From an uncultured Verrucomicrobiae bacterium (GTDB taxonomy: Bacteria; Verrucomicrobiota; Verrucomicrobiia; Opitutales; JABDGR01), in assembly GCA_963765205.1 (NCBI GenBank), contig CAVXVB010000005.1, forward strand, positions 160,001-224,000: a DNA stretch of 64,000 nt. The letters run 5' to 3'. Of the stretch, positions 1 to 64,000 are shown one piece after another (positions within the stretch are counted from its first letter, which is position 1; each line of letters begins with the position of its first letter). The notes beneath the pieces are model-generated. The model was not told where the DNA came from. It ran no database searches and worked only from the letters and a program-made list of their open reading frames with translations. The position numbers and the translations under genes were made by a program.

Positions 1-276
1 GAGCCGCTCGGCGGCAACAGCATGGCGGTGGCGCAGACGGAATACAGCTTCGAGCTATTCAAGGACTTCCGCCTCGCCTTCTTCCACGACATCGGATTCG
101 TCAACCCGAACGCTTATGACATAAGCCCCGGGGGCTACCGCCAGGACGTCGGCATCGGTCTGCATTTCTTCCTGATGAAGCAACCCATCCGCATTGACTT
201 TGGCTATCCGCTCAACGCCGACCGCTTCCAGTCGCACAGCATCACGCCCAGCTTTTCGTTCCAAGCCGTCTATTAA
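1..276 (+). CDS. bamA: Outer membrane protein assembly factor BamA/Omp85 family, C-terminal part (5' end outside window)
   Basis: FFHDIG...YRQDVGIGLHF...PIRIDFGYPL...FSFQAVY resembles the Omp85 barrel C-terminus and ends in an aromatic residue. Confidence 0.75.
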   Translation, partial: EPLGGNSMAVAQTEYSFELFKDFRLAFFHDIGFVNPNAYDISPGGYRQDVGIGLHFFLMKQPIRIDFGYPLNADRFQSHSITPSFSFQAVY

Positions 277-296
277 GCGCGCTGCGAGAGACTTAC

Positions 297-1250
297 TTAG
301 TTGGTCTGCAGGGTCAACACATGGATGATGGGCGTCGGCCCGCTCAAGCCATTGTAAACGGTTCCATAGATTTTCACTGGCTTGTCCAACAACGCCACCA
401 CCGGCCCGGCCAGCACGACATCGCTGAGGTCCGCGAGGTAGATCACCTGGCCTTTGTCGCTATACAACACGTATTGGGCATTGATGGGGCCGCTGATTTT
501 CGTGTCCGTGCGCAGGCGAAGCGTGCCGTAATAGAAATGAGGCAGGCCGGGGCTTTCCGCGGGTTGGGGCGGCGCGGGGATGGCCGTGACGGCCACTGGC
601 GGTGTAACCGCAGTTACGGGGGTGATGGCGGTGACTTTCGCCGGTGGCGGGACGGGTGCCGGCGGAGTCACAGTGGCGGGTGCCGACGGTTGAGCCGGAG
701 CCGGCACCGGTGCAGGCGCGGGCGTTGGCGTGGGTGCTGCGGCCACTGTGGGCGTGGGAACTGGTGCGGGTGCAGGCGCGGGCGCAGGAGCGCTGGCAGC
801 GGGTGGGGGAGCAGGCTTGATGAAATACACGGTCACCGGGCCGGGAAAGTTCACTTGTGACCAAGCGACGTCCGTGCTGGTCAGGACCAAAGGCGGACTA
901 TCCGGCGCATTCCCCAGCACGGGGCTGGCGGCATCTGCCACCGTGTGGACGGGTGTGCCGGGAATTACAGATAGATTTAAGCGCGATTTGTCCGTCGGCA
1001 CAAAGCCGGGGAACGGGCCGGGCAAATCGAGCGACTCCCAGCCCAGTGCGGCTTGCGCGGAATCGGAGACGGGTTTCGCATTGGCCAGGCGCGTGTCGTC
1101 GGGCTCGAGGCGTTGGAACACCGGCGTCGTGGCGTCGGGCGACAGGTAAACAGCCAGGTCGGTCGAAGGCCCAAAGCCGTCGGCCCGCAGCGCCGGGGCG
1201 GCGAGCAGGCCGAGCGCGACCGCCAAAATGAGGTGAAAGCGATGATTCAT
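297..1250 (-). CDS. Secreted Pro/Ala-rich hypothetical protein
   Basis: Signal peptide MNHRFHLILAVALGLLAAPALRA from ATG at 1250; long PAPAP linker between two globular parts. Confidence 0.7.
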   Translation of the reverse strand: MNHRFHLILAVALGLLAAPALRADGFGPSTDLAVYLSPDATTPVFQRLEPDDTRLANAKPVSDSAQAALGWESLDLPGPFPGFVPTDKSRLNLSVIPGTPVHTVADAASPVLGNAPDSPPLVLTSTDVAWSQVNFPGPVTVYFIKPAPPPAASAPAPAPAPAPVPTPTVAAAPTPTPAPAPVPAPAQPSAPATVTPPAPVPPPAKVTAITPVTAVTPPVAVTAIPAPPQPAESPGLPHFYYGTLRLRTDTKISGPINAQYVLYSDKGQVIYLADLSDVVLAGPVVALLDKPVKIYGTVYNGLSGPTPIIHVLTLQTN

Positions 1251-1392
1251 GGCAATGGTGGCAACAGGTCTATAACCACGCAGCATAACGTGCTTTCGGC
1301 CAACGACAAAGCATTTTCTCCAAGGTGGCCAGCCTATTTTGGGAGTTGCCAAGCGCCTCCCGGGCGGCGATTTTTTACGTTTGGCCCTGCGC

Positions 1393-2553
1393 ATGATTAC
1401 CGATTCCAGCCCCTCCGCCTTCAATAAAGACCGTCCCTTTTTGGCACGGTTGACCGAGCGCCGCCGCCTTTCGAAGCCCGGCAGCGAGAAGGACACGCGC
1501 CACTTCGTCGTGAATATCGCGGGCAGTGGGTTAACTTACAAGTGCGGTGATTCGCTCGGCGTCTATCCCACCAACGACCCCGTGCTGGTGGACGAAGTGC
1601 TGCGCGCAGTCGGTCTGCATGGCGACGAGTTGGTGACGCTCAAAACCCTTGTTACCGTGCCGCTGCGCGAGGCGCTGCTCACGCGCTTTTCGCTCGCGCA
1701 GCCGACCAAAAAAACGCTCCATACCTTCCACGCCCATGCGACCGCGTTGGATGAGCAGGCGCGCCTCCACAACCTGCTCAACAACACCAAGCCCGAGGAA
1801 TTGCACGCCTACCTCGAACAACGCGAGTTCCTCGACCTCCTCGAGGAATACCCCAGCGTGCGCTTCGGCCCGCATACGTTTCTCGAACTTTTCCGCAAAC
1901 TCCAGCCGCGTCTCTATTCCATCGCCTCCTCGCCCGTGCTCCATCCGCACGAAGTCCACCTCACCATCGCCGTCGTGCGTTATGAGACGAACGGCCGCCC
2001 GCGCCTCGGCGTCGCCTCGACCTACCTCGCCGACCGCGCGCCGGAAAATGAAGCCGCCGTGCCCGTCTTCGTCTCGCACTCGCATTTCGGGCTGCCGGAG
2101 GACCCCGCGCGCGACCTCATCATGGTCGGCCCCGGCACCGGCATCGCGCCCTTCCGCGCCTTCGCGCAGGAGCGCATCGCGCACCACGCGTCCGGCCGTA
2201 TGTGGGTGTTTTTTGGCGAACAGCGCCGCGCCTTCGATTATTTATACGAGGAGGAATGGGAAGCCTGGCGCGCCGCCGGCCAACTCGCGCGCCTCGACCT
2301 CGCCTTCTCGCGCGACCAAAAGCACAAAATCTATGTGCAAGACCGCATGATGGAACACGCTGCCGAATTGTGGGCCTGGCTGAAAAACGGCGCGGCCTTC
2401 TACGTCTGCGGCGACGCCAAACGCATGGCCAAAGACGTGGACTCCGCCCTCCACGACCTCATCGCCCACCAAGGCGGGATGGACGCCGCGCAGGCCATTG
2501 AATACGTTAAACTGATGAAAAAGGAGAAAAGATATCAGCGGGATGTGTATTGA
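1393..2553 (+). CDS. cysJ: Sulfite reductase flavoprotein alpha-like FAD/NADPH oxidoreductase (no flavodoxin domain)
   Basis: RLYSIASS, GVASTYL, MVGPGTGIAPFR, YVCGDAKRMAKDV and terminal RYQRDVY motifs. Confidence 0.85.
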   Translation: MITDSSPSAFNKDRPFLARLTERRRLSKPGSEKDTRHFVVNIAGSGLTYKCGDSLGVYPTNDPVLVDEVLRAVGLHGDELVTLKTLVTVPLREALLTRFSLAQPTKKTLHTFHAHATALDEQARLHNLLNNTKPEELHAYLEQREFLDLLEEYPSVRFGPHTFLELFRKLQPRLYSIASSPVLHPHEVHLTIAVVRYETNGRPRLGVASTYLADRAPENEAAVPVFVSHSHFGLPEDPARDLIMVGPGTGIAPFRAFAQERIAHHASGRMWVFFGEQRRAFDYLYEEEWEAWRAAGQLARLDLAFSRDQKHKIYVQDRMMEHAAELWAWLKNGAAFYVCGDAKRMAKDVDSALHDLIAHQGGMDAAQAIEYVKLMKKEKRYQRDVY

Positions 2554-2560
2554 GCTGGGC

Positions 2561-2655
2561 AGAATAGGGAAGGTGGAATGTAGAAGGTAGAATCTGCGCC
2601 AAAGAAATTTAACTTCATTCTTCATTTTACATTCCCCCTTCTACCTCCTACCTTC
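2561..2655. repeat. Inverted array of degenerate 7-mers (GGTAGAA)n / (TTCTACC)n
   Basis: ggtggaa-tgtagaa-ggtagaa facing ttctacc-tcctacc-ttc, just after the cysJ stop. Confidence 0.7.
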
Positions 2656-2731
2656 GGCAATTATATACCCGTTTCATCAAAGGCCATCGGCCCGAAAGGG
2701 GGGCCGGTGAGTGAATCTGCATCTTTCAGCC

Positions 2732-3469
2732 CTATTCGTCTGGGTAATCATCAGTGTCATTCCCGCGCGGGGTGGACTTGTGCCTCAATGCGGAATCGAG
2801 AATGAAGCAAAAATTGGTATATCTGGCCTTTTTGAAGGCGTCAAAGTATTCGACGCGGCCCAAGATATACAATGCCCTTTCCCCTTCTGTTTGATGCCCG
2901 CCGGGGTCGCAACGAAGCGTGAAAACATCTTGTGGCCCAACATACAGGGTTCCAGAACACAACTCTTTGGGAATAGGTTGAATTCTAAAGTTATCGGGTT
3001 GGGGAATTTCCAACGAAGACACGGAGCCTTTAGCAACCACGCGATAGGCGGGGGTTTGTCCGGTATTCTTAAAGACAACAACGTAAGTTGGTATGTTATT
3101 GCCAGTAGGAGTCCCTTTTTCAAAATTGGAAAAGGTCAAATAGGCCCGCAACTGCCTTTCAGAGGATTCTTTACTCGCATCTATCGCCTTTCGCATCAAG
3201 CGAGCTTGGATTCCATAAATGACAGCTTGTATGAAAACGATTCCCAGCGTGGCGATTTCAATCCAATTAAGATACTCTAAACATCTATTCATAATAATCC
3301 AAGACCTTTTTGCTATTTCACCCGTATCCACCCCTTCAATACGATTACTCTCGCCATGTCTTGCCGGTTTTGCATGGTTAATTATAAACTCGATATACGC
3401 TTCATCCAATTTCAATGCTGTTCGCATTTCTTCCCATTGATTTTTTTTCTCTTTTCCTGGAGCTATCAT
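2732..3469 (-). CDS. AT-rich hypothetical protein with one predicted TM helix
   Basis: 245-aa ORF with hydrophobic WIEIATLGIVFIQAVIYGIQA followed by SERQLRAYL...FKNTGQTPAY; composition differs from flanks. Confidence 0.65.
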   Translation of the reverse strand: MIAPGKEKKNQWEEMRTALKLDEAYIEFIINHAKPARHGESNRIEGVDTGEIAKRSWIIMNRCLEYLNWIEIATLGIVFIQAVIYGIQARLMRKAIDASKESSERQLRAYLTFSNFEKGTPTGNNIPTYVVVFKNTGQTPAYRVVAKGSVSSLEIPQPDNFRIQPIPKELCSGTLYVGPQDVFTLRCDPGGHQTEGERALYILGRVEYFDAFKKARYTNFCFILDSALRHKSTPRGNDTDDYPDE

Positions 3470-3588
3470 ATGTCTTATGTTTTCAATCGCCTTCCCGCAA
3501 TTTGCCGGGCATTTATTTGTTGTGGCTACCGCCTCAATGAGTTCGCCCTGAGCAATCCAAATACCTTCTACTCCTACCTCCCGTCCCC

Positions 3589-4338
3589 ATGAGCCTGCTC
3601 ACCTTCACCAACCGCACCGCCCTCGTCACGGGCGCGGGGCGGGGCATCGGCAAGGCCGTTGCCAAGAAACTCGCCGCCCAGGGCGTCAAGGTCCTGTGCG
3701 TGTCGAAAAACCCGGACTCCTGCGGAGGCGTCGCCGCCGCGGTGACCGTCGCCGGGGGCAAGGCCTTTGCGTATCCCGTGGACGTGGCCGACTCCGCCGC
3801 GGTCAAGGCCGTGTGCGAGCAAATCCTCCGGGAGCACGAGCGGGTGGACATCCTCATCAACAACGCGGGCATCACGCGCGACATGCTGTTGCTGCGCATG
3901 AGCGACGAGGACTGGCACGCCGTGCTCAACACCAACCTGTCGAGTTGTTTTTATTTCACCAAGGCGCTGCTGCAGCCGATGGCGCGGGCGCGCTGGGGGC
4001 GCATCATCAGCATTACCTCGGTGGTCGGCCTGATGGGCAACGCCGGGCAGGCCAACTACGCCGCGGCCAAGGCCGGGATGCTGGGCTTCACGAAGTCGCT
4101 CGCGCGCGAGCTGGCCGGGCGCAACATCACCGTCAACGCCGTCGCCCCGGGCTTCATCACCACGGACATGACCTCGAAGCTCTCCCCGGAAATCCTCGAA
4201 AACGTGCAGAAAGTCATTCCCCTGAAACGCTTCGGCGAGCCGGACGACGTGGCGACCATGACCGCCTACCTCGCCAGCGACCAGGCCGGTTATGTAACAG
4301 GGCAAGTTTTTACGGTTGACGGTGGCATGGTGATGTAG
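3589..4338 (+). CDS. fabG: 3-oxoacyl-ACP reductase
   Basis: TGAGRGIG, NNAGITRD, YAAAK, GQVFTVDGG; upstream of acpP-fabF. Confidence 0.97.
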   Translation: MSLLTFTNRTALVTGAGRGIGKAVAKKLAAQGVKVLCVSKNPDSCGGVAAAVTVAGGKAFAYPVDVADSAAVKAVCEQILREHERVDILINNAGITRDMLLLRMSDEDWHAVLNTNLSSCFYFTKALLQPMARARWGRIISITSVVGLMGNAGQANYAAAKAGMLGFTKSLARELAGRNITVNAVAPGFITTDMTSKLSPEILENVQKVIPLKRFGEPDDVATMTAYLASDQAGYVTGQVFTVDGGMVM

Positions 4339-4351
4339 GGCGGGCCGAGCA

Positions 4352-4380
4352 TTGACAGGTGCCAAATGAAAAGTTACGGT
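4352..4380 (+). promoter_or_regulatory. Sigma70-like promoter of TA operon 1 (likely leaderless)
   Basis: TTGACA-N17-TACGGT; ATG follows 7 nt later with no Shine-Dalgarno. Confidence 0.6.
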
Positions 4381-4387
4381 TTGGCTC

Positions 4388-4573
4388 ATGAAGAAAGCCG
4401 CCAGAAACGGAGTTCCCGTCCTCACGGATTGGGAGCCGACGCCCCGCCTCAAGCGTGCCATGCGTGAGGTGGACGCCGGGCGCGGGTTAATTTCGCTGGG
4501 TAATTACGAACAGGCCAGTGAATACTTTCGCCGTCTTTATGAAAGAAACCGCCCTAAATCGGCGCGCCGCTGA
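4388..4573 (+). CDS. Putative antitoxin (resembles RelB/DinJ C-terminal part)
   Basis: 61 aa, PTPRLKRAMREVDAGRGL motif, overlaps downstream YafQ-like toxin. Confidence 0.7.
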   Translation: MKKAARNGVPVLTDWEPTPRLKRAMREVDAGRGLISLGNYEQASEYFRRLYERNRPKSARR

Positions 4574-4928
4574 AGAATTGGGTTTCCTCTTCAGGACGGG
4601 GTGGGTGTCGCAGGAAGACTGGCAGCATCTGCTCTATTTGCTGTCCAAGGATGAACCGTTGCCCCCGGAATACCATGAACATCGGCTGACCGACAATTGG
4701 ACGGGGCATTGGGAATGTCATCTATCAGGTGACTTAATTGTCATTTACAAACGCAAACCCACCAGAATCATTTTTACGGCCATTGGCACGCATCAGGAAT
4801 TGTTCCATTCGCGCCGCCGCAAAGCCAAGGGCCGGAAACCGCCCCCAACAGACCTTGATGAAATCATCGAACGGGCCCTCAACAAGGCTGCGCGCGAAAT
4901 CAAACGCTGGTGGGCAGCGCGGCGGTAA
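4518..4928 (+). CDS. yafQ: YafQ/RelE-family mRNA interferase toxin with C-terminal extension
   Basis: PLPPEYHEHRLTDNWTGHWECHLSGDLIVIY...IGTHQELF; start uncertain. Confidence 0.85.
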   Translation: MNTFAVFMKETALNRRAAEELGFLFRTGWVSQEDWQHLLYLLSKDEPLPPEYHEHRLTDNWTGHWECHLSGDLIVIYKRKPTRIIFTAIGTHQELFHSRRRKAKGRKPPPTDLDEIIERALNKAAREIKRWWAARR

Positions 4929-5029
4929 GCGGACGCCGGCCCCCCGCCCTCGTTTTTTACGGTTGACGGCGGCATGGCAATGTGAAGGCTTGCCTCCATT
5001 CAAACCTCAACCCTTTCCCACTCACGACT

Positions 5030-5290
5030 ATGGCGGATAAATCCATCGAACAGCGCGTTAAAGACATCATCGTCAGCCAGCTCAACGTCAACGAAGAGCA
5101 GGTGACGCCCCAGGCTTCCTTTCTCGACGACCTCGGGGCGGATTCCCTTGACCTGGTCGAATTGATCATGGCCTTCGAGGAGGAGTTCAAAAACGAGATC
5201 AAGGGCGAAATCCCCGAGGCCGAGGCTGAAAAGCTCACCACCGTCGGCCAGGTTGTGGACTACATCAAGGCGAAGTCCGGCGCGAAATAA
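5030..5290 (+). CDS. acpP: Acyl carrier protein
   Basis: [20 protein letters not shown]. Confidence 0.97.
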
Positions 5291-5353
5291 GCGCCGTTTT
5301 TTCCCGCGCCGGCCTCCTCTTGCGCGCCGGATTTTATTTTTTTGGTTTGCCGC

Positions 5354-6610
5354 ATGGATACCGCGCCGAAATTCCCCCGGGTGGTGGTCACGGGCCTCGG
5401 GGCCGTTACCTCCCTCGGCCACAATGTGCCCGACTTTTGGGCAGGCTTGCTCGCGGGCCGCAGCGGCATCCGCCGCATCGAGCGCTTCGACGTCACGGAC
5501 TACCCGTGCAAGGTCGGCGCGGAGGTGCGCGACTGGGACCCGGCGAAGTTCATGGACCCCAAGGAAGTCCGGCGCAACGATCGTTATACGCATTTCGCCG
5601 TCGTCGCCGCGCTCCAGGCCATGGCCGACGCGAATCTGACCGCCGCACAGACCGACCCCGACCGCATGGGCGTCATCGTCGGCTCGGGCATCGGCGGCCT
5701 CGAAACCATCGGCAAGCAATCCAAGGCGCTCTTTGACGGCGGCCCGCGCAAGGTGTCGCCGTTCATGATTCCCTCGCTCATTTCAAACATGGCCGCCGGC
5801 GTGATTGCCATTGCCACCGGCGCGAAGGGGCCGAATTTCGGCGTGGTTTCCGCCTGCGCGACCGGCACGCACGCGCTCGGCGCCTCGCTGCGCGCCATGC
5901 AGTTTGGCGAGGCGGACGTGATGATCGCCGGCGGCAGCGAGGCGGCCATCACCAATTTGGGCTACGGCGGATTTTGCGCGGCGCGCGCGATGAGCACGAA
6001 TTTCAACGACCAGCCCGAGCGCGCCAGCCGCCCCTTCGACAAGCTGCGCGACGGCTTCGTGATGGGCGAGGGCGCGGGCGTCCTCGTCCTCGAAACGCTC
6101 GAACACGCCCGCTGGCGCGGCGCGCGCATTTACGCCGAACTGGCGGGCTATGCCGCTACCTGCGACGCCCACCATATCACCAGCCCCGACCCCACCGGCG
6201 GCGGCCTCGCCCGGGCCTTGCGCACGGCGCTGAAGACCGCCGGCCTCACTCCCGGAGAGGTGGACTATATCAATGCCCACGGCACCTCGACGCCCTACAA
6301 CGACAAGTTCGAGACCTTGGCCGTAAAGACCGTCTTTGGCGACCAGGCCTACAAAATCCCAATGAGCTCGACCAAATCCATGACCGGGCACCTGCTCGGC
6401 GCGGCAGGCGGCATTGAGGCCATCGTTTGCCTCAAGGCCATCGAAAGCGGTGAAATTCCTCCCACCATCAATTTGGAGGAGCAGGATTTTCCCGATTGCG
6501 ATTTGGACTATGTGCCCAACGTCAAACGCACCCATAAGACGCGCGTGGCCCTCAGCAGCAACCTCGGCTTCGGCGGCCATAACGCGGTCGTGGTGTTCAA
6601 GGCGATCTAA
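5354..6610 (+). CDS. fabF: Beta-ketoacyl-ACP synthase II
   Basis: RVVVTGLG, SACATG, YINAHGTST, KSMTGHLLGAAG, GFGGHN. Confidence 0.97.
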   Translation: MDTAPKFPRVVVTGLGAVTSLGHNVPDFWAGLLAGRSGIRRIERFDVTDYPCKVGAEVRDWDPAKFMDPKEVRRNDRYTHFAVVAALQAMADANLTAAQTDPDRMGVIVGSGIGGLETIGKQSKALFDGGPRKVSPFMIPSLISNMAAGVIAIATGAKGPNFGVVSACATGTHALGASLRAMQFGEADVMIAGGSEAAITNLGYGGFCAARAMSTNFNDQPERASRPFDKLRDGFVMGEGAGVLVLETLEHARWRGARIYAELAGYAATCDAHHITSPDPTGGGLARALRTALKTAGLTPGEVDYINAHGTSTPYNDKFETLAVKTVFGDQAYKIPMSSTKSMTGHLLGAAGGIEAIVCLKAIESGEIPPTINLEEQDFPDCDLDYVPNVKRTHKTRVALSSNLGFGGHNAVVVFKAI

Positions 6611-6750
6611 TCCATATCTGGCAGAGGAATGAGCGGGGGCGGACGGGGGGCCTTTCAGTCAATCCGCGCTTGCGCGTTTACAGGGAACCCGGCAAAGTGC
6701 CCACCTATCCCAGCCGTCCTCTCCGGCGGCCCCATCCCACCCCCTGACTC

Positions 6751-7341
6751 ATGCGTAAAAAACTATTCTACTTCTCCGGCCTGGCGCTTTTGTCGGCCAT
6801 TTATGCCGCGCAACCCCCCGCCCTGACATCCAGTCCCGCGCCCATTACATTTCCGGTTTACGGCTTTAGCATCAATCCGTTTGAGACACAGACTGATGGC
6901 TTGGTGCTCCAGGCGCTGCAAATGAGCTGGCCCATCGTTCCTTTGCCGTCGGACAAAAACAAGGGCTTCGCCCCCGCCATCAATGTTATGGTCTGGCCAG
7001 CCACCGAGGACATGGCTCAATACGAGGCCAAGCAGCGGCTGGACCTGCAGGCGCACAACATGACCATTCAGCACGAAAGCATTAACAAGGACAACACCGA
7101 GTGGACGCTCGAATACGTCGGCGTGGGCAATGGCGGTGCGGCGATGCATTGGTATGCCCACATCGTCAATGGGGGCAAACGCATTTACATCGCCACCGGC
7201 ACCACGCCCGACGAGATGTGGAGCCTGTATGGCGACAAAGTGAAGGCGTGTGTGGACAGCCTCAAGTCTACCGGCACCGCCCAGATCGGCCCGCTGACCG
7301 CGCCGGCGACAACCGTGCCCCCCCTCAAGTTGACGCCTTAA
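6751..7341 (+). CDS. Secreted hypothetical protein (possibly PsbP/DcrB-like fold)
   Basis: Signal peptide; PAINVM...RIYIATGT...KACVDSL pattern; fold is inferred. Confidence 0.6.
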   Translation: MRKKLFYFSGLALLSAIYAAQPPALTSSPAPITFPVYGFSINPFETQTDGLVLQALQMSWPIVPLPSDKNKGFAPAINVMVWPATEDMAQYEAKQRLDLQAHNMTIQHESINKDNTEWTLEYVGVGNGGAAMHWYAHIVNGGKRIYIATGTTPDEMWSLYGDKVKACVDSLKSTGTAQIGPLTAPATTVPPLKLTP

Positions 7342-7398
7342 TATATAACATGGCTTCCGCCCAATTTCAGCGTCGGGTTTTCAAGCTGCGCTTCATCT

Positions 7399-8451
7399 AT
7401 GAACTGGCCCCCATTCATTTTGCCGGCGATAAGTCTTTGCCTGTGGTCGGTTGCAAAAGGCGCGGATGCACCTGCTCCGGCGGTCGCCTCGACTTCGGCC
7501 AGCTCCGCGACCTCCGTGGCGGTTGCACCCGCGGCCGCCAAATCAGAATCGCTGCTCTTCGCCTATTTTATCGGCCAAGCGGATGGCCTGCATCTCGCCT
7601 GGAGCGACGACGGCTTTCAATGGACCGCGCTCAAAGGCGACCAAATGTTCCTCACGCCCCAGGTCGGCAAGGAAAAACTCATGCGCGATCCGTCCATCCA
7701 GCGCGGGCCGGACGGCGTGTTCCACTGTGTCTGGACGTGCAGTTGGAATGACCACGGCATTGGCTACGCCGACTCGCAAGACCTTATCCACTGGTCGGCG
7801 GAAAAATTCATCCCGCTCATGGAAAACGACCCCGCCACGCGCAATTGCTGGGCACCCTCGCTTTTTTACGACGCCGCGGGCGCGCAGTGGTTCATCATCT
7901 GGTCGTCCACTGTCCCCGGCAAATTCCCCGAGACCGACGGCCAGGACAAAAGCGAGAGCGACGCTGTCGGCTACAACCACCGCATCTATTACACCACCAC
8001 TAGGGACTTCACCACTTTCAGCCCCTCGAAGCTGCTGTTCAACCCCGGCTTCAACTGCATTGACGCGGCGCTTTTCCAAGACGGCAAAAAATACGTCCTC
8101 GTGTTCAAGGACGAGACCAACGTGCCCTTCCCGGTGCAGAAAAACCTCAAGCTCGCCTTCGCCGACCATCCCGCAGGCCCCTACACCGGCGTCACCGCGC
8201 CCATCAGCCCCAAGGATCCGAAAACCGGCCAAAGCCTATGGTCCGAAGGCCCCACGCCGGTAAAAATCGGCAACCAATGGCTGATTTATTTCGACGAATA
8301 CCGCGACGGCCGCTATGGCCTTATAACCTCAACGGATTTGAAAACTTGGACGGACGGCGCCGGCACATTCACCCTCCCCCAAGGCATCCGCCACGGCACC
8401 ATCTTCCACGCCCCGCCGGACATTATTGAAGCTCTGAAAAAGGTGGAGTAA
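7399..8451 (+). CDS. Secreted glycoside hydrolase family 43 protein
   Basis: GLHLAWSDDG, LMRDPSI, NCWAP, HRIYYTTT, CIDA, EGPT, RHGT. Confidence 0.88.
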   Translation: MNWPPFILPAISLCLWSVAKGADAPAPAVASTSASSATSVAVAPAAAKSESLLFAYFIGQADGLHLAWSDDGFQWTALKGDQMFLTPQVGKEKLMRDPSIQRGPDGVFHCVWTCSWNDHGIGYADSQDLIHWSAEKFIPLMENDPATRNCWAPSLFYDAAGAQWFIIWSSTVPGKFPETDGQDKSESDAVGYNHRIYYTTTRDFTTFSPSKLLFNPGFNCIDAALFQDGKKYVLVFKDETNVPFPVQKNLKLAFADHPAGPYTGVTAPISPKDPKTGQSLWSEGPTPVKIGNQWLIYFDEYRDGRYGLITSTDLKTWTDGAGTFTLPQGIRHGTIFHAPPDIIEALKKVE

Positions 8452-8500
8452 GGGCGACGGATGGGATAGGACATCTGCGGAGCCGCCTGGTCCCAGCCTT

Positions 8501-8899
8501 ATGGAATTCACCCCCAAAGAGCGAAAGACGATTGATGCACTGCGCCGTATGCAGGGCAGTCAAAGAAGATTGCGAAATTGGGCAAGGCTCTTGAATAGTT
8601 TTTTTTGTATCGGAGGAGCAACCTACATGTTTTTTCGATTGATTAATTTGCATTTCATGGCCGACCTTAAAAACATCATCGATTTGAAACCAGGATTTGT
8701 GCAATTTGATATTCTATCTGACATTGATTTTGAAAATTTCGTTGTGTTGGCATACTCCGGTGCTGGTTTCCTCCTTGGGATGGGGATTCTTTCGCTTGTA
8801 ATCACGATCATCCAGTGGCGGCCGAGTCGAGAGGAGAAATTACTCCTCAAGCTGGCTGATCAACTCGAACCGCCCGGCAAAGCCGGCGAAAAGACATGA
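8501..8899 (+). CDS. AT-rich two-TM hypothetical protein
   Basis: 132-aa ORF with two hydrophobic segments. Confidence 0.6.
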   Translation: MEFTPKERKTIDALRRMQGSQRRLRNWARLLNSFFCIGGATYMFFRLINLHFMADLKNIIDLKPGFVQFDILSDIDFENFVVLAYSGAGFLLGMGILSLVITIIQWRPSREEKLLLKLADQLEPPGKAGEKT

Positions 8900-9078
8900 A
8901 GGATATACATGCCATTCCTCCGAATTGCCAACCTTTCGATGGTTGGGACGCAATTCATGCCAACGCCACCCCGCGTCCCAGATTGACTTCGTTATTGGAC
9001 CAGTTGGACGTCGAATATAAATCCAACCCGGGAAAATTTGTGGTGCTTAACCAACATTCTCTTTCCGAACGCGAATAA
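8896..9078 (+). CDS. Small hypothetical protein or gene fragment
   Basis: ATGA overlap with upstream ORF; 60 aa. Confidence 0.35.
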   Translation: MKDIHAIPPNCQPFDGWDAIHANATPRPRLTSLLDQLDVEYKSNPGKFVVLNQHSLSERE

Positions 9079-9123
9079 ATTTAGGCTTTGCTGCGACAGG
9101 GAACAGGGCTTGAGAAACCTCCT

Positions 9124-9164
9124 TTGTCCCGGGGAGCGCGGGCGTCCCGCGCTCCCCGGGACAA
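9124..9164. repeat. Perfect 19-bp-stem palindrome (REP-like or bidirectional terminator)
   Basis: ttgtcccggggagcgcggg-cgt-cccgcgctccccgggacaa between convergent genes. Confidence 0.8.
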
Positions 9165-9201
9165 GAGACAATTCCCAGAACACGATTAATAATTTAAAAA
9201 A

Positions 9202-10320
9202 TTATACAGGATCGAACAACCCGCACGCCGCCGGCTCGGCCTCAATCGCTTCCTCGCGGTTCGGGCGGGCGACGAGGCCGGGGTAGGGTTCCTCGGGATA
9301 GGGCTGGTCGGCGCGGCCGTGCTCGATCATATGCCGGTCGCACACTTGCATCAAGGCCGTCATACCCTCGGCCCGGCGCATTTCGTAGAGAAATTTTCCT
9401 TCCGCATCCACGGATTGGCCGACGAAATTCAAAAACTTCTTCAAGCGGCTGCCCTGCACGCGGTCGGGGATATCGGGCGTAGCCGTCGAGAGGCGCAGGT
9501 CATCAACATAGCCGCGCGCGTCGCCGAGCGTCGGCTGGAACGCTGGCCGCCCGGCGTCGGCGTCGCGGATTTGCCGGAAAATCCACGGGTTACGGATGGC
9601 TGAGCGCCCGATCATCAGGCCCGCCGCGCCCGTTTCCGCCAGCACCCGGCGCGCCTTGGCCGCCGAGGTCACGTTGCCGTTAGCCAGCACGGGGCAGCGC
9701 GCGCGCCGCACCGCGTGGGCAATCCAGTCGTAATGCACTTCCGCGCGATACATCTCCTTCACGGTCCGCCCATGCACGCTGAGCAAATCCACGCCATGCC
9801 GGTTCACGCTGTCGAGCAGTTGGTCGAAAAAATCCGTCGTCTCAAACCCAATGCGCATCTTCACGGTGAAGCGGCCGGGACATTCCGCGCGCAGGAGGGC
9901 GAGAATTTCATCCACGCGCGCCGGGTCGCGCAGCAAGCCGCCGCCGACGTTTTTGCGGTAAACTTTCGGCGCGGGGCAGCCGAGGTTCAGATCCACGCCG
10001 GCGATGGGATGCTTCGCCAGTTCGCGCGCAGTGCGGGCGAGGTCGGGCAAACTTTCGCCGATGAGTTGCGCGAACACGGGCCGCCCCGTGTCGTTTTCGG
10101 TGACGCTCGACAAAATGTGCGGTTCGAGGCGCGAAGTCTCATGCACGCGGAAGTATTCCGTGAAAAACCAGTCCGGTGCGCCCCGCCGCGCGACGGCGCG
10201 CATGAAGGGCAGCGTCGTGACATCCTGCATCGGCGCGAGCGCCGTCGCCGGCCGCCCGGCCTCGAGCAAGGGCGGGAGCGGGCACAAAGAAGAGGTAACC
10301 ACGGAGAACACGGAGAACAC
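9202..10320 (-). CDS. dus: tRNA-dihydrouridine synthase family protein
   Basis: ALAPMQ, VDLNLGCPAPKV, GGGLL, VHGRT, ANGNV, MIGR; start uncertain. Confidence 0.92.
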   Translation of the reverse strand: MFSVFSVVTSSLCPLPPLLEAGRPATALAPMQDVTTLPFMRAVARRGAPDWFFTEYFRVHETSRLEPHILSSVTENDTGRPVFAQLIGESLPDLARTARELAKHPIAGVDLNLGCPAPKVYRKNVGGGLLRDPARVDEILALLRAECPGRFTVKMRIGFETTDFFDQLLDSVNRHGVDLLSVHGRTVKEMYRAEVHYDWIAHAVRRARCPVLANGNVTSAAKARRVLAETGAAGLMIGRSAIRNPWIFRQIRDADAGRPAFQPTLGDARGYVDDLRLSTATPDIPDRVQGSRLKKFLNFVGQSVDAEGKFLYEMRRAEGMTALMQVCDRHMIEHGRADQPYPEEPYPGLVARPNREEAIEAEPAACGLFDPV

Positions 10321-10394
10321 AGAGGGTGAAAATGAAAAATTGAAAATTAGGGGAAACGGCTTCTCCGTGATCTCTGTGTCCTCCGTGGTTACCT
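10293..10394. repeat. Inverted array of 9-mers (CACGGAGAA)n / (TCTCCGTG)n
   Basis: aggtaaccacggagaacacggagaacacagag ... ctccgtgatctctgtgtcctccgtggttacct. Confidence 0.85.
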
Positions 10395-10399
10395 TCAGT

Positions 10400-10843
10400 T
10401 TAATTCTCCTGCTTCAAAATCCGCTCCAAAATCTCCGTCATGTCCTCGACGGTGTCGAGGACTTTGCGGGCGGCGAAGATGGGCTTTTTGGCCTGGAGCG
10501 CCAATACCATCGAGTCGCTCGGCCGCGCGTCCACCTCGATGATTTTTTTGCCCAGCTCGTTCTGCATTTGCAAAATGATGCGCGCGAAGAATGTCCCCGC
10601 GTCCACGTCGTTGATGATGACGCGCTCGACCGTCACGCCCAGCGCGCCGAAGATGTGCCCGATGAGGTCGTGGGTCAGCGGGCGCTCTTTTTTCACGTCG
10701 TTGAGCGTCATCTGGATCGCGTTGCCGATGGACTGGTCCACATAGATGACGAAAGTCTTCTGCTTGCCGCCCAGGAAAATGGCGCAGCCGTTGGACGTGG
10801 GCATCACGCCCCGGATCGTCACTTCCTCGACATCGTTCTTCAT
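10400..10843 (-). CDS. Bifunctional nuclease (DUF151) family protein
   Basis: RPLTHDL, FFARI, DARPSDS motifs. Confidence 0.93.
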   Translation of the reverse strand: MKNDVEEVTIRGVMPTSNGCAIFLGGKQKTFVIYVDQSIGNAIQMTLNDVKKERPLTHDLIGHIFGALGVTVERVIINDVDAGTFFARIILQMQNELGKKIIEVDARPSDSMVLALQAKKPIFAARKVLDTVEDMTEILERILKQEN

Positions 10844-10943
10844 GCCCGCATTATCGCCCCGAACGGCCCAAACCGCAAGCGCGCAAGTGAACGGCGCGCG
10901 TTTTCGAGGTTGGCAGTGGGAAGCAGGCCGCTAACATCGCACC

Positions 10944-11818
10944 ATGTCCTCACCCGTGGTCGTCTCCACCTGGCCGCATGGCTTGGCCGCCAACGAGGCC
11001 GCATGGAAAATTCTGGCCGCCGGAGGCCGGGCGCTGGATGCGGTCGAGCAGGGTGCGCGCGTCGTCGAGCTGGACCCGCGGTCAACAACGTCGGCTACGG
11101 TGGCCTGCCCGACCGTGACGGCGAGGTCACCCTTGATGCCTGCATCATGGATGAGTGCGGGAACTGTGGAGCGGTGGCGTGTTTGCGGCACGTCAAGAAT
11201 CCCGTTTCCGTCGCGCGGCTGGTCATGGAAAAAACGCCCCACGTCCTGTTGGTCGGGGAGGGTGCGGAGCAATTCGCGCTCGCCCACGGGTTCAAAAATG
11301 AAAACCTGTTAACCCCCGAGGCCCGGGCGGCCTGGAAAAAATGGCGTCGGGAAAACAACGCACCCCCGGAAAAAATAGACGCAAAAAACCACGACACCAT
11401 CGGCCTGCTGGCGCTGGATCGCCGTGGCAGCCTCGCCGGCGCCTGCACGACCAGCGGCACGGCGTGGAAATATCCGGGCCGCGTCGGTGATTCGCCGATT
11501 ATTGGCGCGGGCCTCTTTGTGGACAACGAAATCGGCGGCGCGGCGGCGACGGGCCGGGGCGAGGCGGTGCAAAAAATCGCCGGTTCAATGGTGGTGGTCG
11601 AGGCCATGCGCCACGGCCTCAGTCCGCAGGAGGCCTGCCGCGAAGCAGTCCACCGGATCATGAAAAAACAAGTTGACCACAAAACCTTCCAGGTGGGCTT
11701 GATCGCGCTAAACAAAAAAGGCGAATTCGGCGCGTGCAGCCTCCAGCGGGGCTTTGAGTATGCCGTGTGCGCGCGCGGAAAAAACAAACTGCGCCCGGCG
11801 GAATATCTGGTGAAATAG
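10944..11818 (+). CDS. Glycosylasparaginase / Ntn asparaginase; 1-nt frameshift near 11078
   Basis: PVVVSTW...ALDAVEQG...ELDP in one frame; VGYGGLPDRDGEVTLDA, HDTIG, GRVGDSPIIGAG in the next. Confidence 0.88.
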
Positions 11819-11821
11819 CAG

Positions 11822-12934
11822 CTAGGCGGAGGCGGCGCCAAGCCCGCTCTCGGAATGGCGGTTGTGGCGCTGGATGAAGGCGGCAAGCGCCAGCAATCCT
11901 GTGCGCTGGTGGGGCCGCAGCGGCGCGGCCAGCAAAACTTGGCGCGATTCCTGAAAGTGCGCCGCCGTTTCCCATTTCAATTCCGCCATGACCTTGGCGG
12001 CGACGCCGTCCTGGCGCACCCGCGCCCACACTGCGGACGGGTTGCCCCGCGCCAGCTCCGCGCGCAACGCCGCAGCCTCCACCACCGGCAAGGCATCGTG
12101 GTAGCGTTTGAGAAAAAGCGTTTTGACGCCCTCGCGCAAATCGTCCGCCGGCTCGACCGCGCGATGAAAATGGGGACCGATTTCATGCAAATCGTTTTCG
12201 ATCTGGAAGGCGAGTCCCAGCGGCCGGGCAAAATCATGCAGACTCAGCAACACCGGCTCCGGCGCGCCGGCCAGGATGGCGGCGACCACCAGCGGCGCCT
12301 CAAAAGTGTAGCGCGTGGTTTTCAGGTAATACGTGTTGCGAATGTCCTCCTCCGTCACGGCTTCGAGCGGGCGGCGCAGCAGCGCCAGTTCGAGCGCCTC
12401 GCCCAGGCCGGTGTCTTGCGCGATGGTGGAAAAGTAGCGCAGCGCCGCCGCGCCCCGCCCGGGGTCGAGGTCCGGCAGCAGGAAGTTTTCCACGGCAAAA
12501 CCGAACAAAATGTCGCCGAGCACGAGCGCCAGATTCTCGCCGCGCCGGTCACCCGCTTCCCCCGCCAATCGGCGATGGAGCGTGGGCTGGCCGCGCCGGG
12601 TGCGCGAGCCGTCAATGATGTCGTCGTGCGCGAGTGCAAAGGAGTGAAAGAATTCCAGCGCGCACGCGGCGCGAAAAATCGCCGGCGATGGCTCCGCCTC
12701 CTCCGCGCCAAGCAATTTATAAGTGGACAGGAAAAGAAGGGGTCGCAGGCGTTTGCCTTCCGTGGTCAAAAATCCCTGGAGTGCCGTCCACGCGGGTAGC
12801 AAGCCCGGTCGCGCGGCGAATTTCCCCTGCAACTCGCGCAGCGCGTCCGCGTAATGCGCGTGGAACGCCCCCCGCCACGCGGCCAGGTCGCCGACGAGTG
12901 ATTCTGAGGATTCGGCGATGCGAGGCGAAGGCAT
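11822..12934 (-). CDS. Polyprenyl diphosphate synthase family protein
   Basis: GKRLRP, LEFFHSFALAHDDIID, RRGQPTLH, LKTTRY. Confidence 0.9.
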   Translation of the reverse strand: MPSPRIAESSESLVGDLAAWRGAFHAHYADALRELQGKFAARPGLLPAWTALQGFLTTEGKRLRPLLFLSTYKLLGAEEAEPSPAIFRAACALEFFHSFALAHDDIIDGSRTRRGQPTLHRRLAGEAGDRRGENLALVLGDILFGFAVENFLLPDLDPGRGAAALRYFSTIAQDTGLGEALELALLRRPLEAVTEEDIRNTYYLKTTRYTFEAPLVVAAILAGAPEPVLLSLHDFARPLGLAFQIENDLHEIGPHFHRAVEPADDLREGVKTLFLKRYHDALPVVEAAALRAELARGNPSAVWARVRQDGVAAKVMAELKWETAAHFQESRQVLLAAPLRPHQRTGLLALAAFIQRHNRHSESGLGAASA

Positions 12935-13098
12935 GGAAAAGGTTGGCGGTCGGAGGGGTCAAAGATGCGGGAAGAGCAAAATGTTGTCCACCTGAAACCG
13001 CCCCGCGCCGGTGACAGACACCGACAATTGGCAAAGCAAGTTTTGGGCCGAAATGGGCCGGGCTTGCGCGCCGGAGGGCGGCCCTCTAATCTCTCCGC

Positions 13099-13654
13099 GT
13101 GCCTCCTCCCGATTCTCCATCCCCTCCGCCCAACCTTTACCTCGCCGGTTTCATGGGCACCGGCAAATCTGCGCTCGGCCGCAAACTGGCCGAGCTGAAG
13201 AACCTGCGTTTCATTGATTTCGGACGACCTTATCGCGCGCGGCGCGGGCAAGCCCATCGCCCAGATTTTCGCCGACGAAGGCGAGGAGGAGTTCCGCCGG
13301 ATGGAGCGCGAGTTCATTGAGCGGGGCCACCCCGGGCGCGGCTGCGTTGTGGCGCTCGGCGGCGGGTTGGTGGCGCAGCCGGGGATGATCGAGGCGCTGC
13401 GCGCCCGCGGTGTCCTCGTCTGCCTCATCGCTTCACCCGAGACGATTCTCCAGCGCACGCGCGGCAACCCCGCGCGCCCGTTACTCAACGTGCCCGACCC
13501 CGCCGCGCGCATCAGCGCGCTGCTTGCCGAACGCGAACCCTACTACCAGCGCGCCGGCACTTGCATCATGACGGACGGCCGTTCGCTCGGCGACCTCCTT
13601 GCGCACCTTGACCGCATTTACCGCCGCGAGGCGCGGAATTATCCGGCCAAGTGA
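13099..13654 (+). CDS. aroK: Shikimate kinase; 1-nt frameshift near 13219
   Basis: GFMGTGKS P-loop, then IF..EGEEEFRRME, ALGGG, RPLL, REPYY in the shifted frame. Confidence 0.9.
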
Positions 13655-13663
13655 ATTAAGAAT

Positions 13664-13733
13664 TCAGAAGTTTGGAGTCAGAAGTTTGGAGTCAGAAGTT
13701 TGGAGTCAGAAGTTTGGAGTCAGAAGTTTGGAG
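13664..13733. repeat. Tandem repeat, 5 exact copies of TCAGAAGTTTGGAG
   Basis: Direct reading; a double 7-mer unit, with an AT-rich partial mirror at 13775-13812. Confidence 0.95.
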
Positions 13734-13812
13734 AACACGCCCGTCGAAATTTTGCCGTTGAACGAGCAACGGGAAATTCAACTTTTTAATTCTTAATTTT
13801 CCCTTTTTAATT

Positions 13813-15906
13813 TCAACTCCGCCCCTCCAAGCCGACCCGCTCTACGATGCGGAGAAATTCGTCCCGCGCGAACGGTTTGGCGATGAAGGCTTCCATTCCC
13901 GCAGCCTGGTAGCGATCCGCCTCTTCCTTCATGGCGCGGGCCGTGAGCGCCACAATGGGTGTTTGCCGTTGCCCCAGACTCTGCTGCAGCTTTCGAATCC
14001 TGGCGGAAGCTTCCACTCCATCCATGTCCGGCATTTGAATGTCCATGAGGATCACATCGAAGGTGGAACCATTCACGGCTGCGACTGCTTCCATGCCATT
14101 GCCGGCCAGCACGACCTCGTGCCCGCGCTGGGTCAGGAAGGTGCGCCCCACCAACTGGTTGGTTGGATTATCCTCCACCAGGAGCAAGCGCAACGGTCGC
14201 AACACCTTTCCGAGCGGCGCTTGATTGGGCGCGGGCTTCGGGGTAAATTGGCTGAGAATCGTGAGAATGGTGTTCAGTAGGTCGGCCTGGCAGACTGGCT
14301 TGTTCAGCACGCCGGCGATCCCCAGTTCGCGCGCGTGTTCCAAGGCCTGGGGTTGGGCGGCGGAGGATAGCATGATCACCGTGGGCAGTCTTGCGGGCCG
14401 CCGGCGCAGCAGTTCTTCCATCATCATGAAGCCGTCCATTTCCGGCATCATGGCATCCAGCAGCACCAGGCCAAAGGGGGTGCCCAATTGGCTGGCCCAC
14501 TCGAGTTCGTGCAGCGCCTGGTGGCCGCCATTCACCGCCACCGTCAGCAGACCCCACTGCCGGGTCATTTCCTCCAGCACCCGGCGGTTGGTGTGATTAT
14601 CGTCCACCACCAGCGTGCGCAGCCCCCTTAATCTTTCCATGTGGGCGGGCGTGACGGGCAGGGTAGGGCTGGCGCCCCGCCCAAACCGGACGGTAAACTC
14701 GAAACGGCTGCCCCGGCCGGGTTCGCTTTCAACTTTCAGCCGGCCGCCCATCTGTTCAACAATGCCGGAGGAAATCGCCAGCCCCAGCCCCGTCCCGCCA
14801 AAGCGCCGGGTCGTCGAGCCGTCCGCCTGTACGAAGGGCGAAAATATGGCGCTTTGCTGATCCGCCGGGATCCCGATGCCCGTATCGGCCACCCCGAATC
14901 GAAGCTGGACGTGCCCGTTCTGTTGCAGCGGGGACCGCACTTCGAGGGTGATTTCCCCCTTTTGGGTGAATTTAATGGCATTGCCGAGGAGGTTGACGAG
15001 CACTTGCCGCAGCCGCACGGGATCGCCCACCAATTCATCGGGCACGGAAGCCGGCAGATCGGCGACCAGCTCGAGCGACTTCTGACCGACCTGTATGCCG
15101 AAGGGTTTGATGATTTCCGCCACCAGTTCGCGCAAGCTGAAGGTGATGTGCTCCAATTGGATCTTCCCGGCCTCGATTTTGGAAAAATCCAGGATGTCAT
15201 TGATGATGCCCATCAGGGAATTGGCCGATTGCCGCACCAGGGCCAGATAGTTCCGCTGCTCGGTGGTCAGCTCGGTGTCGAGCACGAGCTCCGTCATGCC
15301 CATGATGCCGTTCATTGGCGTGCGGATTTCATGGCTCATGTTGGCCATGAACTCGCCTTTGACCCGGTTGGCCGTGTCCGCTTCGCGCTTGGCGGCGAGG
15401 AGGGCTTTTTCCGTTTCCTGGCGCGCGGTGATTTCTGCGGCCAACTGCCGGTTGCGCAGCGCAAATACCTGGCTCGATGCCAGCAGGAGCGCGGGAAACC
15501 CCACCATGCGTATGGTGCCCGCCGCCGCATTTTCCACCAAGAATGGCTCGTAGATTTCCTCGCTCGCCCGTGCCAGGCAATGTGCAATGGCATCCTGAAT
15601 GGGGCATTCCGCCGGCAACACCAGCATTGGCGCATGCGTGACGCACTCAAGGAGCGCCTCGATGGGGCGCACAGTGAAACGCTCCAAGCCATAGGGCCGG
15701 CTCATCACGCGTAAAAACGAGGCTTGCGAGAGCGTGTTGACGCGGGTCGCCCCCTTCATGATGATAACGCCGGGAACATCCGGGTAATTTTTGAAATACC
15801 GGCTGATGACGGCACCCCGGGTCTCGAGGTCGAACGCCGCGTCCGCATATGGCAGCTCTCCAACTTGGGTTACGGCGCTAAAGTCATGGCTGATTTGCGT
15901 CGTCAT
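13813..15906 (-). CDS. Hybrid sensor histidine kinase with two receiver domains
   Basis: [16 protein letters not shown]-box, NAIKFT, DTGIG, GGTGLGL, two REC domains (LVVDDN, LLVEDN). Confidence 0.95.
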
Positions 15907-16010
15907 GGAACCAACCAACATACCCTAAAATTGTCGCCGCATAATTGGAGTTGGGTTACATTAGGGTGACAGCGGCTCCGGGCGGACAATGATAGCCACT
16001 AGCCCTAGGG

Positions 16011-16426
16011 TCATTTCCCCATTTTTTTATTGAAAAACGCACGCATTTTTTCCAACACATCCGCCGGGGGTCGGACTGGCTCGCCTTGAAAATTCACGAA
16101 CGCGTGCGTGGTGTGCCCGGTCAGGCACAGTTCGCCCGAGCGGCGCAATTCGTAGTCAATGCGCAGGCGCGCAGTCGGGCGTTCGCGCACGAGGGTGAGC
16201 AATTCGAGCCGGTCGTCAAAATACGTCGGAAGCAAAAAATTGGCGTGGGCCTCGAGCACCGGCAGCCGGTAGCCGCGCTCCTCGAGGCGCGGTAGGGCAG
16301 GCCCAGCTCGTCCATTATCTGCACGCGCCCCACCTCGAACCAGGTGAAGTAATTTCCATGGTAGGTGAAGCCCATCATGTCGGTCTCCGCGTAGCGCACG
16401 CGAATCACACTGGTTGAAGTGATCAT
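16011..16426 (-). CDS. Acyl-CoA thioesterase (YbgC/4HBT family); 1-nt frameshift near 16286
   Basis: IRVRYAETDMMGFTYHGNYFTWFEVGR continuing as LEERGYRLPVLEAH in the shifted frame. Confidence 0.88.
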
Positions 16427-16436
16427 GGGCAGAATA

Positions 16437-16630
16437 TAGAATGGAAAAGGGAGGATGGAAAATGGAAAAAACGAGAAAGCAGAGTGCTGGATTTTCGGCC
16501 AAACCCGGAAATCGGTCATTTGCGGTGGGCACTTGGCTTGCGGCACTCAGAATTCAGCAATCAGCATTCAGGAATTTCATCCTTCATCCCTCATCCTTTT
16601 TCCATTTTCCATCCTCCCTTTTCCATTCTA
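16437..16630. repeat. Perfect 34-bp inverted repeat built of 7-mers, with nested 7-mer arrays
   Basis: 16437-16470 tagaatggaaaagggaggatggaaaatggaaaaa is the exact reverse complement of 16597-16630; inner actcagaattcagcaatcagcattc and ttcatcc repeats. Confidence 0.9.
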
Positions 16631-16640
16631 CACTTCCGCC

Positions 16641-17255
16641 ATGTCCCTCACCACGTCGCAGCGCTTCGGCGCGTATTTCATCGGCTTCGGCCTCGGCTGC
16701 GTGCTCGTGTCCATCTACCTCAGCGTGCGCGGGCTGCCCCATCCGCCCGAACCGCCCCCGCCCGGCGTCATCCGCCGCGAGGTGCCCGGCGCGCTTGCGC
16801 AAATGATGCTCAGCGGCACACCCATTGACGGCGATTTCGTCCTCTCCCATGACGACAGCCGGACGCTGGCCGCCCCCGCCGCGGGCCGCTTCACCCGTGC
16901 CCTCGTGGTTGCCGGCCTCGACCCCGGTGCCTTCATCCGTGTCGAGGAGCAATCCCTTGTCACGGATCCCGACAAGGTCGTGGACTGGAAATTCATGTTT
17001 GCCGACCACGCCCGCGCCCAACTCAAGCCCGGCGCCGACACCCGCGCGCTGGCCGACGCCATGAAGCCACTCGGCTGGCGCTTTGCCGGCGACAAGGACA
17101 AAGACGGCTGGGCCACGATTTTATTGAGCGGCCACTCTGTCAAAAGCCTGCCGCAAGCCCTCGCGCAATTGCAGGCCTGGCCGCAATGGGTCGCCGCCGC
17201 CGCGCCGGATTACCTGCCCGCCCCGTCTCTGATGGCGGGAACGCGTGGTCCATAA
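16641..17255 (+). CDS. Membrane-anchored hypothetical protein
   Basis: N-terminal TM RFGAYFIGFGLGCVLVSIYL; host-like codon usage. Confidence 0.75.
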   Translation: MSLTTSQRFGAYFIGFGLGCVLVSIYLSVRGLPHPPEPPPPGVIRREVPGALAQMMLSGTPIDGDFVLSHDDSRTLAAPAAGRFTRALVVAGLDPGAFIRVEEQSLVTDPDKVVDWKFMFADHARAQLKPGADTRALADAMKPLGWRFAGDKDKDGWATILLSGHSVKSLPQALAQLQAWPQWVAAAAPDYLPAPSLMAGTRGP

Positions 17256-17284
17256 CTGATGGCGAGCTGGCTATGGCTCCCTGT

Positions 17285-18157
17285 CTAATACCCAATCAAC
17301 TGAATATGCGCCGCCTTGGCTTCGGCGAGCACCGCGTCTTTTTCCAAAATCAGCGTCGCGCCGGCTTCGAGCGCCGCGGCGGAGATTTTCGCCTCGCGCA
17401 GCACCGCCAGCGTCCCGCGGCCAAACACCGGCACGTCGAAACGGAAATCCTGCTGGGGCTTGGCGGTTTTGACAAAGAGCGGCTCCTTCGCGCCGAACTC
17501 GCCCGCGCGCCGCAGCATCGGGTCCGTGCCTTCAAAGGCTTCGACGGCCAGCACCGTCCCGCCGCTGACGACGACGCCCTGCCCAATGTCGAGTTTCGCG
17601 ATGTCGCGCGCGAGGCGCACGCCAAAGTCGAGCGTCTCCTGCGTTACGCGTGATTTTCCACCCGTCATCACGCCGGTCTCGGCGAGTTCGTGGTCGAGGA
17701 AGGCGCGGGCGTCCAGCAGCGGGATGCCGAGGAGTTCGATTTCGCGCGCCAGCGCCCCAAAGATGCTCGCGGCGTTGCGTTCCTTGAGCGTGGCGAGAAT
17801 GGTGATGGCCTTCAAATCCGGGTGCAGGCCGTCGAAGAGGCGGCGCGGGCGGATTTGCCCGGCCATGATCGCCGCGCCGGCCTCAAGGTGGCGCAGCGCC
17901 TTGAGCATGTGCCCCACCTGGCCGACTTTGATGATTTCGCGCTCGCCGGCGGGAAAGGAGTCCACTAGTTCCGGCGCAGTCTCGTCGTGAAAGGCGATGA
18001 GCCGCGCCGCCACGCCCGCCGCCCGCAGCGCGCGCGCCGTCAGTTGCGGATACAGGCCGCGCCCGGCAATGATCGCGACGGGCCGGCCCGCATCAAAATG
18101 CTTCGGCAAAAACCGCGAGCGCACGGGCGCGGCGGCGCTGGAGGCGGGGGTTTTCAC
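17285..18157 (-). CDS. lpxI: UDP-2,3-diacylglucosamine pyrophosphatase LpxI
   Basis: IIAGRG, DIGQGVVV, AVEAFEGTD, KPQQDFRFDVP. Confidence 0.92.
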   Translation of the reverse strand: MKTPASSAAAPVRSRFLPKHFDAGRPVAIIAGRGLYPQLTARALRAAGVAARLIAFHDETAPELVDSFPAGEREIIKVGQVGHMLKALRHLEAGAAIMAGQIRPRRLFDGLHPDLKAITILATLKERNAASIFGALAREIELLGIPLLDARAFLDHELAETGVMTGGKSRVTQETLDFGVRLARDIAKLDIGQGVVVSGGTVLAVEAFEGTDPMLRRAGEFGAKEPLFVKTAKPQQDFRFDVPVFGRGTLAVLREAKISAAALEAGATLILEKDAVLAEAKAAHIQLIGY

Positions 18158-18975
18158 CGGTAGCGCGGGTCGTCGGCGGAGATTTGCTCCGTGAAGGATT
18201 GGGGCACGCGCTGGGCCGCGACGAGGTTGGGGCCGACGCTGGTAAAAGTGAAGCGCAGACCCACGCTCGTCGCCGTGGCCAGCCACGCGCCGAAATGGTC
18301 GTGGTCGTCAGTGGTGATCGTGGTGAGTTGCAGCGGGTAGGGCGCATGGAGGTTCTGGCGCGTGAGCGTGGCGGTTTGACCCGCCAGCACCGTGTCGTGA
18401 AAGCCCGTCTCCGGCACGGTCACATCCACCGTGCCGTCGAACAAAGTAAGCGCGAGGCTGTCCTTATCCGCATGCACGACGAAGGAAGGCGAATGAAAAC
18501 TCAGTTGCGCCAGCGGTGTGGTGAGCGTGAAGTTTGAGGTGGGCACCGGCTGGCGGCCGGAAACCGCCAGCGTGCCTTGCGCCAGCGTGAGCCGCAAACT
18601 GCTGCGCGACGGCTCATACGCGCTGTCGCGGCTGGTGTCCAAGATGGGGTCTTGCGTGAATTCGTCCAGGGTGACGCGCCCGCCGCCGGGCAGAAAAAGG
18701 GCATCGCCATTTGACAAAACAAACATCAGCGCCAACCCCGTCGGCGCATTGACGCCTTGTCCGCTGGCGGAAAAATTCTCGCCGCGCACAAGCGGGCGCG
18801 CTTTCGCGCCCGGGCCGGCGGGCAGGATGGTCGTGCCATCGCGCACGGTCTGCGCGAAGATCGCCCCCGCCCGCGGCGCGGTTGACGGCGCGACCGATGG
18901 CGCTGCGGCCGGGGCGGAATCCGCGCCGGCCGCAGCCGCCCCCATCGCTGCCAAAATTAAAAGGGTCTTGATCAT
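18154..18975 (-). CDS. Secreted FecR-like beta-domain protein
   Basis: Signal peptide; LSNG..L.L....LTLAQG...TTPLAQL...FDGTV...VLAGQ pattern; coupled to leuS and lpxI by 4-nt overlaps. Confidence 0.65.
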
Positions 18976-21725
18976 CGCACCACCAGATTAAGAATTTTTC
19001 CCGGGACGTAAATTTCTTTTACCAGGGTCTTGCCGGCCAGGTGCGGGGCGACGCGCTCGTGCGCCTTCGCCAGCGCGATGATCTCCGCCGCGCCCATCGC
19101 CACCGGCACGTCCACGTCCCCGCGCAGCTTGCCGTTGACTTGGATGACGATCTTCACCATGTCGCGCCTGAGCTTGGCCGGGTCGAATGACGGCCAGGGC
19201 TGCTCCGCGACGCTCGGCGCGCCGCCGAGTTTCTCCCAGAGTTCCTCGGCCAGATGCGGCGCCAGCGGCGCGAGCAGTTGCGCGAAAACGCGCGCCGTCG
19301 CCAGCGTGTAGCCCGGCTGCGCGGCGAGATGGTTCAGCAAAATCATCAATTGCGAAACGGCGGTGTTGAACCGCAGCGTCTCATAGTCGTGGGTGACTTT
19401 TTTGATGGACTCGTGTACGAGCCGCGCCGTGTCGGCGTCGTCCGCGCCATCGCGCGCGAGTTTGGCGGTGGGCGCGCCGTCCGCGCCGACGAATTCACGC
19501 CACACGCGCTTCAGGAAGCGCACCGAGCCTTCAACCCCCGCGCTGTTCCAGGGCTTCTCGGCCTCGACCGGCCCGAGGAACATCAGGTAAACGCGCAGCA
19601 CGTCCGCGCCATATTCGGCGATGAAGTCGTCGGGGTTGACGACGTTGCCGCGGCTCTTCGACATCTTCTGCCCGTCCTCGCCGAGCAACATGCCCTGGTG
19701 GAAAAGTTTGGGAAACGGCTCGGGCGCGCGCACCGCGCCGATGTCGTGCAAAAATTCGTTCCAGAAACGCGCGTAGAGCAGGTGCAGCACGGCGTGTTCC
19801 GCGCCGCCGATATACATGTCCGGCATCCCCCAGTAGGCCTCGCGCGCGGGGTCGAGCAGTTGCTTGTCATCGTCCGGGTCGAGGTAGCGCAGGTAATACC
19901 AGCACGAGCCGGCCCATTGCGGCATGGTGTTGGTCTCGCGCATCCCGGCGACCCATTCGTTGCCTGCCCTGAGCGAAGTCGAAGGGCCAATCTTTTCCCC
20001 CGAAACAATTTCCCCCGTGGCGAGATTGACGCGCACATGCAGCCACGCATCGGCCTTCGCCAGCGGGCTTTCGCCGGTGCCGCTGGGCTGGTAGTTGGCG
20101 ATTTCCGGCAGTTGCAGCGGCAGCGCCGATGACGGCAGCGGAATGGCAATCCAGCGCACGCCGTCCTTCTGGAAGGTGATCAAAGTCTCCGGCAGAAATT
20201 CGCGTAGCGGACTCTGCGGATACTTTTCAAGCTTCGCGTAATCCGCCGCGCGCACCCAGACAATCGGAAATGGCTCGCCCCAATATCGCTGCCGCGAAAA
20301 CAGCCAGTCGCGCAGTTTGAAATTCACGGTCTTTTTGCCGAGGCTTTTTGATTCCAGCCAAGCAGTGATTTTCTTTTTCCCCTCGGTTGCAGTTAAGCCT
20401 GTAATTGAAATATCCGGTCCTGTAGATCCAGTAATCAAGCCTTCGCCGGTGAATGCTTCAAACTTAGCGCAGGTCGCGGCATATCGACTTCCCAGCCCAT
20501 CTTTGAATCTTTCCGGCGGTTGGTTATCGTAATTTTCGGATGCATTTTGACCAGTACGAATTAAATACCGTTTAGCAGTATCAACGAGCCATTGGGCGGG
20601 CGGTGCAATAACGACATACATCGGAAGGTTGAACTGTTTAGCAAATTCGAAGTCGCGTTCATCATGTGCGGGGACGGCCATGATGGCGCCGGTGCCGTAG
20701 GTCATCAAAACATAGTCCGCGACCCAAATCGGAATCTCGCGGCCATTGACCGGGTTGATCGCATACGCGCCGGTGAAGACGCCGGTTTTGTCCTTCGCCA
20801 GTTCGGCGCGTTCGAGGTCGCTCTTCGCGCGCGCGCGCTCCTGATACGCGGCCACGGCCTCGCGCTGCGCGGGCGTGGTGATTTTCGCCAGCAGCGGGTG
20901 CTCGGGCGCGACGACCATGTAGGTCGCCCCGAACAGCGTGTCCGGGCGCGTGGTGAAGACGACGAGTTCCTCGCCGGGGAAATCGCGCAGGGCAAAGCGC
21001 ACCTCCGCGCCCTCGGAACGGCCAATCCAGTTGGTCTGGAGTTTTTTGGTGGACTCGGGCCAGTCGAGCTTTTCGAGGCCGGCCAGCAATTTGTCCGCGT
21101 AAGCCGTGATGCGCAGCACCCACTGGCGCAGGTTGCGCCGTTCGACCGGGTGGCTGCCGCGCTCGGAGCGCGGGCCTTCGGCGGTGTTGAGCACCTCCTC
21201 GTTGGCGAGCACCGTCCCCAGCGCCGGGCAATACCACACGGGCTTTTCATCCACATAGGCCAGGCCGTGCTTGAACAGTTGCAGGAAAATCCACTGCGTC
21301 CAGCGGAAGTAATGCGGGTCGGTGGTGTTGACCTCGCGCGCGCGGTCGTAAACAAAACCCAGCCGGCGAAGTTGCTCGCGGAAGCGTGCGATGTTCTTGC
21401 GCGTGGTCTCGGCCGGGTGCGTGCCGGTTTTGAGGGCGTATTGCTCGGTCGGCAGGCCGAAAGCGTCCCAGCCGGTCGGGTGGAGGACGTTGTGGCCCTG
21501 GGCGCGTTTGAAGCGCGCGAGAATGTCCGTCGGGAAATAGCAGACCGGATGGCCGATGTGCAGGCCCTCGCCGGACGGGTAGGGGAACATGTCGAGCACG
21601 TAGTATTTCGGGCGCGCGCGGCCCGCGGCGTCCTCGCGTGCGGCGAACGTGCTGTTCTGTTCCCAGAACGCCTGCCACCGCGCCTCCACGCGCGTGAAAT
21701 CATATTCGGAAGGGTGCTCAGCCAT
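18972..21725 (-). CDS. leuS: Leucine--tRNA ligase
   Basis: [50 protein letters not shown]. Confidence 0.98.
19962..19987. repeat. REP-like palindrome inserted in frame in leuS
   Basis: gcctgccctgagcgaagtcgaagggc, translated as PSTSLRAG on the leuS strand. Confidence 0.65.
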
Positions 21726-21819
21726 GAATGAAAAGGGAAGAGCTTGGCGGGTTCTGGCGGCGGGGTCAAACCAAGCTTGAAGAATGCATTATTGTGATTC
21801 ATGCTAAAATAACAGATTC

Positions 21820-22228
21820 ATGAATGCCTCATTGGAAAAGGCGGTGATTAATATGTTGCTGGAAAAATCCGAAGCAACATCTGCCGCCATTCGTGAGCAG
21901 CTATACTATGCTACAGTTACCAAACGTGAACTGACGGGCGTGGGATTTTCACCCACTTTGCCGTGGCAGTTGATGCGCCAGTCAAACGCGATCTTCCAAA
22001 CATGACGCTTGGTAATGTTGGTGCGGAATTGCCTGGCATTAACACGGTGCTGGATTCCTGCTTTTTATCCGTGATGGCGCGATCACTATGCTGGAGGGCT
22101 ATACTTACGATGAAAAATGGCCAGAGGCCGTGGACGGGTTCAAGTTATTCAGAATGGACGACAAAGGGCGCGGTTTTTTACATCTGCGAGACACAGACGT
22201 CGAAAGGGATGAGAGAGACCGTTTATAG
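21820..22228 (+). pseudogene. AT-rich hypothetical gene with two 1-nt frameshifts (pseudogene or sequencing error)
   Basis: Restoring one T (~21948) and one A (~22042) gives RELTGVGFFTHF...GIKHGAGFLLFIRDGAITMLEGYTYDEKWP. Confidence 0.6.
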
Positions 22229-22339
22229 GCGTGGATCGGCCTCGTAGCACCGGACCTGTTCGGGCGGGATAAGCTTTTGCCGCGCCATTTGGGTATCCAT
22301 GGCGTTGGTCAGCAAAACTTTGGCGCGAACTTCAACCAT
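22223..22339 (-). pseudogene. N-terminal fragment of a clan AA aspartic protease (AF_0612-like)
   Basis: MVEVRAKVLLTNAMD...LIPPEQVRCYEAD stops just before the expected LVDTG motif. Confidence 0.5.
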
Positions 22340-22474
22340 GGTTTTGATGTAACCCCTTGATACTGTATAATCAAGCCGTAACGAGATTTCGCCCTCCAAT
22401 CTTGACACCCCGGCTCGGCTAGGGTGTTATGTCCCCTTTTCGCGGGGGCGAATCCCCGGGTAAAGACTCCTTTT

Positions 22475-22609
22475 ATGGAACCAACCTATCGTCCGTCTAA
22501 ACTGGCCCGTGCGCGGCGCTGCGGTTTCCGCGCGCGCAACAAGACCCGCGGGGGCCGCAAAGTCCTCGCCAATCGCCGCCGCCATGGCCGCAAGCGCCTG
22601 GCCGACTAG
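22475..22609 (+). CDS. rpmH: 50S ribosomal protein L34
   Basis: [42 protein letters not shown]. Confidence 0.97.
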
Positions 22610-22612
22610 CGC

Positions 22613-23041
22613 GTGCCGCCCGCCGCCCCCGTCCCTGCCATGTCACCCGCGCCCGCAACCGCCCCCGGCGACGCCGGACCGAGTCCGCGCGCGCGCGAAC
22701 GCCTTTCCGCGGCCCAGCGCCTGCGCCGCCCGGCGGATTTCGACGAAGTGCGCCGCCTGGGCCGCCGGGCCGAGGCCGGGCCGTTCACGCTGCGGGTGCG
22801 CCTGCGGTCGGAAGGGCCGCGGCGCCTGGGCGTCGTCGCTTCGCGCAAAGCCGGGCCGGCGGTGCGCCGCAACCGCGCCAAGCGCGTGCTGCGGGAATTG
22901 TTCCGCCGCAATCCGGAGGCGCTGCCGCCGTCCTGCGACGTGGTCATCGTCGTGCGCGCGAACTTTCCCGACTTTTCCTTCGCCGAAATCCGCGAACGCT
23001 ACCTGAACGCGGTGAAACAAACTTCGCGCAACGCGAAGTGA
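22613..23041 (+). CDS. rnpA: Ribonuclease P protein component
   Basis: RLRRPADF, RLGVVASRKAGPAVRRNRAKRVLRE; start may be 22640. Confidence 0.95.
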   Translation: MPPAAPVPAMSPAPATAPGDAGPSPRARERLSAAQRLRRPADFDEVRRLGRRAEAGPFTLRVRLRSEGPRRLGVVASRKAGPAVRRNRAKRVLRELFRRNPEALPPSCDVVIVVRANFPDFSFAEIRERYLNAVKQTSRNAK

Positions 23042-23045
23042 AAAC

Positions 23046-23215
23046 GATTTAGGATTTATGATTTAAGAATTATGAAGGGCTAGCCCCAGCCCTGTTTGCC
23101 ATGCCAATGCGCCCCAATTTTTTCAGAATTTTTGCTCAAATCATAAATGGCTCCGATTATCGTCCGGCATCGCTCGTTTCATAGTTCTTAAATCTTAAAT
23201 CATAAATCTTAAATC
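23046..23215. repeat. Inverted 7-mer array (GATTTAA/TTAAATC type) inside the rpmH operon
   Basis: gatttag-gatttat-gatttaa-gaattat facing ttcttaaatcttaaatcataaatcttaaatc. Confidence 0.85.
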
Positions 23216-23219
23216 CCCC

Positions 23220-23522
23220 ATGCCCCCCTCCCCCCAGCGTCCCTCCCTGCCCGCCTGCGTGGCCGCCGTCCTGGTACGCGGCTATCAGGTGGCGCTGTCG
23301 CCGCTGCAAAGGCTGCTCGGGCCGAACGTGGGCTGCCGGTTTGCGCCGGGATGTTCGGAATACGCGCGGCAGGCCCTCCTCACGCATGGGCTGGTGCGCG
23401 GTGGCTGGCTCGCGGCGCGACGGCTCTCGCGGTGCCATCCGTTTCACGCCGGCGGTTTCGACCCCGTGCCGCCGGGCCGCTTCGTGCCGGGGCGCATGTG
23501 GCGGCCGCGCACCGAAGGTTGA
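23220..23522 (+). CDS. yidD: Membrane protein insertion efficiency factor
   Basis: YQVALSP...[11 protein letters not shown]...[14 protein letters not shown]. Confidence 0.95.
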
Positions 23523-23563
23523 GCGCGCCTCGCTATCTAATTTCTTTTTACCGAGTTCGGCTC

Positions 23564-25483
23564 ATGGACAAAAAATACACTTTTTTCGGCGCGCTGTGCA
23601 TCATCGCCGCGATGATCCTTGGCTTCCAATCCATGCGCAACGACCAGGCGCTGGCGCAATACAAGGCCGCGCATCCGGAATTATTCAACCCGGCCCCCAC
23701 TCCGGCGGCGGACACGGGTGGAAGCGCGCCCGCCACCGGAATCTCTCCGAACGGCGGCCCGGCTGCGCCATCCCCGCAGATGGCCAATGGCACGGTGATG
23801 CCCGCACCGGCGGCCACGCCCGAACCGTCCACGCCCGCCGCCACCGTGCTGCTGCGTAACGATGATATAGATGTAACGCTGACCGAAGACGGCGGCGCGA
23901 TTAAAACCGTGGCACTCAAAAAGTCCCCCGCGAAAATTGACGGCGCGGATCCCGTCATGTTCAACGCCGGTGCGCCGCTGCCCGCGCTGGCACTGACGGT
24001 GCCGGTGCTGGTGAGCCCGAATGAGCCGCCGGGCACTTATTGGTCTTGGACGAACGGCAAGTCGGCGGTGAACGTCGCGGGCAACCCTGGCGTTCCGCCC
24101 AAGCCATTGCTAGTCCGTTACACCCTCGACCAGGCCACGACCACAGCGACGAGCGTCACTTTCCGCGGCATGACGGCCGACGGCCTCGAAATCACGCGCA
24201 CCTACACACTGGGTTCCGGCAACGAGGAACCCTACCTCATCCACCACATTACCACGATCGTCAACCATGGCGCCAATCCCGTGTCGCTCGCGCGGGTGTT
24301 CATTAACGCCGGCACGGCGCCCGTGCCAACGCCGGGCGCGAGTTCGCTGGCCCAGAATTATCTGGACTTTGGTTACTACGACGGCCAGTCGGCCAATTTT
24401 AACATCAACGTGGCGCAGTTTATGCCCACGCCGGCCAGGCTCTTCGGCCTTTTTGCCGCGCAACCGAAACAGAAAAGCGACGTTTACGGGGTGCAGCCCG
24501 CCGCCGACCTGCATTGGGTATCGGTTAAAGACCAGTTTTTCGCGACCGTGCTCATGCCCAAGGGCATCCTGGGGCAGGGGTTTTATGTGCGAGGCGTGGA
24601 CACCAAAGTCGGCGACACCACCCAGACGACCATCAGCGGCGACCTCGAATTGGACCTGGGCACGCTGGCGCCGGGCGACACGAAGAAACTGGAGCTCAGT
24701 TATTACGTCGGGCCGAAGCAATACCCACGGCTCGACCGCTTGGGCGACCACCAGGACTTGATCATGCAGTTCGGCTGGTTCAGCACCTTCAGCGAAATCC
24801 TGCTGGTGATTCTGACCGCGATCCATGCGGCCATCGCGCCGCTGATCGGCACCTGGGCGTGGGGTTGGACGATTATTGCCTTCACCCTCATTCTCAAGCT
24901 GGCGACCTGGCCGCTGACGGCCATCCAGGTGCGCTCGGCCAAGCGCATGGGGCAACTATCCGGGCCGATGAAGGCGCTGCGGGAAAAATACAAGGACAAC
25001 CCGCAGAAGATGCAGACCGAGGTGCTCGAACTTTACAAAAAATACAAGGTTAACCCCGCGGCCGGCTGCCTGCCGATGCTCATTACGTTCCCGGTTTTCA
25101 TCGCGTTCCAATACGTGCTGCGTACGTCCTCGGAGATGCGCTTCCAGCCCTTCCTCTGGATTCACGACCTCTCGATGCCCGACACCATCGCGCATTTTGC
25201 CGGCTTTTCACTCAACGTGCTCCCGCTGCTGATGACGGCCAGCATGATGCTCCAAATGCGCCTGACCCCGGCGCCCTCGGCGGACAACACCCAGAAGATG
25301 ATGATGCAGTTCATGCCGCTCATCTTTTTGGCCGGCTTTTACCGCATGCCCTCGGGCATGATTCTGTATTGGACATGCAACAATCTCTTGACCATTCTGC
25401 AGCAATACCTCACCAACCGCCGCAAAGATGTCCTGGTCGAGCCGGCCAAGGCTCCCGACCTCCCCAAAGCCAAGTGGCGGTGA
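23564..25483 (+). CDS. yidC: Membrane protein insertase YidC
   Basis: YVGPK, WGWTII, VNPAAGCLPMLI, WIHDLSMPD, LYWTCNN. Confidence 0.96.
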   Translation: MDKKYTFFGALCIIAAMILGFQSMRNDQALAQYKAAHPELFNPAPTPAADTGGSAPATGISPNGGPAAPSPQMANGTVMPAPAATPEPSTPAATVLLRNDDIDVTLTEDGGAIKTVALKKSPAKIDGADPVMFNAGAPLPALALTVPVLVSPNEPPGTYWSWTNGKSAVNVAGNPGVPPKPLLVRYTLDQATTTATSVTFRGMTADGLEITRTYTLGSGNEEPYLIHHITTIVNHGANPVSLARVFINAGTAPVPTPGASSLAQNYLDFGYYDGQSANFNINVAQFMPTPARLFGLFAAQPKQKSDVYGVQPAADLHWVSVKDQFFATVLMPKGILGQGFYVRGVDTKVGDTTQTTISGDLELDLGTLAPGDTKKLELSYYVGPKQYPRLDRLGDHQDLIMQFGWFSTFSEILLVILTAIHAAIAPLIGTWAWGWTIIAFTLILKLATWPLTAIQVRSAKRMGQLSGPMKALREKYKDNPQKMQTEVLELYKKYKVNPAAGCLPMLITFPVFIAFQYVLRTSSEMRFQPFLWIHDLSMPDTIAHFAGFSLNVLPLLMTASMMLQMRLTPAPSADNTQKMMMQFMPLIFLAGFYRMPSGMILYWTCNNLLTILQQYLTNRRKDVLVEPAKAPDLPKAKWR

Positions 25484-25495
25484 ACCCTTTCCTCC

Positions 25496-26236
25496 ATGTC
25501 TGGACACAGCAAATGGGCCACGACCAAGCGCCACAAGGCGGTCATTGACTCGAAGCGCGGAAAAATTTTCAGCGCCCTGAGCAAGGACATCACGCTCGCC
25601 GCCAAGGCCTCCGGCGGCGACCCCGTATCGAACTCACGCCTGCGCACCCTCATCCAAAAGGCCAAGGCGGCGAACATGCCCAACGACAACGTCGAACGCG
25701 CCATCAAGAAGGGCACCGGCGAAATCCCCGGCGTCATTTACGAGGAAGTCACCTACGAGGGCTTTGCCCACGGCGGCGTCGGCTTCATCGTGCAAGGCAC
25801 CACGGACAACAAGCAACGCGCGGTGGCCGAAGTGCGCGCCGTCCTGACCAAGTCCGGCGGCAACCTCGCCACCGCCGGCGCGCTCGCCTTCACCTTCCTG
25901 CATCGCGGCCAGTTCCTCATCTCCGCGGAAAAGACCACCGAGGACAAGCTCATGGAGGTTGTGCTCGACGCCGGCGCGGAAGACATCAAGGCCCACGGCG
26001 ACCATTTCGAGGTGCTTTGCCCCATCGCCGCCTACGACGCCGTCTCCGACGCGCTGGCCAAGGCCGGCATCCACCCGGACGAATCCGAACTCGCCTACAT
26101 CCCGCAAACGACCATGCCGGTCACGGACGCCGAAACCGCGAAAAAAGTCCTGCACCTCATCGAACAACTCGAAGCGCTGGACGACGTGAAGAGCGTTTTC
26201 ACAAATGCGGAGATTGATGAGCACGTTGCCGAATAA
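25496..26236 (+). CDS. yebC: YebC/PmpR family protein
   Basis: MSGHSKWATTKRHK, NMPNDNVERAI, YEG, TDNKQR, LDDVKSVFTN. Confidence 0.96.
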   Translation: MSGHSKWATTKRHKAVIDSKRGKIFSALSKDITLAAKASGGDPVSNSRLRTLIQKAKAANMPNDNVERAIKKGTGEIPGVIYEEVTYEGFAHGGVGFIVQGTTDNKQRAVAEVRAVLTKSGGNLATAGALAFTFLHRGQFLISAEKTTEDKLMEVVLDAGAEDIKAHGDHFEVLCPIAAYDAVSDALAKAGIHPDESELAYIPQTTMPVTDAETAKKVLHLIEQLEALDDVKSVFTNAEIDEHVAE

Positions 26237-26237
26237 T

Positions 26238-26376
26238 AGTTTCGAGTTTCGGTTTTCGAGTTGTGGGAATTTTTGTTTTTCCGTTTTGCCCGTGAAGGGG
26301 GTCTGGATGGACTGGCTCAATCAGGGGAAGTGTTTCGAGGGCCAACCCGAAACTCGAAACTCGAAACCCGAAACTA
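26238..26376. repeat. Inverted 7-mer array (GTTTCGA/TCGAAAC)
   Basis: agtttcgagtttcggttttcgagtt facing aacccgaaactcgaaactcgaaacccgaaact between convergent genes. Confidence 0.85.
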
Positions 26377-26389
26377 ACTCTCGCTCCCG

Positions 26390-27670
26390 TCACCCCAAAA
26401 ACGGCAGTTCCTCGAATTTGCCGTGGAGGACGGCGGCGGGGTCGGTGTCGAGCCAGCGGTGGAGCACCGTCGCATACACTTGCCGGAAATCGATTTTGTA
26501 AACGAGGTCGTTCTTGTCGGGGATGTTCAAATCGGGCACCTCGCCAATGGGGCCGCCTTGCTTTAGCGCCCCGCTCATCACGAACAGCGGCGCGGCGGTG
26601 CCGTGGTCGGTGCCCTGCGCGTCGTTTTCGTGCGGGCGCCGGCCAAATTCGGAGAAGGTCATCGTTAGCACTTGCTTGTCCAAGCCGTGCGCTTCGAGGT
26701 CCTTTTGAAACGCGGCCAGGGAATTAGACAGGTCGCCAAGAAGGTTTTGGTGGGGGTTGAACTGGTTGGCGTGCGTGTCGTAGCCGCCCTGCTGGCAAAA
26801 ATACACACGCGTCTCCAGCCCGGAGGCGATGAGGGCCGACACTTTTTGCAGCGATTGCGCGAGCATGCTGCCGGGATATTGCGCCAGCGGCTTGTAGTCG
26901 TTCAAAACCTGCGCCACGCGCTTTTCCGTGACGAGCGCGTCCATCAGCGTGTGGCTGAGAAAGAGGCCGGTGTCGCCGGCGGGCGCGATGGTGGCGAATT
27001 CATCGAGCAGGGGCTTGTAAGGCGCGCCGTCCACGCGGCGGCGCACGCGTTGGTTGGCGCGGAAGTTGCCGTTGATGCTGAATAAATTCTGCGGGGTCTG
27101 TGAAAAAAATGTCTGCGGCAGGGTGACGGTCGAGTGGACGGCGTTCGGGTCGGAATCCTGGCTGTCCGTGGGCGCGCCGCTGCAGCAGTTGTCCAGATAG
27201 CGGCCCATCCAGCCGTCGGGGAGGAACGTGTCCGCGTCGCTGGCGGTTTCCCAGATCTCGCTCGAACGGAAATGGCTGTGGTTCGGATTCGGGTAGCCGA
27301 CGTTTTGGATCACGGCGAATTTGCCCTCTTTAGCCAGCTCGGCAATAGCTCCGCAGGGCGGCGCGAGCGCGACGTGGTCGTCGAGCTTGTGCATCGTCGA
27401 GACATCCTTGAGGCCGAGGCGCGGGCGCAGGGCGTAATACCGGTCGTCGGCGTAGGGGACGACGGTATTGAGTCCGTCATTGCCGCCGGCCAGCTGCACG
27501 AGCACGAGGATGCGCTGGTCTTTTTCCGGCGCGGGCACGTTGGCTGCGGCGGCCTGGGTCAGAAAGCGCGGGGCGTAGGAACTGAAGGCCAGCAGCCCGA
27601 GGCCTGAGCCGGTCAGGCGCAAAAATTCGCGGCGGGTCGTGGGCAGGCGGGAATGGGAAAGGTTGTTCAT
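26390..27670 (-). CDS. DUF1501 family protein (Tat signal)
   Basis: TRREFL, QLAGGNDGLN, SHFRS, GGYDTH, FSEFGRR, GTDHG, DFRQVY. Confidence 0.92.
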   Translation of the reverse strand: MNNLSHSRLPTTRREFLRLTGSGLGLLAFSSYAPRFLTQAAAANVPAPEKDQRILVLVQLAGGNDGLNTVVPYADDRYYALRPRLGLKDVSTMHKLDDHVALAPPCGAIAELAKEGKFAVIQNVGYPNPNHSHFRSSEIWETASDADTFLPDGWMGRYLDNCCSGAPTDSQDSDPNAVHSTVTLPQTFFSQTPQNLFSINGNFRANQRVRRRVDGAPYKPLLDEFATIAPAGDTGLFLSHTLMDALVTEKRVAQVLNDYKPLAQYPGSMLAQSLQKVSALIASGLETRVYFCQQGGYDTHANQFNPHQNLLGDLSNSLAAFQKDLEAHGLDKQVLTMTFSEFGRRPHENDAQGTDHGTAAPLFVMSGALKQGGPIGEVPDLNIPDKNDLVYKIDFRQVYATVLHRWLDTDPAAVLHGKFEELPFLG

Positions 27671-27685
27671 GGCGTCCTCCGCGGG

Positions 27686-29266
27686 TTAGCAGACGTGGTA
27701 TTCCGGCGCCTGAAACAGGGCGACGGCGACATCGCTCACCAGCTGCACGCGCGCCCCTTGGTCGTTCTGCATGTAGTCCAAAATATCGCTGCGGTAAGTG
27801 TCGGTGGTTTCGCCCGCGAGAAAATAGTTTAACAATTCGTCGGCAATCTCCTCGTTGGATTTGGCGGCGAGCATTTGCAGGCGGTCGTTGCCCATCGTGA
27901 TGACACCGCGGCCGGCCTGGCGCTCGGCAGCCAGCTTCATCTTCAGATCGGCGGTCAAGTTGTTTTCGACGCCGGGATTGAAAAGCTGCTGCACGAGTTG
28001 CCGCCGCGCCGCCAGGGTCGAGGAATTAATCCAGTTTTTGCCGCCGAGCCAGCCGCGCACGTTCGGCGGGTTGAACGGCTCCTGCCCCATCGAGCGTAGC
28101 GTGTTGTAAATCTGGCCCTCAAACGGCGACACATCCAGGTTCAAGTCCTGGCACAGGCCGAGGTAGTATTGGATGGGGCTTTTGACCAGCGCGCCGCGAA
28201 AGGCCGGATGGTAGAAAAGATTCGAGGAAAAAACCAGGCGCGCCAGCAAATCCACGCGCAGTCCCGCTTGATCCCATTGGCGCCCGAGTTCTTCCAGATA
28301 CGGCGCGGGAACGGGGTCCGGGGTCAGATAATAGGCGAGGAAGCGGCGCGGTAGGTGGGTGCGGGACGTGGGCTGCGCGAAAATCAAATCAATCACGTCT
28401 TCCGCGCCCCAGCGGCCGGCCTGGCCAAAAATGGTCTTGGTGCCCGGGTCCCAGCGCTGGGTGGCCACCACGCCCGCTTCATTGCGGATCACGATGCCGG
28501 TGAGGGCGCGCGCCGCCTCCTTGATGTCGCCTTCCGAATAGTGCCCCTCGCCGAGGGTGAACAGCTCCATCACTTCGCGCGCGTAATTTTCATTCGGCCC
28601 GTTGCGCTCGCTCGTGTTCAGATCCAGATACTGGATCATCGCCGGCGAGAAGGTTACCAACTTCATCATATACGGATACGATTGTTGCCAGGCGTTGCGC
28701 AACAGGTCGGTGTGCGCGTAGAGCCGCGTCGGGTCCTTCACCTTGCTTTGCCCGACCACCAGCACGTTGCTCAAAAACATGACCAGGTTTTCTTGCGCGG
28801 AATTTTCCGGCTTGGCCGCGAAAGCCAGCCAGCTTTGCACGTAGTCGAGAAACGACTGGCGTTCGAGTTGGTTGATTTCCTGGTTGAGCTGCTGGCGCGC
28901 TTGCGCGGCGGCGGTCGGGGGAGTGGCCGCGGAAGCCGTGCCCGCGGCGGGCGCCCGGTTCGCGCCTCCGGCCCGGCCTCCGCGGGTAACCGCGGGCGCG
29001 GGAGGCGGGGCGTCCATGGCCGTCAAATCCATGCGCTTTTGCATGTAATCGCCCAGGCTCGCGGGCATGCTATAGGGGCGAATATTCCCAAACGCCAGTT
29101 CGAGGGTGCCCGGCAAGCCGAGCTTGAACGCCTGTTGCACCCGGTCCGGCGTCGCGGAGAACCCGATGCGGTGCAGCAGGTGCCGCGCATTGTCCAGGCT
29201 CCAGTCCGCCGCTTTCAGCGGTGCCCAGGCTTGCGACGGGCTAAACGTTGCCGGGTTCAGGGACAT
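27686..29266 (-). CDS. DUF1800 family protein
   Basis: ARHLLHRIGF, PNENYAREVMELFTLG, KSP, PPNVRGW; canonical pairing with DUF1501. Confidence 0.92.
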   Translation of the reverse strand: MSLNPATFSPSQAWAPLKAADWSLDNARHLLHRIGFSATPDRVQQAFKLGLPGTLELAFGNIRPYSMPASLGDYMQKRMDLTAMDAPPPAPAVTRGGRAGGANRAPAAGTASAATPPTAAAQARQQLNQEINQLERQSFLDYVQSWLAFAAKPENSAQENLVMFLSNVLVVGQSKVKDPTRLYAHTDLLRNAWQQSYPYMMKLVTFSPAMIQYLDLNTSERNGPNENYAREVMELFTLGEGHYSEGDIKEAARALTGIVIRNEAGVVATQRWDPGTKTIFGQAGRWGAEDVIDLIFAQPTSRTHLPRRFLAYYLTPDPVPAPYLEELGRQWDQAGLRVDLLARLVFSSNLFYHPAFRGALVKSPIQYYLGLCQDLNLDVSPFEGQIYNTLRSMGQEPFNPPNVRGWLGGKNWINSSTLAARRQLVQQLFNPGVENNLTADLKMKLAAERQAGRGVITMGNDRLQMLAAKSNEEIADELLNYFLAGETTDTYRSDILDYMQNDQGARVQLVSDVAVALFQAPEYHVC

Positions 29267-29418
29267 GGGGGGCCTTTTCCTTTACGACTCTATAAACAAA
29301 AACCACGGGGATAGGTTTCGGCCTAACTGCTAAAAATATATGAATAATCCGCCAAAACGCAAAGCCAATCAGCGTTAAAAATGAGTCAAACTACCCAGGA
29401 GATCCGGCGTGGCGGAAA

Positions 29419-29889
29419 TTATTTTTGCCGGTTGCGCCAATAGTCGCGGAACGCCTCCAGCCGCGGCAGGCTTTCGCGGTCTTTCGCGCGGTTGGCGGCG
29501 CGCTTGCTTTTGATGATGTCATCCGGATGGCAGACATGAAACCCATCCACCTCCACACGCCGCGCCCACGCTTCGGCAAAGGTTTCCAAGCCGTCGGGCG
29601 CAAACACCAGATCAAGGTCAAACGGGCCGGTCTTCAACTGCACGAAATCTTTGCCGCGGGCAATTTCCGCCGCCTGGGTGTCGCTCAATGAAAATCCCAG
29701 TTCGCGCAACGCCGCCACCAGGGCCGCGCCGTTCTGCGCGGACTTTTGCACAAACAAATCGGCGTCCTGGGTGGTATCGGGATAGCCGAGGAGAATGGCG
29801 CCGGATTTGCCGATGAACAAATACTGGATGCCGTGCCGTGCAAACGCGTCGCGGATTTCCTGCGCCTGCCGGTATTCAAAAGTCGCCAT
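29419..29889 (-). CDS. Nucleotidyltransferase-fold protein (putative toxin)
   Basis: YLFIGKSGAILLGYPDTTQDADLF, DLVF, IIKSKRAANRAKD. Confidence 0.75.
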   Translation of the reverse strand: MATFEYRQAQEIRDAFARHGIQYLFIGKSGAILLGYPDTTQDADLFVQKSAQNGAALVAALRELGFSLSDTQAAEIARGKDFVQLKTGPFDLDLVFAPDGLETFAEAWARRVEVDGFHVCHPDDIIKSKRAANRAKDRESLPRLEAFRDYWRNRQK

Positions 29890-29896
29890 GCGGGTA

Positions 29897-30109
29897 TTAC
29901 CGATGATAGCCCAGCCAGGTGGGCAGATTATTTTCGCACCACGTCCGGTATTCTTCCATGGTGTCAAAGGCCCGGAACGGCGCGTCATCCAACACCGGCT
30001 TGTAGGTGCGGATAAAAGCGTAGCGCATCCGCTGTTCGAGCGGGCGCCGGGCGGCGGCTTCAAATTCCGCCAGCCAGTCGGCAGGGATGGTGCGCGTAGC
30101 GGAGGGCAT
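29897..30109 (-). CDS. Small partner protein (putative antitoxin)
   Basis: About 70 aa directly upstream of the NTase gene; preceded by TTGACA-N16-CAAGAT. Confidence 0.65.
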   Translation of the reverse strand: MPSATRTIPADWLAEFEAAARRPLEQRMRYAFIRTYKPVLDDAPFRAFDTMEEYRTWCENNLPTWLGYHR

Positions 30110-30200
30110 GGTCGGCATCTTGCGGCAATATCGAAAAATGTCAATCTGTTCAGGTCGTCGGCGGCGAAGCAATTTGGTTCCGGTTCATCAAGAGGGCTAA

Positions 30201-31082
30201 GAGCTTATCCGTAAATAAGGATTGCGTTGAGAAGGCGGCGGGATAAACTGCGGGGATGCCGCGACTATCCTCCTGGGAAATCTCTGATGAATTCTGGGCC
30301 AAAGTCGAGCCTTTGGTTCCCGCGCGCGCCGGCCGGAAGGCGGGCGGGCGCTACCGTCGCGCCGCAGGCGCGGGCCGCAAGGCCCTCGCGCCTCGACGCA
30401 TCTTCGAGGCGGTGGTTTACGTGCTGCGCACGGGTTGCCAGTGGAAAGCGCTGTCCAAGGCCCGGTATGGCAGCGCCAGTTCCGTGCACAAATACTTTCA
30501 GCAGTGGCACGCCGCCGGATTCTTCGAGGCGTTGTGGCGGGCCGGTCTGGCCGACTACGATGAATTGGAGGGCATCGCGTGGCGGTGGCAAAGCATCGAT
30601 GGCTCCCTGGTCAAGGCCCCTCTGGCGCGCGAAGCGGTGGGAGCCAACCCCACCGACCGGGGAAAAAAATGGGAGCAAGCGCAGCGTGCTGGTGGACGCC
30701 CGTGGCGTCCCGCTGTCGCTCATCGTCGCCGGGGCCAATGAACACGACGTGACGCTGGTGCGCCGCACGTTGCGCCAGCGCCACGACCGGCGCACGGCCC
30801 ATTTGTGTGCCGACAAGGGTTACTGGGGGAAACCGGGCCTGCGCACCATGCGCCAATACGGCTACCGTCCGCATGTGCCTGCCCGCGGAGCCAAACCAGC
30901 CCCGCGCCGATCCACCGGCCAAGCCCGTCGCTGGGTGGTGGAACGCACCGCTTCCTGGCTCAACCGCTACCGCAAACTCCTCGTGCGGTTTGAGAAAACC
31001 GCCGCCTCCCACGAAGCCTTGCTCTGTCTCGCCAGCGCGCTTATTGTTTACAGACGAACAACTTTTATTTACGGATAAGCTC
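30201..31082 (+). mobile_element. IS5-family insertion sequence, 882 bp
   Basis: Perfect 18-bp terminal inverted repeats gagcttatccgtaaataa / ttatttacggataagctc; TAA on both sides (30198-30200, 31083-31085). Confidence 0.95.
30256..31078 (+). CDS. IS5-family transposase in two frames joined at an A7 run (30663-30669)
   Basis: ISDEFW..VEPL, YVLRTGCQW, SIDG, NPTDRG | KNGSKRSVLVD, ADKGY, RWVVERT..WLNRYRKLLVRFEK. Confidence 0.92.
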
Positions 31083-31198
31083 TAAGCTAAACACAGGAAC
31101 CAGTTGCTCCCGGTCCAGGAGAAATCAAAGTCTGATTGCTATTTTGCAATATACTGTGAGGTGCTGGAGGAGTTTCGTTTGGTACTGCCAAGCTTCCG

Positions 31199-32338
<1,140 letters not shown>

Positions 32339-32341
32339 AGG

Positions 32342-32377
32342 GAATGCTGAATGATGAATTCTGAATTATGAATTGAA
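32342..32377. repeat. 7-mer tandem array (GAATTAT/GAATGCT type)
   Basis: gaatgct-gaatgat-gaattct-gaattat-gaattga. Confidence 0.8.
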
Positions 32378-32422
32378 GAGCCCGCGAGCGCAAAGGTGAA
32401 GCGCGCGGCAGATCCCTCGATA

Positions 32423-33097
32423 TCATGCTTTTGCTCCGGCCCATTTTTTGTATTCGGGCGGGTTGCCGGCATAGGGCGTGGGCGTTTCGACGGGGCGAAA
32501 CAAATTTAACCGCGATAAAACTTCCGGGTGCTCGCGGAGGGAGGCGGGCAAAGGCCGGGCGTGGGGCGGGGCTTTGTGCCAGGCTTTGCGCGCGGGCAGG
32601 TGGAAGAGCGCACCCGCCGGCAGGTCGTTTTCGCCAATTTCGCGCACCGGCCAGACGCCAACCTGCCCGCTATCGCTGTGGTTCACTTCGAGCACATGCC
32701 AATGGCCCTGCCGCGCTTCGGTGAAAACCGCGAAAGGCGGCGGCGTTCCGTCGGCGAGGGCCAGCGCGGCGGCCAAGGGCAAACTCCCGCAAGCCAGAAC
32801 GGGTTTCGTTTTTCCGCCAGTGCGCGCGGCGGCGTCCGTTTGCCAGCCGCGAATGGCCATCGCGGCCACCCGCAGGCCCAGCACCGACCCCGGCCCCTCG
32901 ATATAAAGATAGCCGCCGAGTTTTTCCAAGGGCATCCGCGCCTCCGCCAGCACCGTTTGCGCGCCGGCAAAAACGGCTTCGAGCGCGGGGGCCTCGCTCT
33001 CGCGCCAGGCGAGCCAGCGCGCGTTTTGCCACACACCCGCGCGCGTTGTCACGCCGCTGGCGTCGAGCAGGAGCCATGAGCCTCGAACGTCGAACAT
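32423..33097 (-). CDS. tsaB: TsaB-like t6A biosynthesis protein
   Basis: LLLDAS, GPGSVLGLRVA, FTEARQ; start uncertain (33097 or 33115). Confidence 0.75.
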   Translation of the reverse strand: MFDVRGSWLLLDASGVTTRAGVWQNARWLAWRESEAPALEAVFAGAQTVLAEARMPLEKLGGYLYIEGPGSVLGLRVAAMAIRGWQTDAAARTGGKTKPVLACGSLPLAAALALADGTPPPFAVFTEARQGHWHVLEVNHSDSGQVGVWPVREIGENDLPAGALFHLPARKAWHKAPPHARPLPASLREHPEVLSRLNLFRPVETPTPYAGNPPEYKKWAGAKA

Positions 33098-33170
33098 TGA
33101 ACGTCCAACATCCAAGTTAAACGCATAGCCTTCAAATGAAAAATTCCAATCACGAATGACGAAGAACGAA
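33082..33170. repeat. Two 7-mer arrays (AACGTCG/AACATCC and AATGACG types)
   Basis: aacgtcg-aacattg-aacgtcc-aacatcc and aatcacg-aatgacg-aagaacg. Confidence 0.75.
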
Positions 33171-33237
33171 ACAAAAGCCGCAACAGCCGGCTGAAGGCGG
33201 CTGGGAGGGCGAAAAGGCGAAACTCCACACTCGGCTC

Positions 33238-33585
33238 TTATTCAAACAAAGCTGGAGGCAAAACCTCGCCACAGTAGAGGCACGTGGGTTGGTAGCGCAG
33301 GGCCACCCGATGGCACTTGGGACACTGCCGCGGAGCTATACGCGCTTTGTGGTCGTCGAGCCGGCCGTCGGTCAGATCCACGGCCGAAACTTTCGCGACT
33401 AAATCCTGATCGGTGTAACCGTGTTTTTCCTTCAATAAATTCCACAAGCCTTCACAGACGAGGGCGAGATGGTTCACTTCGCGCTCCAAATGGTCAACCT
33501 TGATCTGCGCCTCGGCCGCCAAATGGGCGGTGGCCGTGTCTCGGGGGGCGATCAAAGCCTGGCCGGTGCGAATCGAGGGGAGCAT
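33238..33585 (-). CDS. Hypothetical coiled-coil protein with C-terminal zinc ribbon
   Basis: LALVCEGLWNLLKEKHGYTD...DLTDGRLD...CPKC...CLYCG. Confidence 0.7.
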   Translation of the reverse strand: MLPSIRTGQALIAPRDTATAHLAAEAQIKVDHLEREVNHLALVCEGLWNLLKEKHGYTDQDLVAKVSAVDLTDGRLDDHKARIAPRQCPKCHRVALRYQPTCLYCGEVLPPALFE

Positions 33586-33605
33586 AGGGGTGATGGGCTA
33601 AAAAT

Positions 33606-35069
33606 TCACGCATACCGCCGCCTTAAATTCGTCGGCAAAATGCCCAGTTCCTCGCGGTATTTGGCGACGGTGCGGCGGGCGATTTGCACCGCGTTTTCGC
33701 CGAGGATGGCGACGATGTCCTGGTCGCTGAAGGGCTTGGCCGGGTTTTCCTCGCCGACGATTTGCGCGATGCGGTCCTTGATGCTGGTGTTCGAGAGCGT
33801 CTCGCCGTTTTGCGCGGTGTAGCCGGGCGTGAAGAAGAACTTGAATTCGAACACGCCCCACGGCGTGGCGATGTATTTGTTGGCGATGGCGCGCGAGACG
33901 GTCGTCTCATGCACGCCGACGGCCTGGGCAACCTGGTTCATCGTCAGCGGGTGGAGCTTCGACACGCCATGCTCGAAAAAGTCCTTCTGCTGGGCGAGGA
34001 TTTCCCGCGTGATCCGTTCGATGGTCTGCTGGCGCTGCTCAATGGAACTGATGAGAAATTTCCCCGAGCGCATTTTCTCGGAAATGTATTCCTTTTCCTG
34101 CGGCGAGAGGTGGTTTTTTGCGAGCAATTCCTTATACGTCGAGCTGAGGCGCAGCCGCGGGATGTAATCGTGGTTGAGGGTGATGACCCAGCGGTCGCCG
34201 TCGCGCTCGACGCGCACGTCCGCCTCGACCACGCGGTTGGTGTCGTCGCCAAAGCGGCGGCCAGGCGCGGGGTTGAGGGTGGCGATTTCCTCGAGCGCCG
34301 CCTGCACTTCTTCGAGATCGGCGTTGACCTTGCGCGCGATTTCCGGGATGCGCCGACGCAACAGCAGCGGGTAATGGTGGCGCAGGATGTTCGCAGCGAG
34401 GCAGTCGCCCTGCCCGCGCATTTTCAATTGGAGGAGGAGCGATTCCTGCACGTTGGCCGCGCCGATGCCGGGCGGGTCGAAGGTCTTGAGCAGTTCCGAA
34501 GCCTCCTGCACGGTTTTGAGCGGCAGGCCGGACAGCAGCGCAATGTCCGAGAGGCTCGCGGTGAGGAAGCCTTGGTCGTTGAGGCTGCCGACGAGGTAAC
34601 GCAGCGCGTCGTGCCGGCTCTTTTCGCCATCGGCCAGGTCGGCCTGGCTCAAGAGATGTTCCGGCAGCGAGGTCTCGCTGACGAGCGAGTCAAAAAAGTG
34701 CTGGCGTCGCTCCGCGTCCTCGCGGGTATAGACATTCTGGCTGGCATTCTGCTGGAAGTGGTCGCGCCAGTCCTCGTCGAGTTTGCGCAAAATCTCGAAA
34801 TCGTTCTGGAAGCGCATCTCCTCGTTGGCGTCGGGCGTGTTGTCGGCTTCACCGGTGCGCTCGGTTTCGCGTTCCTCGGTCTGCTGTTCGAGGGAGACAC
34901 CCTCCATCGGCATTTCCTCGAGCAGCGGGTTGCTTTGCAATTCTTCGAGGATGGTGTGGCGCAGTTCGAGCGCCGGGGCCTGCAAAATCTTCAGGGACTG
35001 GCGCAGTTGGGGCGCCAGGACTTGGTTTTGCGTGAGCTTTTGGACTTGATGGAGGCCTTGATGTGCCAT
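33606..35069 (-). CDS. rpoN: RNA polymerase sigma-54 factor
   Basis: PQLRQSLKILQ, VHETTVSRA, RpoN box ARRTVAKYRE. Confidence 0.98.
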   Translation of the reverse strand: MAHQGLHQVQKLTQNQVLAPQLRQSLKILQAPALELRHTILEELQSNPLLEEMPMEGVSLEQQTEERETERTGEADNTPDANEEMRFQNDFEILRKLDEDWRDHFQQNASQNVYTREDAERRQHFFDSLVSETSLPEHLLSQADLADGEKSRHDALRYLVGSLNDQGFLTASLSDIALLSGLPLKTVQEASELLKTFDPPGIGAANVQESLLLQLKMRGQGDCLAANILRHHYPLLLRRRIPEIARKVNADLEEVQAALEEIATLNPAPGRRFGDDTNRVVEADVRVERDGDRWVITLNHDYIPRLRLSSTYKELLAKNHLSPQEKEYISEKMRSGKFLISSIEQRQQTIERITREILAQQKDFFEHGVSKLHPLTMNQVAQAVGVHETTVSRAIANKYIATPWGVFEFKFFFTPGYTAQNGETLSNTSIKDRIAQIVGEENPAKPFSDQDIVAILGENAVQIARRTVAKYREELGILPTNLRRRYA

Positions 35070-35103
35070 GATACCCGTCGCTTTCCCGTCAAAACTTGAC
35101 GTT

Positions 35104-36081
35104 TTACTTGGAATTTTTATGCATCCAACGATGGCTGGCGGTGGCGCCGTGCGGCCCATGCAGGTCGCGCACATAATCGGCGAGTTTCTCATTGGTCGGG
35201 CCGTAACCCTCACTGTAAAGATAGACTTCCAGGGCGGTGAGCAGCTCGGCGGCGGATTGGTAGCGCTGCTCGCGCGGGCGGGCCAGCGCCTTGTGCATGA
35301 TCTCGTTGAGCTTCGCGTCCACCCCTTCGCGCATCTTGCTAAAGTCCGGCAGCGGCATGTGGAGGATGTTTTCGCGCGTGGCCTCGGGGCCTTCGCCCTC
35401 AAAAATGTTGCGCATGAAGAGCATCTCCGCCAGCACAATGCCGCAGCCGAAGAGGTCGGCGCGCGCGTCGGTCACTTCGCAGCGGGCCTGCTCGGGCGAG
35501 AGGTATTCGTCCTTGCCGGCGATGACCTCGCCTTCTTCATTATACATCAGGTCCAGGGCCTTCGCGATGCCGAAGTCGGTCAGCTTCACGTCCCCCTCGC
35601 TGGCGAGCATGATGTTCTTGGGGTTCACGTCGCGGTGGACGATGCCCAGCAGGCGCCCCTGGCTGTCGCGCTTTTGGTGGGCGTAGGCCAGCCCGCGGCA
35701 GACGCGCGAGACGATGAAGACGGCCAGCGAAACGGGAATCTTCTGGTGCGTCTCAAGGTGCTTGACGATGAATTCCTCGAGGTTTTTCCCGTTCACGTAT
35801 TCCATGACCATGTAATACTGGCCGCCGATGACGCCGAGGTGGTAGGTCTGGACGATGTTCGTGTGGATCAGGTCGGCCACCAACCGCGCCTCGCCGACGA
35901 AATTGCTGCGAAACTCGGGAATGGCCGAATACTCCTCGCGGATGAGCTTGATGGCCACCTGCTTGGTGAAATTGTCCGAGCCATGCTGGCGGCCCTCGAG
36001 CACCATGCCCATGCCGCCCTCCGCGATGGAACGGACCATCTCGTAGTGGATTTCGTTAAAAATGTTCTTTAACTTGTGCAC
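35104..36081 (-). CDS. Standalone Hanks-type Ser/Thr protein kinase
   Basis: [32 protein letters not shown]; no TM segment. Confidence 0.93.
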
Positions 36082-36178
36082 AGCGCGTTGAATCAAGCGG
36101 CTTCCCACCCCGACGGCAACCTTTTTTCGCAAATCTCGCACGATTCTTGCTGTGGGGTGTTTGCCAGTGCTGGGCAGA

Positions 36179-37371
36179 TTATGATTTGATCTTTTTGACC
36201 GCCGCGGTTGCGCGGCGGCGAGCTGCTGCATCCGCCGCCAAAACATCGTCGAGGTCGCGCAAGCGGGTCACCGGGAGGGTGTTGAGGGCCTGCTCGATGA
36301 TGCGTGGGATGTCGAGATAACTTACGCGGCGTTCCAGGAACGCGGCTACCGCGATTTCGTTGGCCGCATTGAACGTGGCGGGTGCCGCGCCCTCCGCCCG
36401 CAGCGCGGCATAGGCCAGACGCAGGCACGGAAAAAGATCAAGGTCGGCGGCCGGAAATCGAGGGCGAACTTTTGGGAAAAATCGAGGGTGGGCGCCACGC
36501 CCGCCGCCCGGCCGGGGTAGAGCAGGCTGTGCTGGATCGGAAACGTCATCGAGGGCGGCGACAACTGCGCGATGATCGAGCCGTCCACAAACTGCACCAT
36601 CGAATGCACGATGCTTTGCGGATGCACGACCACTTCGATGCGCTCCGCCGGCAAGCCAAACAGCCAGTGCGCCTCGATCACTTCGAGGCCCTTGTTCGCC
36701 ATCGTCGAGGAATCAACCGTCACCTTCGGTCCCATGTCCCAATTCGGATGTTTGAGCGCGGCCTCCGGCGTGACGGCGGCCATCTGCGCGCGCGTGTAAT
36801 CGCGGAACGGCCCGCCGGAGGCGGTCAGCAAAAGTTTCGCCACATCCTGCGGGCGTTCGCCGTCCAGGCATTGAAAAACCGCGTTGTGCTCGCTGTCCAG
36901 CGGCACGACCGCGACCCGGTGTTTCCTCGCCGCCGCCATCACGAATTGGCCCGCCAGCACCAAAATTTCCTTGTTGGCCAGCGCGATGTCCTTGCCCGCC
37001 TCGATGGCCGCCAGCGTGGGCTTGAGGCCCAGCGTGCCCACGACCGCCGCGACCACCATGTCGCCCGCCGGCAGGCGCGCGAGTTCCACCAGCCCGGCTG
37101 GCCCGACGTGGAGCGTGCGCCCCTTGAACATTCCGGCCTTCCGCGCGGCGCGCGCCGCCGCCTCGTCAAAGACGCCGACATGCGGCACATTGAATTCGCG
37201 CGCGATCTCGTCGAGTTTGGCGCAATTCGTCCGCCCCGCAATGGCCACGATTTCCAATTTGTCGGGATGCTTGCGCACGACCCGCAGCGTGCTGTCGCCG
37301 ATGGAGCCGGTCGCGCCGAGCAGCACAAGGCGCTTTTTGGGGGGGAATTTTGGGGATTTGGCGGAAGACAT
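36179..37371 (-). CDS. dxr: 1-deoxy-D-xylulose 5-phosphate reductoisomerase; 1-nt frameshift near 36445
   Basis: [45 protein letters not shown]...NAANE continues in the shifted frame. Confidence 0.95.
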
Positions 37372-37568
37372 GCGGGATGACGGCGGAGCGACGGTTTTGC
37401 CCGCAAAGTTACACTCCGGCCCATCCGCGGGCGAGCAGAAACATGCTCCCCGGTTTTCCGTTTTCCGCCAATTCGCCGTTTTCACCGCGGAGCAGTGAGG
37501 CAAGCATCAACCACCGCCACCCGGTGGTCCTGCGTCGGGCGGTCAGTTCGGATTTTCTGAGTTGCTGA

Positions 37569-39416
37569 TCAGTGGGGGTAATTCCTGGGGGTTGATGTCA
37601 CGAGTTTTTGTATGGCTGCGTCGCGCGCCGGCGACTCGGGCAGGGTTTGCAACCAGGCCGCTGCGCCATGCGGGAAGGTCCGCGCCCAATTGCTGCTCGC
37701 CACACTGGCACTCACGGCATCACTTACCCCTGGCTCGGTCACCTGGGCCATCAGAGCCGAGGCCAGGGCGGGATTCTTCGCCACCACGGTGGAAATCAGT
37801 TTGGCGACACTCTGGTCATAAGTCGCACCAGTGGCAACTTGGTCCAGCCACGCCAAGGTGGCCGTTGGATCGGTTTTGGTCATATTGACTGAAATATTTT
37901 GGATGGCCTGGCTCTGCGCGGAAGCGTCGGTCAGTTGATTCAGATATTGGGCGGCCAGATTGGGGTCTTGGCCACTGGCCTCCACCACCGCGGAATACAG
38001 CGCCGCGGGATTCGCCGGCTGAAGACCGCTGGCCCAAGTTAAAAGGGCTTGTGGGTCATAATTGGCCCAACCCGTAGCCACTCCGTCCAGGGCCTGCACT
38101 TGGTTCGGGCCGGGGGGTAAACCCAAGGCTGCTGTTGCGGCCAGTGGGGGAAAAGCAGGATTCGCCCCCGCCCAAGTCTGGAATGCGTTAAGGTAATAGG
38201 CTTGCGTCTGCTTTCCATCGGGAAGTTGGGCCAACGCCGCCAAGCCTTGCTGAGTTTGTGTCGCAAGCCACGCTCCATAGATCAGGCCGGTCGCATCATT
38301 GCGTGCCTTGGGGTCATCAATCAGCCCAACTTTGGAAAACGCCAGGCCGGGATCATTAAGCGCAAGCGCTTTAACTAGCAAACGAATCTGCAAATCGCGG
38401 TTGTCACTAGGCGGTGAATTGACAAACTTATCAAGTTGCTCCAACATCATCCCCACCACAGGGGGGTCGGTGGGTTTCGTTTCGAGCGCCGGCGCAATCT
38501 GGGCTTGGACAGGCAGCGGGGATATTTTTCCTGCACTGGAATTGCCACCGACTGCAACAACCGTTGCCGGGCGATTGGGCAGTTCGACGTTGGATGGCGT
38601 GAGTTTGGGGGCGGAAGCCGTTTTCTGATTGGCCGTGTCCGAAGTTTCATTCGTCTTTTGCAGACTGATAATTAGCGGAGCAGCCACAACGAGCATGACT
38701 GCTGTGACAACAAGTATTTTGGCTTGGGTGCTCATAAGTAGAATTTTGAGAAAAATGCTTTCCGCCGCGATCCCCGCACCCGCCAGTGAGACCCCGGCCA
38801 CATTCGCCGCCAATCCGGCGGGCGCCGCCTTCACCGAATTCGCTGTGATGGCTGTGGCCAGCATCGCTGACGACACCGTCACCCCCCGCCGCGCAAAATG
38901 CGCGCGCAGTTTTTCCAGCGCCCGGTCCACGCGCTTGCGCGCGGCGTCTTCGCTCACGCCGAGGGCGGAGCCGACTTCGCCGTGGTTTTTATTTTGGAAA
39001 AAGCGCAAGAGCACCGCCTCGCGGTCGGCGGCGTTGAGCGCGCACACGGCCTCGTCGAGCACGGGTTGCAGTGCGTCCCAATTGGGTTCGCGGGCGTGGG
39101 CGGTTTGGTTCATGGCGTAGGCCTCCTGTTCGCGGACGCGGCGGCGGTGCTCGTGGCGGCGGGTGTTGTTGGCGGTAAACCGGGCCGTGGTGTAGAGCCA
39201 CCCGGCAAGGCTGGCGCGGCGGGACAACGGACGGGCCTGCCGCGCCAATTCCGTAAAAACCCCCTGCGCAACATCCTGGGCCAACCCGGTGTCACCGCCC
39301 ACCTGCCGCCAGGCCGCTGAATAAACCAGATCCACGTAACGGCGAACCACCTCGGCGAAGGCGGCCTCATCGCCGTGCTCGGCATACTGGCGCAGTAAAT
39401 CGCAGTCGGGGATCAT
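37569..39416 (-). CDS. ECF sigma-70 factor with TM segment and C-terminal helical-repeat domain
   Basis: DEAAFAEVVRRY, AQDVAQGVF, GWLY, REAVLLRFF, RVDRALEKLR; TM ILVVTAVMLVVAAPLII; W...DP repeats. Confidence 0.93.
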   Translation of the reverse strand: MIPDCDLLRQYAEHGDEAAFAEVVRRYVDLVYSAAWRQVGGDTGLAQDVAQGVFTELARQARPLSRRASLAGWLYTTARFTANNTRRHEHRRRVREQEAYAMNQTAHAREPNWDALQPVLDEAVCALNAADREAVLLRFFQNKNHGEVGSALGVSEDAARKRVDRALEKLRAHFARRGVTVSSAMLATAITANSVKAAPAGLAANVAGVSLAGAGIAAESIFLKILLMSTQAKILVVTAVMLVVAAPLIISLQKTNETSDTANQKTASAPKLTPSNVELPNRPATVVAVGGNSSAGKISPLPVQAQIAPALETKPTDPPVVGMMLEQLDKFVNSPPSDNRDLQIRLLVKALALNDPGLAFSKVGLIDDPKARNDATGLIYGAWLATQTQQGLAALAQLPDGKQTQAYYLNAFQTWAGANPAFPPLAATAALGLPPGPNQVQALDGVATGWANYDPQALLTWASGLQPANPAALYSAVVEASGQDPNLAAQYLNQLTDASAQSQAIQNISVNMTKTDPTATLAWLDQVATGATYDQSVAKLISTVVAKNPALASALMAQVTEPGVSDAVSASVASSNWARTFPHGAAAWLQTLPESPARDAAIQKLVTSTPRNYPH

Positions 39417-39503
39417 GCGGGGATTATAATCATATCTATCCGCCGGAAGACAAACCGGACAAAAATAATTCACCGCCAAGCCGCGAAGGGCAGGAATCGG
39501 AGA

Positions 39504-39574
39504 ACCACCGATTACACGGATAACACGGATTTGGCTGAGCCCTTACCATCCGTGCTATCCGTGTAATCCGTGGT
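39504..39574. repeat. Inverted 9-mer array (CACGGATAA)n / (ATCCGTG)n
   Basis: accaccgattacacggataacacggat - 17 nt - atccgtgctatccgtgtaatccgtggt. Confidence 0.88.
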
Positions 39575-39593
39575 AAAATTCGCTTCTTTACGC

Positions 39594-41516
39594 CTAATTC
39601 ACCGCCTGGGCCTTCTGAATGGTTTTCAGCAGATCCGCGCGCTGCTGGTCCGTCAGCGTGGCGGACTCGACGGCGCTGGTCGCGGCGGCGGCGTCTTTCT
39701 TGGCCCACTGGTTCACGACGTTGTTCAACTGATTTTGCTGCGTGGTCACGTCGCTGATGGAAGTCGCCCAGGTGAACGAGGCCGCGGGGTTGTTTGTGCT
39801 TTCCGACGAAATAATCTGGACGACCGCGCCGTCCCGCGCCGACCCGGCGGGCAGCGTGTCCACCCATTGGGACGCGGCGGTCGGATTTTGCTGCACCCAA
39901 TTGGCAGCCACAGCGGAGGCCGCGGCGTCCAGGACGATGCCCGCAGGCAGCGTGCCCAGCTGCGTAGCCGCCGAGGCGGGATCCTGCGCGCTCCAAGTGG
40001 ACAACACGGAACCTAGCGCCTTATCGCGGGTGTCGCCCGCGGGCAATCCCTGGGCCGCGGTCCAGGCCGCGGTGGGATCCGTCGTGGTGAGGTTGCTAAA
40101 AACGGTCGCCAGCGAATTGGTTTGCGCCGGGCCGGGCGGCAGCGCCTCCGCCCAAGCGAGCGCCGCCTGCGGATCAGCCGCCACCCATTGGCCCGCCAGT
40201 TGGTTCGCCACCGCGCTGAAATTGGGGTCGTTCTGCAGGTTTTGATTAATGTAGGCGGATGCGGCGACCGGGTCGTTCGCGTCCCATGCCTGCATGACGT
40301 TTATTAAGGCGTCGCCCCGGGCCTGCCCGTCGGAGGCCGGCAGCGCCTGCGCCCACGCCAGGGCACCGTTGAGGTCGCACTGCGCCCAGGCCGAGGCCAT
40401 TTGGCTAATGGCCCCGTCGCGGGTTGAGGCATCGGGCATTTGCGCGATGAACGCGACGGCGGCGGTGGGATTCGTTTCGTCCATTTGCGCAAGCACGTTC
40501 TGCACCGCGTCGTCGTAAGCCTGCCCGGTGGCCACGTTGCCGACCCACGCCAGGGCGGCGGCCGGGTCTTGTTGCGCCCAATTGCCCGCAATTTCGTTGA
40601 TCATTTCATTGCGGTTGTCTCCGTTGGGCAAGGTGGCAAAGAGGGCGGCGGCCGCGTTGGGGTCGTGCTGGGACAAGGGGTACAACGAATTGTCAATCGC
40701 ACCCGTGCGCGTTTCGCCGGGGGGCAGGCTGTTGGCGAAGGCCAGTGCGGCGGTTGGGTCTTCCTGCGCCCAGAAATAGGAAAGATTGTCCAGCGCCCAC
40801 TGCCGGGACTCGCTGACCGGCAAATTCAAGGCGGACGTGGAAGCCGCCACGGGATCCACGCCCGTCCAGTAAGCATAAATATAACTGAGCGCCATGCTGG
40901 ACTGTTGCCCGCTCGGCAGTTGCTTGAGCAAAGCCATGGCCCCTTGGGGATTGGACAAGCTCATAACACCCAAAATATTGTTTTCCACGTTGGCCTGCAC
41001 GCTGGCGTTGCCAATTTGTTTAAGCCCGGCAATCGCGCCCGCCGGGTCCTTGGCCGCCCAGGCTTGAAACAGGACGCGGTAATCGCCGTTGCGGTTGTCC
41101 TGCAGCTCTTTGGATTTGACCCAGGCCACGGCGTCGGTTGGGTCTTCGGCGGCCATGCGGGAAAGCAGCATATTCTTGAGTTGGTTCGTCGCATAGGTGG
41201 GGGGCATTTTCAGCAAGGCGTCCAGCGCGCCGCGAACTTCGCCGGGCTTCAGCCCGGCCACGTAGCGCAGCGTGTCGCGCACGATGTCCATTTGGTTGCG
41301 GCCTGCCCCCTTGAACAAGTCCGTCAACGTAATGTCGCCGCCGGGTGGGGCGGCGGTGGCTGCGGCCATCCGCGCCTCCAGCACGGTTTGGGACTTCTGC
41401 ATCGCGGCGATGTCATTGCGCAGCCGGCTGATCTTCCGCTGCTGGTAAATCATCGCCAGCATCCCCGCCAGAAAAAATCCGGCGGCCGTCAGCATGATTT
41501 TAATTTTTTCGGACAT
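39594..41516 (-). CDS. Membrane-anchored helical-repeat protein, paralog A
   Basis: N-terminal TM plus coiled coil, then many ~36-aa W(A)xxDPxAAxxWxxxLPxG repeats. Confidence 0.85.
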   Translation of the reverse strand: MSEKIKIMLTAAGFFLAGMLAMIYQQRKISRLRNDIAAMQKSQTVLEARMAAATAAPPGGDITLTDLFKGAGRNQMDIVRDTLRYVAGLKPGEVRGALDALLKMPPTYATNQLKNMLLSRMAAEDPTDAVAWVKSKELQDNRNGDYRVLFQAWAAKDPAGAIAGLKQIGNASVQANVENNILGVMSLSNPQGAMALLKQLPSGQQSSMALSYIYAYWTGVDPVAASTSALNLPVSESRQWALDNLSYFWAQEDPTAALAFANSLPPGETRTGAIDNSLYPLSQHDPNAAAALFATLPNGDNRNEMINEIAGNWAQQDPAAALAWVGNVATGQAYDDAVQNVLAQMDETNPTAAVAFIAQMPDASTRDGAISQMASAWAQCDLNGALAWAQALPASDGQARGDALINVMQAWDANDPVAASAYINQNLQNDPNFSAVANQLAGQWVAADPQAALAWAEALPPGPAQTNSLATVFSNLTTTDPTAAWTAAQGLPAGDTRDKALGSVLSTWSAQDPASAATQLGTLPAGIVLDAAASAVAANWVQQNPTAASQWVDTLPAGSARDGAVVQIISSESTNNPAASFTWATSISDVTTQQNQLNNVVNQWAKKDAAAATSAVESATLTDQQRADLLKTIQKAQAVN

Positions 41517-41551
41517 GGATGAATGGATAAAATGACCGTTAAGGTTTATTT

Positions 41552-43477
41552 CTAATTTGACGACGATACCGTCTGGATCGTCTTGAGCAAGTCCGTGCGC
41601 TGCTGGTTGGTCAGCGGGGCGGATTGCACGGCGCTGGCGGCGGCGGCGGGATCCTTCTTGGCCCATTGGTTCACGACGTTGTTCAACTGGTTCTGCTGCG
41701 TCGTCACGTCGTTGATCGAGGCCGCCCACGCGAACGAGGTTGCGAGGTTGTTTTGCCCTTCCGCAGAAATGATCGAGACCACCGCGCCATCCCGTGCCGA
41801 CCCCAGTGGCAGGGTGTTCACCCATTGCGAAGCGGCGGCGGGATTTTGTTGCACCCAGTTGGCCGCGACCTCCGCGGTGGCATCGTCCAGCGCCAGGCCG
41901 GCGGGCAGCGTGCCCAGCAGCGTCGCGGCCTGGGCGGGGTCCTGCGCGCTCCAAGTCGCCACCACGGTGCCCATCGCCTTGTCCCGGCTGCTGCCGTCGG
42001 GCAATTGCTGGGCCGAAGCCCACGCGGCTTGCGGATCCGTCACAGAGATGTTGCTAAAAACCGTCGCCAGCGAATCGGCCTGCGCCTGGCCAGGGGGCAG
42101 CGCCTCGGCCCACGTCAGCGCCGCCTGCGGATCGGGGCCGACCCAGTGGCCCACCATTTGTTCCGCCACGTAGTTGAAGTCGGGATCGCTTTGAAAATTT
42201 TGCATGATATAGACTGAAGCCGCCTGCGGGTCGGTATTGTCCCAGGTCCGCATCACATTCCGCAACGCATCAATGCGCGTCTGCCCTTCGGAAGTGGGCA
42301 GCGCCTGCACCCACGCCAGCGCGCCGGGGAGGTCGGTCTGCGCCCACGCCGAAGCCAGTTGGGTGATCGCGCCGTCGCGCGTCGAGGCATTGGGCATTTG
42401 CGCGATAAAGGTGGCCGCATCCGTGGGATCCGTGGTGTCCATTTGCGCGAGGACGCCCTGCACCGCTTGGTCGTATGTTGTCCCGGTGGCGATATTGCCC
42501 ACCCACGCCAGCGCGGCCGCCGGGTCTTGCTGCGACCAATTCGCGGCGATTTGCGTGATGCTGCTGTTGCGGTCCGCGCCCAAGGGCATCGCGGCGGCCA
42601 AATTGGCGGCGCTCGCCGGGTCGGATTGGGACAAAATATTCAAAACCGGCCCCAAGGCGCTGTCGCGCGTGGCGCCCGCCGGCAAACTGTTCACGAACGC
42701 AAGCGCGGCCTGCGGGTCTTGTTGTGCCCACATCGCCGACAGGCTGCCCAGCGCCGTCAGGCGCGCCGCGCTCGCGGGCAAATTCAACGCCGCCGCCGAC
42801 GCCCCCGCCGGGTCCTCCGCCGCCCAGTAACGGAAGATCGAAGAGAGACCGTTGACCGATTGCTCGCCGGCCGGCTTCTGATTGAACAAGTCTAGCGCCC
42901 CCTGGGGGTTGGTCAGGCTGATCAATCCGAGCAGATTATTTTCAATGTCCGCCTGTAGGCTGGAATTGCCGATTTGCGCAAGTCCGGCGATGGCCGCCCC
43001 CGGATCATTGGCCGACCACGCCTGAAACAACGTGCCAAAATCATTTCGGCGGTCGTCCGGGTTGTCGTTGGATTTGACCCAGGCGGATGCGTCCGCCGGA
43101 TTCTCGTCGGCCCAGCGCGCCAGGAGCAAGGCCCGCACCGTGTTGGTCGCGGTGGTGTGAAGCATTTTCTTCACCGCGTCCAGCGCGCCGGCCATTTCAC
43201 CGGGCTTGAGGCTGTCCACGTAGCGTAGCGCGTCGCGCGCAATGTCCAGCGGGCTGCGGGCGCCGGCCTTGAACATTTCCGCCAGCGTGCCGACCGGGCC
43301 GGGCGCGTCGGCGCGATCGACCACCACCATCCGCGCCTCCAACCTGGCATTGGATTGGTGGATCGCCGCCGCCTGTTCCTGTAACCGCGCGAGTTCCCGC
43401 TGCTGGGAAATCATCGCCAGCATCCCCGCCAGAAAAAATACCACGGCGGCCAGGAAAATTTTGATTTTTCCGGTCAT
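41552..43477 (-). CDS. Membrane-anchored helical-repeat protein, paralog B
   Basis: Colinear with paralog A throughout (FFLAGMLAMI...VTTQQNQLNNVVNQWAKKD). Confidence 0.85.
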   Translation of the reverse strand: MTGKIKIFLAAVVFFLAGMLAMISQQRELARLQEQAAAIHQSNARLEARMVVVDRADAPGPVGTLAEMFKAGARSPLDIARDALRYVDSLKPGEMAGALDAVKKMLHTTATNTVRALLLARWADENPADASAWVKSNDNPDDRRNDFGTLFQAWSANDPGAAIAGLAQIGNSSLQADIENNLLGLISLTNPQGALDLFNQKPAGEQSVNGLSSIFRYWAAEDPAGASAAALNLPASAARLTALGSLSAMWAQQDPQAALAFVNSLPAGATRDSALGPVLNILSQSDPASAANLAAAMPLGADRNSSITQIAANWSQQDPAAALAWVGNIATGTTYDQAVQGVLAQMDTTDPTDAATFIAQMPNASTRDGAITQLASAWAQTDLPGALAWVQALPTSEGQTRIDALRNVMRTWDNTDPQAASVYIMQNFQSDPDFNYVAEQMVGHWVGPDPQAALTWAEALPPGQAQADSLATVFSNISVTDPQAAWASAQQLPDGSSRDKAMGTVVATWSAQDPAQAATLLGTLPAGLALDDATAEVAANWVQQNPAAASQWVNTLPLGSARDGAVVSIISAEGQNNLATSFAWAASINDVTTQQNQLNNVVNQWAKKDPAAAASAVQSAPLTNQQRTDLLKTIQTVSSSN

Positions 43478-43677
43478 GCAAGAATGACCGTATAATAGAT
43501 AATACGGCAATTCGCCTGCAAGGTTACAATTGCGAACGGAAAAGGTGACGGATTGGCCCGTCGCCGCCCGCAGCGCGGGCTTTTAATTGGACCGCGGATT
43601 ATTCCGTAAAAATTTCCTTTGCACCGCGCGCGTTCCTCGGTTAACGCATCAGGTGCTCGCAAAAAGCAGCAGCAGCA

Positions 43678-45642
43678 GTGGCACTCAAAATTCACACATC
43701 GGCTCCGTGGACCTTGCGCGACGCGGAGGATTACTACGGCATCAAACGCTGGGGCGGCAACCATTTCTCGATTGACGAGAAGGGCGGCCTCTGCGTTCAC
43801 CCCGCCGCCGACCACCGCAAAATCCGCCTGCTCGACATCGTCAACGAGGCCGCCTCGATGGGCCTCCAGCCGCCGCTCACCATCCGCGTGCAGGACTTGC
43901 TGCGCTTCCGCGTCGTGCAATTGAACGAGGCGTTCCGCGCCGCCATCCAGCAGGAGGAATACAGCGGCGCCTACCGCGGCGTGTTCCCGATCAAGGTCAA
44001 CCAACTGCGCGAAGTGGTCGAGGAAATCCTCGACGCCGGCGAGGAATACGGCTTCGGCCTCGAGGCCGGCAGCAAGCCGGAACTGCTCATCGCGCTCGCC
44101 GCGCTCGACCGCAAGCAGGCGCTCCTGATCTGCAACGGCTACAAGGACGCCGAATACATCCGCCTCGCGCTGCTCGGGCGCAAGCTGGGCAAGAACATCA
44201 TCATCGTGGTCGAGCAGCTTTCGGAAATTGACGACATCCTCATGCTCGCCAAGGAAACCGGCGTCGAGCCGCGCCTCGGCCTGCGCATCAAGTTGCGCAC
44301 CACCGGTGAGGGCAAATGGGCCACCTCCTCCGGCGAGGACGCCAAATTCGGCCTCACCACCAGCGAGGTCATGCTCGCCGTGCGCAAGCTCAAGAAGGCC
44401 GGCTTGGAAAACATCCTCCAGCTCGTCCACTTCCATATCGGCTCGCAGGTGCCGAACATCCTCACTATCAAAAAGGCCGTCATCGAGGCCACGCGCTTCT
44501 ACGTCGAGCTGTGCAAGCTCGGCTTCAACATGCGCTTTCTCGATGTCGGCGGCGGCCTTGGCGTGGACTACGACGGCAGCCGCGCCAACTACGAGTCCTC
44601 GATGAATTATTCCCTCGAGGAATACGCGCGCGACGTGGTCTCCAACATCAAGAGCGTGTGCGACAGCGCCGGCGTGCCCGTGCCCGACATCGTCAGCGAA
44701 AGCGGCCGCGCCCTCGTCGCCCCGCACTCGATTTTGATCCTCGACGTGTTCGACCGCATTTCGAAAAACGTGCCCTTCACCCCGCTCAGCGGCAAAAAGG
44801 GCAAACGCCAAAAGCACGAGGTCATCACCGCGCTCGAGCATATCCTCGACGACAGCGACCAGCACGGCAAACTCGAGCGCTTCCACGACGCCCAGCAGAA
44901 AAAAGAGGAGGCGCAAACGTTGTTTACCCTCGGCTTCCTCGACTTGGAAACCCGCGCCGAAGCCGAAAACCTCTTTTGGCGAATTTGCGCCGACATCCGC
45001 GAGAAAAGCGCCGCCGCCCGCGGCTACGTCCCCGACGAGCTGGCCCAGCTCAACACCATGCTCGCCGAGCAATACGTCTGCAATTTCTCCGTTTTTCAAT
45101 CGCTCGTGGACCATTGGGCGCTCGACCAGTTGTTCCCCATCATGCCCATCCACCGCCTCGACGAAAAGCCCACCGTCGAAGCCGTCCTCGCCGACATCAC
45201 CTGCGACTCCGACGGCAAAGTCTCGCGCTTCATTGATTTGGAGGACGTGCGCGGCACCCTCGCGCTGCACCCCTTGCAGCCCAACAAGCCCTACTACCTC
45301 GGCGTCTTCCTCGTCGGCGCCTACCAGGACATCATGGGCGACCTGCACAACCTCTTCGGCCGCGTCAACGAAGTCCACGTCTTCCTCGAAGAAGACGAGG
45401 ACGATGGCTTCTACATCGAGGAATCCATCAACGGCGCGCGCGTGGACAAGATTCTGGAAATGATCCAGTGGGACGGCGAGGAACTCGCGCGCCTGATGAA
45501 AAAGCAAATTGACCGCGCGACCAAGGCCGACGAAGTCCGCCCCCGCGAAGGCGTCCGCATGTTGGAAATGTATGAGGAGTTCCTCCGCGGCAAAACCTAC
45601 CTCAAGCCCCGCGAAAAGGCCAAGCCGCGGAAAAGAAAATAA
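43678..45642 (+). CDS. speA: Biosynthetic arginine decarboxylase
   Basis: FPIKVNQ, LEAGSKPEL, HFHIGSQ, DVGGGLGVDYDG, ESGRA, DITCDSDG, GAYQDIMGDLHNLFG. Confidence 0.97.
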   Translation: MALKIHTSAPWTLRDAEDYYGIKRWGGNHFSIDEKGGLCVHPAADHRKIRLLDIVNEAASMGLQPPLTIRVQDLLRFRVVQLNEAFRAAIQQEEYSGAYRGVFPIKVNQLREVVEEILDAGEEYGFGLEAGSKPELLIALAALDRKQALLICNGYKDAEYIRLALLGRKLGKNIIIVVEQLSEIDDILMLAKETGVEPRLGLRIKLRTTGEGKWATSSGEDAKFGLTTSEVMLAVRKLKKAGLENILQLVHFHIGSQVPNILTIKKAVIEATRFYVELCKLGFNMRFLDVGGGLGVDYDGSRANYESSMNYSLEEYARDVVSNIKSVCDSAGVPVPDIVSESGRALVAPHSILILDVFDRISKNVPFTPLSGKKGKRQKHEVITALEHILDDSDQHGKLERFHDAQQKKEEAQTLFTLGFLDLETRAEAENLFWRICADIREKSAAARGYVPDELAQLNTMLAEQYVCNFSVFQSLVDHWALDQLFPIMPIHRLDEKPTVEAVLADITCDSDGKVSRFIDLEDVRGTLALHPLQPNKPYYLGVFLVGAYQDIMGDLHNLFGRVNEVHVFLEEDEDDGFYIEESINGARVDKILEMIQWDGEELARLMKKQIDRATKADEVRPREGVRMLEMYEEFLRGKTYLKPREKAKPRKRK

Positions 45643-45653
45643 GATCGAAACCG

Positions 45654-45692
45654 TCTCCGTGTTCTCCGTGTCCTCCGTGTCCTCCGTGGTTC
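45654..45692. repeat. 9-mer tandem array (CTCCGTGTC)n, single arm
   Basis: ctccgtgtt-ctccgtgtc-ctccgtgtc-ctccgtggtt between convergent speA and pduO. Confidence 0.85.
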
Positions 45693-46215
45693 AATCCCCA
45701 TCCGTATTCGCCAGCAGCCACAGCGCATCCGACAAACGATTAAGATACTGCAAAACCAAATCCGGCAAGAGCGCGCCGGTCGCGCGCAGGGCCACGGCCT
45801 CGCGCTCCGCCCGGCGGCACACGGCGCGCGCGAGGTGTAGATGCGCGTGGTGTGCGCTCTCGCCCGGCGTGTCCCAGCCGCGCGCCGGGGTCTTGCGCGC
45901 TTCCAATGTGGCGACCAACTCATCGAGCCGCGCTAAGTCCTCCGCCTGCAAGCGTTGTAATTTTGAGGCTAGCAAACGTGGCCGATCCTCATCAACTGTG
46001 GCCAACTCCGCCATCAGGCCGACCAGGCATTTTTGCTCGGCGAACAAAATCGCGGCGACGCCCACGTCGCCCGCCGAGGCGCGCGCCAGGCCCAGCGCGG
46101 CGCTCAATTCGTCCACCGCGCCGCCCGCCGCGACGCGCGGGTGGTTCTTCGGCACGCGCCGGTTGAACATCAGCGCGGTCGTGCCATCGTCGCCGGTGCG
46201 GGTTGCAATCGTCAT
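45691..46215 (-). CDS. pduO: PduO-type ATP:cob(I)alamin adenosyltransferase
   Basis: TRTGDDGTT, GAVDEL, ARAVCRRAER, YLNRLSD. Confidence 0.93.
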   Translation of the reverse strand: MTIATRTGDDGTTALMFNRRVPKNHPRVAAGGAVDELSAALGLARASAGDVGVAAILFAEQKCLVGLMAELATVDEDRPRLLASKLQRLQAEDLARLDELVATLEARKTPARGWDTPGESAHHAHLHLARAVCRRAEREAVALRATGALLPDLVLQYLNRLSDALWLLANTDGD

Positions 46216-46381
46216 GGAGGCAAGGATAGGACTCTCCCCGCCCGACACGAGAATAATGCTCCAGGCCACCGGCCCAACCGTGCCGGAGAGGGAACCCCCA
46301 AGCCCCAAAATCCGATCCCGCCGACCCCGATCAAGGCGGAGCCATACCGGGGGCGCATCTCAATTTTTGGACAGTGACTTT

Positions 46382-46589
46382 GCCTCGCGGAGCGAGGCTT
46401 CGAGCATAGCCGTGGACTTTAGTCCACGGAAACTGGTGGGCTGCTCTCGGCGTCGCGTCGCGACGCTTGAAGGAGGCGCGTCAGCGCAGGGGAGCCACCT
46501 CAAGCGTCGCTACGCGACGCACTGCGGATGACATTCCGCTTCCGTGGACTGAAGTCCACGGCTAAGTTCGAGTCATCACTCCGTGACTG
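46382..46589. repeat. REP-doublet (REPIN-like) nested palindrome
   Basis: agccgtggactttagtccacggaa / ttccgtggactgaagtccacggct and cgtcgcgtcgcgacgcttga / tcaagcgtcgctacgcgacg in inverted arrangement. Confidence 0.85.
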
Positions 46590-46780
46590 CACAAAAACTG
46601 AGATGCGCTCCAGTGCCGACGCCCCCAATAAATCCCGTTGCCCAGCACGCCCTACCGGCCCATTTTTTCTCACAAGATGCATGCAATGCTGCCCATGACT
46701 GGAAGTTGCCTGAATCTCCTGCTACTGCTCCGATGCATCCTTTTACTGCCTCCGGTTCGAAGTCTAAACGCTGGCAAAGG

Positions 46781-47440
46781 CTAAGAAAATCTTCCCTTTA
46801 GAATCGAATTAACGGCGTTGCATATCTGTGGAACAAAAATTCCGTTTTCATCTTTCGAGCTGGTTTCGCCGATCACAACCATTTTTCCTGTTGGTGGATA
46901 AGGGTACGATATCGTAAAAACGCCCGTCGTCATGGAAGTATCAAGTAATAACGTTTTCCATAACGGCGATGGCTTCACGCCTCTATAAAACCCAGGATGA
47001 TAATGCCATTCGGCACGCTTTACTGAACCAAACGCGCCAGCATAGCTAATGCCCTCTGAGTCGAGCGAAAACGAACCAATGCGGATTATGTTGCCCGGTG
47101 TGAGTATTTGCTTAACGAGACGTTCCAGTAATACAGGCCCGATGCGATTGAGGATTTGTTCGACAATTTGATTGTAGTTGAACTTAAAGGAATTGCCTAT
47201 TAAGAGCACGTTGAAGGCACGTATCACAATCACTATTTTCCTGCCGTCGTAGCCCCTAATCATAATCTTGCTCGTTTTCTTGTCAGCCATAATCGTCTGT
47301 GTGCCGTAAGTGTAGAAGCTCACCCCAGCAACATCGTTGTAAGGTATTCTTACCCCGTCGTACTCAATAGACGTGTTGTCAAAACATACGGCGTCTTTTG
47401 AGTTCGGCTTTAAGGGTATTTGTAAAGCAGTTTGAGACAT
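46781..47440 (-). CDS. AT-rich hypothetical protein
   Basis: About 219-aa ORF in an AT-rich island; start taken at MSQTALQ. Confidence 0.6.
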   Translation of the reverse strand: MSQTALQIPLKPNSKDAVCFDNTSIEYDGVRIPYNDVAGVSFYTYGTQTIMADKKTSKIMIRGYDGRKIVIVIRAFNVLLIGNSFKFNYNQIVEQILNRIGPVLLERLVKQILTPGNIIRIGSFSLDSEGISYAGAFGSVKRAEWHYHPGFYRGVKPSPLWKTLLLDTSMTTGVFTISYPYPPTGKMVVIGETSSKDENGIFVPQICNAVNSILKGRFS

Positions 47441-47518
47441 ATTGAAATTCAAATGTAATGAATTCTGGGCATCAAAATAGTATTTGACGAAACATAAAAT
47501 ACAAGTGAAAAGGCCATT

Positions 47519-48271
47519 ATGAGTTACACAAAACAAGAGCTTTCATGCATTATTGATTATGCCAATCGCTCATTCCGTCAGATTGCTGACGGAGACTATA
47601 TTGCAGCCAGATTCTGTCATAGACTGGGATTAGAGCAGCAATTTCTTTGGTCGGCTTTGCAAGCCGTTGAGAAATACATCAAAGGTATCCTGCTGTTTAA
47701 TTTTCGATCTACAAAGAATTACGGACACGATGCTAAAAGGGCTTACGACGCTCTATTTCAAATACCAGACATAAATTTCAAACTTTCGAAGGAAATCGGG
47801 CAATTTGTTCAATATTTAACGAACCAGGGTGCCAACCGCTATTTTACTCATCCGTACCATACTCGAATAGATGATTTACTCATGCTCGACACAACCGTCT
47901 GGTGTCTTCGGCGTTATTGTCAGTTCATACGACATAAGCCAGTGATTATCAATGGCAAGAAAGAGGATATCTTTCAGTTCAATTTAGACATGATACATCA
48001 TTCAAAATACGTTCACCATCCCAACACATTTGTGATATTTGGCGGCTATCTGGAAAGAATAATTGAAAGACCCGATTCGCAATTACGAAAAGCGCTAACA
48101 TGGCGGAATTTATATTACGGGAGATACAGAAAGAAATCCTTGAAAAGATTTACACTCCGATCTTCATCTGGCACCCCAACGCACTTCCTACATCCAGACT
48201 GTTTTAGCGTCTTAGAAGAATTTGTGAAATTTGAGCCTAACGTGCAAGGTTGCTTTCAAAAGAAAAAGTAA
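47519..48271 (+). CDS. HEPN-domain-like protein
   Basis: ADGDYIAAR...QAVEKYIKGILL...GHD...NRY matches the HEPN helix pattern. Confidence 0.65.
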   Translation: MSYTKQELSCIIDYANRSFRQIADGDYIAARFCHRLGLEQQFLWSALQAVEKYIKGILLFNFRSTKNYGHDAKRAYDALFQIPDINFKLSKEIGQFVQYLTNQGANRYFTHPYHTRIDDLLMLDTTVWCLRRYCQFIRHKPVIINGKKEDIFQFNLDMIHHSKYVHHPNTFVIFGGYLERIIERPDSQLRKALTWRNLYYGRYRKKSLKRFTLRSSSGTPTHFLHPDCFSVLEEFVKFEPNVQGCFQKKK

Positions 48272-48390
48272 GCGGGACACGAGAATCTTATTTGCCCGTC
48301 ACCTCTTAAAACTGGATCATAAGTGGCTTCACCTCCCGCGTCCCGACCTCGGCACCCCAAGAAAGCGATTTCCGTTCAGTTCCGTTTCCC

Positions 48391-48918
48391 ATGAACAAAT
48401 TGCTCAAAGTTGTTTTAGTGATCACGGGCTATCTCGGAGCCTTCCTGGCCGCCGGAATCACATTTGCTTTTTGCCAAGCCCGGGCCTCGGACGACCCGGC
48501 CGTTTACAACTCCGGCATGGCCGCCGGCGGGGACGGCATCCTGGTGCTCGCGGTTTTTGGCGCCGTCGCCCTGCTCCCCACCGCCCTGGCCCTTTATTTC
48601 CTGCGCTCCCATGAGAAATTCTGGAACGTGTTCTCCATCCTGGCCCTGGCCTTGGCCGCCACCGGACCCTTCGCAGAAGTCCTGGGCGCCTTGATTGCAA
48701 AGTTTCAGCTTGATCAGCAACCCCTCTGGGCCTTGCTTGGTTTTGTCAGTTTGCTGCGAGCCGGCGCGGCAATTTTATTAATCGCCGCCTTCCTCCTCTG
48801 CGCCCTCCTGGCCCCGCAAAAACCGGCCCGCCGGCGTTTTTTAATGGCGGCCGGCATTGAAGCGGTGGTCATTTTATATGTGGCCGTTAATTTTATGATT
48901 TCGAACCATTTTGCCTGA
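48391..48918 (+). CDS. Multi-pass membrane hypothetical protein
   Basis: About 5 hydrophobic helices; SGMAAGGD loop. Confidence 0.75.
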   Translation: MNKLLKVVLVITGYLGAFLAAGITFAFCQARASDDPAVYNSGMAAGGDGILVLAVFGAVALLPTALALYFLRSHEKFWNVFSILALALAATGPFAEVLGALIAKFQLDQQPLWALLGFVSLLRAGAAILLIAAFLLCALLAPQKPARRRFLMAAGIEAVVILYVAVNFMISNHFA

Positions 48919-49037
48919 ATTGCCGGGTGAAGGTGCGGGATTCCCCCGCCTTCAAAAATGGTTTACCCTCCTCCTGGAAGCCCCGGCAACCCCCGGTAGT
49001 AGTATGGAGTATACTTTGGATTCAGGTATTCTGCTTT

Positions 49038-49256
49038 CGCCCTGAAGGGGCGAGGGAATTCAGCCCAGGGTTTCGCGCAGCGATACCCTGGGTATCAATA
49101 TAGCAAAACATTTTGCGCCCTGTATGGGCGCAAGAGCTGGAGCCCCATTCCTCCGCCCTTACAGGGCGGATATTTTTTCACCGGTCCGATACCCAGGGTT
49201 GCTCCGGCTGCTGCCGGAACTACCCTGGGCTTGGCTCCGGCGGCCTTTCAGGCCGC
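49038..49256. repeat. Second REP-doublet (REPIN-like) nested palindrome
   Basis: cgccctgaaggggcg, agcccagggt...accctgggt, cgccctgtatgggcg mirrored by cgcccttacagggcg, acccagggt...accctgggct, cggcctttcaggccg. Confidence 0.85.
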
Positions 49257-49309
49257 AGAGACATTTTCAAAATATCCCACCGCCCAACCACCCTAAAAGC
49301 AACTTCTTG

Positions 49310-49627
49310 TCAGTTAAACGACCGCCCGCAGCCGCAGGTGTTGGCGGCGCGCGGGTTGCGCACCTCGAAGCCCTTGCCGTGCAGGCCGTCGTCAAAATGC
49401 ACCGAGGAGCCGTCTATGCGCGCGAGGCTGGCCGGGTCCACCAGGAAGGTGATGCCCTGCGATTCCTGGCGCGTGTCGTCCGCCTTCGGCTCGTCAAACG
49501 ACATGCCGTATTCCTGGCCGGAGCAACCGCCGGTCGCGACGAACAGGCGCAGCAGCTTGCCGGGGGCGCCGCTTTCGCGCTGCAAATCCAGGATGCGCCG
49601 GGCCGCGCTTTCAGTGAGGGAGATCAT
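49310..49627 (-). CDS. A-type Fe-S cluster carrier (IscA/ErpA/HesB family)
   Basis: GGCSG, NPRAANTCGCGRSF. Confidence 0.95.
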   Translation of the reverse strand: MISLTESAARRILDLQRESGAPGKLLRLFVATGGCSGQEYGMSFDEPKADDTRQESQGITFLVDPASLARIDGSSVHFDDGLHGKGFEVRNPRAANTCGCGRSFN

Positions 49628-49687
49628 GCCGGACAATCTGCCAGCTTCCGGCAACTTTGTCAACCTGCAGTAGCTTGATCCAATCCA

Positions 49688-49777
49688 ACCACGGATGCCA
49701 CGGATAACACGGATTGAAGGATCGAAGCCCCACTTCTGTTAATGAAACGCATCCGTGCTATCCGTGGCATCCGTGGT
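49688..49777. repeat. Inverted 9-mer array, near-identical arms to 39504-39574
   Basis: accacggatgccacggataacacggat - 36 nt - atccgtgctatccgtggcatccgtggt. Confidence 0.88.
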
Positions 49778-49912
49778 GATTGTAGGCTTTCGCTGAAACC
49801 ATTATCCGGAAGGGTGGGTTTAACCACCGGTATCCCTCTCGGTTAACCTTGCCTTCCTGACGCCATCCCCTAATGCTGAGGCTTGGGTCGTTTGCGCAAC
49901 ACCCCACGCAAA

Positions 49913-51244
49913 ATGAAGAATTCATCCCTGCTTCGCGCTGTCCAGTTGGCTTTCTGCCTGGCCATCCTAATCTTGGTCGTCCTTCCTAATTCGTGGGCGG
50001 ATGCCCTGCCGGGTCCGGGCCCTCTTCCAGCACCCCTGCCTCCCCCCCCACCACCTCCTCAGCCCCCTCCCCAGACGCCGCTCAATGCGGGCATCCGGGG
50101 AACGGGAGTTGGCGTTGCTCCCAATGCAGGTGTCCTAGGCGCCCGCCAGGGGCGGGGCAGCTTTGCAGTGGAGGTTCCCGCAGGCTATCATGGCGACACG
50201 GCGCAAAGCCGGATCGTCGCCTTGCAATACGCCTTGAAGACAAGTTTGGACGCGCTGCATCAAGCCCCCGCCGACCCGCAGGGCGGATTTATCGAGTCGG
50301 CGATTGCCGCCCTTGACCAAGCGCAGGCGGAAACCAACCAGGCCCTAGATTGGCTCAAAGCCCATCCCGAGAGCGACCCGCTCCCGGCCATTCCCACCCG
50401 CGCCGGGATGCCAGTGTTGGGTATCGCGTCTGGCCTCGGAGTCCGCGGCCGCGGGAATGTGGGAACCGCCTACCCAACCGTGTCCACCGCCGCTCTCGCC
50501 TTGGGCACGGCCCTCGGCAATTTTATTGACGGCCCCTATCCGGGCACCAGCGCCGTCATCGGAGATTTGGGTGGCAGCCGCGACCAAATCATGAGAAGTA
50601 TCGGCCAAGCCGGCGCTAACCTCAATGCGGGCCTGAGTGCCCTGGCCCGCGCCATGAACCCCCCGGGTGTCCGTCGCGGCGCGCGTGGAGCCCCGGCGGC
50701 GGTAAATTCCGCGAACGGACAGACCAGTCTGCCTGCGCCACCTACAGCGGTGTCTGCGGTGCCGAATCCAGCCGTTGCTGGGGGGTCAGCGCTGGTACCG
50801 CCCGCACCGCCCCCGGTGCCTGCTCCGCCCGCCCCGTCGCCAGCGCCCACGGCGCCCGTTGTGACCATTCCCTTTCATTTTGTCGTCCCGGTGACTAGTG
50901 CTTCAGACGCCAAGCCCGGATCAATCTCCGGAACGGTGGCGGATACCGACGGTCTCGCCGCCAACGCGCTCATCACCCTCCAGCATTTGGATAATGCCCA
51001 GAGTTTGCCCCCGGGGGGGGGCCGTGGGCCGGCTGGGCTTGCTGGGAATGTTTCCCCGGCGCTCCCGGTCACCATCACCGACGAAACCGGAGCGTTCACC
51101 ATCAAAGACCTGCCCCCTGGATTCTACAGCATTTCCGCCACGCGCTCGTTCGGCGGCGGTTACGGCCAATCCAGTGCGAGAATGAACATCGAGGTGAAGG
51201 AAGGCGCGGATACCGCGCTGCCCGCGCCCATCCTGTTTAGATAG
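49913..51244 (+). CDS. Secreted protein: helical domain plus carboxypeptidase-regulatory-like beta domain
   Basis: Signal peptide; C-terminal GSISGTVAD...TDETGAFTIKDLPPGFYSISA. Confidence 0.8.
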   Translation: MKNSSLLRAVQLAFCLAILILVVLPNSWADALPGPGPLPAPLPPPPPPPQPPPQTPLNAGIRGTGVGVAPNAGVLGARQGRGSFAVEVPAGYHGDTAQSRIVALQYALKTSLDALHQAPADPQGGFIESAIAALDQAQAETNQALDWLKAHPESDPLPAIPTRAGMPVLGIASGLGVRGRGNVGTAYPTVSTAALALGTALGNFIDGPYPGTSAVIGDLGGSRDQIMRSIGQAGANLNAGLSALARAMNPPGVRRGARGAPAAVNSANGQTSLPAPPTAVSAVPNPAVAGGSALVPPAPPPVPAPPAPSPAPTAPVVTIPFHFVVPVTSASDAKPGSISGTVADTDGLAANALITLQHLDNAQSLPPGGGRGPAGLAGNVSPALPVTITDETGAFTIKDLPPGFYSISATRSFGGGYGQSSARMNIEVKEGADTALPAPILFR

Positions 51245-51309
51245 CGACCCATTTTTAACGCACTGCCAATCACAATTCAATTTCGTCCACGCTTGAACCC
51301 CACCCGCCT

Positions 51310-52083
51310 ATGAAAGCATCCCCCATTCTTCTCTCCGTCGGTCTCTTCGCGCTCACGGTTGGCTCCGCCTTCGCGGATGTCGGGCCGGCGCCCCAGCCGC
51401 CGCGCGCGCCCCAACTGCGCCCCGATACCAGCTCCACCGCGCAGGCCCATTTGGACGTGGCCCAGACGGCCGTGAAACAGGCGCTGGCCGCCCTCATTCG
51501 CTCCACCACCACCAGCCATGGCGGCTACCTCGAAAAAGCCATGGTCGAGGTGAATAAAGCCACGGATGACCTGACCCAGGCTGCCGCCTATATTAAAGCG
51601 CATCCCGAAGCGAATGCGCTGGCGAATGGCCCCGCGCCCGCCGAGACCTCGAAGGTGAGCTTTACTGTGGCTCCGGCGGCCGTGCGCGGCGCGCGCGGCA
51701 CCCGCGGCGGCGTCCCTCTCCAAACGAACATGATCGAGGCCCTCGATGCGTTGAATGCCGCCTTGAACGAATTTATGAATCCCGCCGGCAGCGACTACCA
51801 CGGCCCCGTCATGGGGGATTTGGGCGGTTTCCGCCAGAAAATCATGGACGACTTGGTCCAGGCGAACACGGATGTGCTTGCGGGCATCAACTACGCGAAC
51901 GGCAGTGGCGTGCCGCCCGCCACGCCCGCGCCTGCCGCCCAACCGATCAAGGCCGCCGTCTCCGCAGACGACAACGGCACTGACCCGCGCCTGTCATCTG
52001 CCATCGCCGGGCTGGCGTTGAGCGTCGCGCTGAGCCTCGGCGGGCTGCATGTGTTTTCCCGGAATAAACTGGCGAAGAAGTAG
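51310..52083 (+). CDS. Secreted helical protein with C-terminal TM and basic tail
   Basis: Signal peptide ending AFA; homologous to 49913 helical domain; ends AIAGLALSVALSLGGLHVFSRNKLAKK. Confidence 0.8.
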   Translation: MKASPILLSVGLFALTVGSAFADVGPAPQPPRAPQLRPDTSSTAQAHLDVAQTAVKQALAALIRSTTTSHGGYLEKAMVEVNKATDDLTQAAAYIKAHPEANALANGPAPAETSKVSFTVAPAAVRGARGTRGGVPLQTNMIEALDALNAALNEFMNPAGSDYHGPVMGDLGGFRQKIMDDLVQANTDVLAGINYANGSGVPPATPAPAAQPIKAAVSADDNGTDPRLSSAIAGLALSVALSLGGLHVFSRNKLAKK

Positions 52084-52120
52084 CCACGAGCTTACTTTAT
52101 CATTTACGCGCTCATTCGCC

Positions 52121-53161
52121 ATGTCCGAAGCCGTCCTCGCTCCGCTCGCGCTTCCCGCCTCCGGCAAATGTGCCGATCGGAGCGCGGTGGCGTTTGGCCT
52201 CGCGGCGTTGTCGGTGGTCGTGTTGTCGGCGCTGCTGGCTGGGTTTGTGCCGCTGGCGTTTTCAATCGTCACGGTCTTTCTTTTTGCAGGGCCACATAAT
52301 TGGTTTGAGATTCGCTATTTCCTCAGCCGCATGCCGCCGCGCTGGGGGACGCTGCGGGTGTTCTTCCTGACTTCCATCGCCGGCGTGGTGACGCTGACGC
52401 TGGCCTTCATCGCCATTCCCGTCCTGAGCCGCGAATTCGACTGGAGCGGGGCGGCGATCATGAACGCCTCCGCCGCGTGGAACAGCGCGCTGATTTTGTG
52501 GATTGCCGCCTTGGTTGTGTTGCGCAAGCGACAGAAGACGCGCGGGGCGCGGCCGGGCGACTGGCATTTGCCGCTGGGCATCGCCTGCCTGCTGGTCAGC
52601 GGCGTGTGGATTTACCCAGCGGCGTATGACGTGGGGATTGTCTATCTGCATCCGTTCGTGGCGTTGTGGTTTCTCGACCGGGAAATCGCGCGGCAGCGCC
52701 CGGCCTGGCAGCGGGTTTACCGGCGCTGCCTGCTGGCGATTCCCGTGGCGCTGGTGATCCTGTGGTGGCAGTTGGTCAATTCGCCGCCGCTCGAGGGCAA
52801 CGACATGCTGACGATGCGCATCACGCGCCACGCCGGGGCGGAAATCCTCACCGGCATTTCCTCGCACGCGCTGGTGGCGACGCACACGTTTCTCGAGATG
52901 ATTCACTACGGGGTCTGGATTGTGGCGATGCCGTTGGTGGCGCTGCGCACTGCGCCGTGGAACTTGACGGCGGTGCCGCTGGCGCGCCGCTCGTCGTCGT
53001 GGAAATGGTTCGTCATTGCCACGGGCATCGTGGGCCTGTTCATCGTGCTGGCGCTCTGGGGCGCGTTCCTGGTTAATTACCCGATTACGCGCGACGTTTA
53101 CTTTACGGTGGCCATCGGCCATGTGCTGGCGGAAGCCTCCTTCCTGCTGAGGCTGTTATGA
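52121..53161 (+). CDS. Polytopic membrane protein with intramembrane His/Glu motifs
   Basis: About 9-10 TM; GPHNWFE, YLHP, HTFLEMIHY, HVLAE. Confidence 0.8.
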   Translation: MSEAVLAPLALPASGKCADRSAVAFGLAALSVVVLSALLAGFVPLAFSIVTVFLFAGPHNWFEIRYFLSRMPPRWGTLRVFFLTSIAGVVTLTLAFIAIPVLSREFDWSGAAIMNASAAWNSALILWIAALVVLRKRQKTRGARPGDWHLPLGIACLLVSGVWIYPAAYDVGIVYLHPFVALWFLDREIARQRPAWQRVYRRCLLAIPVALVILWWQLVNSPPLEGNDMLTMRITRHAGAEILTGISSHALVATHTFLEMIHYGVWIVAMPLVALRTAPWNLTAVPLARRSSSWKWFVIATGIVGLFIVLALWGAFLVNYPITRDVYFTVAIGHVLAEASFLLRLL

Positions 53162-53610
53162 TTGAACTCACCCCCCACGGCCTCGGTTGGATGCGGTCGT
53201 TTTTAGGCGATGTGGCCGCGCCCGTGGACATGGGCCAATTGTGGGCCTTTCTCCCCTACGGCTATTTAATCACGGTGGCGATTGAGACGCCGGTGCTGCT
53301 GGTGGGCCTGTCGCGCCCCCATTCCTGGCGGCGGTGCGTGGCGGCGGGGATTTGGCTGAATGCCTGTTCCTATCCCATCGTGGTCATCGTGCTGCCCGCG
53401 CTGCTCGGGTTGGAGCCGCGGTGGCGCTACCTCACCGTTGCCGAAATTTTTGCCCCGGTGTGCGAGTGTACGCTCTTTGCGCTGGCCTTCCACACCGCCG
53501 CCCTGAGCCGGCGCGACCGCCTCCAGGACTTAATCACCATCACGCTTGCCAACCTCTGCTCCTTTTTGGGCGGTGAATGGCTGGGCCACCACGGCTGGTT
53601 TAATGTGTGA
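53158..53610 (+). CDS. Small 4-TM membrane protein
   Basis: ATGA-coupled; TVAIE, NACSYP, AEIFAPVCE, ANLCSF. Confidence 0.75.
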   Translation: MIELTPHGLGWMRSFLGDVAAPVDMGQLWAFLPYGYLITVAIETPVLLVGLSRPHSWRRCVAAGIWLNACSYPIVVIVLPALLGLEPRWRYLTVAEIFAPVCECTLFALAFHTAALSRRDRLQDLITITLANLCSFLGGEWLGHHGWFNV

Positions 53611-53615
53611 AAGCG

Positions 53616-53668
53616 CCGCCGGGGGCGGGTGAAATTAGCCAACAGGCTACAAAACCCGCCCCCGGCGG
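53616..53668. terminator. 15-bp inverted repeat, probable terminator or REP
   Basis: ccgccgggggcgggt ... acccgcccccggcgg right after the operon; no clear U-tract. Confidence 0.45.
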
Positions 53669-53748
53669 GTCAGAAGGCGGTGGGGCGCCTGCTTTGATAA
53701 ATGCGTGGCAATTTTGGAATTATTTGTCTATTCTGGCTCTCCATTCTT

Positions 53749-55686
53749 ATGTCCGGCGACTTCTCCTGGTTCAGCGGTTTGCTTTCCACCGTGTGGGGGC
53801 TGGCGTTTGTCGCGCTCCTGCTCGGCGGTTCGATTTTTGTGCATGAGCTGGGGCATTTCCTCGCCGCGCGCTGGCGGGGGCTGAAGGTGGACCGCTTTTC
53901 CATTGGCTTTGACCCCAAAATTTTTTCCTGGAAAGGCAAGGACGGCGTCGAATACCAGATAGGCTGGATTCCGCTCGGCGGTTATGTGGCCCTGCCCCAA
54001 CTGGCCAACAGCGCCATTGAGGGCGAATCTTCCACCCCCGCGCGGGAGCTGCCACCCGTTGCCTATATTGACAAGATGATCACTGTGGTGGCGGGCGTGG
54101 TCTTTAACCTGTTATTCGCGCTGGCGTTGTCGCTGATCCTTTGGAAAGTCGGCGTGCCCTGGCCGTCGGCGTCGGACACCCAGGTTGTCGGCTATGTCTT
54201 TCCCACCATGGAGGCTTTGCGCACCGGCGTGCCGACGTTCGATTTGCCGCCCAGCCACATCCAGCGCGACTTTCCGCCGGACCCTTCACCCGCCCCCGCG
54301 GCCGCGGCCGGACTCAAACCGGGCGACCGCATCCTGGCGGTGGATGGCCGGGCCATTGCCAATTTCCGCGATTTGCCCGAGGCCATCGCCCTCAGCTCCG
54401 GCCGCGACGAGGCCGGCCATCCGCTGGTCACGATCACCTACGAGCGCGACGGCGTGCAGCAGGACGCGAAGGTTTATCCCGCGCTAGTGCCCACCAACAC
54501 GCGGGCGGGCGATCCCATCCGGGAAATCGGCCTGATGCCCGCGGAAAAGATGGTCATTGGGGACATGATGGCGTGGTCGCCGGCGCGGGCCGCCGGCCTG
54601 CGCGAAGGCGACGAAATCCTCGCGGTCAACGGGCATAAAATTTATTCCAACGCACAGCTTGGCGATGATTATATCAGCAAGTCCAACGGCCAACCGCTGG
54701 ATTTCACCATCCGCCGCGCGGGCCAGACGATGGATTTGACGGTGCATCCTGCGCCGGTGCCGCTCACCGCGCCGCTGGCGACCATCACGGTGAATAATAC
54801 CGCCGGCACGGCGTCGCTCGACATTCTGCCAATTTACAAAGTCGGCGAGGGCGGAGACGCCGCCGCGCCCACCACGCCCGCGCAAAAACTGCTGGTCTGG
54901 AATGAGGACAATCGCGGCGGCGCCTTTGGCACGATGCGACCCGGTGATTATCTGCTCAAAGTCAATGGCCACGAAGTCGCCTCGGTGCAGCAAGTGGTGG
55001 ACGCGCTCCAGGCCACACCCGCCGGGTCGGCGCCGAGTCTCGTCTTTGACAGTGAAAGCACAAGTGAAACGGCCACCTGCACGCTGCCGGCTGCCGCCGT
55101 GGCCACCGTCACCCCGCCGACCATGATCACCCGCATCGGGATCACCGGCTGGCTGGACGATGCGCCGCCCGAACATCCCACGCCCCCCGCCCAGTTTTCG
55201 CACGCCTTCGGGCAAATTTTCGGCATGTTGGGCGCGCTGTTCAACCGGCATTCCGATGTTGGCATCCAACAATTGACCGGGCCAATTGGCATGAGCCGCA
55301 TGATTTACCAGTTCTCGGAAGTGGACGTGCGCATGGCGCTGTGGTTTGCGTTCATCATCAATGTCAACCTCGCCATCCTTAACCTGCTGCCCATCCCCGT
55401 GTTGGACGGCGGGCATATTCTCTTCTTCACGATTGCGCGCCTGCGCCGCCGCGAACTGCCGCTGAGTTTTATTTCGACGGCGCAAGGCGTCTGCCTGGTG
55501 CTGATCATGAGCCTCGCGCTGTATGTCATCATCAACGACTCGCGCCGCTGGGGCGGCGAAAACGACGCCGAGGCCAAGGCCCGGCACGACAGTTATTACT
55601 ACCTTGACCAGGATAGCATGAGATTTCCCGCGCCCCCGGCGGCCTCCGCGCCGTCGTCCCCGCCCGCCGCGCCCACACAACCCTGA
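53749..55686 (+). CDS. rseP: Site-2 intramembrane metalloprotease RseP with PDZ domains
   Basis: HELGH, WIPLGGYV, three PDZ-like segments, NLLPIPVLDGG. Confidence 0.96.
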   Translation: MSGDFSWFSGLLSTVWGLAFVALLLGGSIFVHELGHFLAARWRGLKVDRFSIGFDPKIFSWKGKDGVEYQIGWIPLGGYVALPQLANSAIEGESSTPARELPPVAYIDKMITVVAGVVFNLLFALALSLILWKVGVPWPSASDTQVVGYVFPTMEALRTGVPTFDLPPSHIQRDFPPDPSPAPAAAAGLKPGDRILAVDGRAIANFRDLPEAIALSSGRDEAGHPLVTITYERDGVQQDAKVYPALVPTNTRAGDPIREIGLMPAEKMVIGDMMAWSPARAAGLREGDEILAVNGHKIYSNAQLGDDYISKSNGQPLDFTIRRAGQTMDLTVHPAPVPLTAPLATITVNNTAGTASLDILPIYKVGEGGDAAAPTTPAQKLLVWNEDNRGGAFGTMRPGDYLLKVNGHEVASVQQVVDALQATPAGSAPSLVFDSESTSETATCTLPAAAVATVTPPTMITRIGITGWLDDAPPEHPTPPAQFSHAFGQIFGMLGALFNRHSDVGIQQLTGPIGMSRMIYQFSEVDVRMALWFAFIINVNLAILNLLPIPVLDGGHILFFTIARLRRRELPLSFISTAQGVCLVLIMSLALYVIINDSRRWGGENDAEAKARHDSYYYLDQDSMRFPAPPAASAPSSPPAAPTQP

Positions 55687-55721
55687 TTGGTAAGGGTAGT
55701 GTTTGGTGGTCCGGTCCAGCT

Positions 55722-56443
55722 TTCCGTAGCGCGGTGGCTATGCCCCTTTTCCGCACTTAACCTTAGTGATTGATACAAGGCTACTTGCGAAAAAATTAAG
55801 GGTTTTACGGATACCGATGGGTAAGTGGGTGGAGACAAGCCGGAGGAAACCCTTAAGCCCGTTGCCACCCGGATATGACTTCGGGACCCCTCATTTCAAA
55901 TTGAGAACTATTGACATAATCCGGGTTGGAAGTTTACTCAAAGCATACGGGAAATTGATCTGGCATAAAGCCGCACCCGGGAGGCAAACCGATGACAGCC
56001 CAAGAATTGGATAAATACACAGCGGGGCTGACCGCTGACCAAACTAAGGCCATCCACAGCCTGCGGAAGTTGATTCTGAAATACAACCCCGGGATGACGG
56101 AAAGTGTGAACTCGGGCAAATGGCTGACGGGCCTGATCATTTATTGCATGGGGGACGGGCCGTTTATCTACGCGCTGGGGCCGCGCCCGGAGGGCATGAC
56201 CACGTTTCATATGATGCCTTATTATGGATCGACGGTGCTGCGCGAAAAACACGGGGCGGCATTTAAGAAGTTTGAAACAGGCAAGAGTTGCATTTTATTC
56301 CAGAAAGTCACGGACCTACCCCAGCAAGGGCTTATTGACGTGATTGACAAGGGTACCAAGGCGACCGTGGAAATTATCAGGGCACGGATGAAAAAGCCGG
56401 GAAAAAAACAAACGCAGCCTGTTCGTGGCACCGCGCTACGGAA
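55722..56443. repeat. 15-bp perfect inverted repeats enclosing a ~690-bp accessory segment
   Basis: ttccgtagcgcggtg (55722-55736) / caccgcgctacggaa (56429-56443). Confidence 0.65.
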
Positions 56444-56462
56444 CGCGCAACACCTCCCGTAA
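55992..56462 (+). CDS. DUF1801/YdhG-like protein
   Basis: LRKLILKYNPGMTE...GKSCILF..V.DLP; GGAGG upstream. Confidence 0.7.
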   Translation: MTAQELDKYTAGLTADQTKAIHSLRKLILKYNPGMTESVNSGKWLTGLIIYCMGDGPFIYALGPRPEGMTTFHMMPYYGSTVLREKHGAAFKKFETGKSCILFQKVTDLPQQGLIDVIDKGTKATVEIIRARMKKPGKKQTQPVRGTALRNAQHLP

Positions 56463-56485
56463 CCACGGAGTTCTTTTCGCCGCCG

Positions 56486-56851
56486 CTACTTCACCAACCG
56501 CAGGGTGAGGGGATAATGATAGCACAGGCCGTCAGACGCTTTGAGAGCGGCTTTAATTGAGCAGACTAGGAAGCAAATAACCAGCGCGATCAAAAGCGGA
56601 ATTCCGATCAAGAGGGCAACCAGCAGCATACCGCACACCGCGTAAATGATCACTGAAATATGAAAATTCAGCGCTTCGCGGGCGTTGGCGGCCACATATT
56701 CGGAATCCCGCTTCATCACCAGATACACGACCAGCGGCAGGAGGAACGGCACCCCCAAAAACCATGAAAGATGGCTCAGGACACTCCAGAGCCGGTCACT
56801 GCTGCTGGGCAGCGGCCCGGCTTGCATATAGGGAGGAGAGAGGGTGGACAT
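56486..56851 (-). CDS. DUF4870 (Tic20-like) membrane protein
   Basis: LSHLS...PLVVYL...AREALNFHIS...YHYPLTLRLVK. Confidence 0.88.
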   Translation of the reverse strand: MSTLSPPYMQAGPLPSSSDRLWSVLSHLSWFLGVPFLLPLVVYLVMKRDSEYVAANAREALNFHISVIIYAVCGMLLVALLIGIPLLIALVICFLVCSIKAALKASDGLCYHYPLTLRLVK

Positions 56852-56973
56852 GGTGAAGATGGGTTGGCTCCTTTATACCACACCGCGGAAAATCGTCCAT
56901 TATAATTTCCGGGCATGGTTCTAATCGGCGGGCGGGGGCCAATCTGCCGGAACGACAGGTCAAGTCTTCCCTA

Positions 56974-57002
56974 TTGACGCAATTAGCCTTTCCTTTTAGC
57001 TT
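56974..57002 (+). promoter_or_regulatory. Sigma70-like promoter of TA operon 2 (likely leaderless)
   Basis: TTGACG-N17-TAGCTT; GTG follows 7 nt later. Confidence 0.6.
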
Positions 57003-57009
57003 ATCGCCC

Positions 57010-57228
57010 GTGAGCACGAACACCTTGCCCGCTGCCCGCGGATCCGTCGCCCGACGCCAAAGACATCCTGTTCGGGTGGCAGGGGCTTCTCGCGTGCCCA
57101 ACGCCGAGACCGTGCGCGCGCTCCAAGAGGCTGAATCAGGCTTGGGCGTGCGCCGGTTCGCCACCGTCAAGGGCTTCATGGCCCATCTTCACCGCCATGC
57201 GCGCGCCAAGCAGCACGCCTCGGTTTGA
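57010..57228 (+). CDS. Putative antitoxin (resembles RelB/DinJ C-terminal part)
   Basis: VPNAETVRALQEAESGLGVRRFATVKGFMAHL. Confidence 0.75.
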   Translation: MSTNTLPAARGSVARRQRHPVRVAGASRVPNAETVRALQEAESGLGVRRFATVKGFMAHLHRHARAKQHASV

Positions 57229-57595
57229 GCGCGAATATGGGGAAGCGCTGGCGAGCGGGGAGTTTTCTACCGACGACTTCGAGCGGCTGGTCTATGTCCT
57301 CTGCAAATACGAACGATTGCCGACGGAGGAATTGCAGCGTTATCAGGAACACGCCTTGGCGGATGAGTATTGGGGCTACTTGGAATGCCATCTTTCCAGG
57401 GACTTTATTGTCATTTATAAAAAATTTTCCGATGAAGTGCGTTTTGCCCGGATCGGGCGGCATCGTCAATTGTTCCGCCACCGCAAGCATGGTGAAAAAG
57501 GCGTGTCGCCGACTGAAACCATGGGTGGATCAGTGGAAGATGCCCTGGCGAAAACCACCCGCGCCCTCAAAAAGTGGTGGCAGCGCAAGGGTTAA
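57197..57595 (+). CDS. yafQ: YafQ-family toxin with C-terminal extension
   Basis: STPRFEREY...YQEHALADEYWGYLECHLSRDFIVIY...RIGRHRQLF. Confidence 0.85.
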   Translation: MRAPSSTPRFEREYGEALASGEFSTDDFERLVYVLCKYERLPTEELQRYQEHALADEYWGYLECHLSRDFIVIYKKFSDEVRFARIGRHRQLFRHRKHGEKGVSPTETMGGSVEDALAKTTRALKKWWQRKG

Positions 57596-57649
57596 GGTGA
57601 ATTTGGTCGGCCAAAACGGCCCCCTATTTTCGCCGTGCCTTTTGCCCAA

Positions 57650-57681
57650 CTAAGCACTAAGAACTAGAACACCAGAGCACT
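57650..57681. repeat. 7-mer tandem array (AGCACTA type)
   Basis: taagcac-taagaac-tagaaca-ccagagcact upstream of ispG. Confidence 0.6.
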
Positions 57682-57691
57682 TTCCTTTCCC

Positions 57692-59791
<2,100 letters not shown>

Positions 59792-59814
59792 CAAACCGGC
59801 CCAGTATCCACGGA

Positions 59815-59842
59815 TTGACGTAACGCAGCTTTGTGCTATTTT
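59815..59842 (+). promoter_or_regulatory. Sigma70-like promoter (likely leaderless)
   Basis: TTGACG-N16-TATTTT with TG extension; ATG follows 6 nt later. Confidence 0.55.
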
Positions 59843-59848
59843 AAGATA

Positions 59849-60127
59849 ATGACTCTCCGCCAGAAAATCACCCGCATCAAGCGCACGTTGCGCAAAGACC
59901 CACAGGCCACCTGCCCGCGGCTAGAATTGCGCGGAGTCACTTGGAAAAAGCACTCCAATTACAAGCACACCACCCGCGCCTGGGACAAGGCGCGCATCGA
60001 ATTGGGCCTGGCCACGCCGCTCGATATCCAGCGAGAAAATTCCGCCTTTCGTTTCGACCCGAAATTTCCACCGCGCATCTTGCGTTTCAGCACCCATGCC
60101 CCCGTTCGATCCCGCCGCGTTTCATGA
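59849..60127 (+). CDS. Small basic protein, putative antitoxin
   Basis: 92 aa, overlaps the downstream NTase-like gene. Confidence 0.6.
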   Translation: MTLRQKITRIKRTLRKDPQATCPRLELRGVTWKKHSNYKHTTRAWDKARIELGLATPLDIQRENSAFRFDPKFPPRILRFSTHAPVRSRRVS

Positions 60128-60854
60128 GGTTTTTCAGGCTTTGAACGCGCTGCCGATTGTCGGCGGGCAAGCGATTAATGCCTGGGCGGAGCGGTATCTT
60201 CCCCGGGAGCCGGCTTTGCAGGAATTTATCCCCTTCCTTAGCAAAGATGCGGATTTGTTTGGCGAACGCGTGCAGATTCAGCGCGGGCCGCCCCCGCCCG
60301 GCTGGGTGGTCGCTTATTATTCCGAGCCTCGCCAGTCCGCAGTGGCGCTGTTGACCAAGGATTTGGCCCAGGGCGAACAATTGCGCGTCGAGGTCATGCG
60401 CGCCGTCCATGGTCTGGATCTCCATGATCTGAGTGACGCCACGCTGGTCGAAATCGCGCCGGGCCGCGTCTACCGCTTGCCTTCGCCGCTGCGCCTGATC
60501 AAGGCCAAAATCGCCAATGTCCACGACTTGACCCGCCACGAACGCCCGCAGGACCTCAAGCATGTGCGGATGCTCGTGCTAGTCTGTGCGGCATATCTGC
60601 GCGAACTTCACGCCGCCGTGTGCGCCGGCCAAGCCCCGGAGCGCAGCCTGATCGACGCGTTGCAGGAATTGGACAAGCTCCTTCGCTCGCCCAAAGCCCT
60701 CGCCATTGCAGCCCGGCACCGCGTGGCGCTCACGCCTGCACTCCCGCTTGACCTGGCGGCGGATCAGATCCCAAAACTCGCCGCATTTTATACGCGCCGG
60801 TCTACAGAGGCAGGCGGAAAAGCCAAGAAACCCCGCTCCCGGCGCAAACCATAG
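60096..60854 (+). CDS. Nucleotidyltransferase-fold protein (putative toxin)
   Basis: IVGGQAINAWA...SKDADL, IKAKIAN...RPQDLKH. Confidence 0.7.
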   Translation: MPPFDPAAFHEVFQALNALPIVGGQAINAWAERYLPREPALQEFIPFLSKDADLFGERVQIQRGPPPPGWVVAYYSEPRQSAVALLTKDLAQGEQLRVEVMRAVHGLDLHDLSDATLVEIAPGRVYRLPSPLRLIKAKIANVHDLTRHERPQDLKHVRMLVLVCAAYLRELHAAVCAGQAPERSLIDALQELDKLLRSPKALAIAARHRVALTPALPLDLAADQIPKLAAFYTRRSTEAGGKAKKPRSRRKP

Positions 60855-60944
60855 GACGCGGTTTTCATTGACTTGCATGGCCAATGGGTTGAGCCTGAGT
60901 TGGTGCCCGCGGGGGAGAAAGGATTTTCTTATGGCTGAACTAAA

Positions 60945-61105
60945 ATGAGCACAACAATCGCATTTATTCTTACGATTATCGGAGGAGTGCTCACGTTTTC
61001 AATGGGGCAATTCCTGCTTAAAGCTGTGCTTGAGCCGTTTTTGGAGTTGAAGCGTCAAATTGGCGAAATTGCCCATGACCTGGATTTCTACGCGAATCAA
61101 ATGTT
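60945..61105 (+). pseudogene. Truncated AT-rich membrane protein gene (5' part)
   Basis: TIIGGVLTFSMGQFLLKAVLEPF...GEIAHDLDFYAN then runs directly into the antisense of the 61106 gene. Confidence 0.5.
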
Positions 61106-61471
61106 TTACACCGCAATCTTCGGCTCGCCTGTCACTAACTTTTTTGCCTGCGAGTCCACGCGCAAGTTCAGCCCTTCGAGGGCGCGGCAGCCGAGGAGGA
61201 GCAGGTCGCCGGGTTCGGCGAAGACGACTTCGTCGGTGGTCTCCGCTTTTTCCACCATCAGGACGGCGTAGCCGACCGAGCGGGTGATGATTTGCCCGTC
61301 GGCCATGCGGATTGGCAGGTCCTTCTTGCGGCGTTCGATGCCAAGTTTTTCCAAGACATGCGTGTCTACCCAGGTGAACATCGAATCCGGTTGCACCGCA
61401 AGTTTGGGCACCACGGCGGATTTCCCGTCCTGGTGGTTTTCAACTTTGCAGCCAACGTGAAAGAGGCCCAT
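61106..61471 (-). CDS. Clan AA aspartic protease-like protein (AF_0612-like), catalytic motif degenerate
   Basis: MGLFHV...LEKLGI...MADG...VVFAEPGDLLLLGCRALEGLNLRVD; AVQPDS replaces LVDTGS. Confidence 0.7.
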   Translation of the reverse strand: MGLFHVGCKVENHQDGKSAVVPKLAVQPDSMFTWVDTHVLEKLGIERRKKDLPIRMADGQIITRSVGYAVLMVEKAETTDEVVFAEPGDLLLLGCRALEGLNLRVDSQAKKLVTGEPKIAV

Positions 61472-61608
61472 GACGTGGTGAAAATACGATGGGCGCAGGT
61501 TTTGGTCAAATATAGAAATAGGGTAGAATCTTTCCGTAAATTAAGAGATTGCTCGAAATGCACTCCAGTCCTTTTTGCGCTCCTATGCGCCTCAGTCCCG
61601 CGCCGCCA

Positions 61609-62877
61609 TTACTCCACCCGCACCACTTTGCCGACGAGGAAAATATAAGACAGCGCGCCGGCCAGTGCGACGCCGCTGACGAAAATCAGGCCCGGGCGAA
61701 AGTTATTGTCTTTGATGAGGTAGCCGATGATCAGCGGCACCAGCAGCGAGGATAGATTGCCGAAGAAATTGAAAACACCGCTGGTCAGGCCGAGCAATCG
61801 TTTCGGCGCGAGCGAGGAAACCATGATCCAGGCAATCGAGGAAAGTCCGTTGCCAAAAAAGGCAATCGTCATGAAGAGCACGATGAGTTTGGGACTGTCC
61901 ACATAGTTGGCCCCAATGATCGTCGTCGAAAGCAGCAGCCCGGCGATGATGGGCAGTTTGCGCGCGGTGGTGGGCGAAACGCCGCGCTGGATCATGCGGT
62001 CGGAGACAAAGCCGGAGCTGAAGATGCCGACAAAGGCGGCAAGCCAGGGCAGCACGCTGAGAAACCCGGCGTTGATGAAATCGAGGTGCCGGTATTTGAC
62101 CAGATAGGTTGGAAACCAGGTGAGAAAAAACCAGAGCGTAGAATTGACTGCCATTTGTCCGAAATAAATTCCCCACAATTTGCGGCGGCTCAACACCAGG
62201 CGCAGGTCGGCCCAGGTGAATTTGGTCACGGCCACTTTGGCGGTGCCGGCCTCCACCAGCGCGCCGCCCGCGCGAATATAATCCAACTCCGCCTCGTTAA
62301 TCACGGTGGACTGGGCGGGGTCGCGGTAGCAGGCATACCAGCAGCCGGCCCAGACCAGTCCCAGCGTGCCGGTGAGGAAGAACACAGCCTGCCAGCCGAA
62401 TTGGTTCTGCGCGAGCGCGAGAATCGGCATGAGAAAGCCCGGGCCGAAAAACTGGCCCGAGGTGTAGGCGGCGATGCCGCGCGCGCGCTCGTGATCGGGG
62501 AACCAGGTGGTCACCGCGCGGTTTAAAATCGGATAGGTGGGCGCTTCGAAAACGCCGAGGAGCAGGCGCAAGGAAATCAAAACCAGAAAAGTGCCGGCGA
62601 ATCCCTGCAGGATGGTGGCCATGGACCACAGGGTGCAGATGAGCGCAAAGAGGATGCGGGGGCGAATGCGATCCACCAGCCAGCCGCCGGGAATTTGCAG
62701 GAACGCATAAGTAAAGCCGAAGGCCGACAGCGCCTGCCCAAGATGTTTTGAGTCGAGCTGCAGGTCGCCGGCCAGCTTGGTGGCGGCAAGCCCGAGATTA
62801 ACGCGATCAAGATACGTGATGACGACCGTGACGAACAGCATCGCGAGGATGCGAAAGCGCTGGCGCGTGGGCGGCAT
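61609..62877 (-). CDS. MFS transporter, ACS family (D-galactonate transporter-like)
   Basis: YLDRVNL, QIPGGWLVDR, WFPDHERA, YRDP, WFPTYL, GVFNFFGN. Confidence 0.92.
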   Translation of the reverse strand: MPPTRQRFRILAMLFVTVVITYLDRVNLGLAATKLAGDLQLDSKHLGQALSAFGFTYAFLQIPGGWLVDRIRPRILFALICTLWSMATILQGFAGTFLVLISLRLLLGVFEAPTYPILNRAVTTWFPDHERARGIAAYTSGQFFGPGFLMPILALAQNQFGWQAVFFLTGTLGLVWAGCWYACYRDPAQSTVINEAELDYIRAGGALVEAGTAKVAVTKFTWADLRLVLSRRKLWGIYFGQMAVNSTLWFFLTWFPTYLVKYRHLDFINAGFLSVLPWLAAFVGIFSSGFVSDRMIQRGVSPTTARKLPIIAGLLLSTTIIGANYVDSPKLIVLFMTIAFFGNGLSSIAWIMVSSLAPKRLLGLTSGVFNFFGNLSSLLVPLIIGYLIKDNNFRPGLIFVSGVALAGALSYIFLVGKVVRVE

Positions 62878-62880
62878 CGG

Positions 62881-63969
62881 TTATTCGGCGGTGAGCGGGA
62901 ACTTGACGGCGCGGCGGTCGCGCGTGGCGCGGTAAATGGCGGTGAACAGCTCCACCGTGCGGCGGCCTTCCTCGCCAGAGACCGCCGGCGGCCGGCGTTC
63001 GAGGATGGCCCGCAGGAAATCCTGAATTTGCAGGCGGTGGAAATATTCCATCGGCTTGATCGAGTTGAAGAATTGCGCGTCCTCCGCTTTCCACACGGCC
63101 AGTTGCGCCTCCTCGCCCGGCACGGTCCAGATGTCGTTGTAGGGCGGTTCGATGGCGTTCGTCTGGCCGGCGACGAACATCGCGCCGCCGTCCGTCTGCA
63201 CGCCGACGGAAATCCCGTTCGAGCCATGGACGGAGACGCGGACATTGAGGGCGGGATTTTGGCTGTTGCTCACCACGATGTTGCCGAGCGCGCCGCTCTT
63301 GAAGCGCACGACCGCCACGGCGGTGTCCTCGACCTCGATATACGGATGGTTGAGATTCGCCCAATAACCGAACATTTCGTCAATCTCGCCGAAATACCAC
63401 AGCAGCAAATCGAGTTGGTGCGGCGCCTGATTGACCAACACGCCGCCACCTTCGCCCTTCCAACTGCCGCGCCACGGGTCGCTGCGATAATAGGCCTCGT
63501 CGCGCCAGCCAAACATGACGGTGGTGCCCAGCACGGGGCGTTCGAGTTTCCCCGCGTCAATCGCCTGGCGGATGCGCTGGCACGGCGGATAAAACCGCCG
63601 CTGGCAAACCATGCCAAGGGTTGCGCCGCCGGCCTTCACCGCCGCGAGCATCGCGTCGCAATCGGCCAGCGAGGAAGCGAGCGGTTTCTCGACAAGCACA
63701 TGCACCCCCGCGCGGGCCGTCGCGATGGTCGGCGCGGCGTGCTCGGGATGCGGCGTGCAGATGCAAACCGCCTCCAGCTTTTCCGCGGCCACCATTTCGC
63801 CCGCGTCGGTGTAGGCGCGGACGCCGTATTTTTCGGCAAACAGCCGGGCCTTGTCCGGTGTGCGGCCGCAGACTGCGACAAAGTGGGACTCCGGCAGCGC
63901 GGCCAGCGCGACGGCGTGGAGATGGCCGACCTTGCCGCAGCCGATGAGTCCTGTGCGCAGTTTGGGCAT
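62881..63969 (-). CDS. Gfo/Idh/MocA family oxidoreductase
   Basis: GLIGCGKVG, CTPHPEH, VEKPLA, GGGVLVNQAPHQLD, VEDT. Confidence 0.95.
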   Translation of the reverse strand: MPKLRTGLIGCGKVGHLHAVALAALPESHFVAVCGRTPDKARLFAEKYGVRAYTDAGEMVAAEKLEAVCICTPHPEHAAPTIATARAGVHVLVEKPLASSLADCDAMLAAVKAGGATLGMVCQRRFYPPCQRIRQAIDAGKLERPVLGTTVMFGWRDEAYYRSDPWRGSWKGEGGGVLVNQAPHQLDLLLWYFGEIDEMFGYWANLNHPYIEVEDTAVAVVRFKSGALGNIVVSNSQNPALNVRVSVHGSNGISVGVQTDGGAMFVAGQTNAIEPPYNDIWTVPGEEAQLAVWKAEDAQFFNSIKPMEYFHRLQIQDFLRAILERRPPAVSGEEGRRTVELFTAIYRATRDRRAVKFPLTAE

Positions 63970-64000
63970 GGGATAAAATTCGGAATCAGGGTTTCAGCAA

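Follow-up and report, generated by a model that had tools for sequence, protein, structure and literature searches.

Duplicated gene ends bordering toxin-antitoxin and other insertions in an uncultured Opitutales bacterium: candidate scars of gene import by the cell's own recombination

Two loci of an uncultured Opitutales bacterium, both located in a 64,000-nt stretch of contig CAVXVB010000005.1 (GCA_963765205.1; hereafter the window), consist of a gene, small-ORF/toxin cargo and a second copy of the gene's tail, and duplicated gene ends of this kind recur across the genome. We lean towards reading them as scars of gene import from a related lineage by the cell's own recombination, that is, as a known footprint and not as a new mobile-element system. 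At least 12 scars, together with empty sites in relatives and allele-like differences between the copies, point to a donor. Many chromosomal toxin-antitoxin (TA) pairs have no adjoining mobile element, and this genome retains a record of one entry route, which covers about one in ten of the TA loci that we tested. The reading offers a testable mechanism for the long-unexplained footprint of insertion with long target duplication (ILTD) in the absence of restriction enzymes and, if the promoter role suggested below is true, an example of an overlapping promoter fixing a hotspot inside an essential operon.

Two loci with one layout

Both tail duplications noticed in the preliminary description of this DNA proved to be real, and the common layout of the two loci was confirmed (Table 1). 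The copies of the fabG tail are identical in 27/32 nt at a spacing of 647, those of the ispG tail in 40/51 nt at a spacing of 1129, as aligned, and the inserts measure 0.6 and 1.1 kb, respectively. The copies had been described as 10-13 codons long with their own stop; this holds for fabG, where the copy ends in its own TGA, and fails for ispG, where the copy has about 17 codons, the homologous stop is lost and the next in-frame stop (TGA, 60936-60938) lies 7 codons beyond it. Of the promoters assigned to both cassettes, the one at ispG passes the consensus scan, whereas the site at fabG falls below the scan threshold; in alignment, the homologue in genome G003 is preceded by a TTGAC box at the corresponding position. 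Each leftover shares its reading frame with the toxin stop, which in two cases is compatible with chance (1 in 9).

A generic repeat finder applied to the window had neither tail pair among its 20 largest families, and searches for extra tails or heads at the cysJ-like/fabG, rseP/ispG, alr, leuS and other window junctions gave none above the control. The second small-ORF/YafQ pair, upstream of ispG, is accompanied by no copy of the rseP tail or ispG head and thus serves as an internal negative control.

Table 1. Features of the two loci (window positions)
Feature	Position	Strand	Basis
fabG (3-oxoacyl-ACP reductase), anchor gene	3589..4338	+	Pfam adh_short_C2, E 3.6e-67
Working fabG tail, ends TAG (stop 4336-4338)	4307..4338	+	alignment
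Promoter-like site of fabG cassette, TTGACA-17-TACGGT	4352..4380	+	read from sequence; absent from consensus-scan list
61-aa putative antitoxin	4388..4573	+	inferred from position
YafQ-family toxin, C-terminal extension	4518..4928	+	PF15738, E 1.7e-20; TIGR02385 above cut-off
Stranded native fabG tail (4954-4985, ends TGA) with probable acpP promoter	4954..4990	+	alignment; boxes
acpP, native downstream neighbour	5030..5290	+	PP-binding
Second small-ORF/YafQ pair, upstream of ispG	57076..57595	+	PF15738, E 1e-16
ispG (GcpE), anchor gene	57692..59791	+	PF04551, E 1.4e-124
Working ispG tail (stop 59789-59791)	59736..59791	+	alignment
Sigma70-type promoter-like site of ispG cassette	59815..59842	+	consensus scan: 1 found, 0.3 expected
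92-aa putative antitoxin	59849..60127	+	conserved partner of nucleotidyltransferase (alignment)
MenT1/AbiEii-like nucleotidyltransferase, 252 aa, putative toxin	60096..60854	+	Atlas features 0.97; Foldseek
Stranded ispG tail (homology 60865-60915)	60865..60938	+	homologous stop lost
Low-GC ORF 3' of stranded ispG tail	60945..61271	+	GC 0.435 over first 161 nt

In the fabG cassette, the toxin may truly start at the ATG near 4539. The 61-aa ORF, whose counterpart in L186 is 61% identical, matched none of the antitoxin families and models searched, including DinJ/RelB. Outside genera g1 and g3, fabG precedes acpP by 30-60 nt in 23/24 relatives, which represents the empty site, and the working fabG tail retains AT-rich codons found in relatives where fabG directly adjoins acpP. 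The leftover is common to five relatives, with cargo differing among them. It contains a candidate acpP promoter (TTGACG, 4963-4968; 16-nt spacer; AAGGCT, 4985-4990), which scores below the consensus-scan threshold; both boxes are invariant in 6/6 genomes or contigs with the insertion, the spacer between them is variable and, in L186, loses its reading frame. Judged from this conservation, the stranded tail probably doubles as the acpP promoter. That the leftover is genus-wide and conserved in a promoter-like manner was overlooked in the preliminary description, and it marks the fabG-acpP gap as a lasting hotspot. Against the import model considered below, phylogenetic analysis nested G000 and L187 within taxa whose working tail is degenerate (supports 41-97), so that either a second event or retention is required. 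Our literature search, which covered main texts and few subscription journals, returned no report of an acpP promoter inside fabG, nor of TA cassettes with duplicated core-gene tails.

At ispG, the downstream region differs in 7/7 close relatives, so the empty site is undefined there; among 80 loci of relatives, 76 had no ispG tail copy above the reverse-strand control and the other 4 were too short. An N-terminal RHH_1 domain occurs in 6/11 members of the family of the 92-aa ORF, the window copy being without it, and an Atlas search with this ORF gave no usable match. The nucleotidyltransferase has no sequence match in Pfam or PDB; its structural model (pLDDT 88) matched the MenAT1 entry 8an5 in Foldseek with E 6.5e-6. 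The modelled complex of both proteins scored 0.83 (best of three controls, 0.02; agreement between runs, 88% or more; pLDDT of the partner, 81 or more), a value that may be inflated by likeness to a solved complex; the mark applied was reached by 116/157 solved and 2/215 mismatched pairs. On these models the two proteins form a putative MenAT1-like TA pair. The low-GC ORF that follows matched no family and is possibly older cargo.

Duplicated gene ends and their cargo across the genome

Tail duplications were detected for 12/2308 gene tails, compared with 0-2 in each control (12/2308 vs 3/6924 shuffled pairings, Fisher p 1.2e-5); microsatellite-like intergenic repeats (12-mer filter) and second copies inside called genes had been dropped. 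Two further candidates were rejected, C10:30312 representing internal repeats of a WD-type protein and C5:318848 resembling, by eye, the end of a tRNA encoded on the opposite strand. Gene heads are duplicated as well. The target genes are unrelated and have no core in common, and in the 15 aligned tails the duplications are 21-93 nt long (3/15 of them up to 30 nt) with homology stopping at, or few bases from, the stop codon, unless the stop is lost. The stranded copy is followed by the native neighbour gene, and in 7 same-strand cases 5-33 nt separate its start from the final stop of the cargo. The acpS and ilvC inserts contain IS-like ORFs, and Vsr and a methylase fragment are confined to the acpS insert; at clpP-clpX, tail, spacer and head are duplicated in tandem free of any cargo, and the gltX copy takes in upstream leader sequence. 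Empty sites were found in relatives for nadA (4/6), HAD (4/8) and clpP-clpX (5/9), the comparisons for these and for fabG being made at genus to order level.

It is established that integrative elements often restore the 3' end of their target gene. The duplications might accordingly be attL/attR of decayed or trans-mobilised site-specific elements, with the integrase lost or one of the genome's tyrosine recombinases acting in trans, and the genome does hold 17 integrase-family matches, with one such match within 2.8 and 5.5 kb of two anchors (nadA and a DEAD helicase). We nonetheless regard this as quite improbable: tyrosine-recombinase matches closest to fabG and ispG are 119 and 173 kb distant, a separate enzyme would be required for every one of at least 12 unrelated targets that have no core in common, heads and one cargo-free case occur, and ORF listing of five other filled fabG-acpP intervals revealed no integrase-sized ORF or homologue. 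The earlier statement that the cassettes encode no integrase or transposase stands, no cargo ORF having such a family match, while the trans-acting site-specific recombinase suggested along with it is not supported, a shared core being absent and the lengths varying. Dif-like sites gave 35 loose matches genome-wide and none at either cassette, using a consensus that may not be that of the host.

The preliminary description put forward a candidate system of TA cassettes that circulate with a gene tail and stack in an integron-like manner on the 3' tails of essential genes; we consider it here as non-autonomous cassettes moving in tail-bearing circles that excise between the repeats. The proposed check for enrichment revealed a modest excess (terminal duplications at 4/41 TA loci vs 5/250, p 0.025), and the short distance between cargo and stranded copy, as well as one displacement-type locus (G007), would suit such a system; an excise-and-reinvade cycle has been hypothesised for restriction systems in PMC2853133. 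Exclusiveness for TA genes did not hold, however, as TA cargo occurs in 5/12 tail cases, 7/12 have other cargo or none, and at least 36/41 TA loci are without duplication; nor did the restriction to tails of essential genes, since heads are duplicated too. Homologous cassettes sit at unrelated sites: 0/20 homologues of the ispG toxin are at ispG and, of 12 YafQ matches in other genomes, only that of G003 is at fabG, which speaks against cassettes travelling with their own tail. Stacks could not be substantiated in this genome, a third copy of the tail being absent from the 12 kb searched at 12/13 anchors and represented, at acpS, by a weak match (21.5) not aligned to the stop. The attC pair (RYYYAAC..GTTRRRY) is absent from both strands of either cassette. 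Across four contig sets covering 2600-7400, none of the joints listed skips 4338-4985, contigs being prone to drop rare forms; the fabG cassette is present in set X1, possibly the source sample itself. A 4013-4954 joint in set X5 was discarded as an excision, one side having only 25 nt and the joint coming probably from another organism. The repeats, at 78-84% identity, would moreover be poor substrates for excision. Altogether, we consider such a TA-cassette system very improbable.

What did survive of the earlier proposal is that the insert brings in a gene end of donor type and displaces the old one, for which the native neighbour after the stranded copy, the empty sites, the stop swaps described below and the G007 locus argue. 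The latter reads methyltransferase, new TA (YafQ pair), stranded tail, other genes, old TA, lysA, and G009 has methyltransferase, TA, lysA, so that relatives do contain an arrangement like that expected of a donor.

Allele-like differences and the import model

Stop codons were compared in 13 tail pairs, hand-picked among matches reaching the stop: 6 were swapped, 4 the same and 3 lost. Simulated local duplication with subsequent decay predicted 1.5 swaps (P 0.0016 for the 6 seen), although a swapped stop can alternatively be rebuilt at the junction. The ilvC pair differs by 7 synonymous and 0 non-synonymous changes in 22 codons, and all 5 changes in the L203 fabG pair are silent; the G007 pair has 7 synonymous and 4 non-synonymous differences among 35, and pooling the pairs gives no more than a weak excess of synonymous changes (28 vs 37 codons, P 0.066). 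Swapped stops and the all-synonymous pairs call for two coding histories.

These data bear on a local duplication-insertion, whereby foreign DNA without homology would be joined at two staggered illegitimate junctions, in break repair or template switching, with resident sequence being copied; selection would retain events straddling the gene end, and one copy would then decay. The cargo-free clpP-clpX case, the gltX copy with its leader and the non-synonymous decay in many stranded copies (37 codons) speak for such an event, and repeats spanning starts or stops may be just the survivable ones (PMC2853133). We hold it to be unlikely all the same, given the stop swaps and the silent ilvC and L203 differences, and matches that seldom extend beyond the stop.

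For import by host recombination, we infer the following course. DNA from kin would carry the end of a gene X with whatever lies behind it in the donor; the fragment would be trimmed, its free end would be closed into a circle or attached by an illegitimate joint, and a single homologous crossover within the last codons of X would integrate it. The product would be gene X with the donor end, the cargo, the resident's old end, and the native leader and neighbour, while a mirror event at the gene start would yield a duplicated head. Any gene end could be a target, survivors being those that keep the gene and the signals of the next one intact. TA pairs would be over-represented as common small imports resisting loss. 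A leftover would persist where it serves another function, as is probable for the fabG tail, and a promoter-bearing gap would become a lasting hotspot with cargo later swapped or deleted.

Neither a donor nor a same-species empty site was found for fabG or ispG. At 21-56 nt, the duplications fall short of the 109-950 bp obtained in the E. coli experiment considered below, hence later trimming must be assumed, and the model leaves unaccounted how cargo first arrived behind X in the donor. Families comEC and dprA are present, but occur in 10-11/14 control genomes as well and say little about competence; no Ku/NHEJ family was found in the 92% complete genome. A more general version, which we rate as a long shot, would have host-run capture close kin DNA into circles of a gene end and the next transcription unit, docking at any homologous gene end; leftovers hiding promoters would be permanent landing pads, essential operons like fabG-acpP would host family-wide, recombinase-free, integron-like TA exchange, and junctions would be set near stops by the process itself and not by later trimming.

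Comparison with known systems

Neither locus has an integrase of its own or the fixed att core of a site-specific element, and integrons are set apart by the lack of an attC pair and a nearest tyrosine recombinase more than 100 kb off. As for the cargo, the fabG insert resembles DinJ-YafQ in its YafQ domain and small upstream ORF, the latter differing in matching no DinJ/RelB model. The ispG pair shares with MenAT1 (8an5) a predicted MenT1-like fold and, encoded upstream, a small partner that the model places at the catalytic motifs; in contrast, identity to MenT1 is 18%, TM about 0.4-0.5, and the partner family is RHH-linked.

In the displacement arrays at T6SS effector-immunity and rhs loci, as presented in PMC5361080, an incoming module anchored on a conserved gene likewise moves older DNA downstream, and no integrase is known for it, yet there the new end alters protein function and arrays are long, whereas here the two ends are equivalent and our scan of this genome found no stack of three. 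Hotspots of horizontal transfer free of mobile elements (PMC5635113) show rapid cargo turnover between core genes comparable to that in the fabG-acpP gap; terminal duplications are unmentioned in the abstract of that paper. Homology-facilitated illegitimate recombination (HFIR) also relies on one homologous anchor and gains foreign DNA without a dedicated recombinase. According to PMC3240628, it generally deletes DNA of the recipient, and the illegitimate joint has 3-10 bp of microhomology, while at our loci the end is duplicated and the native leader and neighbour are kept.

Experimental precedent comes from the same E. coli study (PMC3240628): with a one-side-homology substrate, 56/60 Lac- integrants gave the duplication-diagnostic PCR product, and 14 that were sequenced had 109-950 bp duplications, explained there by one crossover after the fragment had been trimmed and recircularised. 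As in our loci, foreign DNA came to lie between two copies of a gene end, through host recombination only in the model favoured here; the published events differ in stemming from laboratory conjugation with identical homology, at about 6e-9 per recipient.

The nearest relative is ILTD of restriction-modification units (Furuta, Abe and Kobayashi 2010; PMC2853133). As described there, the features in common are an addiction-type gene unit below 20 kb, the lack of any further mobile element, and direct repeats that are long, vary in length and often span a start or stop. Relatives with an empty site belong to the published description; here such sites are seen for fabG, nadA, HAD and clpP-clpX at genus to order level. 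Both inserts fall within that size with no mobile element, and the repeats exceed 30 bp (32 nt at fabG, 51-56 nt at ispG). The cargo differs, being TA pairs or other genes in place of a restriction enzyme and methyltransferase, and the repeats here are shorter, more diverged, pinned to the stop and distinguished by allele-like differences. DNA breakage by restriction enzymes, proposed in that paper, cannot be supplied by our cargo toxins, a ribonuclease and a nucleotidyltransferase. The loci behave as a variant of ILTD, the footprint of which was already published in PMC2853133.

Duplicated gene ends in the window and across the genome

The genome holding the window (4.0 Mb, 92% complete) has uncultured Opitutales MAGs as its nearest named relatives. 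Alignments confirmed the preliminary description in placing duplicated tails (a gene's last codons) behind both fabG and ispG. Across the duplicated tails, homology ends at or near the stop codon. The further claim that both second copies keep their own stop stood in part: the ispG copy is present, but its homologous stop is lost (Table). Pfam searching identified a YafQ toxin in the fabG insert, alongside a 61-aa ORF; the ispG insert encodes a protein of 252 aa together with an ORF of 92 aa.

The final 48 nt of every gene was scored against non-coding DNA of the next 4 kb, using gene calls made in this analysis and with dispersed repeats removed beforehand. At a score of at least 25, 12 of 2308 genes matched, versus 1, 0 and 2 with the flanks of other genes, 2 on the opposite strand, 1 upstream and 3–6 for windows inside the gene (tails against shuffled pairings, Fisher p 1.2e-5). 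Gene starts (heads), scanned upstream, gave 11 matches against 0 and 1, other head controls being noisier (5 downstream, 4–7 interior) owing to remnants of paralogues. A more stringent pass over 2568 genes returned 13 tails within 4 kb, four at 4–20 kb and none on the opposite strand at 4–20 kb. The pattern of terminal duplication is real and more general than first reported.

With one repeat protein dropped, the 12 near tails belong to fabG, ispG, nadA, a HAD hydrolase, a DEAD helicase, rny, a STAS protein, clpP, acpS, ubiE, rho and one unnamed gene. NadA, HAD, STAS, ClpP and AcpS were identified with Pfam; rny, ubiE, rho, DEAD, ilvC, gltX, hemL and pilT are presumed identities, recognised from sequence. 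Cargo was of toxin–antitoxin (TA) type in five of these cases; elsewhere it comprised a sensor kinase, a membrane protein, a SHOCT protein, an ECF gene, an unknown, Vsr and methylase fragments with an IS, and a ClpX zinc-finger fragment alone. The ORF left at clpP–clpX could be a stand-alone adaptor or a remnant.

Coordinates of features (no prefix, window; C7, C8 and C9, contigs of the same genome)
Feature	Coordinates	Observation
ORF upstream of fabG	2732–3469	245 aa, low GC (0.44), inserted; missing in sister locus L187; a 16-nt pyrimidine repeat lies on either side, not above control
fabG stop	4338	
YafQ pair, fabG insert	4388–4928	toxin extended at its C-terminus, with a basic WW motif at the end, as in family homologues; upstream ORF without antitoxin-model match
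fabG second copy	4954–4985	last 32 nt of fabG, 27/32 identical; immediately upstream of the acpP leader
Tandem oligomer array	13653–13733	short; such arrays abundant at many intergenic sites, main source of false positives in repeat scans
Two-gene pair downstream of alr	29419–31078	nucleotidyltransferase-like; adjoins IS5-like element; no terminal duplication
ECF-sigma fusion genes	37569–43477; behind C7:125250	
Second YafQ pair	57076–57595	toxin extension and upstream ORF as at 4388–4928; no terminal duplication
ispG end	59791	
ispG cargo pair	59849–60854	
ispG second copy	60865–60915	40/51 nt identical
Next in-frame stop (TGA)	60936–60938	follows the ispG copy
gltX head duplication (L043)	C8:214470–215530	each copy includes about 45 nt of the leader upstream; the copies surround an opposite-strand RDD gene
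clpP–clpX duplication (L038:1050–1256)	C9:1420846–1421040	leaves intact ORF of 64–69 aa, ClpX zinc-finger domain only (PF06689)

Empty sites and the fabG–acpP hotspot

The comparison for empty sites called for earlier was positive at fabG: of 24 relatives that fall outside genera g1 and g3, 23 have the acpP start 30–60 nt past the fabG stop, and their fabG tail resembles the stranded copy (the one beyond the cargo) of the window. Empty sites were also found at nadA (4/6 relatives), HAD (4/8) and clpP–clpX (5/9, gaps 85–115 nt). No true duplication was seen in relatives scored for nadA, HAD, rho, gltX, hemL, clpP, rny and ilvC, nor for ispG (76 of 80 loci scored); since the region downstream of ispG differs in all seven close relatives, no empty site is defined there. 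In three relatives (L167, L169, L175) another TA-like pair sits just ahead of hemL and no head duplication is present, so the hemL site also turns over.

The fabG–acpP gap is a hotspot. Five relatives (G001, G004, G008, L186, L187) hold a stranded fabG tail 36–39 nt before acpP, measured from its second box (AAGGCT), and 0.9–3.8 kb of cargo that differs between them: ECF-sigma fusion genes, a reverse AbiEii-type pair, or a YafQ pair with 56% identity to that of the fabG insert. ECF-sigma fusion genes, an expanded family and frequent cargo in the gap of L032, L033, L034 and L186, also occur in the window, behind ilvC, and behind C7:125250 (Table). Across the five and the window, TTGACG and AAGGCT are invariant and the 16–17 nt between them variable, the reading frame being lost in L186. 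Such conservation, judged from sequence, is of the kind a promoter would show, and the stranded tail is predicted to be the acpP promoter, a function that we only infer as the site falls below the promoter-scan threshold; intergenic TTGAC sites of the genome have a weak A/T signal at about this spacing.

Most g1/g3 members have a working fabG tail shifted towards GC-rich codons, a drift not seen in this genome and its sister L187 (support 97). That these two nest among drifted taxa, with modest support (41–89), suggests either retention or a second event, such as collapse followed by re-insertion, conversion, or import.

Toxin–antitoxin cargo

Five Pfam searches gave 44 TA matches, of which 41 were kept (excluded were two PIN domains lying within long frames and a match that was the partner of a locus already counted). 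In five of the 41, a repeat at a gene end flanks the locus; one of these has its second copy inside another gene. The remaining 4/41 compare with 5/250 small non-TA genes (p 0.025), an enrichment biased upward because the TA families were picked after the cargo had been seen; the expected excess of tail duplications around TA genes is weakly borne out, and at least 36 of the 41 loci have none.

The 252-aa protein of the ispG insert had no match by sequence in Pfam or PDB; its model (pLDDT 88) gave the MenAT1 toxin as best fold match (E 6.5e-6, structure search). It forms a conserved pair with the 92-aa ORF at 11 of 17 loci examined, this one included. Their modelled complex (run agreement 88% or more, partner pLDDT 81 or more) scored 0.83 versus 0.02 for the best control, on a scale whose mark was reached by 116/157 solved and 2/215 mismatched pairs, although the score may gain from likeness to a solved complex. 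The pair is a putative TA system and represents an unannotated two-gene family of Verrucomicrobiota, a MenT1-like nucleotidyltransferase with a small partner, which is a candidate new MenAT-type family. The partner has an invariant NS motif that the model places on the catalytic motifs; an N-terminal RHH domain is present in most partners but absent from the window copy.

Among 400 other genomes, 17 have homologues of this toxin, at 20 loci in all; none adjoins ispG, and three have long flanking repeats of other kinds. At L272, in another Opitutales family, a homologous cassette lies between 138-nt direct repeats overlapping a short ORF that resembles, by eye, an integrase C-terminus. Among 12 YafQ matches in other family genomes, only that of G003 is at fabG. 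These counts speak against the proposal that cassettes circulate with their own tail, and a cycling TA-cassette system is very improbable, the TA enrichment notwithstanding.

Origin of the duplications and related systems

The absence of an integrase from both cassettes was upheld: of 17 integrase-family matches in the genome, the nearest lies 119 kb away for fabG and 173 kb away for ispG. Integron-like stacks found no support in this genome, with no convincing third tail copy at 13 anchors. Neither cassette has an attC or dif-like motif. No joint skipping the fabG cassette was among those listed from contigs of four runs, which is weak evidence. Decayed or trans-mobilised site-specific elements would suit the integrase-family matches within 6 kb of nadA and of the DEAD helicase; with repeat targets of 21–93 nt lacking a common core, we judge them improbable.

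Local duplication-insertion would give two copies with one coding history. In 13 hand-picked pairs, six had different stop codons at the same place, four the same and three none, where simulated local duplication with neutral decay yields 1.5 swaps (P 0.0016); the pooled synonymous excess was weak (28 vs 37 codons, P 0.066). The later-found ilvC pair has seven synonymous and no non-synonymous differences in 22 codons, and at L203, a distant fabG locus, the tail copy lies 37 nt downstream and differs by five changes, each of them silent. We regard local duplication as unlikely.

Somewhat more probably than otherwise, trimmed DNA from kin would integrate in a gene end by a single crossover through host recombination. 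In G007 the order is methyltransferase, YafQ pair, then a tail copy of 104 nt (7 synonymous and 4 non-synonymous differences across 35 codons); the older YafQ pair, which adjoins lysA, lies about 2.5 kb beyond. In G009 methyltransferase, YafQ pair and lysA are adjacent. This layout is expected if a kin fragment, a gene end plus its neighbour, displaced resident downstream DNA. Families of comEC and dprA are present and Ku was not found in the 92% complete genome, which allows natural transformation. Products of this kind were obtained in E. coli (PMC3240628), where 56/60 Lac- clones gave a duplication PCR product and 4/60 were true deletions by homology-facilitated illegitimate recombination. 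The stranded copy begins 5–33 nt past the last cargo stop in seven same-strand cases, which may stem from trimming after the event or be intrinsic to the process.

A literature search of limited coverage turned up no paper describing TA cassettes flanked by allelic core-gene tails, or a stranded tail retained as a promoter. Displacement arrays (PMC5361080) and MGE-free hotspots (PMC5635113) are related to the footprint seen here. Insertion with long target duplication (ILTD), as defined by Furuta et al. 2010 (PMC2853133), has long, variable target duplications without other mobile elements, the repeats often spanning a start or stop; a release-and-reinvasion cycle was hypothesised there, with no evidence for release. 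The present case works in the manner of ILTD, but its cargo is of TA or other type, where ILTD carries restriction-modification genes.
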